Of a stretch of 64,000 bases of DNA, positions 1 to 64,000 are shown piece after piece. This DNA is from Hyaloraphidium curvatum SAG 235-1 (Eukaryota; Fungi; Monoblepharomycota). Position 1 is the first letter of the stretch. The number at the start of each line of letters is the position of its first letter. The DNA lies in NCBI GenBank assembly GCA_025558095.1, contig JAIVFI010000038.1, forward strand, positions 62,001 through 126,000. Direction: 5' to 3'. The position numbers were made by a program, and so were the translations under genes. The notes under the pieces are model-generated. The model was not told the DNA's origin. It saw only the letters and a list, made by a program, of their open reading frames with translations, and did no database searches.

Positions 1-1175
1 CGTGCTCATCTGCTCGGACAACCTCCCCCGTATCATCGACTTCGGCTCAACGCGCACGGTGGACTTCATGCGCGACGGTTTCAACGGGCTCAAGGCCGGC
101 AAGCCTCGGCCCAACATCGGGCAGACGCCGGGCTATCAGGCCCCCGAGTTCAGCTCGGCGACGATCAAAAAGTTCCCAAATGCCCCGCTCGCAAAGTACG
201 GATCGGACACATTCGGTGCGACCTTCACTGCTGGGTTCCCGGATGGTTGCTGACCGCTCGGTGTCAGCCCTCGGTCGGATGCTCTACGATCTCTACCATA
301 TGGGCGACTGGACGGGATCGTTCATGCCGTACCGCAAGGGCGACTTCACCCCCGGATCGTGGGGCAGTGGCAAAGGGCCGTGGTACGAGGGCCCGTACCC
401 GCGCTTCCCGACCCTGCCCAGGGCGCGCACCAAGGCCGTCATGGATCTCGCCAACAAGCTCGCCGCGTACAAGCTCGCCGACCGCCCCGATTCGCCCGGC
501 GAGCTGCTCGAGGCCGTGTTCACGTCGGACTACATCCTCGGCAGCGGCGCCCCCGAGTTCCAGGTCGAGGGGGCGACCCCGTTGGCCAAGGCGCAGGCTA
601 TCATCCAGCGCCTGAACGAGCAGGGGATCGAGGCCGCGACGACGGATAACCAGCTCCTGCCGGGGGAGACTTTCGCCGGGGTCCTGACTGCGTGGAAGAA
701 GGGCGGCGCCCAGCCGGTGCAGGCCGCCATGAGCCTCATCAAGGACTACCGCTGCGGGACCAAGATCAAGGTCAAGGTCGCGTTGTCCGAGACCTACAAA
801 GCCCTGTGCATCAACGGCGGCCTGGACCCGGCCACCACGCGGCTGTACTTCAAGCTCTCACCCAAGAGCAAGGCCAAGAAGGGGCGGTCCAAACTGGTGT
901 CGATCCTCGACGTGCCGGCGTGCGACTTCCTCAGGGACAAGGTGAATCGGTGGTCGCGCAACAACGAGCTGCAAGGGGGCACAGGCAAGGCCGCCCCGAC
1001 GGACATCTCGGTCACGGTCCCGGCGGGCGCCGTGTCGCCGGGGAGCTACTTCCTGTACGGGAAGATAAAGTCGTTCGAGTCGGCCAGGAAGGTCAAGGCC
1101 GCGGGGCAGGAGTACCGGTCGGGCAACGCGGAGGGATACACGAGCGAGGTGCCCGTGGTGGTCGTCGGCTGCTGA
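1..1175 (+). CDS. Protein kinase, 3' part of tandem copy A (5' end outside the window)
   Basis: Reads VLICSDNLPRIIDFG...GQTPGYQAPE...GSDTF|ALGRM. A GT-AG intron at 216-267 (branch GCTGAC) joins ORF 2..253 to ORF 180..1175. Paralogue of 1552-3876. Confidence 0.9.
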   Translation, partial: CSSARTTSPVSSTSAQRARWTSCATVSTGSRPASLGPTSGRRRAIRPPSSARRRSKSSQMPRSQSTDRTHSVRPSLLGSRMVADRSVSALGRMLYDLYHMGDWTGSFMPYRKGDFTPGSWGSGKGPWYEGPYPRFPTLPRARTKAVMDLANKLAAYKLADRPDSPGELLEAVFTSDYILGSGAPEFQVEGATPLAKAQAIIQRLNEQGIEAATTDNQLLPGETFAGVLTAWKKGGAQPVQAAMSLIKDYRCGTKIKVKVALSETYKALCINGGLDPATTRLYFKLSPKSKAKKGRSKLVSILDVPACDFLRDKVNRWSRNNELQGGTGKAAPTDISVTVPAGAVSPGSYFLYGKIKSFESARKVKAAGQEYRSGNAEGYTSEVPVVVVGC

Positions 1176-1551
1176 TGTACGCAGCCGCATGAAAAATTGG
1201 GCAGTTTTCTTGCAGCACGCATCCTTTACTACACCGACACCCCATTACGAAAACGGTCCCAGGAAACCCGGCAATCATCGATTCCGTTGAGTTCCACCTC
1301 CACCCCTGCCGCCCTCAAGGGGGCAAAAGACTCTACCAATTCTGCAGCTACCAAGCAGCTCTCTGTGTTCTGCCTGCTTTGAATGGCTATCCCTTGTGTT
1401 GCGCCATTTCCTCGTCGGTCGCCAAGCCCGGCGGCCGACGGAACGTCCCTGAAAACGACCCTGAGGACCCGCCGAACCCCCACGCCCCAGTTGGGATACA
1501 GCGAACCCACATTCGGGAGCGGCCGTGAGCACTGCCTCTTTGCGATCCGTC

Positions 1552-3876
1552 ATGCGGCTTCAGGGTCCGGGACGACCGGTCGGCGCAGCGGCGGCGCGAT
1601 GCCCGTCGCTCGCCTCCCTTCTGTTCTCCGCGCTCCTCCTCTTCGCCGCGGCCCCGGCTCGAGCGGCCGAGCGCCGGCCCTCGTCGAGCAAGCCATCGCT
1701 CGACGTGCGGCTCGCGGACCTCGCGGCGCTGCGCATCCCCGCAAACCTCGTCGACCGCACCACCATCGGCCACGACCTTGGTCCCGCCGACCTCGACTTT
1801 GGCGGCGACGCTGTGCTCGGCGCTGGCGGCTTCGGCACCGTGCGCAAGGTCACCGTAGTTCCCCTGCGCGGCAAGACGGACCGCGTGTTCGCCGCCAAAG
1901 GCGCCTTCAACATCGGCGGCGACCCGCGCGACGACTTCCTCCGGCACCTCAGGACCTTCCGCGCCGCTCATCCCGACGCTCACGAGTGGGACAACAACTT
2001 CTGGTCGCGGTTTCGGACCTACCTCTCGACGGAACAGCACCTCGCCAAAGCGGCGCAGGATCAGATGTTTGTCCAGGCCATGACCGACGGCAAAGGCACC
2101 TGGGAGGCTTCGCTCTACGAGATCGAGGCGCTGAAGGCCCTCGTCGGCGGCCCGTTTATCCTGCGATACTGGGGATCCTACGCCGGACCGCTGCCCAGGA
2201 GCGAGTCCCTGATCAGGGGCATGCAGAGGAGCATGCTGCTGATGACCGTTTGCTCGGGCGGGGACATGTCCAAGTGGAAAAATGACGGAACGGTCCTCCC
2301 GGGGAAGGATGCCAGCAAGAAGAAGAACAACGAGTACATCAAGATGCTGAAGAAGATCGAGGATGACAAGATCTTGGAGGACAACGGGCTCTATCCGGAC
2401 AACGGGCAGAGCGAGCTCGGGTCCAGGCGGTTGGTCCGCCGCAATTTCCGGAGACAGGCCGACGACGACGACGCCGCCGCGGGGGAGGACGAGGGCGGAG
2501 AGGCCGAAGGGGACGAGGCCGAACCGAACGACGGGAGCCTGGGCCCCTTCACGGACGCCAAGGCCGCCGCTATGTTTGCGCGCGTGGTGATCGGCGTCGC
2601 TTACATGCACCAGCGAGGCTTCATCCACAATGACATCAAGGTGAGGGCCCGCGTCGGGGCCGAAGCCGGGAAAGAAGGAGGCGTGCCGGCATTGACCGCC
2701 ATCGTCACAGGCCTCCAACGTCCTCATCTGCTCCGACAAACTCCCCCGCATCATCGATTTCGGCTCCACCCGCACGGTGGATTTCATGAGGGACGCCTTC
2801 GCCGGGCTCAAGGCCGGCAAGCCCCGGCCCTTTATCGGGCAAACGCCCGGGTACCAGGCCCCCGAGTTCAGCACAGCGACGATCGAGAAGTTCCCCAACG
2901 CCCCGCTCGCCAAGTACGGCTCTGATACCTACGGTGCGTCATTTTTCGCCGTGGGGTCTGGTCGGAAAGCGGCTAACTGCTCGTGGCAGCGCTCGGACGC
3001 ATGCTCTACGACCTCTACTACATGGGCGACTGGTCGGGATCCTTTCCCCCGAACCGCAAGGGCGACTTCACAAGGGCAACATACGGGTCCGGCAAAGGCC
3101 CCTGGTACGAGGGTCCCTACCCGCGCTTCCCGACCCTCCCCAGGGCGCGCACCAAGGCCGTCATGGATCTCGCCAACAAGCTCGCCGCGTACAAGCTCGC
3201 CGACCGCCCCGATTCTCCCGGCGAGCTTCTCGCGGCCGTGTTCACGTCGGACTACATCCTCGGCAGCGGCGCCCCCGAGTTCCAGGTCGAGGGGGCGACC
3301 CCGTTGGCCAAGGCGCAGGCTATCATCCAGCGTCTGAACGAGCAGGGGATCGAGGCGGCGACGACCGACAACCAGCTGCTGCCCGGGGAGTCGTTCGCGG
3401 GGGTGCTCACGGCGTGGAAGAAGGGCAGCGCGCAGCCTGCGCAGCCGGCCATGAGCCTCATCAAGGAGTACCGTTGCGGCACCAAGATCAAGGTCAAGGT
3501 TTCGTTATCGGAGCGCTACAGGGCGTTGTGCGCCGAAGGTGGCCTTAACCCGGCTGCGTCGCGGCTATACTTCAAGCTCTCCCCCAAGAGCAAGGCCAAG
3601 TCCGGGAGGTCGAAGCTGGTGTCGATCTTTGACGTGCCGGCGTGCGACTTCCTCAGGGACAAGGCGGCCAAAAGCGCGCTGACGGGTAAGCTCGCGCCCA
3701 CGGACATCTCGATCACGGTCCCGCCGCGCGCGGTGCCGCCGGGGAGCTACTTCCTGTACGGCAAGATCAAGTCTTTCGGCTCGGCCCAGAAGGTCAAGGC
3801 GGCGGGGCAGGAGAGCAGGACGGGCAATGTGGAGGGCTACACGAGCGAAGTGCCGTTGGTGGTCGTCGGGTGCTGA
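1552..3876 (+). CDS. Signal-peptide-bearing Ser/Thr-type protein kinase, tandem copy B
   Basis: N-terminal hydrophobic stretch SLASLLFSALLLFAAAPARA; motifs LGAGGFGTV, VFAAK, HNDIK|ASN, DFG, GYQAPE, GSDTY|ALG. Introns 2641-2710 and 2934-2989. Confidence 0.9.
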
Positions 3877-4314
3877 TCTGCCAATCTGCCCAGCCAAAAA
3901 TGTACAGGTGCAGGTCCGGCAACCTTATACCTAGTACAGCGCTGACCCGTATTGGAACACGGTCCAACCGGGTCCCCTCCAATCATCGACCTCGCGGACC
4001 TCCACCGGTATGCTCAGTGCCTTCAGGGGAGCGAGCAGCTCCGCACCGCGCGCGATGTAGTCTCTCCTCTCGTGGTCGGAAATGTACGTAACGCAGACGC
4101 GCACGGAGAGCGGGTTCGACCGCGCGACGGCCGCGAGGGCCCCGGCGAAGCGTTCGCCGGACGCATGACGTGGTTCCAGACGAAGAGCCTCTTGAGCCCG
4201 GGTGGGAGGTGCACCATGCTTCCAATGTTGGGGTCGGGTGATCGGCGTTGCGTGTCCTTGCGACTCCGCACCCAACTCCGGCCCGCATCGCGGTCGGAGA
4301 GCGCGAATTCCGTG

Positions 4315-7156
4315 ATGTCGGAAGGGCTGCCGACGTACTCGCCGGCTTTGCCGCCGCGGAGCACCCCGCCGGCCGTGCCGCAACGGACAACGTCGGCCGT
4401 CGGCCGCGCCGCCGCACCCCCGCAGCCCGCGTCGCCGGCAACGCTGGTCGCCCCGCAGGCGCCGCCCGTGCCGCGGTACCCCGCTCCAGACGCGCCCCGG
4501 TCCTCGGGCCTCCGGACCGGGCCCTCCTGGCGCGTCCCCAAGCCGCCCGCAACCCCCGCCCCGCAGCCGGTCGGCAACGCGGCAATCTCGCCGTCGTTCG
4601 ACTACAATGCCCCTGCTCAGCAGACTTTCAGCCTGAAGGACCTGCCGACGCCGATCGGGCGGCCGCTCAACGCCGTTCTGTCGATCCCGAACGCGTTCCT
4701 GCAGCCCATCGTGACGCAGGGCCAGTCGCTGTACTTGAGCCACCTGCGGCGCCGCGGTGTGGGCGAGGTTGCCCGGGAGCAAGGGCTGGCGCCCTACTTC
4801 CCCGTGCTCATCGTGCCGGGGTTCATGAGCAGCGGGCTCAAGATCGTCGAGAGCACGATGAGGCCGGACTGGGTCGGCGAGCGCGCGTGGCTGTCGATCC
4901 AGAAGCTCGGCTTTGGCGGAGTTGCGGCACGGAACGAAGAGGGTGAGTGTCGTTTCGGGGGTACATGGCTCAACTTCCACCTGACTTCCCTCCATCGAAC
5001 CAGTCCTCCGCGAGTTCAACCAGCGCGCCCCTTCCCCGTCGGCCTCGACGCCGACATCCTCGCTCGCCCCGCCGAGCCCCATCCGCACTTCCACCCCTTC
5101 AACAGCGACGCCCCCGAACCTTCCCCGGCGCCCGTCGTCGGCTTCCACCTCGTCCGCCTCGGTAGCCGACGACGACGACGACGAACCGCCCTCGTACGAC
5201 GACATTGACGCCGCCTCGGTGGCCAATCTCGGCCCCGCCGCCGCCGGCGAATCGCAAACGCAGCGCGCGTGGCTCGCCCACGTCACCCTGGGCCACGACG
5301 CGCGCGAGGATCCCCAGCACTGCATGGTGCGCCCCCTCGCCGGGCTCGAGGGCGTCGACTTTCTCCAGCCGGGCGCGCTTCTCGAGCTCGGCACGTACGT
5401 GTTCGGCCCGCTGATCAAGCAGCTCGTGGACGTCGGGTACAGGCCGGGGTTCAACCTCGAGGCCGCGCCGTACGACTGGCGGCTGTGCCCGCCGGACCTG
5501 GAGGACCGCGACGGGTACTTTTCCCGCCTGGCACGGACCGTCGAGCGGCTCTGTGCGACGGGCAACAACGTCCCCGTGGTGCTCCTCGCGCACTCGATGG
5601 GGTGCCGCATCGCGCATTACTTTTCCGAATGGGCGCACGAGCGCCTCGGGGACGCGTGGTGCGCGCGCTTCATCCATTCGGTGGTGGCCGTCGGCGGCCC
5701 CTGGCTCGGCGCGCAGAAGAGCGGCCGCGGGTCGGTGACGGGCGACTCGATGGGCGTGCCCTTCCTCAAGCCGGACGAGTGCATCTGGTACTCGCGCCGG
5801 CTGGGCAGCCCGCCGCTGCTGTTCCCCGTCGGGCCGAGGTTCTGGAGCTTCCTCGCCCCGGCTTTCGCCTCGGCGCGGCCGCCGGCGCAGGAGGACGTGA
5901 CCTTCTGCTTCGTCAAGCAGGAATCCTACCTCGTCCTGACCGTCTGCTCCGTCGCCGTTGCGCCGACCGCCTACACGGCGTCGGCGGACGGCCGCACCCC
6001 GCACTACATCCAGCTGGAATGGCGCGGCCGCAAGGTCAGGTCGGAATCCAACCCCTTCTTCTCCCTCGCCGCGCGCACGCTCGAGTGGACCTCCCCGCAG
6101 CGCTTCCAGCTCCCCACCGAGCACCCCGGCAAGCTCGTCGCTGGCCACCCCTCGAGCATCCTCAAGATCTCCCTGATGCTCGACGTGCCGGGGCTGGACC
6201 CCGTCGTCGCGCTCGCGGAGCTGGACCTCGGCGCGCGGTTCGCCTCCTCCGCCGGCGCAGCGGGGGCGGGCGAGGACCTCCGCCTGCTCGAGGAATGGGA
6301 CGGCGTGCCCCTCCTCGCCAGGGACCTCCCTGCCCCCTCCGCGCACCTCTCCGCCACGGTCTCGCTCCGCACCTCGATGCCCGCCGCCGCCCCCGTGCCG
6401 GGGTGGAACCCCTCCCGGCCGGGGGAAGCGTACGCGCCCGCCGCGGTCAGGGAGATGCTGCTGGAGGACGGCGCGATGGCGCTGCTGAATCTGTGGGAGG
6501 GGGTGTACGCGGAGGATCCGCGGGCGGCGAGGTCGCTGCAGGGGTTGCCGCCGAGGGGTATCAAGGCGTGGCACAGTGGGTTTCCGGACGCTGCGCTCGG
6601 TCGGCGGGTTACTGACCCGCCGCAAACCAGTCGTCTACTCGACGGGCCGCAGGACCGAGGTCGGCTTCTGCGTGCGCAGGCGGTTCTGCAGGGTCACCAA
6701 AGGGCCGGACGGCGGCCCGTGGAACCAGTTCAAGCTCGACAAGGGACCGCGCACGGTGCCGGGGACCAACGGGAAGCTGGTCTGCGAGAACGGGATCGTG
6801 TACGAGGTGGGCTGCAGCGCCGGCTCGCCCTTTGCCCGCGATGGCTTACCCACCTCCCCGTGTTTCAGACCCCCGCGACACCGCAGCCCTCCCTCGACCC
6901 GACCAAACCCGCCGCCACCTCCGGCGACGGCACCGTCCCGTACATCTCCCTCATCCACCCCTTCACCTGGCGCGCCGCGGACCCCTCGATGGCCGTGTCG
7001 TCGCACCTGGTGCCCGGGGCGGAGCACCGCGCGATCCTGGCGGACGAGGGGTTCCAGCGGCACGTGCTGGACTACGTGTGCGCGAGGCCCAAGAAGGGGC
7101 TGAGGGAGGTGAAGCCGATCAGCACGAGGGAGAAGGTGGAGAGGTGGTTCAAGTAG
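4315..7156 (+). CDS. LCAT/PDAT-family acyltransferase or phospholipase with a Pro-rich N-terminus and an internal C2-like insert
   Basis: PVLIVPGFMSSGL, AAPYDWRL, nucleophile motif AHSMG, GGPWLGA, GDGTVP, AEHRAIL. Introns 4943-5003, 6576-6630 and 6807-6868 restore one reading frame. Confidence 0.9.
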
Positions 7157-7365
7157 CGGAGAGGCCTTACGGGGAACGGACGTGGACTCGGACGTGGACG
7201 AATGAATGGACGATGAACGCACAAGTATCCCCCAGTTCTTCTCTATACTTTTCGATGGCTTTTTGGCTACAACCAAACTGCTCTTTTTTCCAGTCTTTGG
7301 TTGCCGATGACGTGGTCGCGGCGCGTCAAGCGCTTCGCTTCAAATGTCAAGATTGCGCCCCGCAA

Positions 7366-8031
7366 TCAGTGTCCGGCGTGCTCCATCCACCCGAACGCAG
7401 GCGGGAACGGCGGCAGCGGCATCCCCGCCCCCGGGAACCCGAACCCGTGCCCGTGGTGGTGGCCGTGCCCGTGCCCAAAGTGCCCGAACGCCGGCGGGCC
7501 GTGGTGGTGCCCGCGGCCCCCGTGCCCTCCCCCCCTGCCGCCGTGCCCGTGCCTCCCCCTCCCGTGCTTCCCGCCCCATTGCGGCGGCGGGGGCATCGGG
7601 GGCACGGGCCCGCCGAGCATGGCGACGATCTCGGCGACCAGCGCGGGGTCGGCGCCCGAGGCGGCCAAGAAGGGGCATCCGTGCATGCCGGGGCCGCGGC
7701 GGTGGAAGTGGCGGTGCTTGCGGTGCTTCTTCCCGCGGCGGGAGGAGCCGGAGGAGCTTGATGACGAGGAGCTGGAGCTGCCGCTCGAGGAAGAGTCGGA
7801 GCCCGACTCCGAGTCGGACGATTCCGACGACGAGGAGGAGGAGCTATCGGCCTTGCGGTGGGCGCGGCGGCCCTTGCCCTTGCGGTGGCGGCGGTCGCGC
7901 TTCCCCCTCGCGGGCTCGGCGGCCTCGACGTGCTGCTGCGCGGCCTGGTTGTCGGCGGCGGGCATCGGCTCGTCGGCCTCGCCGTGCACCGCCTCCTTCT
8001 CCTTCTGCTGCGTGTTCTCGATGAGAGCCAT
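7366..8031 (-). CDS. Low-complexity Ser/His/Gly/Pro-rich protein (221 aa)
   Basis: Intronless ORF with strong GC3 codon bias and an upstream TATA box; contains a poly-Ser tract and an HHHG/HGHG-rich C-terminus. Confidence 0.7.
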   Translation of the reverse strand: MALIENTQQKEKEAVHGEADEPMPAADNQAAQQHVEAAEPARGKRDRRHRKGKGRRAHRKADSSSSSSSESSDSESGSDSSSSGSSSSSSSSSSGSSRRGKKHRKHRHFHRRGPGMHGCPFLAASGADPALVAEIVAMLGGPVPPMPPPPQWGGKHGRGRHGHGGRGGGHGGRGHHHGPPAFGHFGHGHGHHHGHGFGFPGAGMPLPPFPPAFGWMEHAGH

Positions 8032-8066
8032 TGCGTTGTCTGCGGATGCCGGAGGTTCCCCCGGGG

Positions 8067-8074
8067 TTTATATA
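8067..8074 (-). promoter_or_regulatory. TATA box (TATATAAA) of the His/Ser-rich gene
   Basis: TATATAAA on the minus strand about 36 nt upstream of the ATG at 8031, in an otherwise very GC-rich context. Confidence 0.6.
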
Positions 8075-8481
8075 CCCGCGCGGGGGCGCTTGCGCAACCT
8101 GCTGCGCGCGCGCAGCACCTGGCTTAGCCCGCCGGACCCTCCAGACCAATCACGATCACGTGCCGGCGGTCCGGCGGGGGCCGGGCCAGATCAATAGATC
8201 GGTGCCGCGGCGGTGCTAAGCGTACAGCGCGGTGCGGGAGGTTGGTCTGGAGGGCGATGGGCGGGTTGGGTGGCCGGGCGGGCTTCCGGGCGACGGGATC
8301 GGTCGGCCGTGCATGCGGTGTGTCCGGACCCAGCTTACCGCCGTGCGCGGGGGTTCGAGGCCGCGTGTCCCCCTTGCCCGATGTGCCTTTTCCCGAAGAT
8401 CGGCTCGGGGCGAGGGAGGGTCGATCGGGCGGGTGTGTGCGGGCGGTTGGCGGGCCGATTTGCGGGAGCCCTTCGTCGCTA

Positions 8482-9543
8482 ATGGCCCCGGCCCGCCGCG
8501 CGCGCGCACTGGCCGCCGTGCCCCTGGCGCTGTCGATCGCGGTGCTGCTGTCGCCGGCGGAGTTTGACGGCGGGGGCGACGCGGGCGGCGGCGCGTGGGT
8601 GCCGGCGGCGGGGCCGCCGCCGTACCCGCTGGACTGCCCGTTCCTCACCGATTACGACCGCTGCGGGGCGGAGCGCACCGCGGAGATCAACCGCTGGCGG
8701 TGGCGCGGCCACGGGGACCTGGCGGGGCTGCCCGACGGCGTGTCGCCCGCCGACGTCCTCCGGAAGTGCCTGTCTGGCCGGACACTCGCGCTCACGGGCG
8801 ACTCCATCTCTCGCCAGGCGTGGCATTCCCTGCAGTGCCTGCTCTGGGCGTCCGGCGTGGAAGTGGAGGCGGACAAGGCGACCGCCGGCCTCGCCGTGGA
8901 GCTGTGGCATCTCCGCGCCGGCCCCGGCCCGCCGGCGCGGGTCGCCGCGGCCATCGGCAACGTCTACCTCGCCGAGCACACCGGCACCAGACCCCACAAC
9001 GCCACCGTGCTCCCGCTGCCCTCCCCCGCCACCCGCCGCGTGCTCGCCCTGCGCCCGGACATCGCCGTGCTCTCGGCCGGCAACCACTTCGACCAGACCG
9101 CGCAGCGCAACCCCGCACAGGACTGGCGGGCCGCCACGGACGCCGCGCTGGACGCCGTCGTGCTCGCTGCCCGCTCGTCCCCGGGCACCCGCTACATATG
9201 GCGCACGGTGCCGGTGCGCCACTTCCGCACCCTGCACCTCGCCCGCAACGGCTCCCTGTCCGGCGTGTGCGACGCCTCCCCCTCCCCCTTCCCGCATGCC
9301 AAACCGTCGGACTACGTGCACGGCCCCGCGACGGCGGCCCAAAACGCCATGGCGCGCGCGCGCCTCCGACCCGCGGGGTTCGAGATAATGGACGCCGCGG
9401 AGATCTCGATGCCCAGGGGCGCTGCGCACAGGCAGGGCGGGGACTGCTCGCACTATTGTTTGCCGGGGGTGCCGGACGCGTGGGCGGGGGTGCTGCTGCG
9501 GATGGTGTGGGACCGGTGCGGGGAGGGCACCGCTCCGGATTGA
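8482..9543 (+). CDS. TBL/PC-esterase (trichome-birefringence-like) polysaccharide O-acetyltransferase
   Basis: N-terminal membrane anchor; TGDSISRQAWHSLQCLL (GDS motif) and DCSHYCLPGVPDAW (DxxH motif), close to the plant TBL consensus DCxHWCLPGVPDxW. Intronless. Confidence 0.88.
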   Translation: MAPARRARALAAVPLALSIAVLLSPAEFDGGGDAGGGAWVPAAGPPPYPLDCPFLTDYDRCGAERTAEINRWRWRGHGDLAGLPDGVSPADVLRKCLSGRTLALTGDSISRQAWHSLQCLLWASGVEVEADKATAGLAVELWHLRAGPGPPARVAAAIGNVYLAEHTGTRPHNATVLPLPSPATRRVLALRPDIAVLSAGNHFDQTAQRNPAQDWRAATDAALDAVVLAARSSPGTRYIWRTVPVRHFRTLHLARNGSLSGVCDASPSPFPHAKPSDYVHGPATAAQNAMARARLRPAGFEIMDAAEISMPRGAAHRQGGDCSHYCLPGVPDAWAGVLLRMVWDRCGEGTAPD

Positions 9544-9845
9544 CCGGTACCGGCGGGCTCCCGGTCACGCGCGCCTTGCCGGTGCAACAGACGCGGATGG
9601 AAAACTTTCCGTGCCGGTCCTTCCGTGTGTCCCGGATCCGCGATCGGTGATTGGACCACAGGGTTCGACGGGCTTGGCGACCGCCGCCCCCGCCGCCCTC
9701 TGGTGCGGAGATATTCGCACGCGCGCACCGATGCTCCGAGCGAGCACGGAACTGTTGCCAAGAACATCTATAGACACCCGCACTGCCGCGGAAATCCCCG
9801 CTGGGAGCCCAAACCCCGCCGCCCCGCCCGCCCTCGCCCGACGGC

Positions 9846-10873
9846 TCAGATCTTCGCCTTGTCCCCCTCCTTCTTCGCCGCCGGCGGGATCCCCGGCACC
9901 ACCGCCTCGAGCCGCTTGGGATCCCTCGCCTTCCGCCCCTCGGTCATTTCCTCCAGCTGCGCGAACGTGTAACCCCCCAGCTCCTCCAGCGTCTTCTGCT
10001 GCGGCATGATCAGGCTGATCTCCTTCTTCTTGGCCAGCCTGAGGGCTTCTTGAGGTGTATACCAGTGGACGCCCACGACCTCAAAGTTGTCGGCGGACAA
10101 TCCGCGCGGCTGGCTCCACGTCGCGAGGAAGAACCGGGTGTCGAACCTCTTGGGCACGCTCTCGGGGGTGATCCACCTCGACCACGGCACCACCCTCCGC
10201 AGCGCCGGCGCCACCCCCGCCCCCTTGCAAAACTCCAAAAACTCGAGCGGTTTCTTTGTGATCCTGTCCCTCGCGGCCTTGAGCCCGTCCCGGAGCGACG
10301 CCAGCTCCGCTCCCGAGAGCCCGGCCGACGCCCGGCGGGGCTCCACGAGGAGCGTGCCGGTCTCCTCGAACGCCTCGCGGACGGCGGCGACGGCGTAGGT
10401 CAGGGAGTGCGAGTCGGGGAGCGGGCGGGCGAGCTGCGCCGCGTGCGGGGGGGTGCGGAGGAAGGAGAGCCAGTCGGGGTGGCCGTCGGCGGGGGGGTCG
10501 ACCTTGCCCCCTGCGACGTCCCGAGCGGGGAGAGTCAGGCATCGTCTGCGGGGCAGCGAGGGCGGGAAGTACCCGGAAACACGCTCAGGCTGCCGAAGAA
10601 CCCGTGGCTCGACCGCGTGATCATGAGCACGCGGAAGTCGGCGTCCCCCGGGACCCGCTCGGCCTCCGGGACGGGTGCGGCGACGATGAGCGTGGCGGCG
10701 GGCACGGGGACGGCGACCTGCTTGGGTTTGTACCCGTCGACGACTGGCGTTGTGGGTTGGAGGGTGGGTGGGAGGCAGGTCAGGAACGGAGGGGCGAGGG
10801 GGACGGGCGGCGCACCGGGGTCGGACCACTTTTTCCGCTCGCCGGAGTTGTTCGCGTCGTCGCTGGGCGCCAT
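9846..10873 (-). CDS. NUDT19-like Nudix hydrolase (acyl-CoA diphosphatase-like), probably peroxisomal
   Basis: PAATLIV, VFPG|GKVD, AAVREAFEETG, WSRWITPE...KRFDTRFF. Introns 10744-10815 and 10511-10572. C-terminal AKI is PTS1-like. Confidence 0.88.
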
Positions 10874-12176
10874 GGCGGCGGAGGGGCGGGAGGACGGGGT
10901 GTTTGGTTTGGACGGCTCGGGGGGATTTGCCGGGGCCGCGGGGCTCTCGCCACATCACCGCGATGCGCGGGCTTCAGAAAGGGCGGCACGGGAACGGAAA
11001 TGGTGGGGCAGCGAGCATGGTCGCCTTTCTGCGGGATGGATGGCATGTAGGCCGGGATGCCGGACCGGGTTTCCCTGTTCCCTCCCTCGGCAAAGCTAGG
11101 CCCACTGGTCCGCGAAGCGGTGCCTTCCCGCCCCCCCAGCCAGCGCGCGACCCGCGCCCGCCCGTCTGCAACGTCCGAACTCGTACGGCCGCTAGCGGAG
11201 GTCAGGTCCAGCCCCCTTTGCCCTGCGGCCCCTCCCGCCCCGAACAACCGCCGTGGGACCTCCAGGCAAGGCACCGGTCGCCGTACCCATCCGCCCCGTC
11301 GGCCAACCTCCGTCCAGCCAGTCCACTGCGGTCCCAACCCCGCAGATAACCAGCCGCCGATTCAAGTTCCCGTGACGTCGCCGCCCGGAATTCCTGCACG
11401 TTCCCGTCGGCCCCCGCGGACGCACCGCCGCCTTCCCGCCCCCCTCGGAACCGCCAACCGCCCCGTTCCGTATCCCATCCGATCCCAACATCCTCACCCC
11501 GACCCCGGCCTGGAACTTCCCTGGAGGAAGAACCCCAAGTGAGCCAGGGAGGGTGAGTCAACGAGCGTATCGCGCGTGGCCGCCCCCGGTTGGTTGCACG
11601 CGCGCAGCACCGGGACGCTCGGATTTTCAAGAGGTGTTCCGGAGGCGCGGAGGGTGGCGCGGGGTGGGCGCTGCACGCGGCGGTCCGGGGGGATGCGATC
11701 CTGCACCCCGGTCTCGGCCGCCAGGGTCGCGTGCGTCAAACGGAGATCGGTGTCGTCATCGGCCACCCTGATGGAACCGCCCCGGATCGCGGGCCGCGAC
11801 GGGGCAACGGCTTTTCGGAAGCGGCTTGGGCGCCGGTCCGGCTTTTGCGGCGGGGAACGCAGCCGTCGCAGCGGCTGGCTTCGTCGGATGCCGCTCGGGC
11901 TGGTGGCGCGGCGGCGAGATTTTCCGGCGCGGCGTACGGCCGCCGGGGCGCCGGACCACCGCGGTCGGGGGGCAGAGGATCTTCCGACGCCGTTCCCGTC
12001 GGTCTGGGTGTCCGCAGGGGCGTACCGCGGGGGGGAGTCGGGGCGGAGCCAAGCGGCGGCCGGCGTGGCTGAGCGCCCAGCAGGGCCGTCTGAATCGTGG
12101 CCAAACTCTGAGCACAACACACAGCACCTAGCAAGGCCGCTGCGGCCCGCTGACCCCTGCTGACGGCGCCAGAGAA

Positions 12177-13001
12177 ATGGAACTCCCCGCCGGCCCCGGC
12201 GGCGCCGTGCCGCTGCGCGTGTCGTCGCTGCAGCCGGCGGACCCCGCCGGCCGCCCCGCCCCGCCCCTGCTGTCGGCGCTCGACGCGTCGCTCTCCTCCG
12301 ACTCGACGCTGTGCGGCGGGACAGCCGGCAGCCCGACGTCGCCCTCCGCCGCCCATTTCGCCCCGCCGAAGCCCGCCGCGATGCCGGTGCCCCGCCGGCC
12401 GCCGTTGCCGGCGTGCCCGCACGGCTCGGGCGACGGGACGTGCTACGCCTGCCTCACCGCCGACTTCCCTTCGGCCGATCCCCCTCGCTCCGACCTGACG
12501 GACACCTCGGACGACGAGCCCGAACCCTCCCGCGAACCCCCCGACCCCTTGTCCCTCTCGCTCTCCTCGACCCTCCCCCCGGCCCTCTCCGCCTCCCTCC
12601 CGCACCGCCCCTCCCTCCGCTCCGCCTCCCGCGCCCGCTCCCACACCCACGGCGGCGTCTCCTTCTCCCCCCTGGTCTCGCAGGCGTGGACCTGGGGCCC
12701 CGAGGAGTACGACCGCCAGGCGGCCAAGGCCAACTTCCTGGCGCTGTACGGGCTGGACGCCGACGGGCTGCCCGAGGGGCTGGGGGAGGGGTTGCTCCCG
12801 GGACTGCCGGACAGGCTGCCGCGGGGACCCCTGTCCCTCCCCCTGCCGGGCGGCGCCGCGCGGGGGGCGGTGTCGCTGCCCTCGACAAGGGCCGAGCGGG
12901 CCTCGGTGTTCGAGAGGACGATGGGCGGCGTGAGGGGGGTGCCGGTGGCCATGTGGAGGGCGGCGGCGGCGCTGGCCGCCGAGAAGGAGCGGGGGAGCTA
13001 G
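12177..13001 (+). CDS. Pro/Ser-rich protein with a Bni4-C-terminus-like motif (possible PP1 interactor)
   Basis: Coding-like codon bias; GVSFSPLVSQAWTWGPEEYDR resembles the fungal xVxF...TW...EYDR motif. Confidence 0.55.
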   Translation: MELPAGPGGAVPLRVSSLQPADPAGRPAPPLLSALDASLSSDSTLCGGTAGSPTSPSAAHFAPPKPAAMPVPRRPPLPACPHGSGDGTCYACLTADFPSADPPRSDLTDTSDDEPEPSREPPDPLSLSLSSTLPPALSASLPHRPSLRSASRARSHTHGGVSFSPLVSQAWTWGPEEYDRQAAKANFLALYGLDADGLPEGLGEGLLPGLPDRLPRGPLSLPLPGGAARGAVSLPSTRAERASVFERTMGGVRGVPVAMWRAAAALAAEKERGS

Positions 13002-13483
13002 CGCCTTCCGCGGGGCGGACGGAACGCGTGCAGATTGTAGACACGGTGAGGGACCCGGAAGACCCTCGTTAGCTGCGTACGATGGATGCCTCCGCCGTCC
13101 GGTGTGCAAATTCGGACCAAAAGTTGAGAGTTCGGCCCCGTGCCGCGCACCAGCGGCTGGCGGAGTTACGTCACGCATACCGCCCGCAACACCTCGATTT
13201 CGTCCCCATGGCCCGACGGGGGACTGCCGAGTAGGGGAAACTGCCGAAAAGGGCGATCGAACTGCGGGGGAAAGGCGCCCGCAGATTACATCGCCGCGGG
13301 GTCTGGCGGGGTCGGAGCGTCGGGCTGTGCAGGCACGGTGATGCGGCCGGTGCGGTGCCCGACCCGGGGCCACACGGCCGGCCGACGCACGGCCACCCGG
13401 ACAATCGCAACCGCCCAGGAAGCTTCCCACCCCTCCGCATCACCAACTCCGCTGCAGCGTTAGGCAGCCGTCCCCGGATCGAG

Positions 13484-14084
13484 ATGCGCGCGCCGCTCCC
13501 CGCCTTGGCGCTCGCCGCCGCCCTCGCGGCGCTGCTCTCCAGGTCCCGCCCCCGCACGCCCGGCCGCAGCTTTCCGCTGACCATCGTCTCGCCCACAGCC
13601 ACACGTCGGCGACCCCGCAGCCGCACGTCGTATACGCCCGCTCGTGCGCAGAGTGCGCCGGCGACTCGTACTGGTGCGTGCCCCGGCCGCCCTCCGCCCT
13701 CCTAACTCGCTGATCGCCCATCTTATCGCCAGCGAATTTGGTCTCCCGGATGCCCCCGCGGACCACGTCACGTGCGTGAACGACGCAGGCGGCGAGCGCT
13801 CCCTCTACCGGCGCTACGACCCCCCACCTCCCCCCCCTCCCCCCGTCACATACACCGACTGCGGCGCCCTGAGGACGTGCTGCTCCGGCAGCGACCCTAC
13901 CGGCCCGTCCGAGCCCACCGACACTGCCGGCTGCGCGGCCTTCTGCACGGCCAGGCCCGGCTGCACGCACTGGGATTTCGCGGGGGGCACGTGCACGGCG
14001 TACTCGGGGTGCTCGAGCTACTTCGAGGACGACGGGTTTCTCTTTGCCAAGGACCCCGCCGCGTGCCCCGGCGCCGCGTGCTAG
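13484..14084 (+). CDS. Small secreted Cys-rich protein with a PAN/apple-like C-terminal domain
   Basis: Signal peptide MRAPLPALALAAALAALLS; introns 13543-13598 and 13674-13732; poly-Pro linker, then CAAFCTARPGCTHWDFAGGTC. Confidence 0.75.
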
Positions 14085-14452
14085 GTGGGTCGGGCGGCCG
14101 CGCGGGTGCCCTGACTTTCGACCGCTGAGCGCGGCCGCCTCCGCACACATCGGTGCAGCGCGTCTCCGTGCCGGACCGCTGCCTTGCTTCGAAGAAGACG
14201 CCCTGGGGGCGGGATCGGATTCTGGTGGAATGGGTGGCCTATTCGTTGTATAGCTCCGATCTCGCGCAGAAGCCCACCAAACCAACCTATCGCGGCGGCC
14301 CGAGTTGGTGTGGCTCCACCGCGCAAATGTGTTTCCGTGCTGCAATGAGTATCACTGTCTGAAGAGTGCTGCAGTCTTATAGCGAAGGAGCGGTCAGGCC
14401 TTTGACCGTCAGCCGCCGCCAACTCACCGTTCCTGTGAAGCCCCAAGGAACG

Positions 14453-15964
14453 ATGCCGCGCACCCTCCACGAGCTCTGCGCCGGCGGCGACGCCGCCGCC
14501 GTCGCGGCGCAGCTCGCCCGCGGCGCGGACCCCAACGCCGCCAACCCCCTCGGCCACGCCCCGCTCTTCGTGGCAGCGTTCCACGGCCGCCCCGACTGCG
14601 TCCGAGCGGTGCTCGCCGACCCGCGGGCCGATCCCAACGCGGCAAAGGGGCGCGGGTTGAACGCGCTCATGGGGGCCGCGTGGAAGGGCGAGGCCGAGTG
14701 CGTGAGGGTTTTGCTGGCGCACCCCAAGACGGACGTGGACGCGAGGAACGAGTGGGGACGCACCGCGGCGTTTTACGCCGCGGTGCAGGAGAACATCGAG
14801 GTCGTGGACCTGCTGCTCGCACGGGGCGCCGATTTCTCGATGCCCAATCTGGCGTCGGAGAGGGGCAACGTCGACTCGTTCCAGCTGCTCGACATCCCCG
14901 ACGCCGTCCGCCGCAGGATCGTCGACGGGCTTGCGGCCCGGGAGGTCGACACCTCTATGCTCGGTCCGTGGCTGCAGCCCGCGCCCGAGCGCGACCCCAC
15001 GGCGCGGCTGATCCAGGCGGCATTCACGGGCGATCCGGAAGCCACCAAGACTCTCGTGCAGCAGCTCGGCGCCAACGCCTCGGACGGCTGGGGCCACACC
15101 CCGTTGATGGCCGCCGCCTTCCAGAACGCCGACGGATGCGCCGACGTCGTCCGCCACCTCCTCTCCCTCCCCGACGTGGCGATCGACGCCCGCGACCACT
15201 TCGGCCGCACCGCGTACTACTGGGCCGCCGCCATCAACTCGACCGAGGCCATGGAGCTGCTCTACGCTGCGGGCGCCGATGTCTCTGCTGCTGACGGGGA
15301 GGGGAACAAGCCCGAGAAGGCGGTGGTGGAGCTGCTCCACCTCGCCAACGAGCCCGAGACGGCGGGGCTGGTGAGGAAGCACAGGAGGCGCCCGGCGAAG
15401 CGCGCGGCCGGGGAGCAACAGCACCCCGCTGCCAAGCCGGGCAAGCGCCGCCGCGGGGCCACTTCGGAGCCGGAAGCCGCCGCCGAGCTGGAGCGGGACG
15501 CGGAATCAGCCGATGAGGACGTCCGAGAGGCGCCTGCCGTGAAGCCCGAGCCCAACGACCCCTCGTTGTTCCACCTTCCCACCGATCCGACCCCGCGCCA
15601 GAGCTCGCCCACCCCCGAGGAACCGGCCCCTCCCGGCATCGAGGCGGAGCTGGCCGCGCAGCGCGCGTCGATCGCCCGCCTGGCCAACGAGGAGGCCACC
15701 CGCCTCGGCGCGGCGCTGCTCCGCGCCGCGGCCGCCGAAAGCGATGCGGCAAAAGCCAGAGAGGAGCGTAAAGCGGCGGTGGCGGATGCAGCCCGAGCGA
15801 GGACGGAGCGAGACGCCGCGAGGGACGAGGCTCGGCAGGCCGTTGGGGAGCGGGACGAGGCGAGTGCCGAGGCTGGGAGGCTGCGCCGGGAGGTGGACGC
15901 GTACAGGGCGGACCGGGAGGCGATCGAGGGAATCTTGGGGCGGCGCCGAGGGCCGTCCGCATGA
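14453..15964 (+). CDS. Ankyrin-repeat protein with a C-terminal coiled coil
   Basis: Repeats such as GHAPLFVAA, GRTAAFYAA, GHTPLMAAA and GRTAYYWAA; basic NLS-like KPGKRRR; Ala/Glu/Arg-rich tail. Confidence 0.88.
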   Translation: MPRTLHELCAGGDAAAVAAQLARGADPNAANPLGHAPLFVAAFHGRPDCVRAVLADPRADPNAAKGRGLNALMGAAWKGEAECVRVLLAHPKTDVDARNEWGRTAAFYAAVQENIEVVDLLLARGADFSMPNLASERGNVDSFQLLDIPDAVRRRIVDGLAAREVDTSMLGPWLQPAPERDPTARLIQAAFTGDPEATKTLVQQLGANASDGWGHTPLMAAAFQNADGCADVVRHLLSLPDVAIDARDHFGRTAYYWAAAINSTEAMELLYAAGADVSAADGEGNKPEKAVVELLHLANEPETAGLVRKHRRRPAKRAAGEQQHPAAKPGKRRRGATSEPEAAAELERDAESADEDVREAPAVKPEPNDPSLFHLPTDPTPRQSSPTPEEPAPPGIEAELAAQRASIARLANEEATRLGAALLRAAAAESDAAKAREERKAAVADAARARTERDAARDEARQAVGERDEASAEAGRLRREVDAYRADREAIEGILGRRRGPSA

Positions 15965-15991
15965 TGTGCGGAGTCTTCCTCCGAAATCCGT

Positions 15992-17524
15992 TCACGCGGG
16001 GCACACCGTCTGCATCGTCACCGTCACCCCAGCCCCCCTCAGTATCCCATGTAACATCCCCACGCCGACCGTCACCAGCGCCAGCATGGCGCCGCGCAGG
16101 AACCCCAGGTCCGCGACGAACCCCAGGACCGTCGCGCGGTCCTCGCGTGCCGACGATTCGAAAACCCCGAGCAGGCGCGCACAGTCCCGCATCCGTGCGG
16201 CGTCCGGGTGGTCCGGCCGGTCCAGGAGTAGGCGGTCGAGGTCCGTCCTGCACCGTCGGTACAGAGCGGCAACGGCCGAGGTGCTCCGGTTCGCGACGGC
16301 GGCGTTGATGAAGGGCCGGAGGAAGAGGGTGCAGGTGTTGAAGATGGCAAAGAACTGCCATGCCGTGACGCACCCGGCTCCGATGATGTTGATCAGGACG
16401 GAGACGAGCACGTTGACGCCAATGAAGCCCAGCTGCAGCATCACGGACGACGTAGAGCCTTTGAAGGACCTCCACACGGGCGCCATGGCCTGGTGGAGGT
16501 ACACAAAAGGTTCAGGAGCGCGCGGCGCGGCCGTTGACGATGCCGCTGCCCCTGGAGAATCCAGTCCTGTCGATGCGACACCCCCCTCGGTCGCAGTGCA
16601 ATGTCTGGATACGAGATCCGAGAGGCAAACGGCCGCCGCCCGCGCCTGGAGCCGGCCTTCCAGGCCAATGAGCGCGAAATCCGTCGCGAACAGGTCGATT
16701 CCGTGGTTGACGACGTAGATTGCCAGGCAGGCCAGGACGTAGGCGGAAAGAGCCGCTCTCCACGGCGAGCTCCATGTCGCGCCGGCGAAGGTCACGAGCG
16801 GCGTCCAGAACTCGACGGCGCCCCACCCGAAAATGCCCACGATGCAGAGCATGGCGTACCACACGCACTGCAGCACGGCAGACTTGTGCAGGACGCGCCC
16901 GCCGCAGGTCGCGGCGGGGCACGGGCAGGGCATCCCCTTGCCTTTGCCGCCGGCGTCGTGCTCCAGGAGCTCGTCCGTCAGCCGTCCCCCCCGTGCGCGC
17001 TTCTCCAAGTCGTCCGCATCGGCGCACAAGCGGTACCATCGCAGATACGGGGCGAAAGGGTGCGTGTCCGGCGTCCTGCTTAGGGCCCGCGAGAGCCGGA
17101 GCGTGACCGGCACCCCGGCGGCAAAGATCAGCTCGTGGTAGACCAGCGCGGCCATCCCGACGGCGTAGCCGCGCGTATCAAACAGGTCCGATGCCGCGGG
17201 CAGGTTGACCATGGCGGCCGCCAGCGCGATCCTGGGGGCCGAGTAGACGAGGAAACGGGCGGCGGTGTTTGTGCCCAGCGGCGGGTTCGCGGCGACCAGG
17301 GCCAGCAGGCCGCGGTGGAAAGCGGACTTTCGAAAGGCGGCAAGGAAGTCGGCCGGCACGAGCGGCGCCGCCTCCCGCGCGCCCGCACCGGCGTCGCATT
17401 CCGGCGGGGGCGCCGCGTCGCCGTCGTACAGGGGGCGCGCCACAGCCGGCGGCGCCGAGGGCACGAGCGCCGCCCACGCCGCGCCGGAAAAGAAGGCGCC
17501 GGGGCCGTCGTCTTCGGCGGGCAT
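15992..17524 (-). CDS. Seven-TM protein, GRL/7TMIC-like family, paralogue 1
   Basis: About 7 hydrophobic segments; HD...CPC...C.G loop; YLHQAM..VW; C-terminal ATVLGFVADLGFLRGAMLALVTVGVGMLHGILRGAGVTVTMQTVCP. These motifs are shared with 42123-43658 and 49827-51394. Confidence 0.8.
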   Translation of the reverse strand: MPAEDDGPGAFFSGAAWAALVPSAPPAVARPLYDGDAAPPPECDAGAGAREAAPLVPADFLAAFRKSAFHRGLLALVAANPPLGTNTAARFLVYSAPRIALAAAMVNLPAASDLFDTRGYAVGMAALVYHELIFAAGVPVTLRLSRALSRTPDTHPFAPYLRWYRLCADADDLEKRARGGRLTDELLEHDAGGKGKGMPCPCPAATCGGRVLHKSAVLQCVWYAMLCIVGIFGWGAVEFWTPLVTFAGATWSSPWRAALSAYVLACLAIYVVNHGIDLFATDFALIGLEGRLQARAAAVCLSDLVSRHCTATEGGVASTGLDSPGAAASSTAAPRAPEPFVYLHQAMAPVWRSFKGSTSSVMLQLGFIGVNVLVSVLINIIGAGCVTAWQFFAIFNTCTLFLRPFINAAVANRSTSAVAALYRRCRTDLDRLLLDRPDHPDAARMRDCARLLGVFESSAREDRATVLGFVADLGFLRGAMLALVTVGVGMLHGILRGAGVTVTMQTVCPA

Positions 17525-17692
17525 GGTCCAATTGCATGGGTGAGCTGCGCTTAAGCCGAGCAGACGTGCCTACCAGACTCCTTAGACCTCGCAACCGGCG
17601 GTTCCCACGCGGCGCCGTCAAACTCAGAGCAGCGACCGTCCTCTCCGCTGGTGGGGGTTACGCAGACTTTGGGACGCGCGCCTGCCGCGGCG

Positions 17693-18211
17693 ATGGTCGA
17701 GTGCGCCCCCCATGAGCACGACCCGGAGAAGCGGGTGCCGCCCCACATCCGGACGCTGCCGCGGCTCGGACTCCCCCCCGACGAGCCTGCGGTGCTCGTC
17801 GCGTTGCCCTGGAGCTCGGGCGGGCTCTTCCTGGAGGTGCCCTGCCGCGGCGCGAGCTGCGGCGCTGGGCTCAAGGACGCCGTTGCGCGGGAAGTAAACC
17901 TTCCTAAGCTCTTCCGCAAACACCTGGAGCTGCGGCGGCTACCCGGCCCGGCGGCACCGCAGGAGCGCGACGTCGCCCTGCTCGACGGACTCAAGGGCGC
18001 GTGGACTCTGGCCATGCCCCGGGGGTACTTCCCCGAGAAAGTGCTTGACCGCGACCCCTTCCCCGATCCCTCGCGTTCTTTAGGACCTGGCTCCTTCATT
18101 GTCGCGGCTATCGAGCCCGAGTGGTCATGGAGGCTCATGGCTGCAGATATTGCAGCTGGCTGGGGATTCCCTGTCTATGAGCCTTGGTATGACAGGCGCT
18201 ACGGATCTTGA
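17693..18211 (+). CDS. Hypothetical protein with a possible ubiquitin-like (Crinkler-N-like) segment
   Basis: Coding-like codon bias; FLEVPCRGASCGAGLKDAVAREV loosely matches a beta-strand followed by the LKxAI helix pattern. Confidence 0.45.
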   Translation: MVECAPHEHDPEKRVPPHIRTLPRLGLPPDEPAVLVALPWSSGGLFLEVPCRGASCGAGLKDAVAREVNLPKLFRKHLELRRLPGPAAPQERDVALLDGLKGAWTLAMPRGYFPEKVLDRDPFPDPSRSLGPGSFIVAAIEPEWSWRLMAADIAAGWGFPVYEPWYDRRYGS

Positions 18212-18363
18212 AAATGTGTATTCTCGATTCACAGTGGATAGGACGGGTGTAGGAGGGCGAGTAGAGAATTTTCGCCTCGGACGGACGGGAAAGCTTCTCA
18301 GGTCCCAACCCGCAGACCACGTCATCAGTTCACAACCGACCCCACCCAACACGTTCAGACGCA

Positions 18364-18663
18364 ATGAGCCTCGCGTTTTCCGTTCTCTACAAGGGTTTCC
18401 GATACCACATTGAACTTCCTCTCCCGACGACCGCAAAGGCTCTGCGCGCCGCCGTCCGCGCTGAGCAGCCCATCCTCTTCCTGTGGCCGTTCCGGCTGTA
18501 CATTGCCGGAGCACGCCAGCCTAGGGACGACAACGAAATCTTCCGTATTACTTGGGATGAGTCGAGGCTGATACTGGACGGGGACCCCGTCCCGGATCCC
18601 GAACGGGGGCTCGTGAATGGCGTCAACATTGTAGCGGTGCCTGCTCCGGGCGGTGCGTTTTGA
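18364..18663 (+). CDS. Small protein, possible ubiquitin-like/Crinkler-N-like fold
   Basis: 99 aa: FSVLY...HIEL...TAKALRAAVRAE...FRLYI...VNIVAVP, a secondary-structure pattern compatible with a beta-grasp fold. Confidence 0.4.
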   Translation: MSLAFSVLYKGFRYHIELPLPTTAKALRAAVRAEQPILFLWPFRLYIAGARQPRDDNEIFRITWDESRLILDGDPVPDPERGLVNGVNIVAVPAPGGAF

Positions 18664-19855
18664 TGCACTCGATGTCGAAACTGATACTCATGCTTGATGT
18701 CTCCAGTGTGGGCAGTCGCGTCTTCGTTCGGGTTGCCGGCTGCGACAGCTGCCGTCGCTTTCACAGTCCGAGAAGGTCTCCCTTTTGCTATGTTCCTAGC
18801 GGCGATACTAGCGGCCGGCTTCAACGTCAACTGTGCCATCCTCGAGCTACGACGCTGGAGATGATCTCGTGGGGTTTGGGGAGAGCAGAGCGCCTTGATA
18901 GGACTCTGTGAAGGCGAGCACGATTGTTCCATTTGGAAAGAGTGGCTTTTCAGAAGATTTCCTACGTCCGCGCTCGCCGGCCCGGCATCATGTTTCCCAC
19001 CTCCATGACAATCTCGCACTCTGCTCCCTGATCTGCAGCCACGCACTCCGTGCAGCTCTGCATACATGCTTTGTGGAACACAAGCGCCTCCCATCCGTTC
19101 GTCCTTGCCGAGGACGAAAAGTTGGCCGCGGCGAAGCCGATTAGCGCGGCGCGGCCGATGAGCCGGCGCAAAGGGGGTGGATTCCAGCCCGATGAGGGGG
19201 CTGTGCAAAGCTGACGGGGCGAAAGAGTGGGGGCAGGTGATGAGGGCGTGAGCCAGAGTAGGCAGGCAGGGGAATGGTGTATGCGACTGCGGGAACGGGG
19301 CGAGGGGTTCGACCAGCTGGAATGCTGGGGAGAAAAGCGGGGCTCACCCCAATGCCGAGTGCAGCGCGCTCTCACTCGACAATGGAAGCCCTGAACCCTT
19401 AACCCGATCTTAAACAGGTACTGCTCGTGACAGAAAGCGAACCGGTGTGATTTGCCGCACTGGCTCTGGCTGGGAACGAGAGGGACCGCGTGGGCCTGCT
19501 AGGAGGAGTGAGTCCGCGGTTCAGGGTGGACGATCCGGCCCCGTCTGAGCGGCCTCCACCTTACGGTAATCGTTCCTCAAATATTCAGATGTCACTTCCA
19601 GATGGGATTCCTCCGCGATCGCCGCGATTCGCCGCGATCCGGGTTGCCGCCCTGCCCGACGCCCGAGCTAATCCTGCCCCTCCGGCGACTCAGACGACCC
19701 GAATCGCGTCCCGGACGCGTCTATCGGTCTCATTTTGGCAATGACCTGCCCATGGCTGGCGTCTTTTGCCCCAGTGACCGCGATCGGCGCGCGGGATCCG
19801 GGCACCCGTGCGCCCAGGGTCCTCGGGCCGCCGGCCCATCGCCCCGCCCTTCCCG

Positions 19856-21070
19856 ATGGCCGTCCCGGCCCCGCTTCTCCGCTCGGCGGCACGCGTTTTC
19901 GCCCGCCGGTGGCAGTCGGGCGCCCCGCCGCCCCCGCCCGCACCGGCGGTCTCGCCGCTGCCGCCCGTCCGCCCGCCGCCGACGCCGTGGGGCGGCCGCG
20001 CGCCGACCTTCGCGTCCGCCGCACCGCCGCCGGGCCACAAGCAGCAAAAGATCGTGCTGCCCGAGCCCGCGTTCCGCGAATGGCGCATCGACACGGCCGG
20101 CGCCCGCGTGCGCATATCGAAGGCCTACAGGCGCGGCTCGCTGCTCTACGACACACCGACCTCGCACCCCAAGATCGTGCTGCCGCACGTGCAATTGAAC
20201 CACGCCGAGGCGCTGTACAAGACGGACGATCTGCCGGCGGTGCCGGTGCCGGGGGGCCTGGCGATCCCCGCGCCGGTGGCGATGCCGCTGGGCGCGCTCG
20301 CGGTGGTCATGAAGGAGGAGCTGGGGGTGGACCAGGTCGAGCTGTGGGACTGCGTGGCTTTCGACGAGCCGGCCGACGGGGTCGGGGGCGCGAAATCGGA
20401 GGTGGAGGACGCGTCGGCGGGGAACTACCACCCCGACGCGCCGCGAACGGACGGCGATGCCGCGCTGCCGCTCAAGACCCTCCGCCCGGGCACCCGCTGG
20501 TCCAACTTCGCCGCCTTGGGCGACGTCTTCACCGAGGCCATGCAGGGATTCTCGCAGGGCTTCTTCATCGCCCACCCGGAGCCCGGCGCGCCCGCGGAAC
20601 AGCCCTGGCGGGTGACCTACATCAAGGTGCCATCCCTCCCCGAGCGCCTCGCGCCCGCGCTCGCGATCCTGCTCCCCCTGCGGGAACGGCTGTCGGTCCT
20701 GGACGCGCGCAAGGCCGAGCTGGACGCGCACTCCTCTGTTGCTGCTCACCGCGCCCTGGTGGCTGCTTTCTCGGCCCTGTGCAGCTACACGGTGGTCGTG
20801 GGATACCTGGTCTTCATAGGCAGCGATTGGGACACGATGGAACCCATCACGTTCTACGTCGGCCTGTGCTTCGCGGTGGCCGTGTCGGGATTCTACCTCG
20901 CCACACATAGGGCATTTTCCTACGAGACGCTGCACTCCATGGCGCACGAGAGGAGGATGGCGCGGCTGTACAGGGAGAAGGGGTTCGACCTGGAGGACTG
21001 GAAGCGGACAAAGGCCGAGGTGGAGGCGTGGGACGCGTGGATGGCGGCCGTCAAGAGGAGTTACAACTAG
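19856..21070 (+). CDS. MCU: Mitochondrial calcium uniporter (MCU family)
   Basis: Arg-rich presequence MAVPAPLLRSAARVFARRWQS; coiled coil; two TM helices flanking WDTMEPITFY (DxxE filter); FSYE...GFDLE tail. Confidence 0.9.
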   Translation: MAVPAPLLRSAARVFARRWQSGAPPPPPAPAVSPLPPVRPPPTPWGGRAPTFASAAPPPGHKQQKIVLPEPAFREWRIDTAGARVRISKAYRRGSLLYDTPTSHPKIVLPHVQLNHAEALYKTDDLPAVPVPGGLAIPAPVAMPLGALAVVMKEELGVDQVELWDCVAFDEPADGVGGAKSEVEDASAGNYHPDAPRTDGDAALPLKTLRPGTRWSNFAALGDVFTEAMQGFSQGFFIAHPEPGAPAEQPWRVTYIKVPSLPERLAPALAILLPLRERLSVLDARKAELDAHSSVAAHRALVAAFSALCSYTVVVGYLVFIGSDWDTMEPITFYVGLCFAVAVSGFYLATHRAFSYETLHSMAHERRMARLYREKGFDLEDWKRTKAEVEAWDAWMAAVKRSYN

Positions 21071-21184
21071 CTTTCCGGGCGGGAGGGTGTCGGAGGGCGG
21101 GGCATGGGGTTGGCAGTGTCGATACCAACGAGAACCATAGAGAGGTCGTGTTGTTCCCCGCGCTCCCGTCCCGGAACACAACAA

Positions 21185-21815
21185 TCACGGGCTGACGCCC
21201 TCGGGCACGATCGTCACGGGGCACGGGGCGAGCTTGATGATGGCCTGCGACGTCGACGTGTGCGTGAACCTGTCCGGACGCATGAGCTCCCTCCTCCGCC
21301 TTCCGCCCGACCGGCGCCGGCACCCACGCCCTGAACCCCTTGAGGCTCGTCCGCCCGACGACGATCTGCTCCACCCCCTTGTCCTTTGCCAGCTGCGCGA
21401 CCACGTGCCCTTCCTCCCCCCTCGCCAGCACCACCTCGACCTTTGCCCTGCCCTCCTCCACCGCCTTGGCAAACCCGGCGCAGCCCTCCTCGCGCAGCAC
21501 CCCCTCCACAAACACCGTCCTCATCGCCGCCCGCACCTGCTCCTCCTCGTCCCGCGACTCGGGATCGTACTCCCCGGGCTCCATGTCCACCCGCGCCTGC
21601 TCGGTCGCGCTGAGGCCGTAGCTGTACCACAGCTCCCTTGCCGGACCCGAGGAGCGGGGCGGCAGCACGTGCAGCAGGAGGAGCACGTCGGCGGAGGTCG
21701 CGCCGAGGCGGAGGCGGCGCGCGGCCCAGCGGAGGGCGGCGGAGGAGGGCGGGGAGAAGTCGAGGGGGAGCAGCACCGTGCGGGGCGGGTAGGCGGCGGC
21801 GGGCGCGGAGGCCAT
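21185..21815 (-). CDS. Universal stress protein (UspA family)
   Basis: RTVLLPLDFSPPSSAALRWA, LLLLHV, IVVGRT; intron 21270-21327 gives TSTSQAIIKLAPCPVTIVP. Confidence 0.9.
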
Positions 21816-22266
21816 CGCGTCGGTCCGGCGCGGGAAAGTTCGGCCGCGGGCTCCGGCGGTGGCCCGTGCTGTTTGGCGACGGAGTTGGGGAGTCAACGGC
21901 GGGCTGCGGCAGCCGGCGTCCCCCACCAACCAAGGGTCCCTGATTCGAACTGTAATCCGGAATCCCGGGCTCAGTAGCGAGGAAATCGTCTGATGGACGA
22001 CCGATGATTGTCTGCCGATGGACCTTGCAGGCCGAGATGAAGCTGGGCATCTACCTCGCAGCAGGCTTGTCGCTGCACGCCCACGTGAGTTCCAACTTTG
22101 TAACGGTCAACTCGCTTGCCTCCCTTCATGTGCGACTTCGAGAGACCTCATGCTCGAGAACCAGAGATCGGAGATCGGGGGATTGTCTTACTGGCTTCGG
22201 ATCAGTGCACCGGCTTCCGCCACCGCGACCGCTTCGTCATCGCACGGCACCGCCCCAAAATCCGCG

Positions 22267-23943
22267 ATGGACGCCGCATTCCTCACCGCCGACGTACTCG
22301 GAAAGGTCTCTGAAGTGCTGGTCGGCGCTGGAAAGCTCGCCACGGTTGCCGCCCTCTCGTCGGCGTCCCGCGAGCTCAGGCGCCTCCTCCTCCCCGTGCT
22401 CTTCCGCCGTCTCGCCGTGGGCCCGCGCGTCCCGGTCTCCACGTGGCGCTCGGTGCTCGATGCCTTCGGAGGGAAGGAGCTGCCCGTGGTTTCGCTCCGC
22501 ATCGATGTCCCGCTGCCGCCCGGGAGCATCGCGGAAGCCATCGCGGGGGAGCGCCGCCACCTGCAAGCCTGGCACGCAGTGATCCGTGACCTCCTCGCCT
22601 CGTGCGCGTCGCTCAAGGATCTCGAGATCGTGATGCCGCCGGAAACGACCGACCACCTCAGCGTGAAGCAGATCATGACCGCGCCTCCCGAGCTCGTGGA
22701 CGCCATGGCCGATCCTTCGGGCGTGTTCCATTTCCCCTCGCGGGACGAAGTTAAGGACATCAGGGAAGCGCTGGCGAACATGGGAGCGAGGCCGGCGTTC
22801 GAGCTGGCCCTGCCGCGCGGTCTGGACCGCTTCTCCTTCTCGTGCATCGCGGCGGACGACGCCGTCAACGTCTTCCGGGCTGTTGCAGGGTCCACTGGAA
22901 TCGGAGAATGGGGCTACTCGGGGCCAGTGCTCGATCTGGACCTCTACGGGGGCTTGTCCGCCTTCCGCCCGGCCGTGTCCTCGCTGACGTCGGCCTCCTT
23001 CGCCGGCCGCCCCTTCAACGAGTACGACCCGAGGAGATCGGCGAGCGAAATGCTGGACACCATCGAAGCGTCGCCGCGGCTGCGCAAGCTGGCCGTCGAT
23101 CACGTGTTCCTCGGCACGGCATCTCTTGCGAGCCCGCGTTTCTCGTTCACGCTCAAACAGCTCGACGAGCTCCGTTCCCTGTCTGTGTGCGCCATCGGGA
23201 TCCCGCAAGGAGTTGCTCTGTGGCCTGGGAGCTTGCTACGGTGCCTCGAAGGCTTCGAGATCGCATTCGGAACGGACAACGACGAGACGCAGGACGGCCT
23301 GGAGCTCCTCGCGAGCCTGCGCCTCAGCCCGAACTTCGAGCTCGTCGTGGAAGATTCCGTGATGACGGGCCACGTTTTACGTCGCACGGTCTCGTCGTCG
23401 GCCCTGAGGAACCTGAAGGTCATGGTGTCGATGCAAGGGCTCCCGGGGCGACTCGCGCTGCTCGTGCGGGGTCCGCTTCCCCGGGACCTCCGCCGGCTCA
23501 CCATCGACGTGCTCGCGATGGCCGACATCTACCAGGACTTTGCAACCGAGGTGCTGCGGGTCGTGGACCGCGTCGCCTTCGCCCTTGTCTCGCGCGGATC
23601 GCTCCCCGAAGGTCTCTCCGTCCTGCTCGACATCCGATCCATCGTTCGCAGCGAGCTGGAGCACCTCGTCGACAAGGTTGCGCTCGAGTGGGACCCGTCG
23701 CGCGGCGTGTTCCGCCGCCTCGCTTGGGAAGGCGCCGGCGACCGCACTCCGCTTCCGATCGAGGTGGGCACCGGGTTCTGCGCATCTTGCGGCAAGCAGC
23801 TCGTCGGCACCAGATTCGTTTGCTCCGGGTGCAGGAGCGAGAGGTACTGCGGGGGTCAGTGCCAGAAGAAGGCGTGGGTTGCCGGTGGGCACAAGAGGTT
23901 CTGCGCGGCGATCAGGTCGGGGCACGGTGTGCTGTCGGACTAG
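22267..23943 (+). CDS. MYND zinc-finger protein with an F-box-like N-terminus and LRR-like middle, paralogue A
   Basis: C-terminal CASC...CSGC...YCGGQCQKKAW...HKRFC; N-terminal LTADVLGKVSEVL...ALSSASRELRRLLLPVLFR. Confidence 0.85.
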   Translation: MDAAFLTADVLGKVSEVLVGAGKLATVAALSSASRELRRLLLPVLFRRLAVGPRVPVSTWRSVLDAFGGKELPVVSLRIDVPLPPGSIAEAIAGERRHLQAWHAVIRDLLASCASLKDLEIVMPPETTDHLSVKQIMTAPPELVDAMADPSGVFHFPSRDEVKDIREALANMGARPAFELALPRGLDRFSFSCIAADDAVNVFRAVAGSTGIGEWGYSGPVLDLDLYGGLSAFRPAVSSLTSASFAGRPFNEYDPRRSASEMLDTIEASPRLRKLAVDHVFLGTASLASPRFSFTLKQLDELRSLSVCAIGIPQGVALWPGSLLRCLEGFEIAFGTDNDETQDGLELLASLRLSPNFELVVEDSVMTGHVLRRTVSSSALRNLKVMVSMQGLPGRLALLVRGPLPRDLRRLTIDVLAMADIYQDFATEVLRVVDRVAFALVSRGSLPEGLSVLLDIRSIVRSELEHLVDKVALEWDPSRGVFRRLAWEGAGDRTPLPIEVGTGFCASCGKQLVGTRFVCSGCRSERYCGGQCQKKAWVAGGHKRFCAAIRSGHGVLSD

Positions 23944-23990
23944 ATGCCACTGTAGCCGAATGAAGTTCTGCATTCAGATCATTGCTCGCA

Positions 23991-25409
23991 TCATCCCGTC
24001 GACGTCGCGGAGTTCCAGGACGTGTCGCCGAACTGCCGCTGCGGCTCGTGCTCCCTGTTGTACAGCCGGCACGCGCGCAAAAGAACCAACCCGAGCGGAT
24101 CCCACCGCTCCACGCGTGCAATCCACTCTCTAGGAACCGCCGCCAGCCCGTACATGGCCCCGACGATCTGCCCCGTTATCGCGGTGGTCGTGTCCGCGTC
24201 CCCGCGCATATTGGCGCACTTCAGCATCGCTTCGCTCGGCGAGCCGGCGGTCCACGCGCAGTGCAGTGCCATCGCGAGGGCGTCCATGGCGTACGAACCG
24301 ACGTACCCGGGCTGTGCACGCGCGCGGGAGGGGCTGAAGCGATATGAGGGGGCGCGCCAGCGCCAATCGCGGTCCTCGAGCTCGGCGGAGGCGTTCGACG
24401 CGTGGCGATCCTCCTGCATCGACGCCGCCAGGCACTGCACGCTGTACAGCGGGGATTCGAAGGAGCCCGGCAGCGCGGCAAGGGCCGATTTGGGTTCCAG
24501 GCCCTCGCAAGCGGCATCGATCGACGCCAGCATCACGTAGACCATGAGGCGGCAGCACTCGGCCGCCTCGTCGCCCTGGTGCGTCGTCTTGGACTGCCAA
24601 TATGCGAGCGCCATGGCGTCGTCGTACCGGCGCCTGCGCTGCGCGGGCGTCTCGCCGGCCGGAGCCCGGGAGAAGAAGACGGCCGCGGGGGCAAGGCGCA
24701 TCAGCGAGCCGTTGCCCGACGTGTCGCGGTCGCCCGCCCCGGTGAACATGGTCTCCCGCTGGAAGAACTCCTCGAAGCTCGCGCCGATGTTGCCCCCGAG
24801 CCCGACCGAGCTCGCGACCGCACGCTCAGGGTCGTATCCAAAGGCGTTGCAGTAGCCCAGGTGCCACCAGAGCACAAAGCGGAGGCGCAGATCGTGCGGA
24901 TCCAGCCTGCCGCGGGCCATCAGGCTCTCGGCGAAGCAGAGGGCCATCGACGCGTCGTCGGTCCACTGGCCGGGTTTGAGCTGGAAGCGGTTGCAGCCTT
25001 CTCCGCGCCACGTGGCTTCGTCGAAGCCCGCGAGCCGCGGCTGCGCGGTCGGGTCGTAAGACACGACGCGGAACTCGAGCGGCGCACCGAGGGCGTCCCC
25101 GACGACCAGGGCGACGAGCGTCGCCACGGCGTGTCGCTCCCGCGTATCTCCGTCCGCAGCAAAAAGGCGGCGCCGCACCGCGTCGCTCCTCTCGCGCAGC
25201 TGCCCGTCGCTCTCGCCGGACCGCAGGAGCGAAACGCGCGCCAGCGCGTCGGGCCGCCACGCGTGCCGCCGAGCTCGGAGCAGTCGCGTGCCGTCCGGGT
25301 GCACGAAGAGTGAATGAATCTCCGCGTCGCTCGGTGCTGGCATCGCAGCCAGGATCTCCGCGGCACTTCTTTTGCGCTTGTCTGCACGGCGCGATTGTTC
25401 TTGGCCCAT
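23991..25409 (-). CDS. ADP-ribosylglycohydrolase (ARH/DraG family)
   Basis: VGDALGAPLEF, GQWTDDASMA, SGNGSLMRLAP, SKTTH, RGDADTTTAITGQIVGAMYG. N-terminal MGQEQS fits a myristoylation signal. Intronless. Confidence 0.92.
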   Translation of the reverse strand: MGQEQSRRADKRKRSAAEILAAMPAPSDAEIHSLFVHPDGTRLLRARRHAWRPDALARVSLLRSGESDGQLRERSDAVRRRLFAADGDTRERHAVATLVALVVGDALGAPLEFRVVSYDPTAQPRLAGFDEATWRGEGCNRFQLKPGQWTDDASMALCFAESLMARGRLDPHDLRLRFVLWWHLGYCNAFGYDPERAVASSVGLGGNIGASFEEFFQRETMFTGAGDRDTSGNGSLMRLAPAAVFFSRAPAGETPAQRRRRYDDAMALAYWQSKTTHQGDEAAECCRLMVYVMLASIDAACEGLEPKSALAALPGSFESPLYSVQCLAASMQEDRHASNASAELEDRDWRWRAPSYRFSPSRARAQPGYVGSYAMDALAMALHCAWTAGSPSEAMLKCANMRGDADTTTAITGQIVGAMYGLAAVPREWIARVERWDPLGLVLLRACRLYNREHEPQRQFGDTSWNSATSTG

Positions 25410-25622
25410 TTCCAACTGGCCCCCACTCTCGTTTCTAGGCTTCGGCGCGTTGATTTGCTTGTTTGCGTCGACTAAACAACAGACGCGGATCAAGTCAGGG
25501 CAGGGCAGGAGAGCTGCTGCATTCGGATAATCGCTTTCATCATGAGCGCCATAGATTCGTTCGACGCCCGGTTTCCGCGGGTCGGGCCAGCGAGTGTCTG
25601 ACCGACTCCGCGATAGTTCGAA

Positions 25623-26722
25623 ATGGCGCCGAAGCAGCCGACCCCGTCGCGGGCCGAGCTGCTCTCGCGCATGATCGACGCGGTCAACGACGACGACCCC
25701 GCGGCGCTGGGCGCGCTGTCGACGCGGGCGGCGCGGCGGCCATCGACGAGCGCGACGAAGATTCGTTCGCCTTGCTGCATACGGCGGCGTACAACGACCG
25801 CCCGCGGTGCGCGGCGCTGCTGCTCGACCGCGGCGCAGACATCGAGGCAAAGACGGCGTACGGCGAGACGCCGCTGGTGGTCGCGAGCATTTACGCGCCG
25901 CGCGTGGCCGAGCTGCTTTTGGATCGCGGCGCGCGCCCGGACGTGCCCGACAAGTGGGGCAACACCGCCGCACGCCGCGCGGCCGAGGGCGGCTTCAAGG
26001 GGCCCCCCAGGGGCGATCCGTCGCGGGCGAAGTTGGTGGCGCGGCTGAAGGAGGCCGAGGCAAAGGCAAAGGCCAGGCTCAGGGACGACTGGGACGGCAG
26101 GCGCGAGGCGGCCGACGCCCTGCGCGCCAGGGGCAACGCCGAGTTCCGCAGGGGCAACCCGGCGAGGGCGTTGGAGCTGTACCGCGAAAGCCTGGAGCAC
26201 ATGCAGGACGCGCGCGTGTTCAACAACATGGCAGCGGCGAGGCTGCAAATCATGCTGGCGGAGGAGCGGAGCGCAGGGAGCATGACGCGCAAGGCGTACG
26301 AGGGCTTCTTCAGGGCCGTGAACGACGCCGGCAAGGCCTCGCGGATGGATCCGACGTCGGTCAAGGCATGGTACCGCATGGCCAGGGGCTACATGGGCTA
26401 CGGCGACTTTCTCCGGGCCCTGGCGCACCTCAAGGACGGCCTCGAGCACTGCCCCGGCGACCCGGAGCTGACCAAGCTCGCGGCGGAGCTCAAGGACCTC
26501 GGCGTCAAGGACGGCATCTCGAACCCCCTGTCGCCGGCCGCCCCGCGGCTGCGCGCGCTGCTGGATGCCGGGGCGAGGAGCTCGCCGTGCGCGTGGTGCC
26601 AGGGGCCGCTCGCGGAGCCGCTGGCGCAGTGGGAGGGGTGCTGCCCGTACTGCGCGATGGACCCGCCCGACAAGGTGGACAGGGCGAGGCTGGACGGGCT
26701 GCGCTTGGGCAAGGCGTGTTGA
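25623..26722 (+). CDS. Ankyrin + TPR protein with a C-terminal Cys cluster (apparent 1-nt frameshift near 25718)
   Basis: LLHTAAYND...GADIEAKTAYGETPL; ADALRARGNAEFRRG TPR; KAWYR; CAWC...CPYC. The ATG-25623 frame joins the main frame only if one base is added at CTG^TC GAC. Confidence 0.8.
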
Positions 26723-27287
26723 TGCGCGCGGGGGATGAAGCGCTCGAAGTCAGTAAGCCGGGACCGGTTGTGATTGTCCGTCGCAACTGCGGGGCGTTGT
26801 GCGTCGACCCATGATCAATCGTCGCTGATGACGAATCGTGCCTGTTGCCGCCGAATCGGCTATCAATCCGGCCAGCGTGGGATGTTTGGACGGCGAGATC
26901 GACCATGGTCCCTTCTACGTGGGGTTGCCGAAGGCCTGGATTGCGGCGGCCGACAGGACAAGGACGCAAGGCCGCCCGCCCGCCGGACCGATTTCGGCCA
27001 CAGTGGGAGCCCTGATGGCCGCCAAAACGTAGGATTGGCGTTTGAGAGAAGGTACTTTGTTGGGAATGTGGTCTCCGGGGCGGTAGTAGTGGGATGTCGC
27101 CACCGGAGAGTAACAACGTCAGTAGGGACTTTTTGTCCTAGGGACCTGGTTCCACAGCTCCGAAACCCGGGACTTCCCTTCACTCGACCCCGAGGACGCC
27201 CAGGAGCCACTGGGCCCCTTAATTCTGTAGCACCCCTCCGGGGCTTCCACCTCTCCTCTCCTCTCCCTGCTCCGGACTGGCGCCGCG

Positions 27288-29765
27288 ATGGCCGGCACCG
27301 CCCGACCCGCGGCTTCCCGGCTGCCCCGGCTCGCTTGGCTTCTGCTCGCTCTCCCGGTCTTCCTGGGCCTCCTCTCCGCCGCCCGCGCCGAGCGGCCGTC
27401 GTGGAACGCCGACGTCCGCGTGGAACTCCTCGGGGGCCCGGTCCCGGCCGGCCGGTCGGCGTGGCGCCAATGCGCGCGGATGGACGTCGCCAACCCCGCC
27501 GAGCTGCCCGGCGCGTGGGAGGGCACCCTGGAGATCACCGGCGGCGCGGTGGTCAGCGTCGCGGACGGCTGCGCGGCGTCGCTGAGGCCGCTGCGGGGCG
27601 AGGGCGCCCCGGGCACAAACTTGTACGAGCTGGACCCGTGGGAGGGCGTGGAGACGGCCATCGCCGCCAAGGGCGAGGCGCAGCGGGTGGTCGAGTTCTG
27701 CGTGGCATACCGGAGCGCGTGGAGCGCCGTGCCGAGGGTGCGGGTGGTGGCGCCCGAGGACTACGTCGAGGCGCCGTCGGGCGTCGTCGGCCAGCGCAGG
27801 CTCGTGCGCAGGGGGGAATTCTACGCCGACTGGTAGGTCGATCGCCGAAGAAGCAGTGGATGAAGCTGATGGCTCCGCAGGTCCACCGGGCAGTGCCGGT
27901 GCCGCGTCAACGGCCGCGCCGGCGACCAGCTGCCGCCTTCCCCGCCGCCGCCGGCCCCGGCCACGTCGGCCGCCCCGCCGCCGCCTCCCCCGACCTCGAC
28001 CGCCACCCAAACCCTCACGCGAACGGCCACGACTCTCACGAGCACCACGTCGGCGACGGAAACGCGCACGAGGACGACGACCACCTCGTTCACGTCGAGC
28101 ACGACCACCGCCACCCCTTCGCCCCGCCCGCCCATCCTCTTGACGGTCAGCGAGAAGGCCGTCATCTCGAACTCATCGCTCGTGGCAACCTCGGTCATCC
28201 GCTTCGTCGGCGTCGCCGAGCCGATCTCGTCCGCCAACACCGTGCAGGTCTACATGACCACGCCCTCCAATCCCGCCCCCGTCTCGGGCTCGGCGACATC
28301 CATCGCCGGCACCGGCCGCTTCTCCTTCAACACCACATCGCTCGCCGACGGCGTGTATATCTTCACCTTCACCACCTGGGTCGGCAGCACCCAGCACACC
28401 GTCACGATCGACACCACCACGCCGCCGAACCCCATCCTGACCAGCGTCAACGGGCAGAACCCCGAGGCCTTTGACCAGGCCAGCACCGGCGTGCTCACCT
28501 TCGAGGGCACCGCCCGCGCGGGCGACAAGGTCAACATCTACGCCAACTCCACCGACCAGACCGTCATCGTGGGGACCAACGTCACCCGCCCCGACTCGGG
28601 CTTCACCGTCGTCACGGAATCCGTCGACGACGGCAGCTACATCTACTCGGTCCGCTCCGAGTCCCCCGCGGGCGCCGTGAGCCCCGGCGCCGCGTTCGTG
28701 GCGGGCGGGCAGAACATCACCATCGCCAAGCCCGGCGCCGCGGCGTCGCAGGGCTGCCTTCTTCTCGCCGAATCGTTCGGGCGCAGCTCCGTGGACGTGC
28801 CCAACTTCATCGCCCTGGGCGACACCTGCCTGACGGGCATGAACGCCTCCGAGACGCTGGCCTACAATGCGACCAACAACCTCCGCGGGTGCCCGCGGAC
28901 CAACCCTGTCGCACCCGTGGGATACCTGCAGCTCACCAGCCAGGCTAACTGGCAGTCGGGCGCGATCCTGCTCAACGACGAGATCCGAGGGGGCGACGGG
29001 TTCGAGGTCACGATGGACCTGTACCAGTACGGCGGCAGCGGCGCCGACGGGATCGCCTTCTTCCTGGTCAAGGGGGAGACCAACCTCGTCGCCGCGGGCG
29101 GTTTCGGGGGCAGTCTTGGTGCGTTGCCGCCCGCACCCTTTCCTCCCCGACGACTGCTCACATTCCAACCCCACAGGCTACGCGCAATATAATGGAGGAG
29201 GGGGGTTGCGCAACGGCGTCTCGGGCGCCTACGTCGGCATCGGCTTCGACGCCTTCGGCAACTTTGCCCGCGACACCGAAGGCCGCGGGTCAGGCACCCC
29301 GGGCGGCAACTGCACCACCATCTCCCCCCACAATGCGGCGCAGGCGCCCAACGCGATCACCGTCCGCGGCCCCGGGAACGGGACGCTGGGGTACTGTTGG
29401 TTGGCGACGGCGGTCCTGCCCAACCAATGGCAAACAAACGGCCGGATGCTGCGCGCGGGCACCCTGGCCACCGCGCAGCGCACCGCGCGGCTCACCGTCA
29501 GTCCGACGGACGCCAACGGCGACGCCACGTTCAAGGTGGAGATGAATTACTACGATGGAGTTGGCTGGAGGACGGAACTGACGGTTCCGGCGCCGAAACC
29601 GGTGCCGGACTCGTACAAGTTCGGGCTCGCCAGCGGCACGGGGGTGAGTTGTCGTCTGCAGGGACGTTCCCACACCATAAGCTGACCATCCGCGGTTCTT
29701 TCTAGGCGCAAAACGACTTCCACCTGGTCAGGAACCTGGTCGTCAAGTCGCGGAAGATGTGCTAG
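27288..29765 (+). CDS. Secreted multidomain protein: N-terminal beta domain, Pro/Thr linker, two Ig-like (Big) repeats, L-type lectin-like domain
   Basis: Signal peptide; introns 27833-27880, 29119-29176 and 29644-29705; SLADGVYIFT..TVTIDTTTPPNP; GYLQLTS, GADGIAFFL, GGSLG|YA, GIGFDAFGNF, YKFGLASGTG. Confidence 0.85.
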
Positions 29766-29863
29766 AATTGCGGCCGTGCCGCGCAGTTCTGCAGGCATGG
29801 GGAAGCGCGAATAGATTTGGAGCGTCGAACACCACCGCTGGTGCACTGCACCGCGCTGTCCCG

Positions 29864-31264
29864 TCAGCGCAGCCCGAGCAGGCCCAGGTCCTCGTCCGCC
29901 CGCCTGAGCAGGTAGTCCAGGTACCGCATCCGCTCCATGCCATCCGGCACACGCACATCCACCTCCCCCTCGTTCTCGTCCCGCGCACGGCCGGCATCCA
30001 CCTTCATCCCCTGATCGCCAGCGTAGGCGGGGAAGAAAGCGTGCTCGGGCACATCCCCGAATTCGGGCAGCGGGCCACCCAGCAACCCGGCCATCCGCCT
30101 CGTCACTTCCCCGTTCACCCTGGCGACGTTGGCGTGCGCGTAGCCACCGCCGCCGGTGATCAGCACCCCCGCTCCCAGCCCGATCGCTCGCGACGTGAGC
30201 AGTTCGGCAGCCGACGCCAGGCCGTCTGAGGAGAGGTTCCACCCGGGGTGGGCGAGGGGGTCCCCGGCGAGGCCGTCGCTGCCGCATTGGATGACGAGAA
30301 ATGTGGGTGCGAAGGAGTCCACTGCGGCGAGGAGGGGTTCCATCAGGGCGAGGAAGGATCGGGAGGAGAGGCCGGGAAGCGTGCCGATCCGCAGTCCGTC
30401 CGGGCGACGAGTGAGGTTGCCCAGCTCGGGGGGTTCCCGCTGGAGGCCGGGATAGAACCCCGGGATGCCGAGGTGGATGCTGGCGCAGAGCACGGCGCGA
30501 GTCCGGGAGAAGGCGGCGAAGACGCCGTCGCCCATGTGCACGTCGAGGTCCGCGTACATTACCCGGGCGCCGGGCCGGTTGAGAAGGAGGTCGATGCCGA
30601 GGACGAGGTCGTTGAGGTAGCAGAAGCCGCCTGCGCGGGAGCGGTGCGCATGGTGGCGGCCGCCGTCCCAGGCGAGGGCGAGAGGTCGGCCGGCGAGGAG
30701 GAGGCGAGCGGCGGTGAGCGTCGCGCCAACCACGTAGGAGAGATAGATCGGCAGTTGGGGAAATGGAGGCGTGTCGCTGAAATGGGAAAGGTTGGACGGC
30801 ATAACCTGGGCCGCCGTTCGGAGCCCACTCGACCAGCCCGTGCTCCTCCAGCATGTCCTCGTGTCCCTCCGGAATCCTCTTCGGCCTCTTCTTCGCGTGG
30901 TTATTGCCCTCATCTGCGTACTGAGCAGCGTCCCCGAGCAAGAAATCCACGTAATCCGGGTCGTGGAACGCGTCGTAATCCTTTCGCGTTGCCGGAACGG
31001 GCGCCACGACGCTGGACGGGGAATCACGCGTCAACCGCGCCGCGCTGACCTGAGTTCGGAACATCCCACTCGACGTGTTCAAAGAGTCCCAAAGCGGCCG
31101 CGAGGGCGTGGACCATTCTCGACTGGAGCGCGTGAGACGCGTTGTCGTAGCGCGTCCGGAACGCCACCCACCCTGTCCCGGCTTACGGGGAGCGCAGAGG
31201 CTGCAGCCGCCATTTCGGACGAGTAGATGTAAGCCGCTCTGCGGGTCTCGGTCGGGGACAGCAT
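29864..31264 (-). CDS. Class I histone deacetylase, HDAC8/Hos1-like
   Basis: AAYIYS..., SRMVHAL, FHDPDYVDFL, GGRHHA...GGFCYLND, DLDVHMGDGV, QCGSDGLAGDP, GGGGY. Introns 31123-31171, 31012-31069 and 30777-30828. Confidence 0.92.
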
Positions 31265-31353
31265 CTGTGAGATTCGAGGCGGGAGAAGGGACAGTCGTCC
31301 CGAAAACGACGATCGCGCCAGCACCCATGCATCACGCTAATGCGGTTGTCCAG

Positions 31354-33015
31354 CTACCCGCGACGCACGCCGAGCCCAGATCGGATTGCAGAACACCTCC
31401 TTTGGTGACCACCCTTGAACCAAGCGCTCTTCTGGCAGTCCCTGCCGCAATACTTCTCGCTCTTGCACCCTGAGCAGACGAACCTGCTTGTCGCCTCCAG
31501 CTGCTTGAGGCAGGTGGCGCAGAATCCGTTGCCGACTTCGATCGAAACCGCCCTGCGGTCTCCCGATCCCTGCAACGCCAGCCGGCGGAAGGCACCGAGC
31601 GACGAGTCCCATTCCGACATCGCGCGGTCGAGGAGGTGCTCGGCCGATTCGCCCGGGAACACCCAACGCACGTCGAGGAACACCGAGAGACCTTCGGGGA
31701 GCGGTTCCCGCGAAAGCACGGCGCAAGCGATCAGGTCGACGGTGCGCGGCACGCGAGAGTAAAAGTCCGGGTGCATGTGGTTCATGGCCGCGACGTCGAT
31801 GTTCAGCCGGCGGAGATCCCAAGGGAGAGCGCCGCGGACGACCAGGGCGACCTTGTTGAGCTCGTGCATCCACACCGTCACCCTGAGCTGCTGCAGAGAC
31901 GACGACGCGAGAATCGACCTCAGGTTGGGTTCCATCATCACGGAGACATCGACTGTGAGCTCGAAGTTCGGACCGAACGTCGCGGCCGCGACTCGGCGTA
32001 CGGCGTCCCCCAATTCTTGGGAGTCCGCGAACATCGCCTGGAGCTGAAGTCCAGCGAAGCTTTGAATCAGCTGCGTGGTCCACGAAGAGGAGCTTTCCAC
32101 AAAGTGATCGGCTTGAATCGACCACGAGCGGAGATCTTCCAGCCTGCTCAGCGTGGGTATGAACCGCGGATCCTCGATCAACACGTTCCCGAGGCGCACA
32201 TGGTGGATGAAAAGCTTTTGCAACCGAGGGCATGAATCAACCAGATCGAGTATTCCGCCCGCGGCCCTCCTGGCCATTTTCGGATGGCACCCGACATCAA
32301 AGGAGGCCGCAGTGAGAGTCGAGGGGAAGTAGCCCATGCCGGTGTCCAAAACGGGTCCCGAGTAGCTCCATTCCTTGATCGTTGCGGAGCCCGCCACGGC
32401 ACCCACGATGTTGACGGCGTCCGGCACGGCGATGCAGGCGATCGCGAAGCGGCTCAGACCCGGCGGAAGCACGAGCCTGGCACTCGGCCTCCCCCCGCTC
32501 TCCTCCAAAGCTTTCCGGATGAGCGCAGCCTCGCTTTTCGACGGCAGTTGGAACAGCTCATCGGGGCCGTTCGCCATGAAATCGCCGATCTCGGGAGGCA
32601 CCGAAGCAATGATCTCCACGTTCATGTGGTTGGAGACAGGTACGGGTAGGACGACTTGGAGATCCTTGAGCGACGAGCAGGAGTCCAGGAGGTCGCGGAT
32701 CACGGCGTGCCACGCCTGCAGGTGCCGGCACTCCGCCGCGATGGCTTCCGCGAGGCTCCCAGACGGCAGCGGGACTTCGATGTGGAGCGACAAGACAGGC
32801 AGCTGCTTTCCTCCGAATGCATCGAGCACCGAGCGCCACGTGGAGGCGGGCACGCGCGGGCCCACGGCGAGACGGCGGAAGAGCACGGGGAGGAGGAGGC
32901 GCCGCTGCTCCCGGGACGCCGACGAGAGCGCGGCAGCCGTGGCCAGGGTTCCGGTGGCGACAAGCACTTCCGAGACCTTTTCGAGGACGTCGGCGGTGAG
33001 GAGTGAGGCGTCCAT
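31354..33015 (-). CDS. MYND zinc-finger protein with an F-box-like N-terminus, paralogue B (inverted relative to A)
   Basis: MDASLLTADVLEKVSEVL...; CATC...CSGC...YCGRDCQKSAW...HQRRC; colinear with 22267-23943. Confidence 0.85.
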   Translation of the reverse strand: MDASLLTADVLEKVSEVLVATGTLATAAALSSASREQRRLLLPVLFRRLAVGPRVPASTWRSVLDAFGGKQLPVLSLHIEVPLPSGSLAEAIAAECRHLQAWHAVIRDLLDSCSSLKDLQVVLPVPVSNHMNVEIIASVPPEIGDFMANGPDELFQLPSKSEAALIRKALEESGGRPSARLVLPPGLSRFAIACIAVPDAVNIVGAVAGSATIKEWSYSGPVLDTGMGYFPSTLTAASFDVGCHPKMARRAAGGILDLVDSCPRLQKLFIHHVRLGNVLIEDPRFIPTLSRLEDLRSWSIQADHFVESSSSWTTQLIQSFAGLQLQAMFADSQELGDAVRRVAAATFGPNFELTVDVSVMMEPNLRSILASSSLQQLRVTVWMHELNKVALVVRGALPWDLRRLNIDVAAMNHMHPDFYSRVPRTVDLIACAVLSREPLPEGLSVFLDVRWVFPGESAEHLLDRAMSEWDSSLGAFRRLALQGSGDRRAVSIEVGNGFCATCLKQLEATSRFVCSGCKSEKYCGRDCQKSAWFKGGHQRRCSAIRSGLGVRRG

Positions 33016-33298
33016 CGCGGAGGTGTCGTTGGTGTTGAGCGATGACGAAGCGGTCTTTGTTCGACAGAAGCCCGGCCTTCCATCTTGACAGAACTCACTC
33101 GACAGCTCAATTGAGCCAGAACTCGTCCGAGGACAATATGAAGAAGAGGACCAACCCAATCAGAGCGTAGAACGTGCAAAGTTGGGGTCTCTGGAGTACA
33201 TGGGATGCTACCTCTCGTCGGATCCACGGGGCGATAGAAGCGTCCTGTTCCGGCCCCCTTAACTGGTCGAAACACAGCAGCAGGTGCCGCTGCTCCAC

Positions 33299-33808
33299 CT
33301 AGCACCCCATTTTGGCGCCCTTTGCGTTGACCACCAGCCCCACGGCCAGTCCGCACAGTCCGATGCTCTCGGCGGCGACCATCAGCACGCCCAGCAGCAC
33401 GCCCTCGCGGGCCGTGCCGGAGTTTCCTTCGGCGACGCCTGCCACGGCGCCCAGCGCCCAGCCGGCGCCGATGCAGGCGAGGCCGACGCACAGGCCGGCG
33501 CCGAGCGCGGCGCCGCCCGCCGCGGCGGGGTAACCGCCCGTGCGCTCCAGCCCGCCGGCGATGACCAGCGCCCCCACGGCCCCGTAGACGGCCAGCACCA
33601 GCGACATCAGCACGCTCGCCGCCTGCCGGAGCCGCAGCCCCGCCGAGGGCGGCAGCGGCGCGCCGTCGGAGGTGTCGCCCGGCGCGATGCGCGCGGAGGG
33701 GGACAGCGCGACCGCGGCGCCGAGCGACGAGAGGCCCATGGCGAGCGCGGCCCCGAGGGAGCCGAGCACGGGGGCGTAGGCGGGGCAGAGGTCGGAGGCG
33801 GAGGCCAT
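33299..33808 (-). CDS. Divergent V-ATPase proteolipid subunit c/c'-like protein
   Basis: DLCPAYAP...ALAMGLSSLGAA, LAVYG, LGAGLCVGLACIGAGWALG and AAESIGLCGLAVGLVVN (TM4 Glu retained); four TM segments; intronless. Confidence 0.8.
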   Translation of the reverse strand: MASASDLCPAYAPVLGSLGAALAMGLSSLGAAVALSPSARIAPGDTSDGAPLPPSAGLRLRQAASVLMSLVLAVYGAVGALVIAGGLERTGGYPAAAGGAALGAGLCVGLACIGAGWALGAVAGVAEGNSGTAREGVLLGVLMVAAESIGLCGLAVGLVVNAKGAKMGC

Positions 33809-34088
33809 CGCGGACGTTCGGTGGATGTCGAGTCAGATGAGCGCTGACTAAGCACGACCGCCCGCAGGGGACAGACAGGGTATGCCCGTCGGCGGCTTGA
33901 TCGGAATCTGCATTGCAGTCGATCGTGTGGCGCGGTCGGCATGCACGGCCCGCACTGCTGTAGGCTGCGTGCGAGCGGGTGCTCCTGCAATGCGGGGGAA
34001 TCCCTGCAGGGAGGCACAGCCGAGCCGTCAAAACCCGCAGCGCATAGACCCCGGAACCAACCAAACCATCCGAAATCGAAAAAGCAGA

Positions 34089-35354
34089 ATGAAGCCCGCC
34101 CCGCTCTACGCGCTGCTCGCAGTGGTGGCGGCCTGCATCTCCACATGCTACGCCGCCTCATCGGAGAATGGAGGCCGATCCGCTGCCCTGCAGCGCCTCG
34201 ACCAACAGCTCTCCGCCATCCTACCCCCCGGCCGGCCCAAATGGGCCCTCTCCAACGCGTTCCAGGGCGTGGTCTCGTCCGCGGCCTCGTCGGACCTGGT
34301 TTCGGGCGCCGCTATGGACCTGCTCGTCTGGATCCCGATCGCCATGCTGTTTGCCCTGATCGCCCACGCCGCGGGCCACCTGCTTCTCTCCTTGGCCGCC
34401 GGCAATCGGTATCGGAAGTTGGAGCAGGACCAGAGGCTCGTCACCGCGCAGCACACCATGTTCGCGCTGGCCTACACGCTCCAGGTCGTCCCCTACACCC
34501 TGCTCTTTGCCCGCATCATGTTCGTGCGCTGGGACGCCGCCTACCTGGCCGGCACCACCTCGCACCTCTCGGACCTCCCCGCCATGGTCGGCCTCTTCAT
34601 ATTCTGGCACGCGGCCATGTACGGCGCCGAGGCCTCCCTGCGCACGCTCGTCCGCCGCAACGCGATCGTGCTCCTGCACCACGCCCTGTTCTTCCTCCTC
34701 CTCGCGCTGTCATGCTGGTTCGCCGACGTGCTGGTGATCAAGGCCACCCTGGTCCTGGACCTCGGCGCGGCGCACGAGTTCCCGCTGTTCTGGGCGCTGC
34801 TCGCGCACCGCCTCTCGGGCCACCCACGGGTGACCCGCGTCCTGCTCGTGGTCGGGACGGCGTGGTACGAGGCCACGAGGGTCCTGCAGACGTGCCTGCT
34901 GGCGTGGATGCTCGCCGCGTGCGACCCGGGGCTGAGGCGGACGGGCGGGTACTGGACCGCGGCGGTGTTCGGGGCGGCGCTGACGGCGGTGCAGGGGTAT
35001 ACGTTCGTGATCTACTGGGTACGTGGGCAGCGTGTGCCTCTGGGGAGCCGACAGCGATGCTGATCGACGTGCCGATGATCGCAGGGTCTGTACAAGCGCG
35101 CCGGGAAGGGGGCGGGGACGAGGGCGGTTCAATCGGCTGCCGAGCTCGGCGCCGCGGATGCGGATGCCGCGGGGTCGGAGGATGGCAAGGTGCGGAGGTG
35201 CGGGACGCCAGATCGGACGCGACCGAAGTGGAGGATGCTTGAAGCTGTGCCCGCCATGGGGCGGCGTGTGGCCCGTGGATCAAATTGTCTTGCTGCTACA
35301 CCGATCTGTTCCGTGCGATCAGAAACCCCATGTCCCCCGCGCATCCGGATGTGA
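34089..35354 (+). CDS. Multi-pass membrane protein (TLC-domain-like)
   Basis: Signal-like N-terminus, about 6-7 TM segments, MY..E...LLHH motif; intron 35019-35084. The 3' end is uncertain: 35354 in frame, or 35242 if one base is missing near 35190. Confidence 0.65.
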
Positions 35355-35375
35355 CCGCCTCCAGTGGTCAGAGTG

Positions 35376-36005
35376 TCACTCCCGCTTGGTCGCCGCAGTA
35401 AAGAGCTGCCCATCGTAGTCCTTGACCTCGGCCGCCGTCACCATAACCTGCGCCGCGTCCTCGTAGCTCACGAACGGCCCCGACTGCCTGTTGATCCTGA
35501 TGGCCGGCGGCGGCACCGTCTTCTTCCCGACCTCCCTCATCATGGCCGGGCAAAAGACCGAGTAGTTGATCCCGCTCGCCCGGATGGCATCGATGCACGC
35601 CGAGTGGCTCTTGAACGCCGTCTCGGCCCCGGGCCACACCTTGGCCCACTCCTTCCACGCCGGCGTCACGCCGTCGTCCGCGAGCACGTTGGTCGCCCCG
35701 GCCACGTAGACGAGCTTCCCGGCCCCGGCATTCTTCACCCCTTCCGCCAGAGCGCGCGCGACGGGGAGCACCGCGCCGCTCCCCGAAAGCACCGTGTCCA
35801 TCCCCCTCGCGGCCTCCTCGACCTGCGCGGGGTCCGACGCGTCGCCGACGTGCAGCCTGTCGAGCTTCGCGGCGGCATTGCCGAGCTTCGCGCGGAGCTT
35901 GTCGGCGTCGCGGACTAGCGCAGAGACGGTGTGTCCGCGGGAGAGGGATTCGAGGACGAGGTGCACGCCGAGGCCCCCGGTGGCGCCGACGACGAGGATC
36001 TTCAT
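35376..36005 (-). CDS. NAD(P)H-binding protein (flavin reductase/BVR-B-like, atypical SDR)
   Basis: MKILVVGATGGLG, ALVRD, GDASDP, VSYEDAA; intronless. Confidence 0.88.
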   Translation of the reverse strand: MKILVVGATGGLGVHLVLESLSRGHTVSALVRDADKLRAKLGNAAAKLDRLHVGDASDPAQVEEAARGMDTVLSGSGAVLPVARALAEGVKNAGAGKLVYVAGATNVLADDGVTPAWKEWAKVWPGAETAFKSHSACIDAIRASGINYSVFCPAMMREVGKKTVPPPAIRINRQSGPFVSYEDAAQVMVTAAEVKDYDGQLFTAATKRE

Positions 36006-37123
36006 TTTGGTGGTGACTAGTGGTAGGGCGGGATTCGCGGCGGAGGGCGCGGGATGCGATGGAGCGGGAGGCGGATTGCTGCCTGGAATGCACCGGCGCA
36101 CCGGCCTTTGTATCCGCCGGGAAGGCGGAGGCCCAATTTGTAATGACGTTTGCAAACTTGGCGGCGGGTAAACACGCCCGGAGACCTCCGATCCGGCTCC
36201 CGACCGGCCGGGACCCCGCGACGCACATGGTTGGGCCGGAGATTCGAGCCGTTGGTGGGATTTGGGTTGGCAGGCCGATCGGCGGCTGCGAGTTAGGCTG
36301 CGAGTTTGCACCCAGCGGAGTCTACTCCGGCTTCTGACACGATAGATCAGACGCACGTCGCCGGACGTCGTCATTCAGAGCATCCCGTGACTCGTTGTCC
36401 GATCAGAAGGCGGGCACCCCGACTTTGCAGTTGGGGGGGTTGTGGCAGTGGGCCCCGACCTTGCAGGCATTGCAGCGGCAAACGCAGCCGCCATGCTCGG
36501 TCTCGGACGAGCACATCTGGTGGTCTGCATCCGCATCGTCGGTGAAACGGGCGAGGGGGATGCCGTCGGGAAGAAGGACCCACAGGCGACGCCCATGGCG
36601 GTCCGCACGCGGCCCCAGTCGTACCCCCCCGGGCCTTCGACGTCATGCCATTCCTGCCAAGGCACGTTAGCGTGTCGTTGCGAATGTCTGGGGGAGGGAC
36701 GGACCACGGCGTGGGCTGCGGGCTGCTCGGGGCCTTGGGGTCGTGCGGTCAGCAGCCGGCGCGGCTCGGGGCGGGGCGGGGAAGCCACCTTCGAACTTGA
36801 AGTGGTCGGAAGCGGGCATTCCTGCGCCGTCGGGGTGAAGCGGACTCTGGGGTGAGTCGGGAAGGCGGTCGCGCGATGGGATGGGAGAGCGTCCCGGCCG
36901 CCTGGAGTCCCTGCCCAGCCGAGGCCCGCCCGCCAAGGCACCCATCGAACCTTTCGCAGCTAGCTGGCGCATGTGTGTGCTTAAGTTAAGTCGGATAGTG
37001 TGGACGGCGGGAGCAAGAGATTTCCCGGTATTGATCTTCGGGGCGGTCGTGCTCGCCATGGTGTCGGCGCCGGGGACCCGCTGGCCGCGTTGAGACGGGC
37101 ACGGTGGCTCGCCCGGAGGCCCG

Positions 37124-38461
37124 ATGCCGCCCCTTGAGCGCGTCGGCGGGCTCTTCCTCATCGCGGGCCTCGCTACCTTCGTGATGTGGAACGGAGTTCC
37201 CGCGCCGGGGACGCCTGCGTGCGCCGACGGGCCCGCGGGACGCGTCTTCGAGTGCGCGGACCGCGGGGGCCGCAACGCGTGCTACGTCGGCGAACACCTC
37301 GCTTTCTACGCGCCGCTCGATCGAACATTTGGCACCGAGGGCCACGCGCTGGACTTTGTGCTGGAGGAGCGCGGGCCGGACGCGAAGGCGGGCGGGGACG
37401 CGGGTTCGCGGACAGAAACCCCGGCGGAGCTGTCGTTGATCGTGATCCAGCGGCACCTGCGCGGCAATAGCGACGGCTGGCCGTGGGCAAAGTGGCGGTG
37501 CCGCTTCACGGGCCCCGGCGGCGGCGAGACGACGCCGGGCACAGCGGGATACGGGCACAACCTCAACGCGTGCCCCGTCCCGCCCAAGCTGGCCGCGAAG
37601 CTGCGCGCCCGCACCGTACCGCACCTGACCGTGGACCTGCTGGCCGCAGACTCGGAGGCCCCGCTGGACACCAACCTCACCGCGATCCCTGTGCCGCTCC
37701 TGCCGTCCCGCCCGAGGCGCCGGCTGGCCGTGCACACCATGGTGCGCGACGTCGCGGCGCAGCTCGCCGAGTGGATCGAGTACCACCGGCTGCTGGGCTT
37801 CGACCACTTCTACCTGTACGACAACGGCTCGCGGGACAACCCGGCCTCGATCCTGCGCTTCTACATGGAGCGCGGCCTCGCCACCCTCGTGGCCTGGCCC
37901 TTTTCCTCCCACCCGGGCACCCACTGGAACAAGATCCAGGGATCCTCCATCTCCCACGCCCTGTACTTCTTCGGCCCGTCGACGGAATGGCTCGCCGGGT
38001 TCGACGTGGACGAGTACTTCGAGCCCAACCGCACGGGCCGCTTCTTCCCCCGCAAACCGCCCCGCGCCGATATCCCCACCGCCCTCGACTTTTCCTTCCC
38101 CGAGCGCGGCCCGTTCCGCGGCGGCCTGCAGGTCGCCGTGTGGCACGCCTCGTGCGACCCGCCGGAGCAGCGCGCGCTGCTGGACCGGAAGCGGTACACG
38201 CTGCCGGAGCTCTGCCGCCGCGTGCTGCCGGGCGGTGTGCCCAAGATGTTCGTGCGGCCGCGCCACGTGCGGGCGATCGTGAGCCCGCACGAGCTGTCGT
38301 TCGGGGAGCGGTTCGGCGGGGTGGACATGCCCGAGTTTGGGCGGATCAGGCACTACCACTACCCCAAGGGCGGGGAGGTGGATGGGTCGATGGACGAATA
38401 CGTGGGGCCGCTCAGGGAGGCGCTGGACGCCGCAAGGGGCGAGGGCGCCGCAGGGTTCTGA
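37124..38461 (+). CDS. Glycosyltransferase family 92 (DUF23)-like type II membrane protein
   Basis: N-terminal TM; LAVHTMVRD...LAEWIEYHRLLGFDHFYLYDNGS; DVDEYF; KMFVRP...H; RIRHY. Confidence 0.85.
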   Translation: MPPLERVGGLFLIAGLATFVMWNGVPAPGTPACADGPAGRVFECADRGGRNACYVGEHLAFYAPLDRTFGTEGHALDFVLEERGPDAKAGGDAGSRTETPAELSLIVIQRHLRGNSDGWPWAKWRCRFTGPGGGETTPGTAGYGHNLNACPVPPKLAAKLRARTVPHLTVDLLAADSEAPLDTNLTAIPVPLLPSRPRRRLAVHTMVRDVAAQLAEWIEYHRLLGFDHFYLYDNGSRDNPASILRFYMERGLATLVAWPFSSHPGTHWNKIQGSSISHALYFFGPSTEWLAGFDVDEYFEPNRTGRFFPRKPPRADIPTALDFSFPERGPFRGGLQVAVWHASCDPPEQRALLDRKRYTLPELCRRVLPGGVPKMFVRPRHVRAIVSPHELSFGERFGGVDMPEFGRIRHYHYPKGGEVDGSMDEYVGPLREALDAARGEGAAGF

Positions 38462-38727
38462 ATCTAGCCAAATCCAAAATGCTTGCCGGCCGTTCTGTCG
38501 GTCATGCGCAACTAAATGCTTCTTTGGTGGCGTCGCATGCACTTCATTCGGTCCCACCTCGCTTTCTTCGCAGTCGCGATCGGGAACGTCGCTGCGCCCG
38601 CGTTCCAACCCGTCGTACTTCCCCCGACCAACCGGGTGGAGCGCCACGCGCCTTCCAGCTTCCCCTGATGAATGTTCCAAATCGAAAATACATGCTGTTC
38701 CCACGATAGTCACTCAGCCTGCAATAC

Positions 38728-40085
38728 TCAGCAGCAATCCGACTTCATCACGACAACTTCTTCGTCCTTGTCCTCGGAGCAGCACGCCCCGCCGGAGTCA
38801 GGGGAGTCCTTTCCGTTCACGACCATCTTGCCGGCAACGGCGGTAACCGCTGCATGACCAGGCCCCTCAAATCTGAGCCATCCGAGCACAGCTTCTCCGG
38901 TCGCCAGGCCCAGCATCGCGGCAACGAACACCCACACGTTGAAGTTCATGACGACGAGCATGATTATGTAGGCGGCTGACGAGGACAGGAGGGTGCCGAT
39001 GAACCTGTAGGATGCTGCCTTGAGACGCCGGGTGAGCGAAGGCGCCGGGTTGGCAAGGTCTAGGCGCCTTGCCAGGGTCGACAGCAGATCACTGAAGGTG
39101 ACGGCGCGTGAGCAAGGAGGTACGCAAGGGACAAGAAGCTGCGGCCTCGCACCGGAGAATGGAAAGTGCAATGCTGCCGACGCCGAAAGCGAATACGGCG
39201 AGCAACGAGGCGACGAACTGGCCGACATCTGGGGCCGAAGACCCGTCAGTATGCTGAGCATTGAGGCGCGATATCGTTTTGGCTCACTGTTCGGGACCCA
39301 TGTATAAGAGAGGAAGTAGTCTCTGATCCCGCCATGGAAGTACATGATCATGGACGGTGCGACGTAGCCGTCAGCGTTAGACGTGCAGAGCGTGGTGGCG
39401 CCAATTGGTTGCTGCTTGCACATGGAGGTGTGGATGGTGCACTGGCTCATGGTCGGCATCTGGATGCACAGGTCCGAGTAGACGGCCTGGCGCGCGGAAA
39501 GTTCTACCCTTAGGTTTGGCTTTCTAGCGCTGCCTTGGGCCAACTCACCAGGAGATCGCAATTGGCGTAGGTCACGCCCCCAGCGTAGGAGCATTTCTCG
39601 CAACCTGGCATGGTCATCTCGGTACAGATGCTCTTCACGGCCGCGTTGACTTCGTCCGTCGTCGGAAGACCAGGAAGAGGCGGGTTTGCTGCACAGGCCG
39701 CGACGACCGACCCGGCTGTGGCGTTGCACATCGAGTTGTAGCTGCGGCACCCCCTCATCATGCTCATGCCGTCGTCGGAAACGCAGGTGTCGGCCAGGAG
39801 GCTCATGCCAGTGCAGTACCCGCCCGCGGCGAGGGCCTGCGCGGAAGCGCCACCCGACCGGCAGATGCCGGCGACCGAACACCCGGTCATGAACGGCATG
39901 GCCGTGCACAGGCTATCGACGTCGGCAGTGGCGTTTGTCTCGGGATAGACATAGCCGGCGCAGCTCGGCGTTGCGGGGGTGGATATGCAGGTCTCTGTGG
40001 GCGCGGATCCCCCGCCCATCTCCATGGCCGCGGCGCCGGCGGTGAGGAGGAGGGCCGAGACGAGGGCGAAGGCGAGCGAAGGCAT
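38728..40085 (-). CDS. Ctr-family copper transporter with a Cys/Met-repeat ectodomain
   Basis: Signal peptide; four CxxMxxMxxC-like repeats; MIMYFH; YIIMLVVMNFN (MxxxM); GLATG (GxxxG); CC pairs in the C-terminal tail. Introns 39487-39548, 39229-39287 and 39092-39152. Confidence 0.93.
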
Positions 40086-40576
40086 TGTGCGCGGGACAAG
40101 ATGGCACTGGGCTCTTCGGGAGTACGGCGACCTTGCTCAGGCAGTTCGTGCGGTCCAAGGGTCCGGCCTCAGACGGACCGATCACAATGCGCACTGGCCG
40201 GCCGGACAAAACTTGGGATCGGCGCACTTCTGATTGTCTTGCTTCCCTGGGGGCCCCGGAATTCGCGGCAGTGGATATGCCTGAATTGTTTCCGGCGGCG
40301 GATGGAGGAACTGGACTGCGGCGCGTCCGGGGACGAACCGGCCCCCAGTTGAGCGAAAAGGCCTCGTCCCGCAGTTTGTCCGCCAGCGGGGGGCGCAAGG
40401 CCGGAACGCGCGAGTGCTCACTTGATCTGCGAAATGCAACGGCTAACGAACTTCGATCCGGCGCATCGAGTGCGCGATCTCTCGGTTCTGTTCGGCCGTT
40501 ATCGGAGCGGCTGGTGGCTTCAGGCGCCCAGGCGACGGCCTCACTCACCGAACCGCCGTTCTCCACCGACCCTCCA
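40086..40576. promoter_or_regulatory. Bidirectional promoter of the copper pair with three GCTCA-core (CuRE-like) elements
   Basis: CTTGCTCA 40132-40139, TGAGCGAAA 40350-40358 (reverse complement TTTCGCTCA) and AGTGCTCA 40413-40420 resemble the Mac1 element TTTGCTCA. Confidence 0.4.
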
Positions 40577-41764
40577 ATGGCGACTCGTTTCCTCACCGCC
40601 GCAGTAACACTATCCCTCGTCTTCTCTTTTGCTCCCCGCACAGAGGCGCAGCATGGGGGATCCATGAATATGACGGGACCGGGTGGCGTCCTCTCAAGCG
40701 ACCCCTGCGTCCTCCAACCGTCGCGGCCTGAGTGCGAGTACTACCACTTTCCGATGGCCAACACGACAGCCGACCTCAACGCTCTCTGCACGGCCATGCC
40801 TTTCATGAGCGCCTGCACGATTCGCGACATGTGTGAGGCCGGGGCCGTCCCGACGCTGAACGCCACCGGGTGCGTCTCGTGACATCTCGTCCCCGCCGAC
40901 GTGGGCGCCTGTTAACTCGCTACTTCTGACGTGCCGAAATTCCACCACAGGTGGTGCAAGCCGTTCTCCCTCGTGGCCCACGTCTGCTCAGTTGATGAGG
41001 GGATGTCGAGGATGAAGGGTTGCGTCAACTACAACAGGTGCGCTAGTACGGCCGGTCGTCGTGGTCGGAAGCAGGCTGAAAAAGGAGGATCCTTGTCTGA
41101 CACCTGCCGCCTCCCGGTCAGCATGTGCAACGAAACCGCCGGATCCGTTGTCATTCAGTGCGAGGTCATCAAGCCCCTCCCGAACCTTCCATCCACCAAG
41201 GCTGTGAACGCCGAGGTCAAGAGTATCTGCGAAGAAATGCCGGACATGCAGGGTTGCGAGAAGGTCGGTCTCGGACGCATTGTCGACGTTCTTAGCCCCT
41301 CCGTCCAACTGCTGACTCACTCTCGCAGTGTTCTTTCGCCAACAACGTCACGTACGCTAACTGCGACCTCCTGGTACGAGCAGTAGCCAGCGAATCCAAT
41401 GTGTTGCCCTGCTAACTCCGCAGCCGCTCCATAGGGAGTCTACTCGCAACTTTGCCGCTCGATGCCGACGCACACACAGTGCTTCATGATGAACACATTG
41501 TGCGCTGGGCCGACGGGCACCACATCCCTTTGCTCGGGTTGGACCTACACGCAGTACCAAGGTCAGACCTCGCCGCCGTCGGTCGTGACGCAAACGAACG
41601 GGGTTGTGCCGACGAAGCCTACCTCGTCCATGACGGTTGCGACGGCGACAACGACGACTTCCATCATCAGCACAAGCAGGCCCAGCAGCGGCACCACAGT
41701 TGGTTTCAGCATTACTCTGGGCCTGGCACTTGCACTCGTCGCCCTGCGCTACACCACTCTGTAG
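40577..41764 (+). CDS. Secreted or GPI-anchored Cys/Met-repeat protein (Ctr ectodomain-only paralogue)
   Basis: Signal peptide; LCTAMPFMSAC, GMSRMKGC, ICEEMPDMQGCEKC, LCRSMPTHTQC; Thr/Ser stalk; hydrophobic end GFSITLGLALALVAL. Introns 40870-40950, 41038-41121, 41264-41328 and 41374-41434. Confidence 0.88.
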
Positions 41765-42122
41765 TTCTGCACAAAGCAGACGAGGAAGCAGATATCCCGG
41801 GAAGTGTAGGATCAGAGCAGGGAGACCTACAGTCGATACGAGTCCGCCACGGGCCATCTGAGTAGACGTCCCTTGACATTGCTCTTTTGACTTTGCCCCC
41901 ACCGTTGTTTGCTCCGTCGATCGCGGCGGACGCGACGCGATCGTGGGGGGCGCGAGCTAGCGCCAGTGGAGGGCACTCAATCGCATTTGTAATCGGCGGC
42001 GAGCCCGACGTGAGCATGCTCGTTTTGTTCTTTCAAACTCTAGTCGGTCCGTCCCGTTCGCGGAAGAGCAGGTGGGCGGGAAAAGCCAACTCCAGTTCTT
42101 TCCTCCGCCGGCCCGTCCGACG

Positions 42123-43658
42123 ATGGCGCCCGCTGCCGCCTCTTCCTTCACCGGCGCTGAATGGCTTGCACTTTTCCCTGCCGCTACCGAGCCCCGGCCG
42201 GCGCTGTCGGGCGAGGCGCCCCCGCCGGACCCCGCTGGACCCGTCCGCCTTGCGCTGCCTCTGACGGCCGCGACGCTGCTCGACGCACTCTCCCCGTTCC
42301 CCGCTTTGCGACGATTCACGCGTCTGCAGATGCTGCTGAGCCCGTGGGCGGTGCGCGCGGGCATCAGGCACGCCGCCGACTTCGTTGGGCGCACCCCGCT
42401 GTTCCTCCTCATTTGGTCCTTCAACGATGGGCGATTTTCGACGCACAACCTCGCGGTGGGCACGGCCGCGGAGCTCTTTGCGTTCTTGTTCGTCCTGCCG
42501 GCTATACTGGGCGCCGGCGGGCACAAGGGTATGAGGACAGGCCTTCGCGAAGCCCCGACAAAGGAGGGGGAGCTCGAATGGGACAGCCACTGGCTCGCGG
42601 GCTTCATCAGATGGCGTCAGCTGTTTGCCGGTGAGGAAGGGCCGGGGCCCGTAAGTCTGGTGCAGCACGATCCCACGGATCCGCTCTGTCCGTGCGAGGC
42701 GGAGACGTGCGCGGGTTCGCTGTTCGCCCACCCCGGAGCGGCGAGGATGGCTGATGCCGTTTTGAAGGCCTTCGTCACTGGAGTTATCGGCTGCTTCTTT
42801 GTCAATTGGTCCGTCTTGGTTCTCGGCTCCTTTTGGACCTCGGGCTGGGGCCCAGCACTAGCGGTCGTGTCGTGGGTCGCGATCCTAAACTGCTATCCGG
42901 TCAACTGGCTTATGCTACCCCGGCAATCGATTGCGTGCTTGAAGCTCTCTTCGCGCCTGCGCAACCGGGCGGCGTTGCTGGCCATGGCGAACCTCGTGCG
43001 CCGGTTCGAACCACTCATTTCAGGAACTACCTGGACATCTCCGCACGATTTTGACGGCACGAACCTGTACTCGGAGCTGCACGATAAGCTGACGCACGTC
43101 TGGGAAACGCGTTTCCACTACTGGTCGGACTCGATTGCCGCCATGCTGTTTTCGGTCGCGTGGATGATCGTTCCGTGCATCATCTTTGCGGTAAGTCTGT
43201 CGCCCGACGCGGCCAGGTTCCTCCCTGCTTACCTGCGATGCGGGCAGGTGGGCTCCTACTGCATCCCGTTCCATGCAATCATGATGATCCTCTTCCTCCT
43301 TTGGGGCGCCCTCTCGGACCTCACGGTGATGGCCGCCTCAAACGCCGAGATCACGGCCGTCTGCGCTGCCTACCACCGCGCGCGGATCGAGCTCCGCCGG
43401 CTCGCGGTCCGTGCGGCCGAGTCCCCCGACGCCGAGCGCCTGCGGCCCGTCGCTGAGGCGCTTTCGAAGCACGATGCGCTGCTGAGCGCCTACATGGATG
43501 GCGACAGGTACAAGGCCAAGTACGCTGGGTTCACGGCAGACTACTCGACCGTGCGGACGGTCGCGGCTACGCTCTTCACCGTCGCCATCGGCACGTTCAC
43601 GCTGCTCAGGGGGGTTGGGGTGTCGTTCACGATCGAGTCGGTGTGTCCAGGCACCTGA
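42123..43658 (+). CDS. Seven-TM protein, GRL/7TMIC-like family, paralogue 2
   Basis: HDPTDPLCPCEAETCAG; YSELHDKL..VW; AASNAEITAVCAAY; KYAGFTADYSTVRTVAATLFTVAIGTFTLLRGVGVSFTIESVCP. In-frame intron 43191-43247. Confidence 0.82.
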   Translation: MAPAAASSFTGAEWLALFPAATEPRPALSGEAPPPDPAGPVRLALPLTAATLLDALSPFPALRRFTRLQMLLSPWAVRAGIRHAADFVGRTPLFLLIWSFNDGRFSTHNLAVGTAAELFAFLFVLPAILGAGGHKGMRTGLREAPTKEGELEWDSHWLAGFIRWRQLFAGEEGPGPVSLVQHDPTDPLCPCEAETCAGSLFAHPGAARMADAVLKAFVTGVIGCFFVNWSVLVLGSFWTSGWGPALAVVSWVAILNCYPVNWLMLPRQSIACLKLSSRLRNRAALLAMANLVRRFEPLISGTTWTSPHDFDGTNLYSELHDKLTHVWETRFHYWSDSIAAMLFSVAWMIVPCIIFAVSLSPDAARFLPAYLRCGQVGSYCIPFHAIMMILFLLWGALSDLTVMAASNAEITAVCAAYHRARIELRRLAVRAAESPDAERLRPVAEALSKHDALLSAYMDGDRYKAKYAGFTADYSTVRTVAATLFTVAIGTFTLLRGVGVSFTIESVCPGT

Positions 43659-44037
43659 CGGCCCAATAGTAGCACGCAGACAAGAGCGAGGTCACCGCGG
43701 GCGGGACGAGTCGGTAGCAAGGAAGTGCAAGATAGCCTTCCGTCTTCGCGCATTCTCAAACAGATGAGATTCATGTTCGAGCCATAACCCGCCTCTGGAG
43801 CAACTGCCACGGAGAAGTCCGCCCGGCCTGGAAACGCAGTCCATTTCCCCGCCGCAAGGGTGGCTGCCGGTGAACCGGACGGACACGGCGATATTCCACG
43901 AATGCCTCGGCAGCTCGAAAAGCACGATCGATTCTGACTCGGCCAAGCTCAAAGGCCTACAAGCGGAGCGACCAACATGCCAAGCACCAGCGACGTGGCC
44001 AAGTGCCCACGAAGAGAGAGTCCCACCCACTACCCAT

Positions 44038-45127
44038 TCAGCGGCCGCTGACGGGGCTCGGAGGGCCCCCAGCCCCGATCCTGACCACGCACGCCAGCGG
44101 GAACATGCCCTCCTGCTTCGTCAGCTTGTTCTCGCCCTTTGCCCAGCCGTCCTCGAACTGCGGAACAGCAACACTCGTCAGCGATCCCGTTGCGCGACCA
44201 CAAGACAGAACCCACCGCCTCGATGATCCTGACCCCGTCCCCCACGTTGAGCAGTATCTCGTCCTCCCGTTCCGGCACGTAGGTCCGCACGACGGTGCAG
44301 TCGATCCCCGCGAGGTCGCCCGTGCCCACGTGCTCCGCGAGGGTGGGCACGGCGGTCTCCCCCGAGCGCACGGAAAAGTTGCGGCCCATCGGGGGCGCGG
44401 TCGGGACGTAGGGTGGGGCCGGCGGGCCCACGAGGCTCGCGGAGCCGACGGATTTGAGGGTGGCGTTGTCGGCGGGAGGAGGAGGGGGGGGGATGTTCGA
44501 CATCTGGTGCTCTGGCGTGGGCGGGAGCCCTTTTGCCGCGGCGTCGCCGTTGGCGTCGGCGGCCTTCTTGGAGCGGGATCTGCGGATCAGGAAGAAAGCG
44601 GCGAGGCCGGCCAGCAGCAGGACGGCGGCGCCGCCGACCGCGATCCCGATGATCGCGCCAGTCGAGAGGCCGCCCGAGGCAGGAGCGGGGGTGGGCGTCG
44701 GTGTTATGGGCTTGTTGACCTCCTCGCACGAGCTCTTCAGCTCCTCGGGGTTGACATTGGCCACTCCGCACGTGGAGAAGCATTCCGCGGCATCGTCGAG
44801 AACGACTGGCTGGCAGAGGCACGCGAAAAGTTGGAGCGGCGTTCCTTGGAGATAGGTTCCACAGAGGAGGACCATCCGCTGGCACGGGGGCGTCTGGCAG
44901 CCCGCGGGCAGGTCCTGTGCGGCCACGCGGCCCGGCGCGGCCCACAGCAGGAGGGCGGCCAGGAACACTGTTGCCGCACGCGCCACGCGCGCTGCTCGAG
45001 CGGGCCCGCGGCGCGCCACCCGTGCCGGCTGCCGGCGGTGCGGAGGAGCGCTCCATCGCGGTGCCGGTTGCGCGCCCCGTGCCCGCCGGGCTCCGTCCTG
45101 CGCCGCGTGCAGAGCAATGTCCGACAT
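44038..45127 (-). CDS. Single-pass membrane protein: Cys-rich ectodomain, TM helix, cytosolic SH3 domain
   Basis: Signal-like ATVFLAALLLWAA; GLSTGAIIGIAVGGAAVLLLAGLAAFFLIRR; VVRTYVPEREDEILLNVGD; intron 44158-44215 gives FEDGWAKG...EGMFPLACV. Confidence 0.87.
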
Positions 45128-45313
45128 GTCGACGGTGCGAGCCGATGCTCGACGGAGAGAAGCGCGGCCTCCTGTGCTAGGTGCTGTGCGCCGAATGCGA
45201 GGTTGCCGCGCAAAAGGGCTCGCCGCGTTCAACCGCCCCGAAGTCCAAGCCACATCGGGACCCGGATCGCAACGGAATCGTTTTCTTTGTCAAACTCTTT
45301 CTCTCTTCATGCC

Positions 45314-47739
45314 TCAAATCCGCGACTCGACCACCTGCCGCACAAGCACGTTCCTCGGATCCACCTGCAAAGTCGTCTTAGGATCGAAGCCCACTTCATT
45401 TTCATTGTCCATCAGCATCGGAGCGACGGGCACGACCTGATCGAATCACTTACCAATATCGTCCCAAGCATCCCTGGCCTCCTCCGGCGTCGGCGCCTTG
45501 CCCCCGGGAAACACGTGCCCGTGGTTTCGCATCCAGCGCTGCTCCGAGTACAGCGCCCCGCCGACCTCAAACACGCGGCCGGTGATCCCTGTGTTGTCCT
45601 TGCTGCAGACGTAGACGACGAGGGGCGAAATCAATTCCTGGGGAGCGATCGGGCATCAGCCCCCGAACGACATCTCGATCGCCCGGTGGAATTGGTTACC
45701 GGAGTCCAACGGGAAATCTCCTTCAGGTCCATTCCCGGGATGGTCGTGAGCATCCTCGTGCCGGCTTGCGGGCACAGCGCGTTGATGAACACGTTCTTGC
45801 GCTTGAAGAGGGGAGCCAAGGCCCTGACGAAGCTAGTGAAGCACTCAGCCCCCGAGCAACCAGCGATCGGGCCATTGAGGCGACCACCCACCCGACCGTC
45901 GCGTTCTTGGCGGCGCTGTAGTTCACCTGCCCGAAGTTTCCGTACGTCCCGCTCGCCGACGCCGTGCAGAGGATCCTGCCGAACCCCTGCGCGGACATAT
46001 GCGTCCACGCGGCGCGGACGGCGCGCTGCATCCCGTGCACATGGACCTCCTGGATGAGCTCAAAGTCCTCGTTGGTCATGCGGGCCAGGCTCTTGTCGCG
46101 GAGGCTGCCGGCGTTGCCTGGCGACGGCGATCAATTCCCGCCCGACGGCCCGCGCGGAAGAGACACCCACTGACGAGCACATCCACCCTGCCAAACTCCT
46201 TGATCGCCTGCTCGATGATCTTCTCGCCGGCCTCCTCGACCCTGGCGAAGTTGGGCACGGCCCGCGGGGCGCCGAGCGCGCGCGCCTCGTCGCAGACCTT
46301 GTTCGCCACGGATTCGTCGACGCCGCGGCCGTTGACGTCGGCGCCGGGGTCGTTCAGGACGAGCGAGGCGCCCAGGCGGGCAAAGAGATGGGCGTGTGCG
46401 CGGCCGATCCCTGGACGGATCGTGGCAGGCATTAGAAAAAAAAGCTTGGCGGCACCGGCCCGTCATACCATTGCCTGCGCCGGTAATCACCACCACCATC
46501 CCCTTGAAATCCGGCTCCGGCTTGGGCTGCTTGACCATCAGCACCCTCGCGCTCGCGGACTTGCCGCTCCTGACCGCCTCGACCAGGTCCAAGATCGCCT
46601 TGTTGTCCGGCGGCTGCGTGGGGTAGTCGAAGGCAGAAAAGTCTTCCACCTGGTTCCAGGCGGAGGCGACGGCGCCGGGGGTGACGCGCTCGTTGCCAAT
46701 CACGGCGCCGTTGCTGCGGGCCAGCTTGAAGGCCCCAGCTGCGGAAAGATGGGTCACGTCAAGACGAATTGCAAAAGGCTGGAACTGCGGACGACGTACC
46801 GTAACCGCCGCCGACGTTGAGGATGGCGCCGCCCGCCTTTGTGCAGGACGGGTGGACGGCGTAGGCCACCACGCCGGCGACCTTGTCCGGCGTCAGCGTG
46901 TTCCTCTGCCCCGCGTCCCCCGGCAGCTGCTCCGTGAGCCTCGTCGACGCCGCCGGGCACAGGACGGTGACCTTGATCCCCTTTGGCGCGCCCTCCTTGC
47001 CCGCCGTCAGGCCGATCCCGATCACCGCGGCCTTGGCGGCCGAGTACTCCGAGAGGTTGGCGGTGCCGAAGACGCCAGCGGCCGAGGCGGTGACGACGAC
47101 GCGGCCGCCGCCGGACTTGGCCGACTCGGCGAGGTGGGGCCAGGCTGCACGGAGGACGGCAAAGGTGCCGAACACGTGGACCCGGTAGACGCGCTTCCAC
47201 TGCTCGAGGTCCACGTCGTCGTACTTCTTGTAGACCCCGATCCCGGCGTTCGCGATCACTGTAGGGGAGCGAGACGGTTGGCATGGGTTCCGAGGCTTGT
47301 AAGAGTCTCGTACCGATGTCGATCCGGCCCCAAGCGTCCATGGCCTGCTTCACCATCGCGTCAGCGCCGTTGGGTGCCGCTGCCGTCACGTCCTCGGCAT
47401 TTGGCAGGGCTTCGCCGCCCGCCGCGTTGATCTCGGCCGCGACGCGTTCAGCGGCGGAAGTGGAACGGGGTCCTTCGCCCGAGATGCTGCCTCCGTAGTC
47501 GTTGACGAGCACCCTGCAGCCCCGGGAGCCGAGGAGAAGGGCATATTGGCGGCCGAGGCCCGAGCCAGCACCACTTTGGGGGCGGAAATGGCGCCGGGGA
47601 GAGAGGGGAGACGCCGCGGGAGACACGACACGAGAGACGCTCCGGATGAGAAACTGCGGTCGGAGTGACCCGGATCGTCCCACGTGATGATTGCTACGCG
47701 CTTTATTCCGTCCGAATCCCAGCGCAGCTGGCTGGCCAT
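45314..47739 (-). CDS. FOX2/MFE-2-like tandem (3R)-hydroxyacyl-CoA dehydrogenase (two SDR domains, no hydratase domain)
   Basis: IIT|GAGSGLGRQYA (intron 47574-47683), VNDYGG, NLSEYSAAK; second domain VITGAG..IGRAHA, VLNDPG, GNFGQVNYSAAK. Several more introns; the last exon ends in PTS1-like SRI. Confidence 0.87.
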
Positions 47740-48285
47740 TGTGGGAACGGTGAGGGAGCGGCTTCCAAGCAGTGGCGATCGGGCGCAACCATAAACGAAG
47801 AAGACCGCTCAACCAGACCTCTCATCTCTCATCGCACACTTGCAGCACGATGCTGAAAGAGAATACTGGAATGCGCATCAAGGAGGACGAGCTGTGCTGG
47901 CTGCTGATGGCTTCTGGTTACATCTTTCGGCACCTTGATTACGTTGACCCCGTTGCCTGTGTCCATTGCATCTCCCACCAATCCAATGAGGTGGATCAAT
48001 GTCTTCCTGATCTATGACAATCCAAAATGGATCAGACCTGGGATGTGGGTGACGGTGGGGGACAGCAGCGATGGCCGTGCGTCGGATCGGGCGCGCCAGT
48101 TTACCCCTCCTTCGCTTTTCGGCCGCTGCCCCCACACCAGCAGAGGTCCCGCTGCCGCCGGTACCTTGTCGTCCGCTTCTTTTGGGCTCTGGAACAGCGG
48201 CCGCTTGAGTGCTGCAGGCCGCCTTTGCCGGCCGCGCTGCCCGAGGACTCCGTCGCTTCCATCTTCTTCCCGACCGCTCCCCCCG

Positions 48286-49053
48286 ATGGCGACCGCCGTG
48301 CGCAAGGAAAAGACCTTTGGCACGCTCGGCAAGCCCGGCCAGGCTTTCAAGGATGAGAGCCTGGAGGACTTCCTGAAGGACTTTACGAGCAGTGTGACCA
48401 CATCGGCGGTCGTGTCGGTCAAGGAGGGCAAGGCCAAGTACCTCAAGGACATCCCGGGCGGCGGCGACCTGGAGCGCCAGCTCAAGAAGAAGGCCGTCGA
48501 GATTGGCGCCCCGCTGCCGCCGCCCGATGCGTTTGTCGAATCGGCCGAAGCCAAGGCCCGCGAGAACATCCCCGAGGCCTGGCCCGAGCTGGACCATCCC
48601 GTCTTCCAGGTCTCGGAGCGGGAGCTGAGGCAGGCCGAGGAGAAGGAGGCCAAGGACAACGCGTCCGTGTTTTCCAAGACCGCATCCTCGATCCGCTCCA
48701 AGATCACGCAGAGCAAGCAGAACGGCGTGTCCGACCTCCCCGGTGGCCTGCTCATCGCCGACGCCAAGCAGAAGCGCGAGGCCATCGGTCGCCAGGCGCT
48801 GAACGCCTCCAGGGCGAGGAGGGCCTGGGACACCGTGCGCACGCACGTGGACTCGCCTGTCGCGATCATTTTGAACAATCAGCGGGCAGGTTCTGGCCCC
48901 GTGGTGGAGCCAGCAACCGAAAGGGACGAGGCGCTCCCGGTGCCGGAAGCGCCAAAGATCGATCCCAGGGAAGCGTTCTACCTGGCGGCGATCGAAGCGC
49001 ACGAGAAGGAGAAGGCGAAGGAGAAAGGGGCGGGGGAGAAGGAGGCTTCCTAG
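48286..49053 (+). CDS. Hypothetical charged protein (255 aa)
   Basis: Strong GC3 codon bias from ATG 48286; no family recognised. Confidence 0.7.
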   Translation: MATAVRKEKTFGTLGKPGQAFKDESLEDFLKDFTSSVTTSAVVSVKEGKAKYLKDIPGGGDLERQLKKKAVEIGAPLPPPDAFVESAEAKARENIPEAWPELDHPVFQVSERELRQAEEKEAKDNASVFSKTASSIRSKITQSKQNGVSDLPGGLLIADAKQKREAIGRQALNASRARRAWDTVRTHVDSPVAIILNNQRAGSGPVVEPATERDEALPVPEAPKIDPREAFYLAAIEAHEKEKAKEKGAGEKEAS

Positions 49054-49120
49054 ATTGTTGGTGTCTTGCTAGATCATCTCTGCGTGTGTGTACACTAAGT
49101 GTGGGATTCGTGCCACTTTT

Positions 49121-49648
49121 TCAGACTCTGATCCGCAGCTTCCACTTGACCTTCTTCCACCGCAGGACTGCCATCAGCATCCCACCAATCAGCCACATCC
49201 CTGCCATGAATCCGAGCACGGGCCGGTAATCCGCACCGACGCGCTGGCCGTCCACGTAGATTGTGTTGGCGTCGATGATCGAGCCACATATGGCCGTCCC
49301 AAAGGCCTCTCCGGGAAAGAACGAGAGATAGAGCACGCCAACGACGGCACCCAGATTGTCAATTCCAAACTCGATCACGGCCAGGATCGGCATCCCGACC
49401 AGGGGCGTCCCGCAGAAGAGAGCCCACAGCATCGACGCCGCGATCGTGGTGGCCAAGTTCGTCGGAGCCGGCAGCCATATGAGGCTGGTGGCTAGGAAGG
49501 GCACGGCGCAGGCCAGAATCCACATGTTGATCTCGCCAACTCGGTCCGTGAAGAAACCGCCGACAATCCTTCCCAAAGCAACCGTTGCCGAAAACGCAGC
49601 GACAAGTGCTGCTCCCGTCGCATTCGAGTATCCTCCATCGCGCAACAT
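49121..49648 (-). pseudogene. C-terminal half of an MFS monocarboxylate-transporter-like gene
   Basis: ALGRIVGGFFTDRVG (MFS loop motif) and about 5 TM segments. An in-frame stop lies just upstream and only about 180 nt separate it from the next gene, leaving no room for the N-terminal half. Confidence 0.6.
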
Positions 49649-49826
49649 CAGAGGGCTTTGAACGGATTCGGCCCCATTTGCTCAATTATTCTGATCATGT
49701 GCGTCCGCGCTCCGAAAGCCCAGTGCGTCAGGCGATCCTCGCGAGCTTTCCAAATTGTGCATTTAGCAAAATCGGTCGACCATCTGATCTCTCGTTTGTT
49801 GGTGTAGCCTTCCCATCGCCTCACAA

Positions 49827-51394
49827 TCAGCAAACGCTTTCCAGGGTAACAACTACACCGACTGCCCTAAGCACGCTGAAGGCCGCAAACCCCGCGGTCA
49901 GCACAGCCCCAACGACTGCTCTCACCGTATTATACCCAACCTCGAACCCCAGGAATCTCGCGCGTGTCTGCGTGCTTGCGTACGAGGAGAGCACTTCGGC
50001 ATGTCGGGATAGATATCGCGCTGTTTTTGCTGTTTCGGATGAAGACGCAGGATGAGAGGGGTCGTCGAGGGATGCAGCTTGTTCGCGGAGGTACTGTGCT
50101 GCGCGGGTGTAGATGGCGCAGACGGCGTTGACGCCTGCGTTGAAATCCGCGACGAGGTAGAGGTCGCGCAGGCGGATGTAGATCTCCCGCGCCATGTAGG
50201 TGAGGAGCCACGCGGGGAGGCAAGACGACATCGCCTGGAGGGTTGGCAGGTAGGTTGAGGAGAGATGGAGTGGATTTGCGTAGACGAATCACGTACGATT
50301 TGAATCACGAGAGCCACGACGATGAATAAAGATGATGCAATGACTCCCCACGGGATGAAGCTTGTCACGCCCCGCTCGACGGTCCAGCTAGCTGCTAGAG
50401 CTGCTTGCAGCGCAAAATAGTCATTGTCCGTGGCAGGTGCCTTTTCCTCGACAGACTCAGACTTTCCGCCGCCAAGATGGCCTTCCTCAGCTCGGTCCAT
50501 TAACGGCTGCAGAGCAGCGTACACGGCCCGAAGCCTGGCCCTCCCGCGCAGAGCCGAGCCCACGGTCACAGACAGATATGTCGACGACGAAGCTGCCCAG
50601 ATAATCCCAACCAACATGGCTATCGTGCCCGCGGACGCGGCGCCAGGGCTCTTCCAAGTGCTCGAGCCGGTCGAAACCAACGGTGTCCAAAGAGAAAACA
50701 GAAAGACCAGCAAGGTGAGCACGAACCAGACAATCCGATGAAACCAGATGGTCCCTGCCGCAGCGTCCAGCAGCATCCCGCAGCACTTGTCGCCGGGACA
50801 CGGGCATGTTGGATCGCCGTCGACATGGGCGAGAAGCTCGGGGTTCATTTCGACAGCCTGGGCCCAGCGCACGACACTCTCGAGATACGTTTCCGCGCTT
50901 TGTTCACCATCGACAAAGACAAAGGGGAAGCAAGGACTCCATACTTTGCGGAGTAGTGCGTCCAATAGGGAACTGGCGCGTCGGGCTCCCCAACGGAGCA
51001 CCACGAAGGCTGTCAGCCCGATGCTGTAAAACACGTTCAATGCCAGGAACATGGAAAAAGAGGCGTAGAAGGCGGCGAGGCTCCTGGCGGACCGCGGCGC
51101 GAGGTCGGCCAGCGCGGTACAGGCCAACGCGGCGGCGCCAAAGGCCAGGGCCACGGCGAGGCTCCACTGGAAGGCGATACCGCGGGCGGCGCTCGGCAGC
51201 AGCGCGGTACGGAAGCGCGGGAAGCGACGCAGACGGGACAATGCGGCCGCGTACCCGAACGGCACTCGAAGTTCTTTCGCCGGATCGGTGTCGAGGCGCC
51301 GCGCCCAGCGGTCGCCGTCGGACGGCGCTGACGACGGGAACACCGCCAGCCACAGCGCCGGCTCAAAGACCGGAGATCGCGTCTCGCTCGACAT
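49827..51394 (-). CDS. Seven-TM protein, GRL/7TMIC-like family, paralogue 3
   Basis: HVDGDPTCPCPGDKCCG; YFALQAAL..SW; ADFNAGVNAVCAIY; RFLGFEVGYNTVRAVVGAVLTAGFAAFSVLRAVGVVVTLESVC. Intron 50235-50296 is at the equivalent position to that in paralogue 2. Confidence 0.82.
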
Positions 51395-51486
51395 GGAACT
51401 CCGTACGGAGCTCCAGGAGGACAACGCGCGCGGAACGGATGGCTGATCGACGCTTGCGCCCGGGAACGCAACGTCAACAAGTCGCG

Positions 51487-53017
51487 ATGTCGTCGCCGGC
51501 AAGTCGCGGAAAAGCGTCAAAGCCGTCGAAGGGCTCCACCGACGACGAAGCCTGCGACGAGATCGGCCCGGAGGCACTGCCGGCCCCCGGCGCGCCGGTG
51601 GACGAGCAGCTGTCGCACTCGCTGGACTTTCTCCGGCATCCGCAGCCGAGGCACAACCCGACAAACGCGCAGGCGTTGCAAATGGCTGCCAACGATGACG
51701 ATGACCGACCGTCGTCCAAGTACGGAGCGCTGGCGTCCGAAGACGCGAAGGCCGCGGCCCGGGAGATCAACGCGGTTCGTGACCCTGTGGGCGACACTTC
51801 CTGGAACCGACGAAATGACGCGTTTCTGTGGTGCCGCAGGAGATTGGCGGCGTCATTGATGCTCACTTCCACATGTGGACCCTCATGGACTCGCCGCGCC
51901 CCTTCTCGGCTTACCTGACGGCCGATCTCCGCAAGTTTGGCCTCCCGTATCCTCCGCGCCGGCCGGGTCAGGCCCCGCCGGACGACAAGATCCGGGCCAG
52001 GCTCCAGGACTACTCACGGCAGTACGGGACGGCCGAGTTCAACGTGCGGGACTACAGCTCGAGAGACTACCTTGAAGACGCTGTTCGCTGCGGAGTGAAG
52101 CTCCTTGGATCGACGTATATGCAGTGCGGTTGGGAAGGACCTGATGAGGGCGAAACAGCGTGGGCGGAAAAGGTTCGTGGGAACACCGGGGGCATCGTCG
52201 CAACGAGCATCGTCGGCACCGTTGACATGCTTGGCGAGCCGGAGGTGGGGCGAGGTCCTCGAGCGCCGAATCCAGCAGCTCACCGGTCTTCGATGTTCCA
52301 CAGGCCGTCGAAAAGACCCTGCGCGCACACATGGCCGCCTCGCCGCACTTCCGCGGGATCCGCGACATGCACCTCGCCCGCGGCCGCCGCGAACCCGAGC
52401 GCCTCGCGGACCCGCGCTGCCTCCGCAACATCGCCACCCTGGAGAGGCTCGGCCTGGTGCTCGACATCACGGCGTACCAGTGGTCGTTCCCCGCCATCTT
52501 TGAGGTCGTGAACAAGTTTCCGAAAATGACGTTCATTTTGGACCACATGGGGCCGCCGGTCAGCATCTTCGACAAGCAGAGCGAGTGGGATACCTGGAAA
52601 ACCGGCCTGCTCGCCATCGCGGCGTGTCCCAACGTCTACGTGAAGGTGACCTCCATGCGCTTCCGCACCTCACGAAGCTCTGCTCACGCCCTGAACGTCC
52701 AGCTATCCTGCCTCATGCCCGTCATCGGCTCCCGCTTCCATCTCGACCCCACCCTCCCTTCCGGCTCCGCCATCGCCGCCTCCAAGTTCGGCACGATGAT
52801 GCGCATCGCACTCGCAGCCTTCGGCCCGCGGCGGTGCATGTGGGCGTCGAACTTCCCATCGGACAGGGGCAGCGCCGGGTGGGGCGAGCTCATGGCGGCT
52901 TGCTGGCAGGTGCTGAAGGAGGAAGGGGTGGACGCCGAGGGGAGGAGGAGGGTGATGAGGGGGACGGCGGAGCAGGTCTACAGAATCGCGGTGCCGTGGG
53001 ATGCAGCGAAACTCTGA
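51487..53017 (+). CDS. Amidohydrolase_2-family (lactonase-like) enzyme with PTS1
   Basis: VIDAHFHMW, FRGIR, FILDHMG, CPNVYVK|LS, FGPRRCMWASNFPSD. Introns 51775-51839, 52245-52303 and 52646-52702. Ends in AKL. The start could instead be 51682. Confidence 0.87.
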
Positions 53018-53078
53018 GCTGCTTTCTAGTGTCTAGTGAGCAGGAATGTTGGGAATGATCTAGATGTCTTCTTTCTCT

Positions 53079-54236
53079 TCAGAGTTTCTCTCCCAACTTC
53101 AAAGGCCGTCGCCAGATCATGATCTGCCGCGCGACGCAGACCGGCCTGCCGATTTCGTCCCGCAGGACTATTTCGCGCTCCTCCAGGTCCCCAAAATCAC
53201 CTGCAGTCTTTCGTCAGCAAGCTCCGAGACAATGAAAGCATCCGAGAAGCACCTTTGTACTTGATTTTCGCCCAAAGCCCGCGGCAGTGCTCCGGCTCGA
53301 AGGCGCCGACGAAGTTGAGGTCGAACACGAGCGACAGGAGGGGAAACTGGGGATGGATGTCGCCAACGAAGAGGTTCAGGAAGCCCTGCGGGGTGAACAT
53401 GTCATCCCAAAGGACGCAGGAGATGTGGTTCGATGGGTGCCCGCTCGTGTGTCCTGCGGAGCCGAACAATGAGCTCGCGTCGCCCGAAGGGACGACGGCT
53501 CGCTGCGTACGGTAGTACCACCCGAACGAAGTCGGATCCAGGGAGCTCGCGAACCTCGAGATCCTCGACCTCAAGGCGGCCGCGTCCTCGCCGAGCGCCT
53601 GCGACTCCGCAACGGCCTTCCTGTACCCGTCGGCGACGTGAGCGGGGACCATTGCGTCCCAGGCTTCGGTGAGCTGGGTGTTTGGTCGGCGGAGGGCCGC
53701 CATGAGATCGAAGAGGGAGACACACCTGCCATGCCGTGGCCCATTAGATCCTCCCGAGCACAACGTGCCTGCTGCCCTTACTCTTCCATCTTCGGTGGCC
53801 TCTTCGCCGGGGGCGTAGGCGGGAACGGGGGCGCCTTGCCGTTCCTCGAGGGATCGCAGAATATGGCCGACAGGTTCGCCACGATCGTCCTCTTCTTCCC
53901 TTCCTCGGCACCCTGGCCGAGCGTCCATATGGTCGCTTTGAGGAACGCAAACCTGCCCCCGTCCCGGCTCCTCTCCACGGCAATCTCGACCGTATCGCCT
54001 TTCCTTAGTCCGGCGAGGAGCTCCGAGCGAAACGTCACGGGCTGCGAACATTTCGATCCCGCGTGCTCCAGCTCCCGGAACATGGCGTTGAAGCCCATCG
54101 CTGCAGTGCTGGCCCCGTTGCCGTGAGTGTGGTCCTTTCCGCGCCACGTCCCGACAGAGGGCGCCGGCTCGGCAGGCGCGTCCGACGTCCGAGTCACGGC
54201 CAGGATCGAGAACCACGCGTCCGGAACCGAGGTCAT
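53079..54236 (-). CDS. Double-hotdog acyl-CoA thioesterase-like protein
   Basis: HGNG...AM; VEIAVERSRDGGRFAFL; WDDMF; SLVFDLNF; after a terminal intron, LRDEIGRPVCVARQ; two introns (near 53725-53780 and 53200-53253); ends in EKL. Confidence 0.7.
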
Positions 54237-54893
54237 GATTCTTCTGCGGTGCTTGAACAGAAACTGGCGCGTCTCCGGGAGACGAGGGAGCGCAGGACGC
54301 TCTGTCTGTCTCCCGACCTGTTTGTTTACGCGTCGCTCGATGTCGCCAGAGATCCGAATCGCGTCAGTCGGCCTAGTCCGCAAACTGGACGCGGCTGGCA
54401 ATGTCGTGGTTCACCATTGATGTCATCATCGACGATGTCACGGGCCGCGGCGTCCCGCTGGTCGACTTGCGGACCGTGGTTCACCGGAGGGCGAGACCGA
54501 CACAGATCTTCCTCGCGCTCCCCCCCGATCGGGCGGTGGACGGCCTCACGGGCCCCCTGCTGGATGCCGAGGGTGCAATGCTCGGCAATGTATGGCGGAG
54601 GAGCCACGCTGCGCTGTCGGTTGACTTTGCGCTGGCCTCGCGAGGGTGGGAGGAGTGATCTGTGGCAAGTCGGCGGCGGGAGCCTGCTTCTTTGCCCGAG
54701 TGTGGGCTCCCGGGGACGGAGCAAGGAGCCATGTTATCCAGCGACTAGCCAGGCACATCTCGGCCCCCAGGATCGGAGATGGAGTTTGCCACTTTTCCAT
54801 TCCGGGACGGACGGCTGTGCTAATTGAGGCTGAGGCGGCATCTCAGCGGGAGCCAACGGATCTCCGGCTCCCTGGAGAGCAACGGGGCCGGCG

Positions 54894-56238
54894 ATGCTCG
54901 CGGCGATCTTCGCCGTTTACTGCGCCGCCCTCGGACTGCTCGGGGCGGAGGCCGCGCAGCTCGAGAGGCGCCAGTTCTGGCGCCAGACGGGCGTGTTCGG
55001 TTCGTCGGCCCGCTCGCCCCGATGGCGGCCGGATCTGCAGGAAAGACCCTGACACTTTCAATGCTGCCTCCTACAGATGTAATGAACTGCACGAACCCGC
55101 GGCATTTCGCCCTGACGTTCGGTTTGTGGTCGCTGTGGTTGTGGTCCCTGAACGTCGCTCACCCCATCCTGCTCCTGTCTGACCTCGCAGATGACGGACC
55201 GAGCCCCCTGACGCCGACTCTGCTGGATCATCTGCGGCGGAAGAATGCCAAGGCGACCTTTTTCGTGCTGGGCATCCAGGTCGACGCGCGGCCCCAGATC
55301 CTGATCCAGGCGTTCAACGAAGGCCATCAGGTGGGGACCGGCAATTGCGTTGTCGCTCCTCTGGAGTTCATGAGGCTGAATTGCCGCCCCGCCATCGCCC
55401 CAGATCGCCGCGCACTCCTACGTGCACGCCTCGTTCCCTTCCCTGGGATCTGCGGGCGTCCTCGGCGAGCTCCAGAAGACGGAGCAGGCTATCGTATCGA
55501 AGATTGGGGTGGCACCTGTCTACATGCGTCCCCCGTTCGGCGACGTGGACCAGGCCTCGGGCAGCGTCATCCGCGAGTTCGGGCAGAAGATTGCCGTCTG
55601 GAACATGGATTCCGGCGACACGGTGTGCTTGCTGTGTGTTTCCTCGCTTGGCGACCATCTGACTTGGTGTGCGGCAGCGGCTCCGGGGAAACACGCAGGC
55701 CGTCATCGATGCCTTCGGGGCCGTGCCGCCCCCCTCGTCGGCCCCCGGCATCATCGCCGTCGCGCACGACACCCTGCCGTCGACCGTGGAGGCCGTGCCT
55801 GCCGTGATCGACCTCCTCCGCGCCAAGGGGTTCGAGCTCGTGACCCTGGCGGAGTGCAACGGGGGTGCGGCGGCGTACAAGGGCGGGAACATACCGGCTC
55901 CGGCGCCTTCCACGGCCCCTCCGGCGCCAACATCACCCCCACAAGTCGTCACGCAGCCTCCTGCAACGGCGACCCCCAACCCGGCTCCGACGTCGACCGT
56001 CACTAACGATGCCCAGCAGACGACTGAGGCGCCGAGCAAGCCCACGGGCACGGCCTCGCCGTCCCCTTGCGATCCTGGGTGTGGAGCTGGGTATGTTCGT
56101 TCATCCTGCAAGTGGATCCATCGTGGTTGATCATCGAATCGCAGGGTGTTCTGGGCGACGGGCAAGTGCGTTGACGGCAGATGCGCGTGCATCCCCGGGT
56201 GGATCGGACCGAGCTGCAGCGAGCCGGGGTACGCTTAA
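54894..56238 (+). CDS. Secreted CE4 polysaccharide (chitin) deacetylase with a Pro/Thr linker and C-terminal EGF-like domain
   Basis: ALTF|DDGP, KATFFVLG, GHQ|IAAHSYVH, MRPPFGD, WNMDSGD, AHD, VTLAEC. Introns 55000-55076, 55122-55190, 55331-55403, 55623-55677 and 56091-56144. Last exon GKCVDGRCACIPGWIGPSC. Confidence 0.9.
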
Positions 56239-56382
56239 ATCATGGGAAGGGAGTTTCTGTATCCGACGCTTTTACTACATTGCTGCTCGTCAATCGGCGG
56301 TCCCATTTTCAGATGCGTCCCGAGCAACGTACCGGTCGGGGCGGACCCCGCCCGAATCCCCGCCCCCGGTCATCCGCACGCG

Positions 56383-57387
56383 ATGTGCCACTGGCTCGCC
56401 TTCCAGTCGATCGAGCCCGTGCCGCTCGCGGACCTGCTCCTCCGCCCGTCCAACTCCCTGCGCCAGCAGGCCTCGGACGCGGCCTCCTTCACCCCCGGAC
56501 TGCCCCCCAACCCCGCCCGCAACGACCCCATCAACCCCGACGGCCACGGCTTCGGGTACTACGTCGCGGACGCCGCGGCGCCCATCGTGTACCGCTCGCC
56601 GCTTCCGGCGTGGACCGACCCCGGGCTCGCCCAACACGCGGACGGAAAGGCGTCGGGGCTGCTCCTCGCGCATGTGCGCGCGGCGTCGCCCGGGCTCCCT
56701 GTTTTGGTCGAGTGCTGCCATCCGTTCCGTTTTGGAAGAATGCTGTTCATGCAGAATGGCGGGATTTCGGGGTTCAAGCCAGGGGAGGCGCTCCAGGCGG
56801 CGCTGAGGAAGGAGATGGACCCCGATGTGCTCGCCTGGGTCGGCGATCTGTCTAGCGACACCGCGCACGTGTTTGCCATCTTCCTCACCGTCCTTCGGCG
56901 GCGCGGTGGACGTCCCGGGGAGGCCGGCAACTCCCCCACGCTGCTCGCCGCAGCTCTGAGGGAGGCGGTGCGCGAGATCGGGCGGATCCAGGCGGCCTCG
57001 GGGCTGCCGCGGGACCAGCTGGGGAGCAGCTTCAATCTGTGCCTCTCAGACGGGAACTGCATCGTCGCGACGCGGGATAGGAGCGGGTTCGGCGCGGGGA
57101 ACGGCGCCAGAGCGGGCGAGCTGCCCGAGGCGCCGTCGCTCTACTTCGCCCACGGGACGAAGATGTGGTTCGACGACGAGGCGGGCGATTTGAGGCTGCA
57201 GCACGACGGGGGCCACGCAACCATCGCCGTGGTGTCCTCGGAGCCGATCGTCATGGGGGACTCCCAGGGGTTCAGCGAGTGGGGATTTGAGGTCGTCGAC
57301 AACGACTCGATGATGATCGTGGAGCGCAGGAAGGGGGGGGGAGGGGTCGGACTACCTGCACGTGCACCAGGTCGACTTGTACGATGA
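56383..57387 (+). CDS. Class II glutamine amidotransferase (Dug3/EgtC-like)
   Basis: N-terminal MC (Ntn nucleophile), LADLLLRPSNSL, NPDGHGFGYY, PAWTD, LLAHVRAAS, CHPF, MQNG, SSEP. The true end may be 57391 if the G-run at 57333-57341 is over-called. Confidence 0.9.
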   Translation: MCHWLAFQSIEPVPLADLLLRPSNSLRQQASDAASFTPGLPPNPARNDPINPDGHGFGYYVADAAAPIVYRSPLPAWTDPGLAQHADGKASGLLLAHVRAASPGLPVLVECCHPFRFGRMLFMQNGGISGFKPGEALQAALRKEMDPDVLAWVGDLSSDTAHVFAIFLTVLRRRGGRPGEAGNSPTLLAAALREAVREIGRIQAASGLPRDQLGSSFNLCLSDGNCIVATRDRSGFGAGNGARAGELPEAPSLYFAHGTKMWFDDEAGDLRLQHDGGHATIAVVSSEPIVMGDSQGFSEWGFEVVDNDSMMIVERRKGGGGVGLPARAPGRLVR

Positions 57388-57439
57388 TTGAAATGGAGCT
57401 TGCGTCCAACTGAGCGGCACGATTCCAGGTCCGGTTCAG

Positions 57440-57853
57440 TCACTCCCCCTTGCCCTTCCGGGCCTCGTCGGCCGCCGCCCACACCTGCGCCGCGATCAGC
57501 ACCGGCCCCAGCAGAACCTGCGACCAGAACAGGGAGCTCCCCAGCTGCGTCGCCCCGGGGAAACGTCCGGTCCACAGGGCCCACGCGGACTCGAGCGTCA
57601 CGACCACGTTGAACGCCGCCGCGGCCCAACCTGCCGCGCGCGAAGGCACCTCCGACGCGCGCAGGTGCAAAGCGAGGGCGATGCCGTACGCGCCAAACAG
57701 GCCGAATTTGGTCGCCAGGTAGTCGGCGGGGAGGCCCAGCGTCCGGGAGAGCGGGCGCGAGGCGAGCGCCAGCGGGACGGCCTGGAGGCCCGTGAACGCG
57801 TCGAACCAGAGCACGGCGCGGAGGGAGAAGGGGAGGTTGCCGGCGCTGGCCAT
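57440..57853 (-). CDS. Small four-TM membrane protein resembling a bacterial hypothetical family
   Basis: LRAVLWFDA...PLSRTLGLP...AFN...LG...Q....LIAAQ pattern; intronless. Confidence 0.7.
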   Translation of the reverse strand: MASAGNLPFSLRAVLWFDAFTGLQAVPLALASRPLSRTLGLPADYLATKFGLFGAYGIALALHLRASEVPSRAAGWAAAAFNVVVTLESAWALWTGRFPGATQLGSSLFWSQVLLGPVLIAAQVWAAADEARKGKGE

Positions 57854-57994
57854 ATCGATTGCTGGCGGCCGAATGCACTGAATGCGAGGAGGACTCGGTC
57901 TGCCGGTCTTCAATGCGGTGTATGGAGTGCGCATCGTCACCCGCAGGCAGTGCGACCGACACGCGCGCATCTTCAGTGGCGCCGAGCGGGCAAA

Positions 57995-58992
57995 ATGTCC
58001 GACGCCGCCCCGTCCTCCTTCTCCGCCTTCCAGCCGCCCCACCACGCCGCCGTCTCGTGCGCCCTAGCCGCGTTCGCGGGCCTCGATCTAGCGCTCGCGC
58101 GGGCGGTCCTCGCCGCGAGCTCCCGCTTCTCTTCGGAACCCGATGCCGTGCTCAAGGTGCCAGACGCTTTTCTCGCGTTCGTTTCTTATCCTCGCGAGTC
58201 TCACCCGTGCTGCTGGGCCGGCAGGAGTTGGGAAGGTACCTCGTCCTTGACCTCGCCTTCCGCCAACGCGGCCAAGGCGACGACGAAAGGCCCCTCCCTG
58301 CCCCGCCCGCCATCGTCGGCGCTCTGGGCGTCCTCGGCCGCCTGCCGACCGCGGACCTCAAGGCGTGGAAGGCCGCAGGCGCGCCGATCGGCTTTCTTTT
58401 CAAGAAGCCGTCCGCGCGGCCCGATCTCGTGCGCGGGACGGCGGAGCTCTACGAGAAAATCTACGGGGAAGAGCCGCCGGAGGCGATTTGGCCGCGTGAT
58501 CCGGCAGCGGCACCAGTCGCTGCGCCACCGAGCGGCACGAAGGGCAGGCACGTCTTCGTGGCGATCCAGGGGTGGCCAGAGAACCCTGAAATGGGGCCTG
58601 GGGAGACAGTTCTCGGGATCTTCGATTCCGCGAGGCCGGCGAGGCGGAGGATCCGGAAGGCCATCGCGGACGAGTTCCGGTACGGCGAGGCCGAGGTCTA
58701 CTTCGACACCTTCCAGGGGCCGGGGAGCCCGTCCGCAGCGATCAACAGCCTGCGCAACGGAGACCTCGGAGCGGAAGCGAGCTTCGTCCACCACAAAAAG
58801 TCGAGCTGGAAGGAGAAGTGGAAAGCCGATGAGACTGGCAAGGTCATGATCAGGGAGAACGAGGACATTAGCTACGGCTACTTCGGCGGCGAGCACGTCT
58901 TCAAGGTCGAGAAGCGCGAGGTGGTCACGGACGCGAAGATGGAGTACATGGAACAGCTGTACCAAACGGAGACGGAGGACGAGGACGAATAG
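57995..58992 (+). CDS. Hypothetical protein with a degenerate GRDP-like N-terminal domain
   Basis: Intron 58157-58224 joins ...DAVLK|ELGRYLVL; TAELYEKIYGEEPPEAIWP; acidic tail. Confidence 0.65.
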
Positions 58993-59547
58993 TAGCATGC
59001 AAGCCTTACCAGACCGCAGCGACTGGCTGACCTACGTTACGCCCAATTACAACGTTGTCGAACATATTATTCTAGACCTCTGGATCCCCATCGCCTGGCC
59101 TGCTGTGTTGCTCGTGATTGGTGCAGCTCGGAAGCGCAACCAGCCCCGGGCATTTGCTTCTCCTGTCCCATAAACCAAGGTTCTCTGGTCCCATACCGCG
59201 AGCACCCCCCCATCTCCTCCTGTTCGAGGAGTGCGGCGCGTTCCAGGCCGTTTTCCGACCGTGGATGGCGGGTTAAGAACGCGATTACCCGGTGCACTCG
59301 GCCGCCGCCGCCCAAACAGTGAAAAGGGGGACTTTTCCCGGCCGCACTCCGCGCCGCCGCCCGCCGCCATCCTCGGCCGCCCGGGCGCGCCCCGCCTTGC
59401 CCGCCTTCTCCGCGAGCCCGCCGCCCCTCCGCCGGGGACGGTTCGCGGCACGCCGCCACGCTGCGCTCCAAACGCAACCCGCTCCGCGCCCCCAACCCCG
59501 CCGCATCCGGCGCTCGCAACGGCACAGACACGACCAAGCGCGCCCAC

Positions 59548-60873
59548 ATGAAGCACGCCTCGCCGCCGTCGTCGCCGTCGCCGCCGCCGTCGCAGCCCGC
59601 GCCGCACACGCAGCCGCTGCCCGAGGAGTGGACAAGCATGGTCGAGTACCCCGAGGAGCCGATCGACCTGGGCACGATCACGTCGTCGCAGGTCGAGGCC
59701 GCCAACGCCGCGCGCCCCGCGTCGCAGGGCCGCGACCCGCTGTCGCCGTTCCCGCGCTTCCCGCCCACCCCCGACGCCTCGGCACGCACGCCGCTGCCCT
59801 TCCCCATGGGCCTGTCGGCACCGCCCTCGGCCGCGCCGCTGATCGAGCCCGTACAGACCCCGGACTTCCAGCAGCCGCCGCCGCACGGCTCGCAGTCGTC
59901 GTCCCTGGCCGACCTGCTCCGCGCCGCGGTGGACTCGCAGCACAACGACGACGCCAGCCAGCCGCCCCTACCCCTGGCCGGCTCCGGCACCGGCCCCGAC
60001 GGCCTGCAGGCGCACCCGCCGCTGCCGCTGGGGAGCTACTACGACGGCGCCAACAGCGAAGATGACGCCGAGGGCGAGGCCTACGAGCCGTACCCGAACG
60101 ACTACCGCCCGCCGCCGGCGCAGCCGCGCCGCAAGCGCAAGCACAGGTCCTCGTTCGAGTCGGCTAGTGCGACCTCCGAGGGCGACGGCGACGAGGAGTG
60201 GGAGGAGGAGGAGGTCGGTATGGCGTGGGGCGCAGTGTCGACCGACATTGGCGACGGCACCATGGAGACGGAGCGCAAAGCGATGCGCCGCGAGATCGAG
60301 TGGGTGTTGGCCGGCCGTTTGCGCACTGCATGCCGATAGCTTACCGGACTGTCCTTCCCGTGCAGCTCGCTGCCCAGCTCGGCCTCGTACGACCCCATCC
60401 TCCTGCGCTACTTCCACCTCTTCTGCGCGCGCTTCACCCTCCCCACCACCGTGGGCTCCGGCAAGTACATCCGCACCGACTCTCTCCTCGCGGCCTTCGA
60501 GCTCGCCATGCACCCCACCTGGAACGAGCGCAAGAGCATCGAGAACGGCATCCGCGACGGCTCGTGGCTCCCCGGCGGCGCCGACGCGTGGGGCGCCACG
60601 CCCGCGGGGACCAACAAGCGGATGGGGAGCAACATGTGGGGCGAGGGGGACAGCGTGCAGCTCAAGAACCTGCTGCTGCTGAGGAAGTGGAGGGACGGGG
60701 TGACGTTTGGGATCTTTGCCGGGGCGACGGGGGACGGCGGGGCCGGGGGGGAGGGCGGGGACGAGAGCGCGGACGGGGAGTGGGGGGCCAGGCCCAAGAG
60801 GCGCAGGGGGAGGGGGAGCCCCAGGAAACGCGGGAGGGGGAGGGGATCGGCCAGCGCGCTCGCCAAGGCGTGA
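59548..60873 (+). CDS. Probable nuclear protein (Pro-rich N-terminus, NLS, AT-hook-like tail)
   Basis: RRKRKHR; intron 60300-60365; folded-looking C-terminal domain; RPKRRRGRGSPRKRGRG. Confidence 0.7.
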
Positions 60874-61334
60874 GCGGCCTTGGCCGGGGTTCGATCGGGG
60901 GTGTGGGGCAACGTTCGGCATTTGGATCGGGGTCGCTAGAGGCAGCAAGGGGCTCATCATCGGTGGTAAAGCGCGAAGCCTGTATTTTCGGCACGGCAAC
61001 GGGGAAAGCTGTGGCGTCTCGGGTGAGCAGGTCGCTATGTCCACGGTTCGGCGCCCGGCGTGCAGCCTTGATTGGCGCCGGGCATCGTCCGACTACATCA
61101 GCAGGTATCCTCGATCACTTACAGGGACGTGATTTTGACGATCGGCCCCTCACCATCGACGAGAGGCCTCCTTGGGTGGAAGGGGTCCTGGCTGACTCGA
61201 GCCGTAAACAAGCGTCGTGGAATCTCTCCCGTCCATTGTGTTCCTGCGAATGCCGTAGCTTTTCTGCGGGAGTTTCTGGGCCTGAAGAACACTCTGCGAG
61301 CCGGGCAGTTGCCATTCCGGGCAAGAGCGGAACG

Positions 61335-63051
61335 ATGGGCGCCGAGAACGGGCCCCGCCTGCCGCCCTCGCCGACGGCCAGGACGCCGGCCAAGGTGCGC
61401 TTCCGGTTCCCGGCATTCGTGTGGTTCTTTGCCGGAGTCTTTTTCGGGACTGCTTGGACGCTGGCGGTGACGCTCAGCGTGCGCAAGGCCGGGAAGCCTG
61501 TCGAGTTCTCGCCGCGAGGCGTGGAACAGGATGTTACCGTGCCCCCCGCCTCCCCGGATTTGACGCCCGAGAGCTTGGTGTCGGCATCGCAAGGGGGCCG
61601 GCTGCCTTGGTTCGCCCCATTGGAAGATCGCCTGGCCCGGCTGGGCCCGCCCCGGGAATCGTGCTTCCTCCCGGGCGCCCCCCCGCGCAGGTTCGACATG
61701 GTCCTCGTCATCGCGCAGGGACGCTCGGGGTCGACGTCGCTCCTGCGGCTGCTAAACACGCTGCCGTGCTTCAACGTGAGGGGGGAGAATCCCGCGCTGT
61801 TCGATCATTTGCTCGGGCGGTCCTCATTCCGGGCGGCCGCGGATCTGCTGGCGACCAAAGGCGGTGCGTGGCACATGTCGAAGTGGACGGACACACAGCT
61901 GCCTGCCAAGCCGGCCTGGTTCAACAGGTTCGACACTGCGCGGACGGACGCACTGCTCCGGCTGCTGGTCGTCGACGCCCTGGAGCACGTCCCGGGCAAG
62001 GTGACCAGCGGGTTCAAGAGCATCACCCTCTTCACCCCCTTCGAGTCACCGTACGAGGTCTCCCGGGCCTTTGTCGACGACTGGGTGAAGCTATTCCCCC
62101 GCACGGCCCTGGTCTTCATCACGAGGAAGGACGCGGCCAAGAGTGCCTGGTGGCGGAGCACCGCGGACGGGAACGAGACTCTGGCGCGGCAGGCGGCCTC
62201 GTTCGTGACGTTCAAGGCCGAGGTGGACGAGGGGCGCTACGCTAGGGAGGAGTTTCCCGGGGCCGCAGTTGCGACGGCGTGGTTGGACTACGAGGACGTC
62301 ATCAAGTGCCGTCACGGGCCCGGTACGCCGCTCGCAGGGCTATACGAGCTACTCGGGGAGACCTGGGATTCCGATCGTTGCAGTGCCGTGATGGAACACA
62401 CTCTCGAGGACTATGGCATTGCGATGAGCGAGCTGGATTACTCGGGGATCCAGGTGGGTCGCCATTTTCGGTGCTCGAAGCTGAACCGAACTGACTTCTT
62501 GACAGGGGCACAAGGGCTGGATGTACGGCTACAGGCTTATCATTCTCCCGCTGCCCGACGAAGGCAAGCCGATCGAGTTCGGCCCCTTCCACCCCATGTC
62601 AGTGCAGAGAAACGTGTCGGGCATCATTCCTGACTGGACGGCGCAGCCGTTCCCCGCGGTTCCCGAGCTCATCTTGGGAGTCGCCCTGCACTTCCCCACC
62701 ATCAAGGCCGGGAGGACGCGGGGCGCGGTTCCATGTCGGACATGGCGATCGGACGTCACCCTTTCCGCGTTTGCAGAGGTGACGATGCCGCCGCTCCTGG
62801 CGCCCTGCAACGGCACCCATCCCCACTTTGGCTACGCCTCGGTGCTGCTCGTCAACGGGACGTACATGGCGTCTAGGAGGTTCGTCCTGGGCAGCGAAGG
62901 CGGGAGCTTCAAGGTCGCGCTGGATCTTACGGTCGGGACCGAGGTGGAGCTCTGCGTGCTCCCCGACGTCCGAGGAACGGTGGGACCTACAGGGCTCTGT
63001 CAGCCTGCCCTCTCTCTCCTCTCTGTGATCAGGGCGGGCGGGAAAGGATAA
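61335..63051 (+). CDS. Type II membrane sulfotransferase-like protein with an extra C-terminal beta domain
   Basis: TM segment FVWFFAGVFFGTAWTLAV; PAPS-binding loop AQGRSGSTSLLRLLN..P....GE; GFKSI; FITR..AKS; LDYEDV. Intron 62454-62505. Confidence 0.8.
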
Positions 63052-63086
63052 GGCGAAATCTAGCGTCTATCCCGTGGTCTGCATAT

Positions 63087-63961
63087 CTACAGCCGCGCCG
63101 CGGTCTTCTGGTCCGAATGGGAAGCCAAAACGGGGGCGTCGATGAACAAAGCGTCCAATTCCACGGCGTACTTCCGCGCTCGCTTGCCCTTCGGGTTCCC
63201 CGAGGCTTTGTCTTCCGGATCCGTATCGTACCACTGGTCCACCCCGTCCACATCCTCGACCTCAAAAATACCTCCACGGAGGAAGACCTTTCTACCCTCC
63301 TTCTTCAGAATGACGATGTTGAAGCCATATGTGGTCTCAAGCTTGACACCCCGACGGTAGGTGAGGTTGAAGAGGAACGTCCGGCAGTTTCCACGCTTCC
63401 ACTTCCTCCAATCGTCGTCGAGAGGGTGCGAGTTTGAAACCACTACGTTGACAACCATGCCGCAGATGGAATCCAGTGCCGCCGCGCTGATGCCCCCGTG
63501 GGCATGTCCGTGCGGTCCCATTCCGCCCGGCCCAAAGCGCAGCGCCCCGCACACAAAGAGAGGGACGTCGGCGCCGACCGAAGGTCCGGGAGTGAAAAAA
63601 GTGAACGCCCAGTTTCGATCCCTCAGGAACCATTGACCCTGGAGACACAGATGTGGGCGAATGGTGGGTTTCCGATTTCGTCCAGACTTATGAAGCACGT
63701 ACCCCATAGTAGGTTCCGTTGTTCGGATCGAGGCTGTCGATCAGATCCCAATCGTATCTATAGTGATGTTTCTCTGCCTGTCAGCGGAGTTTCGTGGCAG
63801 GATCGTCGGAGGAGACCCCACGAGATGATCCGCAGCTGTTGTTGCTCATGCAGCGACAGCAGGCGCGACAGGACGGGATCCTTGAAGGGAAAGAGGCTGC
63901 GAGCGCGTGGCTGGAGCCGCTCCAGGAGTAGAAACAGCGAATCGTCGACGTTCGGCGCCAT
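63087..63961 (-). CDS. Hotdog-fold thioesterase (PaaI/THEM4-like) with PTS1
   Basis: FGPGGMGPHGHAHGGISAAALD, TFLFNLTYRR, EGRKVFLRG, ALFI. Introns 63758-63821 and 63639-63702. Ends in ARL. Confidence 0.85.
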
Positions 63962-64000
63962 TCCGTTTGCCGAAAGTTGAGCCGCGAGGCGAACAAGCAA

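Follow-up and report, generated by a model that had tools for sequence, protein, structure and literature searches.

A several-hundred-member family of predicted seven-helix membrane proteins with a probable 7TMIC-like fold in the fungus Hyaloraphidium curvatum

Insect odorant and gustatory receptors (Or/Gr), animal GRLs, plant DUF3537 and PHTF proteins share the seven-transmembrane ion-channel (7TMIC) fold. Typical members are about 350-500 aa long, with a cytoplasmic N-terminus, opposite to that of GPCRs, inner loops far exceeding the outer ones, TM4-6 reaching below the bundle to build an anchor domain, and a TM7 divided into TM7a and TM7b; the anchor domain joins homotetramers in which TM7b lines the pore. 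Proteins of the 7TMIC type have already been reported in chytrid fungi (SpunGRL1 and SpalGRL1; Benton et al. 2020, PMC7746228), with a single GRL in Spizellomyces species, while plants possess 4-12 DUF3537 genes (PMC7746228). Class-B 7TMICs (PHTF-like) combine the stereotyped 7TMIC architecture with a long IL1 between TM2 and TM3 (Himmel et al., 10.1101/2023.08.30.555482; Benton and Himmel, PMC9998090). Hyaloraphidium curvatum (Monoblepharomycota) is a unicellular, non-flagellated fungus. The window analyzed here, a 64-kb stretch of its DNA, harbors exactly three copies of one protein family, referred to as genes 1, 2 and 3 (tblastn with 191 family proteins as queries).

Three paralogous genes and their exon structure

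A preceding sequence-only reading of the window had proposed three coding genes of roughly 500 aa, and open reading frames were indeed found at its coordinates. Genes 1 and 2 are uninterrupted ORFs, whereas gene 3 is composed of two exons separated by a 62-nt intron, which had gone unmentioned. The deduced features are as follows:

15992..17524, (-) strand: gene 1, uninterrupted ORF without intron, 510 aa, stop codon within the coordinates
16904..16927, (-) strand: C-P-C-x4-C part of the gene 1 motif, with the His farther upstream than the canonical spacing
42123..43190, (+) strand: gene 2 exon 1, coding for the cytoplasmic N-terminal part and TM1-TM5; the H/C motif lies in its IL1
42666..42710, (+) strand: gene 2 IL1 motif H182-x3-D186-x2-C189-P-C191-x4-C196, pattern match
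43191..43247, (+) strand: 57-nt segment of gene 2, probably a phase-0 intron that keeps the frame, GTAAGT...CAG
43248..43658, (+) strand: gene 2 exon 2, coding for the Cys of EL3, TM6 and its cytoplasmic extension, TM7a, TM7b after a hairpin linker, and the ...VCPGT end, stop included
50297..51394, (-) strand: gene 3 exon 1, 366 codons from the N-terminus to the end of TM5, aligning with the family columns
50783..50827, (-) strand: gene 3 copy of the H/D/C-x-C/C motif, pattern match
50235..50296, (-) strand: 62-nt phase-0 intron of gene 3, GTACGT...CAG
49827..50234, (-) strand: gene 3 exon 2, 135 codons and stop, EL3 Cys, TM6, TM7a and TM7b, ending ...ESVC

Protein length across the three genes is 490-511 aa. 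Unspliced, gene 2 is open throughout positions 42123-43658 (+) and encodes 511 aa, and direct read-through leads into the C-terminus conserved across the family. The public gene model P0001, identical over the exon 1 stretch, removes the 57-nt segment as an intron, so the mature protein probably consists of 492 aa. If read through, this segment contributes 19 residues that are missing from most paralogues, leaving a gap in the alignment, and V...Q insertions occur at the same site in five of the 67 family ORFs. The introns of genes 2 and 3 occupy one shared alignment position. Many long spurious ORFs arise in the host genome.

The proposal that the three genes are dispersed paralogues held well past chance similarity in BLASTP comparisons. 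Genes 1 and 2 align end to end (E = 4e-28, 27% identity), gene 2 matches exon 2 of gene 3 (E = 2e-19, 35% identity), and its match to exon 1 of gene 3 (E = 5e-6) is centered on the HD..CPC..C motif. Every ordered motif listed by the sequence-only reading was recovered in the three-way alignment, and these motifs coincide with columns conserved throughout the family. In gene 1, the H-to-C spacing of the IL1 motif exceeds the usual length. Across 161 members, residues H182, C189, C191, C196, C380 and N407 (gene 2 numbering) are each 99% conserved. The invariant His and three Cys of the cytoplasmic IL1 probably constitute a structural zinc site, and the invariant outer-face cysteines C380 (EL3) and C508 (C-terminus) probably form a disulfide.

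Size and genomic distribution of the family

All three genes belong to one H. curvatum family of roughly 300-450 genes. The codon pattern for H-x3-D-x2-C-x-C-x4-C occurs 313 times in 31.9 Mb of the H. curvatum genome, compared with one occurrence for the control. The family HMM, searched against 1.84 billion representatives, retrieved 474 distinct proteins at E <= 1e-3, 308 of them also passing E <= 1e-30, and all ten sampled matches were hypothetical proteins of H. curvatum. The family numbers at least 300 genes. The sequence-only reading, which from the three window copies had suspected a basal fungus with a large expansion specific to its lineage, was right and even understated it, given at least 313 motif-bearing copies. 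Used as tblastn queries, gene 2 gave 92 matches and gene 1 gave 87, about 40 of the latter at new loci, and almost all matches are free of internal stops. A neighboring copy lies within 20 kb for 59 of the 100 listed copies (32% expected), and the family has grown by local duplication and old divergence, in the fashion of chemoreceptor families. With the fold assignment given below, it would be the largest 7TMIC-like repertoire known to us outside animals.

Since the genome yields so many spurious ORFs and the copy number runs into the hundreds, the family could be seen as non-functional, that is, as chance ORFs of GC-rich DNA or as something carried or left behind by a repeated mobile element. 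The probability of such an origin is negligible: the copies are 27-40% identical in protein while their frames stay intact and the invariant residues are kept, an internal stop is absent from nearly every match, the phase-0 intron site is conserved, the AF2 models are confident, and public gene models exist. Moreover, comparison of the flanks of family loci revealed no DNA common to different loci, and the family is thus not transposon cargo.

Predicted topology, fold and superfamily assignment

The family-averaged hydropathy profile contains seven hydrophobic segments with long TM2-3, TM4-5 and TM6-7 loops, matching the helices of two AF2 models and bearing out the anticipated number of about seven TM helices. 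Mean loop lengths are 76, 71 and 66 aa for IL1, IL2 and IL3, and 7, 14 and 8.5 aa for EL1, EL2 and EL3, respectively. Among 67 members, the mean number of K+R is 6.9 in the N-terminus, 7.9 in IL1, 9.6 in IL2 and 8.6 in IL3, versus 0.6, 0.33, 0.21 and 0.16 in EL1, EL2, EL3 and the C-terminus. According to the positive-inside rule, the N-terminus is predicted to be cytoplasmic, as the sequence-only reading had expected, and the C-terminus to be outside. This K+R distribution argues against an N-out family of seven-helix receptors, whether G-protein-coupled or of another kind, an assignment compatible with seven hydrophobic segments and with the automatic naming of one language-model neighbor cluster as G protein-coupled receptor. 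That cluster is itself a gustatory-receptor family, because it holds 7tm_7 and Trehalose_recp domains, and neither wide structural search had a GPCR chain among its 50 best matches, making a GPCR identity very improbable.

The AF2 model of gene 2 (pLDDT 89.7, pTM 0.90) contains helices at residues 243-264 and 270-300, 315-356, 383-433, 437-457 (TM7a) and 474-497 (TM7b), and the gene 1 model (pLDDT 88.1, pTM 0.88) has the same helix layout. At the level of these predictions, the three inner loops, IL1, IL2 and IL3, are long, form helices and carry TM4, TM5 and TM6 below the membrane, and TM7 is split, in agreement with the earlier proposal, with TM7a lying in the cytoplasm and TM7b in the membrane. 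Conservation among 161 members peaks in TM7b (0.57) and is lowest in TM1-5 (0.26-0.33). The TM7b consensus is R-T-x3-T-x2-T-x3-G-L-W-S-x-L-R-G; in gene 2 it forms a T479/T483/T486/G490/S493 stripe, flanked by R478 and R496. Two further features of gene 2 are defined on this basis:

43338..43496, (+) strand: residues 406-458, TM6 cytoplasmic extension and TM7a, predicted inter-subunit (anchor) surface
43542..43613, (+) strand: TM7b, residues 474-497, most conserved TM helix, candidate pore-lining

When the models were compared with 48,161 representative PDB chains, all eight Or/Gr representatives, essentially all Or/Gr structures present, fell within the top 9 for gene 2 and the top 8 for gene 1. 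These alignments span model residues ~46-499 with seven helices in order, an equivalence that rests on the aligners, and unrelated structures match the 4-helix cytoplasmic bundle alone. The best Foldseek matches were again Or/Gr structures, with probabilities up to 0.99, weak E-values (0.013 and above) and TM-scores of 0.23-0.43. In the ESM Atlas shape search, the first row was the PHTF1/2 cluster (360 aligned, query TM 0.51), while 400-aa clusters from echinoderms and cnidarians reached a TM of 0.54-0.57 (query) and 0.67 (target). By language-model features, genes 1 and 2 lie close to DUF3537, 7tm_7 and Trehalose_recp clusters (similarity 0.88-0.93). With two independently folded paralogues in agreement, the suggested 7TMIC-like identity is supported at the fold level: the family very probably has the 7TMIC fold and belongs to this superfamily, and this assignment taken together with the family expansion is, by a slightly smaller measure, also highly probable.

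Sequence profiles provided no such link. Neither the three genes nor any of 67 members matched Pfam, the family profile found no Or/Gr match among PDB sequences, and PF12056 and PF08395 had no matches in the genome, in searches whose controls were silent too. The Pfam search, even at E <= 10, and the PDB-sequence and genome searches gave no connection to 7tm_6, 7tm_7, Trehalose_recp, DUF3537 or PHTF. Profile similarity is also missing in many accepted 7TMICs (PMC9998090). The Gr TM7 motif TYhhhhhQF was not found, the TM7b consensus having neither Y nor QF at the expected spacing, and the family is not classed with the insect/animal gustatory receptors (Pfam 7tm_7).

The missing sequence-level kinship with any 7TMIC family would also be expected of a lineage-specific multi-pass family merely converging on the 7TMIC helix arrangement, for example a zinc-dependent membrane enzyme, transporter or scaffold built around the His/Cys3 loop. 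Structural scores middling for helical proteins, the location of the most invariant residues (H182, C189, C191, C196) in a cytoplasmic loop with no insect-receptor counterpart, and the TMEM39 (Tmp39) cluster as another close language-model neighbor point the same way. However, Tmp39 was not among the Atlas shape-search matches, the Or/Gr representatives top both structural searches over seven ordered helices while unrelated structures are confined to the cytoplasmic bundle, and the topology, loop-length pattern, split TM7, TM7b conservation peak and predicted anchor contacts all suit 7TMICs. Convergence is accordingly rated improbable.

Candidate channel assembly and comparison with known systems

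A four-copy model of gene 2 residues 262-511 gave an ipSAE of 0.50 versus 0.00 for the best control, in a truncated construct with pLDDT 46-53. Among the calibration proteins, 21 of the 30 whose structures are pairs of one chain attain the 0.50 mark, against 0 of the 23 solved as single chains, although the four-copy test, run without an alignment, lies outside the calibration of the tool and may echo memory of solved Or/Gr tetramers. Across the four-copy runs, contact agreement was at least 38% and partner pLDDT at least 46. In this low-confidence model, the TM6 extension (411-437) contacts the TM7a (442-463) of the neighbor, which is the anchor surface of 7TMICs described in the literature (10.1101/2023.08.30.555482).

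Four subunits may be joined through an anchor bundle made of the TM6 extension and TM7a. The strongly conserved TM7b, whose Thr/Gly/Ser stripe is confined to one side, may line a central pore, and the poorly conserved TM1-TM5 may build a variable ligand pocket. Such an assembly, pore and pocket would together let the repertoire act as ligand-gated channels for sensing many different chemicals. Multimeric channel-type receptor function is a serious possibility, slightly short of an even chance, and channel activity and a chemosensory role of the family are inferred. We know of no non-insect 7TMIC for which ligand-gated channel activity has so far been demonstrated. More tentatively still, H. 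curvatum may have independently built several hundred 7TMIC receptor-channels, giving it a broad chemical sense through ligand-gated tetramers with a new zinc-stabilized IL1 module and possibly Arg-altered selectivity. If so, a unicellular fungus without flagella would own a repertoire comparable in size to ant odorant-receptor sets.

Structural alignments with insect Or/Gr (Orco, MhOR5, AaegOR10, AgamOR28, BmGr9, Gr43a, Gr64a) show only 6-10% identity to the fungal family, which differs from them in its unicellular fungal host and in having neither a 7tm_6 or 7tm_7 profile match nor TYhhhhhQF. It adds ~45 conserved N-terminal residues, a 76-aa IL1 in which the His/Cys3 motif is invariant, further invariant Cys residues in EL3 and near the C-terminal end, and a 16-residue hairpin linker from TM7a to TM7b; unlike the cation-selective insect channels, it also has an Arg conserved at either end of TM7b. 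The long IL1 (76 aa) recalls that described for PHTF-like Class-B proteins, whose PHTF1/2 cluster heads the Atlas list, with scores that the echinoderm and cnidarian clusters equal or exceed. The fungal proteins nevertheless do not match the Pfam domain of PHTF and are ~500 aa long versus ~800 aa. The language-model neighbors closest to genes 1 and 2 include clusters of DUF3537, known from plants and algae. Finally, compared with the one GRL of Spizellomyces and the 4-12 DUF3537 genes of plants, H. curvatum possesses at least 300 genes.

Gene structures and neighbours in the window

BLASTP comparison placed the paralogy of genes 1, 2 and 3 far above chance. Genes 1 and 2 aligned end to end (27% identity, 4e-28), and the two exons of gene 3, searched and aligned one at a time, matched gene 2 at 5e-6 (exon 1, on the HD..CPC..C block) and 2e-19 (exon 2). 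The coordinates given in the sequence-only reading were right for all three genes, and gene 3 proved to be composed of two exons:

15992-17524, - strand: gene 1, 510-aa uninterrupted ORF
42123-43658, + strand: gene 2, 511-aa uninterrupted ORF
43191-43247, + strand: in-frame intron candidate of gene 2, 57 nt, GTAAGT...CAG
51394..50297, - strand: gene 3 exon 1, DNA read directly
50296..50235, - strand: gene 3 intron, 62 nt, out of frame, GTACGT...CAG, phase 0
50234..49827, - strand: gene 3 exon 2, DNA read directly

The 57-nt stretch of gene 2 is spliced out in the public gene model (P0001) and occupies the identical alignment position to the gene 3 intron. At this site, which follows TM5 and precedes the EL3 cysteine, five of 67 other uninterrupted ORFs of the family carry insertions of 19-22 residues (among them loci L004, L005, L046 and L048) that open with V (GTN), close with Q (CAG) and look like read-through in-frame introns. 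Together, the public-model splicing, the shared position and the V...Q insertions argue for a conserved phase-0 intron site, and the mature gene 2 product is probably 492 aa long. P0001 also has the last 16 residues of gene 2 (RGVGVSFTIESVCPGT) swapped for 39 unrelated residues, which arise by removing window positions 43608-43667, a stretch without an initial GT. Since the family-invariant G499 and C508 are thereby lost, this end of the model is probably an annotation error. A look-up of contigs encoding P0001 returned none.

A tblastn search of the window with 191 family proteins detected no family copy beyond genes 1-3, just two of which have the exact H-x3-D-x2-C-x-C-x4-C spacing. The C-P-C-x4-C codon pattern also occurs outside the family genes, at 7544-7567 (+) and 26133-26156 (-), and both sites were ruled out as family members by the same search.

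Neighbours of the family genes encode an ankyrin-repeat protein (14366-15961, +), an LCAT-like acyltransferase (5219-7153, +) and an ADP-ribosylglycohydrolase (23994-25973, -), ordinary eukaryotic genes with no functional link to the family; the first is convergent with gene 1, their stop codons lying about 27 nt apart. Two further ORFs of about 600-640 aa (22018-23940, +, and 31357-33159, -), about 8 kb apart, each carry a C-terminal MYND zinc finger (Pfam E about 1e-7) with no other domain match, and may be paralogues.

Size and genomic arrangement of the family

Named database matches identified the genome as that of Hyaloraphidium curvatum (Monoblepharomycota), an atypical fungus without flagella (PMC8371127). 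In tblastn searches of the 31.9-Mb assembly, of which the window is contig C38:62001-126000, gene 2 gave at least 92 matches, spread over most contigs and with few exceptions unbroken over query residues ~2-509, and gene 1 at least 87, with about 40 loci absent from the gene 2 list; in both runs 84 of 600-700 first-look candidates were scored. A profile of 67 members, compared with 1.84 billion cluster representatives, retrieved 474, 423 and 308 proteins at E <= 1e-3, 1e-10 and 1e-30, respectively, and all ten matches sampled (ranks 1 to 150) were H. curvatum hypothetical proteins. Across the assembly, 313 sites fit the codon pattern for H-x3-D-x2-C-x-C-x4-C, and one fits the reversed control. 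The large expansion suspected earlier from three copies in 36 kb is borne out, and we put the true family size at about 300-450 genes, a density of roughly one gene in 100 kb. Word-indexed homology searches with a single protein or an alignment returned only three to four H. curvatum proteins and, their 8000-candidate prefilter being swamped, were uninformative on other taxa.

With 27-40% protein identity among them, the copies are old, judged by sequence divergence. They are partly clustered: among the first 100 motif sites listed, 59 had another site within 20 kb (32% expected). Local arrays lie at C1:703987-716717, C5:783992-816963 and C12:711230-714454. Near-identical neighbours also exist, such as C10:808980 and C10:813173; the 45-nt motif sequence is the same in both, on opposite strands, which suggests a very recent inverted duplication. 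The flanks of 30 family loci have almost no DNA in common, marking the family as cellular genes that expand by local duplication and not as a mobile element; transposon cargo was ruled out on these grounds. Non-genes or mobile-element debris have a negligible probability. At one locus (L002, C43:319780-324261), the 1.4-kb left and right flanks share several segments of 60-240 nt, 90-96% identical, suggesting a repeat or duplication local to this gene.

Predicted fold, topology and conservation

AlphaFold2 with the paralogue alignment gave confident models of gene 2 (pLDDT 89.7, pTM 0.90) and gene 1 (pLDDT 88.1, pTM 0.88). Foldseek, the comparison proposed in the sequence-only reading, placed Or/Gr structures first (BmGr9, AaegOR10, Gr43a, MhOR5 and AgamOR28; probability up to 0.99), despite weak scores (E from 0.013, TM 0.23-0.43). 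Exhaustive structural alignment of the models against 48,161 representative PDB chains yielded a clean sweep of every Or/Gr representative, with full-length coverage and helices in order, and the result was reproduced with a paralogue of 27% identity (gene 1 versus gene 2); the unrelated chains ranking next were confined to the helical bundle in the cytoplasm, over 60-180 residues. By shape, the matches in the ESM Atlas were a PHTF1/2 cluster (TM 0.51), 400-aa clusters from echinoderms and cnidarians (TM 0.54-0.57 by query, 0.67 by target) and a chlorophyte TM family (0.54). DUF3537 accounted for 4/30 and 7/30 of the protein-language-model neighbours of two queries (0.91-0.93), those of gene 1 also including 7tm_7 and Trehalose_recp clusters. 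TMEM39, a language-model neighbour only and missing from the shape search, was rejected, as were PAQR- and DHHC-type zinc membrane proteins, which had no structural or Pfam match. Membership of the 7TMIC fold and superfamily is, on this structural evidence, very likely.

At the sequence level, no relevant Pfam family was found in the three genes or in 67 members, the family profile had two chance-level matches only among PDB sequences, and no sequence profile linked the family to 7tm_6, 7tm_7, Trehalose_recp, DUF3537 or PHTF. Genome searches with PF12056 and PF08395 found none, a result that says little, as the controls also gave none. The Gr TM7 motif is absent; the family is not to be filed as Gr or Or and forms a branch of its own within the fold superfamily.

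Family-averaged hydropathy revealed seven hydrophobic segments. Mean K+R content (67 members) is 6.9-9.6 in the N-terminus, IL1, IL2 and IL3 and 0.16-0.6 in EL1-3 and the C-terminus, charge counts that predict the former group to be inside and the latter outside; mean loop length is 66-76 aa for inner and 7-14 aa for outer loops. A GPCR identity is accordingly highly improbable, its topology being wrong and structural matches lacking. From TM4 onwards, the AlphaFold2 model of gene 2 has the following layout:

Residues 243-264 plus 270-300: TM4 and extension
Residues 315-356: extension, then TM5
Residues 383-433: TM6 and extension
Residues 437-457: TM7a
TM7a-TM7b linker: 16 residues, with a small hairpin corresponding to the GF..D/G motif of the earlier reading
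Residues 474-497: TM7b

The ordered motifs of that reading all match columns conserved across the family. Conservation of the TMs, measured as mean top-residue frequency over 161 non-redundant members, peaks in TM7b at 0.57 and is lowest in TM1-5 (0.26-0.33). TM7b bears a one-sided stripe, T479/T483/T486/G490/S493, flanked by R478 (93%) and R496 (89%). Family-specific features are some 45 conserved N-terminal residues (F...EWLALFP), N407 (99%), where TM6 ends on the inside, and H182/C189/C191/C196 in cytoplasmic IL1 (99% each), a candidate structural zinc site. Also specific to the family are C380 in EL3 (99%) and C508 at the outer C-terminus (96%). Strands of 3 residues occur in the models only at 380-382 and 501-503; the two cysteines lie on or adjoin them and may form a disulfide. 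A putative zinc site inside and a putative disulfide outside agree with the predicted topology.

Candidate function and comparison with known systems

In the proposed mechanism, the repertoire would consist of tetrameric 7TMIC receptor-channels, with variable TM1-5 as the ligand pocket and conserved TM7b as the pore. An ESMFold2 model of four copies of residues 262-511 of gene 2, run with controls, reached an ipSAE of 0.50 against 0.00 for the best control, for a truncated construct with low pLDDT and possible memory of solved tetramers. In the calibration of the tool, this mark was reached by 21/30 proteins solved as one-chain pairs and 0/23 solved single. Four-copy runs had at least 38% of contacts in common and partner pLDDT of at least 46. 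The modelled TM6 extension (411-437) packs on the TM7a (442-463) of one neighbour, and its own TM7a on the other neighbour, a head-to-tail ring that the anchor domain would give and that is supportive only. Channel-type receptor function is a plausible reading that we hold tentatively; it is unlikely that the fold arose by convergence and serves a different function built around the family-specific His/Cys site.

To our knowledge, ligand-gated channel activity of 7TMICs is known only from insects; genomes of plants, protists and fungi carry few relatives, none of them with a known function, and no 7TMIC expansion of greater size is known to us among non-animals. The setting of the family in a non-motile, unicellular fungus raises the question of what use hundreds of 7TMICs are to a microbe that does not behave in the ordinary sense, and the family opens a way to test non-animal 7TMICs for a role as chemosensory channels. 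Most copies, being intronless and about 500 aa long, are suited to heterologous expression, and the invariant His/Cys3 and Cys-Cys features are clear handles for mutation.

The literature searched contained no paper linking Hyaloraphidium to 7TMICs or reporting such a large expansion. Chytrid 7TMICs were reported as single genes (PMC7746228), and structure screens later reported 7TMICs in Chytridiomycota and Blastocladiomycota. The long IL1 recalls Class-B PHTF-like 7TMICs. With at least 300 members, TM1-5 most diversified and putative pore and anchor helices conserved, the family bears the marks of a chemoreceptor repertoire in its evolution, its conservation in the putative pore and anchor being as described for 7TMICs (10.1101/2023.08.30.555482).

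Follow-up and report, generated by a model that had tools for sequence, protein, structure and literature searches.

The locus and its two paralogues

Chlamydomonas takes up copper mainly through CTRA-CTR proteins, which are also found in early-diverging fungi and amoebae. Knockout of Chlamydomonas ctr3, the one pore-less CTRA protein to have been knocked out, gave no copper phenotype (bioRxiv 10.1101/2023.10.19.563170). Within the window, a stretch of 64,000 nucleotides from the chytrid-grade fungus Hyaloraphidium curvatum (Monoblepharidomycetes), two paralogues are transcribed divergently around one 491-nt spacer (positions 40086-40576, ATG to ATG), as a sequence-only reading of this DNA had described. 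One gene encodes a Ctr copper importer and the other a pore-less paralogue of its Cys/Met-rich ectodomain. The pair is real, and both splice models are identical to deposited H. curvatum proteins (P0156 for the minus-strand gene and P0005 = KAI9004361.1 for the plus-strand gene). Database searches were carried out exon by exon or with these two database proteins, which equal the models. The locus is a clean natural experiment on the role of CTRA, in which an apparently surface-tethered copy with a single CTRA domain is physically, and probably also regulatorily, coupled to its transporter in a two-gene unit that has been preserved through duplication.

The two proteins are 47% identical across 222 residues (E 2.7e-65), which is far beyond chance. 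All four pairs of Cys/Met repeats that the sequence-only reading had quoted were found in both proteins (minus / plus: CTAMPFMTGC / CTAMPFMSAC; MSMMRGC / MSRMKGC; CTEMTMPGC / CEEMPDMQGC; CIQMPTMSQC / CRSMPTHTQC). The shared intron proved to be a phase-0 intron lying directly 3' of ...YANCDLL in both genes (residue 179 vs 189), and together with the level of identity this bears out the claim that the genes are true paralogues.

The transporter gene

The minus-strand gene (38728..40085) encodes 391 aa in four exons (40085-39549, 39486-39288, 39228-39153 and 39091-38728) separated by GT-AG introns of 62, 59 and 61 nt, and the deposited name of P0156 is 'Ctr copper transporter family-domain-containing protein [Hyaloraphidium curvatum]'. 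Its ectodomain of 190 aa (residues about 30-215; 39379..39998, intron 1 inside) was delimited by homology and the family alignment and carries 18 Cys and four Cys/Met motifs. The Ctr pore module, including TM1, follows at 38731..39351 with introns 2 and 3 inside. It contains MIMYFH before TM1 (residues 225-230; 39334-39351), MLVVM in TM2 (residues 315-319; 38947-38961) and GLATG in TM3 (residues 332-336; 38896-38910), the last two 12 residues apart (MxxxM-x12-GxxxG), and the protein ends in ...SDCC, with the terminal CC at 38731-38736. Hydrophobic segments after the ectodomain lie at residues 251-269 and about 301-343, the second comprising TM2 and TM3. On the Pfam Ctr profile (PF04145; cut-off 25.3 bits) the protein scored 64 bits (E 2.9e-17), and exon 4 alone matched the same family with E 1.3e-9. 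By profile and motifs the minus gene is a member of the Ctr/COPT family (PF04145, SLC31), and the earlier description of it as a complete Ctr was upheld. Its product, with a signal peptide, a disulfide-rich all-alpha CTRA with four Met-pair motifs and a three-helix Ctr pore, would act as a Cu(I) importer.

The pore-less partner gene

The partner gene (40577..41764, plus strand) encodes 298 aa in five exons (40577-40869, 40951-41037, 41122-41263, 41329-41373 and 41435-41764). Each of its four GT-AG introns (81, 84, 65 and 61 nt) has a CTRAC branch point 16-24 nt 5' of the acceptor, and GC3 is 0.77 vs about 0.5 for GC1 and GC2; expression and splicing of the gene are predicted from such signals and from the deposited model. 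A signal peptide is predicted at residues 1-25 (40577..40651), where a hydrophobic N-terminus is followed by a small-x-small site between ...PRTEA and Q, as read by eye and from hydropathy. The CTRA domain follows at residues 41-220 (40697..41527, introns 1-4 inside), as delimited by AlphaFold2 and the family alignment, and contains 18 Cys and the four motifs at residues 71-80, 116-122, 163-172 and 196-205. A Ser/Thr-rich stalk at residues 226-272 (41543..41683) was recognized from its composition and disordered model, Ser and Thr making up 44% of the 50 residues preceding the tail (224-273). The C-terminus (41684..41764) was read by rule as a GPI-type signal, in which SSG (273-275) and a short spacer precede a hydrophobic core of 16 residues (278-293) and the five polar residues RYTTL before the stop.

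Neither the partner nor its exons matched any family in Pfam, a local pore HMM did not match the plus gene, and no PF04145 coding sequence was found 3' of it, the only match on the contig being the minus gene; the plus gene is for these reasons not a Ctr. The sequence-only reading had itself raised the possibility that the plus gene splices onto a Ctr pore further 3', which was rejected since the contig has no pore-coding sequence there. The picture that this reading gave of a pore-less product with a Ser/Thr stalk, a hydrophobic C-terminus and a GPI-type tail is supported at the level of sequence.

The combination of signal peptide, CTRA, stalk and hydrophobic tail suggests export of the product and its retention on the cell surface, for which a GPI anchor is the likeliest means, and the genome encodes the GPI transamidase subunit Gpi16 (PF04113; contig C5, E 1e-62). 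The tail could also be read as the membrane segment of a single-pass type I protein with a five-residue cytosolic tail, its function otherwise unchanged, as the core followed by R-Y-T-T-L in this copy (C38) has the positive-inside arrangement and a 19-residue window reaches 1.89 on the Kyte-Doolittle scale. Against this, the core is just 16 residues long here, and in the sister partner on contig C2 (see below) the tail consists of SGG, a 7-residue spacer and a core of just 14 residues with a proline, then K. The small-residue triplets SSG and SGG stand at the usual distance before these cores, and in 10 analogues from other organisms the cores (12-22 residues; in P0103 an unresolved Ala-rich stretch) end no more than two residues from the C-terminus. 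We consider a type I anchor unlikely, and the partner is probably held at the membrane by a GPI anchor.

The CTRA domain and its family

By sequence, the ectodomain of both genes is the CTRA domain named by Strenkert et al. (bioRxiv 10.1101/2023.10.19.563170). Their report describes CTRA-CTR transporters from chytrids, amoebae and green algae, places CTRA proteins that stand alone in chytrid-grade fungi as well, and states that the pore was lost independently more than once. Because that report covers both CTRA-CTR proteins and pore-less copies, the family was already known. Of the earlier interpretation, the paralogy, the complete Ctr, the pore-less GPI-type copy and the independent origin (see below) stand; the remark that such a system was not described in fungi does not, as chytrid CTRA-CTR and CTRA-only proteins are already in that report. 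What is new, as judged from the predicted proteins and gene order, is only the membrane-tethered rather than soluble pore-less copy and the paired arrangement.

Of the 452 relatives that phmmer returned for the CTRA ectodomain, 213 had E<=1e-10. The 452 come from, among others, the chytrids Quaeritorhiza and Sorochytrium, the aphelid Amoeboaphelidium and the green algae Chlamydomonas incerta, Volvox, Edaphochlamys, Haematococcus, Monoraphidium and Ulva. Three-CTRA pore-less proteins of C. incerta, Edaphochlamys and Volvox matched the window ectodomain with E 4e-33 to 5e-40; the named C. reinhardtii CTR1-3 were compared by description. An alignment of 90 CTRA sequences had 12 invariant and 15 nearly invariant columns, among them those for Cys and Met in each of the four motifs, and the partner keeps the 18 Cys and the conserved Met positions with a sole departure, Met to His at residue 202. 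AlphaFold2 predicted an all-alpha fold for the partner CTRA (pLDDT 92-98) and a disordered stalk (pLDDT 45-56). A Foldseek search of the CTRA model against the PDB gave nothing at E<=0.001, the best Z in a wide VIA-align search was 3.8, which is the noise level, and the sole hit in the ESM Atlas was a Mucoromycota Ctr cluster (TM 0.55), so that in these searches the CTRA fold has no solved structural relative. We found no published measurement of Cu binding by any CTRA domain.

A sister pair and purifying selection

The entire head-to-head pair is present twice in the genome, and the second pair, on contig C2, matches the C38 pair in orientation, in the size of the spacer and in the architecture of the partner. 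The deposited model of the sister partner (P0025) is both truncated and over-extended; the corrected model has 312 aa. Between the two pairs, identity is 68% for the partners (omega 0.20 for the whole protein, 0.14 for its CTRA part) and 66% for the transporters (omega 0.24), at a similar dS for the two (1.15-1.4). Both genes are under purifying selection (omega about 0.2), and the stalk and tail are also kept between the two partner copies. The tree separates a partner clade (SH-aLRT 99) from a transporter clade (SH-aLRT 96) and joins the two in a Hyaloraphidium clade with SH-aLRT 90.7.

This history would be explained by a DNA-level duplication of the 5' part of a CTRA-CTR transporter gene, in which the signal peptide and CTRA were retained and the pore gave way to a Ser/Thr stalk followed by a short hydrophobic signal at the C-terminus. 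The two-gene unit would have been duplicated whole at a later time.

The tethered architecture was also seen in other chytrids and in green algae. The 10 further CTRA-only sequences in other organisms, which represent nine distinct proteins (P0151 is in the P0013 cluster), likewise have a signal peptide, CTRA and a hydrophobic tail, and in Monoraphidium a CTRA-only gene of the tethered type is the immediate upstream neighbour of a CTRA-CTR gene. In the closest relative found (P0001, L012), no partner lies within 6 kb of the transporter. A single ancient origin of the tethered architecture was rejected (AU p 1e-10, delta lnL 270), and this result, with the grouping of the partner with the Hyaloraphidium transporters, supports the earlier proposal that it arose independently of Chlamydomonas CTR3. 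The architecture recurs independently in several lineages and, we therefore argue, is selected.

The divergent spacer

The 491-nt spacer is a candidate bidirectional promoter. The C38 and sister-pair spacers have three words of at least 12 nt in common, a number that was reached in 0/2000 shuffles, and more than one shared word was seen in 0/122 other window chunks. A global alignment of the two spacers was uninformative and only these word-sharing statistics are informative. A candidate cis-element, the conserved 13-mer CACAATGCGCACT (40183..40195, plus strand), lies 98 nt upstream of the transporter ATG and contains AATGCGCA in both spacers; it has exactly two copies in the 31.9-Mb genome, one per pair spacer and in the same orientation. 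Genome-wide, 16 sites match the 11-mer core of the shared word, none of them near the four ferric-reductase and four multicopper-oxidase loci; the C25 and C33 transporters and the transporter of the relative lack the word in their upstream sequence. Neither spacer contains the canonical Mac1 element TTTGC(T/G)C(A/G), and the Chlamydomonas-type GTAC core has a single occurrence, in the C38 spacer. One copper-fist (PF00649) gene is present in the genome, on C21. The words held in common suggest that partner and transporter are probably coupled in their regulation via the spacer.

A proposed role for the partner

The reading that we prefer, held with rather more confidence than doubt, is that the plus gene encodes a tethered CTRA partner of the importer, which binds Cu(I) outside the cell, aids the permease and is co-regulated with it via the spacer. 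In the tethered CTRA, Met and His side chains would bind Cu(I) extracellularly, as the chemistry of these ligands and the genetics of the fused transporters (bioRxiv 10.1101/2023.10.19.563170) suggest, and the tethered copy would increase the local Cu available to the CTRA-CTR permease or relay Cu to it. Both genes may be Cu-responsive through the common spacer, possibly by the one copper-fist factor encoded in the genome. We keep the earlier term 'surface Cu(I) receptor' conditional because of the Chlamydomonas ctr3 knockout without phenotype.

The same ligand set would suit sequestration equally, and the partner might instead be a surface buffer or shield that binds excess Cu(I)/Ag(I) and protects the cell and does not feed the permease. 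A Ser/Thr stalk would put the CTRA domain in the wall layer, the ctr3 knockout has no uptake defect (bioRxiv 10.1101/2023.10.19.563170), and Ctr-derived non-transporting proteins, for example RiCTR3A, have been linked to copper tolerance. (RiCTR3A of Rhizophagus was itself rejected as a relative and is not comparable because it is a three-helix Ctr-like protein without CTRA.) However, in both pairs the partner is linked to an importer, with spacer words in common, and Chlamydomonas CTR3 is induced together with the importers in copper deficiency (bioRxiv 10.1101/2023.10.19.563170), which makes a shield an improbable account of the partner. We think it highly improbable that the partner is a decoy or negative regulator that becomes part of the trimeric transporter's ectodomain cap and reduces uptake. 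Homologous ectodomains could in principle associate and a common spacer would yield stoichiometric co-expression, but nothing points to association (complex prediction of the two ectodomains gave a score of 0.00, which counts neither for nor against binding), and repeated independent origins fit a gain in capacity better than self-inhibition. That the plus gene is a functionless, decaying partial duplicate or an annotation artefact is barely credible since, although its expression rests on sequence signals and the deposited model and the sister model P0025 is itself faulty, omega is low at a synonymous divergence above 1 (lowest in the CTRA part), 18/18 Cys are kept, the four introns are clean with their branch points, third-position GC bias is strong, and stalk and tail are kept between the copies.

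A wider form of the preferred reading, that of a tethered partner aiding the importer, is put forward only tentatively, as we regard it as rather doubtful. On at least four occasions in chytrids and green algae, a CTRA-CTR gene may have been partially duplicated to yield a lipid-tethered CTRA 'copper antenna', which would stay adjacent to its source gene and give two-component high-affinity Cu(I) uptake with it, the Hyaloraphidium promoter being bidirectional and controlled by a copper-fist factor.

Comparison with known systems

In its pore the transporter resembles yeast Ctr1/Ctr3 and human CTR1, which likewise have a Met motif ahead of TM1, the MxxxM-x12-GxxxG pattern and Cys in the C-terminus. 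Those proteins differ in having short unstructured Met/His-rich N-termini, with neither the folded 18-Cys CTRA nor an ectodomain-only paralogue. In organization the pair resembles that of Chlamydomonas, where CTR1 and CTR2 are Cu importers and CTR1-3 are all CRR1 targets (bioRxiv 10.1101/2023.10.19.563170); in both systems CTRA is fused to a Ctr pore and a pore-less derivative has come from partial duplication. Chlamydomonas CTR3, however, is a soluble periplasmic protein with three CTRA domains, whereas the Hyaloraphidium partner has one CTRA, a stalk and a GPI-type tail, a separate origin, and a head-to-head position across 491 nt from its transporter. Dictyostelium discoideum p80 and its single-CTRA paralogue are likewise a case of a one-CTRA copy duplicated from a CTRA-CTR gene, but that copy is described as soluble and neither a tether nor a paired promoter is reported for it (compared by description, bioRxiv 10.1101/2023.10.19.563170).

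In logic the pair resembles that of Cryptococcus neoformans, where Bim1/Cbi1, a GPI-anchored Cu-binding surface protein controlled by the copper-fist factor Cuf1, aids Ctr1 under Cu limitation (PMC9258870); for Hyaloraphidium both the function and the partnership are inferred. The Bim1/Cbi1 fold is unrelated, with an LPMO-like histidine brace that binds Cu(II), and the protein is not a paralogue of the transporter (PMC9258870). If the copper antenna proposal is correct, antenna and permease would be a paralogue-based convergent counterpart of Cryptococcus Bim1-Ctr1.

Results

The transporter gene (window 38728-40085, minus strand) and its partner (40577-41764, plus strand) lie on one of the 55 contigs (C38, JAIVFI010000038.1) of the 31.9-Mb assembly of H. 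curvatum, a monoblepharid, chytrid-grade fungus, and the window DNA is eukaryotic, with a GC content of 62-72% and short introns. Both gene models were built from sequence. The transporter model (391 aa, four exons) was identical to the deposited protein P0156, named 'Ctr copper transporter family-domain-containing protein', and the partner model (298 aa, five exons) to P0005 (KAI9004361.1), deposited as 'hypothetical protein'. The seven introns, 59-84 nt in length, all have GT-AG borders, CTRAC branch points were found in each of the four partner introns, and GC at the third codon position was 0.77-0.79 vs approximately 0.5 at positions 1 and 2. The sequence-only reading had described divergent paralogues 491 nt apart with four common Cys/Met repeats and an intron at the same codon, and these points were borne out: the ATG-to-ATG spacer measured 491 nt, the proteins are 47% identical over 222 residues (E 2.7e-65), the four motif pairs were all found in both proteins, and a phase-0 intron lies immediately 3' of the YANCDLL codons in both genes. 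The complete Ctr pore proposed for the transporter was likewise recovered (the MIMYFH and MLVVM-x12-GLATG motifs, three hydrophobic helices and a terminal CC; 64 bits against Pfam Ctr), as were the Thr/Ser stalk and hydrophobic C-terminus of the partner, where the stalk (44% Ser plus Thr in the 50 residues preceding the tail) leads through SSG and a short spacer into a hydrophobic core of 16 residues, with RYTTL after it. Splicing of the partner onto a downstream pore was excluded since the transporter gene is the only Ctr-coding sequence on this contig. The pair is flanked by a GT92-family glycosyltransferase gene (37124-38461, plus strand, Pfam E 4e-18) and by a 528-aa multi-pass membrane ORF with no Pfam family (42072-43658, plus strand).

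Single exons, or the database proteins P0156 and P0005, were used as search queries. A full phmmer scan with transporter exon 1 returned 452 relatives (213 with E<=1e-10), among them proteins of the chytrids Quaeritorhiza and Sorochytrium, the aphelid Amoeboaphelidium, Neoconidiobolus, Cyanophora and many green algae; three-domain pore-less relatives were found in Chlamydomonas incerta, Edaphochlamys and Volvox. The ectodomain is what Strenkert et al. (bioRxiv 10.1101/2023.10.19.563170) called the CTR-associated (CTRA) domain. In an alignment of 90 CTRA sequences, 12 columns were invariant and 15 nearly so; almost all of these are Cys or Met of the four motifs, and the partner has kept all of the conserved Cys/Met columns save one, Met202, which is replaced by His. 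This column is the second Met of motif 4 and is Met in at least 90% of the 90 domains; residue 202 (window 41471-41473) is His in both partners of the Hyaloraphidium genome. The replacement is a lineage-specific change of a putative ligand, by which metal or redox-state preference could be altered. AlphaFold2 modelled partner residues 41-220 as an all-alpha domain (pLDDT 92-98) followed by a disordered stalk. Structure searches with the CTRA model found no resembling fold among solved structures, and the sole structural match in the Atlas was a Mucoromycota Ctr cluster.

The genome contains five Ctr genes (on C38, C2, C25, C33 and C22), four of which carry CTRA; the fifth (C22:479289-479688, plus strand) had no match to the CTRA ectodomain. 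On contig C2 a second transporter (P0002) and a second CTRA-only gene are arranged head-to-head across a spacer of about 500 nt. Within this locus (L009, C2:1178000-1187000) the transporter is on the minus strand with its ATG at 3941, has the same three intron positions as the C38 transporter and is 70% identical to it in exon 1. The deposited C2 partner (P0025, 264 aa) starts at an upstream ATG and is truncated after ...CEK by intron read-through; a corrected four-exon model (L009 4444-4877, 4932-5091, 5142-5186 and 5251-5550) encodes 312 aa, with motif four followed by a Ser/Thr stalk and a GPI-type tail made up of SGG, a spacer of 7 residues and a hydrophobic core of 14. At its second exon junction an insert of 6 residues (RLLTCILL) supplies an additional Cys. 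Divergence between the C38 and C2 copies was similar for the partners (68% amino acid identity, dS 1.4, omega 0.20, with 0.14 in the CTRA part) and the transporters (66%, dS 1.15, omega 0.24). That both genes are equally old and under purifying selection indicates duplication of the pair as one block and function in both partners. The flanking genes differ between the loci, and neither C38 flank is duplicated at C2.

Global alignment of the C38 and C2 spacers was uninformative. They have in common one 13-mer and two 12-mers; a 13-mer match was reached in at most 4 of 500 shuffles and three words of at least 12 nt in none of 2000, while none of 122 other 500-nt chunks of the window had more than one word of at least 12 nt in common with the C2 spacer. 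The 13-mer, CACAATGCGCACT, occurs at exactly two sites in the 31.9-Mb genome, one per pair spacer and in the same orientation, at window 40183-40195 (98 nt upstream of the C38 transporter ATG) and L009 4089-4101 (148 nt upstream of the C2 transporter ATG). Within it, AATGCGCA resembles the Mac1-type core, TTTGC(T/G)C(A/G), yet does not match it, and the canonical core is absent from both spacers. The 11-mer core of the word has 16 genomic sites, compared with 3 when the word is reversed as a control, and no site lies near any ferric reductase or multicopper oxidase gene that was located. We therefore regard the 13-mer as a conserved candidate element without assigned specificity. The genome has one copper-fist gene (PF00649 domain at C21:140241-140351, minus strand, E 1.9e-15), whose product is the obvious candidate regulator of copper genes.

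Local pore and CTRA profiles were used to sort 158 retrieved proteins. Besides P0005, ten CTRA-only sequences, representing nine distinct proteins (P0151 falls in the P0013 cluster), had a common layout of signal peptide, one CTRA, low-complexity linker and hydrophobic C-terminus; the named organisms are the chytrid Quaeritorhiza and the green algae Enallax, Monoraphidium and Ulva. Their hydrophobic cores are 12-22 residues long, save for an Ala-rich stretch without a delimited core in P0103, and small-residue triplets lie 2-13 residues upstream. Eleven rows of this layout, including the corrected C2 partner, were placed in a 154-domain tree, in which these proteins are scattered and the starred branches force at least four changes; a single clade of them was rejected by the AU test (p 1e-10, delta lnL 270). 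The C38 and C2 partners form one clade (SH-aLRT 99), joined with a support of 90.7 to the Hyaloraphidium transporter clade (96), which places the origin of the partner inside this lineage, with a transporter gene as its source, in agreement with the independent origin proposed earlier. Three CTRA-region introns of the C38 partner (40870-40950, 41038-41121 and 41264-41328) occur in none of the four CTRA-CTR genes, and the C2 partner has all but the first, which suggests that they were gained after duplication.

Linkage of CTRA-only and CTRA-CTR genes recurs elsewhere and is not universal. In Monoraphidium minutum (MU601679.1) the gene of P0103, CTRA-only with a hydrophobic C-terminus, immediately precedes, on the same strand, a CTRA-CTR gene of 536 aa (L014 8001-9843 and 10894-14427), and in Volvox africanus the locus tags of CTR3-like and CTRA-CTR genes are three apart. 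The divergent neighbour of the CTRA-only, GPI-type P0015 of Quaeritorhiza haematococci (JADGJF010000514.1) is not a Ctr but a ZIP-family metal transporter about 2.5 kb off; the two genes lie at L013 391-2053 (minus strand) and 4579-5709 (plus strand). No CTRA-only partner was found within 6 kb upstream of the gene of P0001 (L012 5923-7240, Logan SRR26194948, GC 53%), the nearest relative of the C38 transporter with an ectodomain 64% identical; the called protein reads through introns, and a reduced tree unites P0001 with the C38 copy, not with that of C2 (support 89).

Discussion

These results show the gene of a Ctr importer physically coupled to that of a pore-less paralogue, both under selection; the paralogue is predicted to be secreted and has a putative signal for membrane tethering at its C-terminus. 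Outside the cell the 18 Cys would be disulfide-bonded, leaving the Met pairs and His202 as Cu(I) ligands, a role that follows from what is established on how the Mets motifs of Ctr proteins behave chemically at their N-termini. The tethered CTRA, held on a presumably O-glycosylated stalk, may then concentrate Cu(I) or relay it to the cap that CTRA forms on the permease, and the shared spacer would co-regulate the two genes. The partner could instead act as a protective copper sink, be held by a type I membrane anchor rather than GPI, or serve as a decoy; a non-functional copy is unlikely given an omega of 0.2.

The CTRA family, its presence in chytrids and repeated pore loss are already published (Strenkert et al., bioRxiv 10.1101/2023.10.19.563170), and the system is of a known kind. 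The observations of the sequence-only reading are confirmed and its interpretation is supported in part; its remark that it knew of no such description in fungi does not hold for the CTRA family. In that report Chlamydomonas CTR1 and CTR2 are copper importers of the CTRA-CTR type, CTR3 is a soluble, periplasmic protein of three CTRA domains that can be knocked out without a phenotype, 'Fungi incertae sedis' and Amoebozoa have both CTRA-CTR and stand-alone CTRA proteins, pore-less proteins have several origins, and GPI is not mentioned (0 occurrences) (bioRxiv 10.1101/2023.10.19.563170). What is new here is a predicted GPI-type tether that recurs across lineages, the bidirectional pairing of CTRA-CTR and CTRA-only genes, the copying of this pair as one unit, and the conservation in the two pair spacers of a word that the genome has nowhere else. 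In function the nearest analogue is Bim1/Cbi1 of Cryptococcus, a GPI-anchored, copper-binding protein which interacts with Ctr1 and is induced by Cuf1 in copper starvation (PMC9258870), although its fold is unrelated to CTRA.
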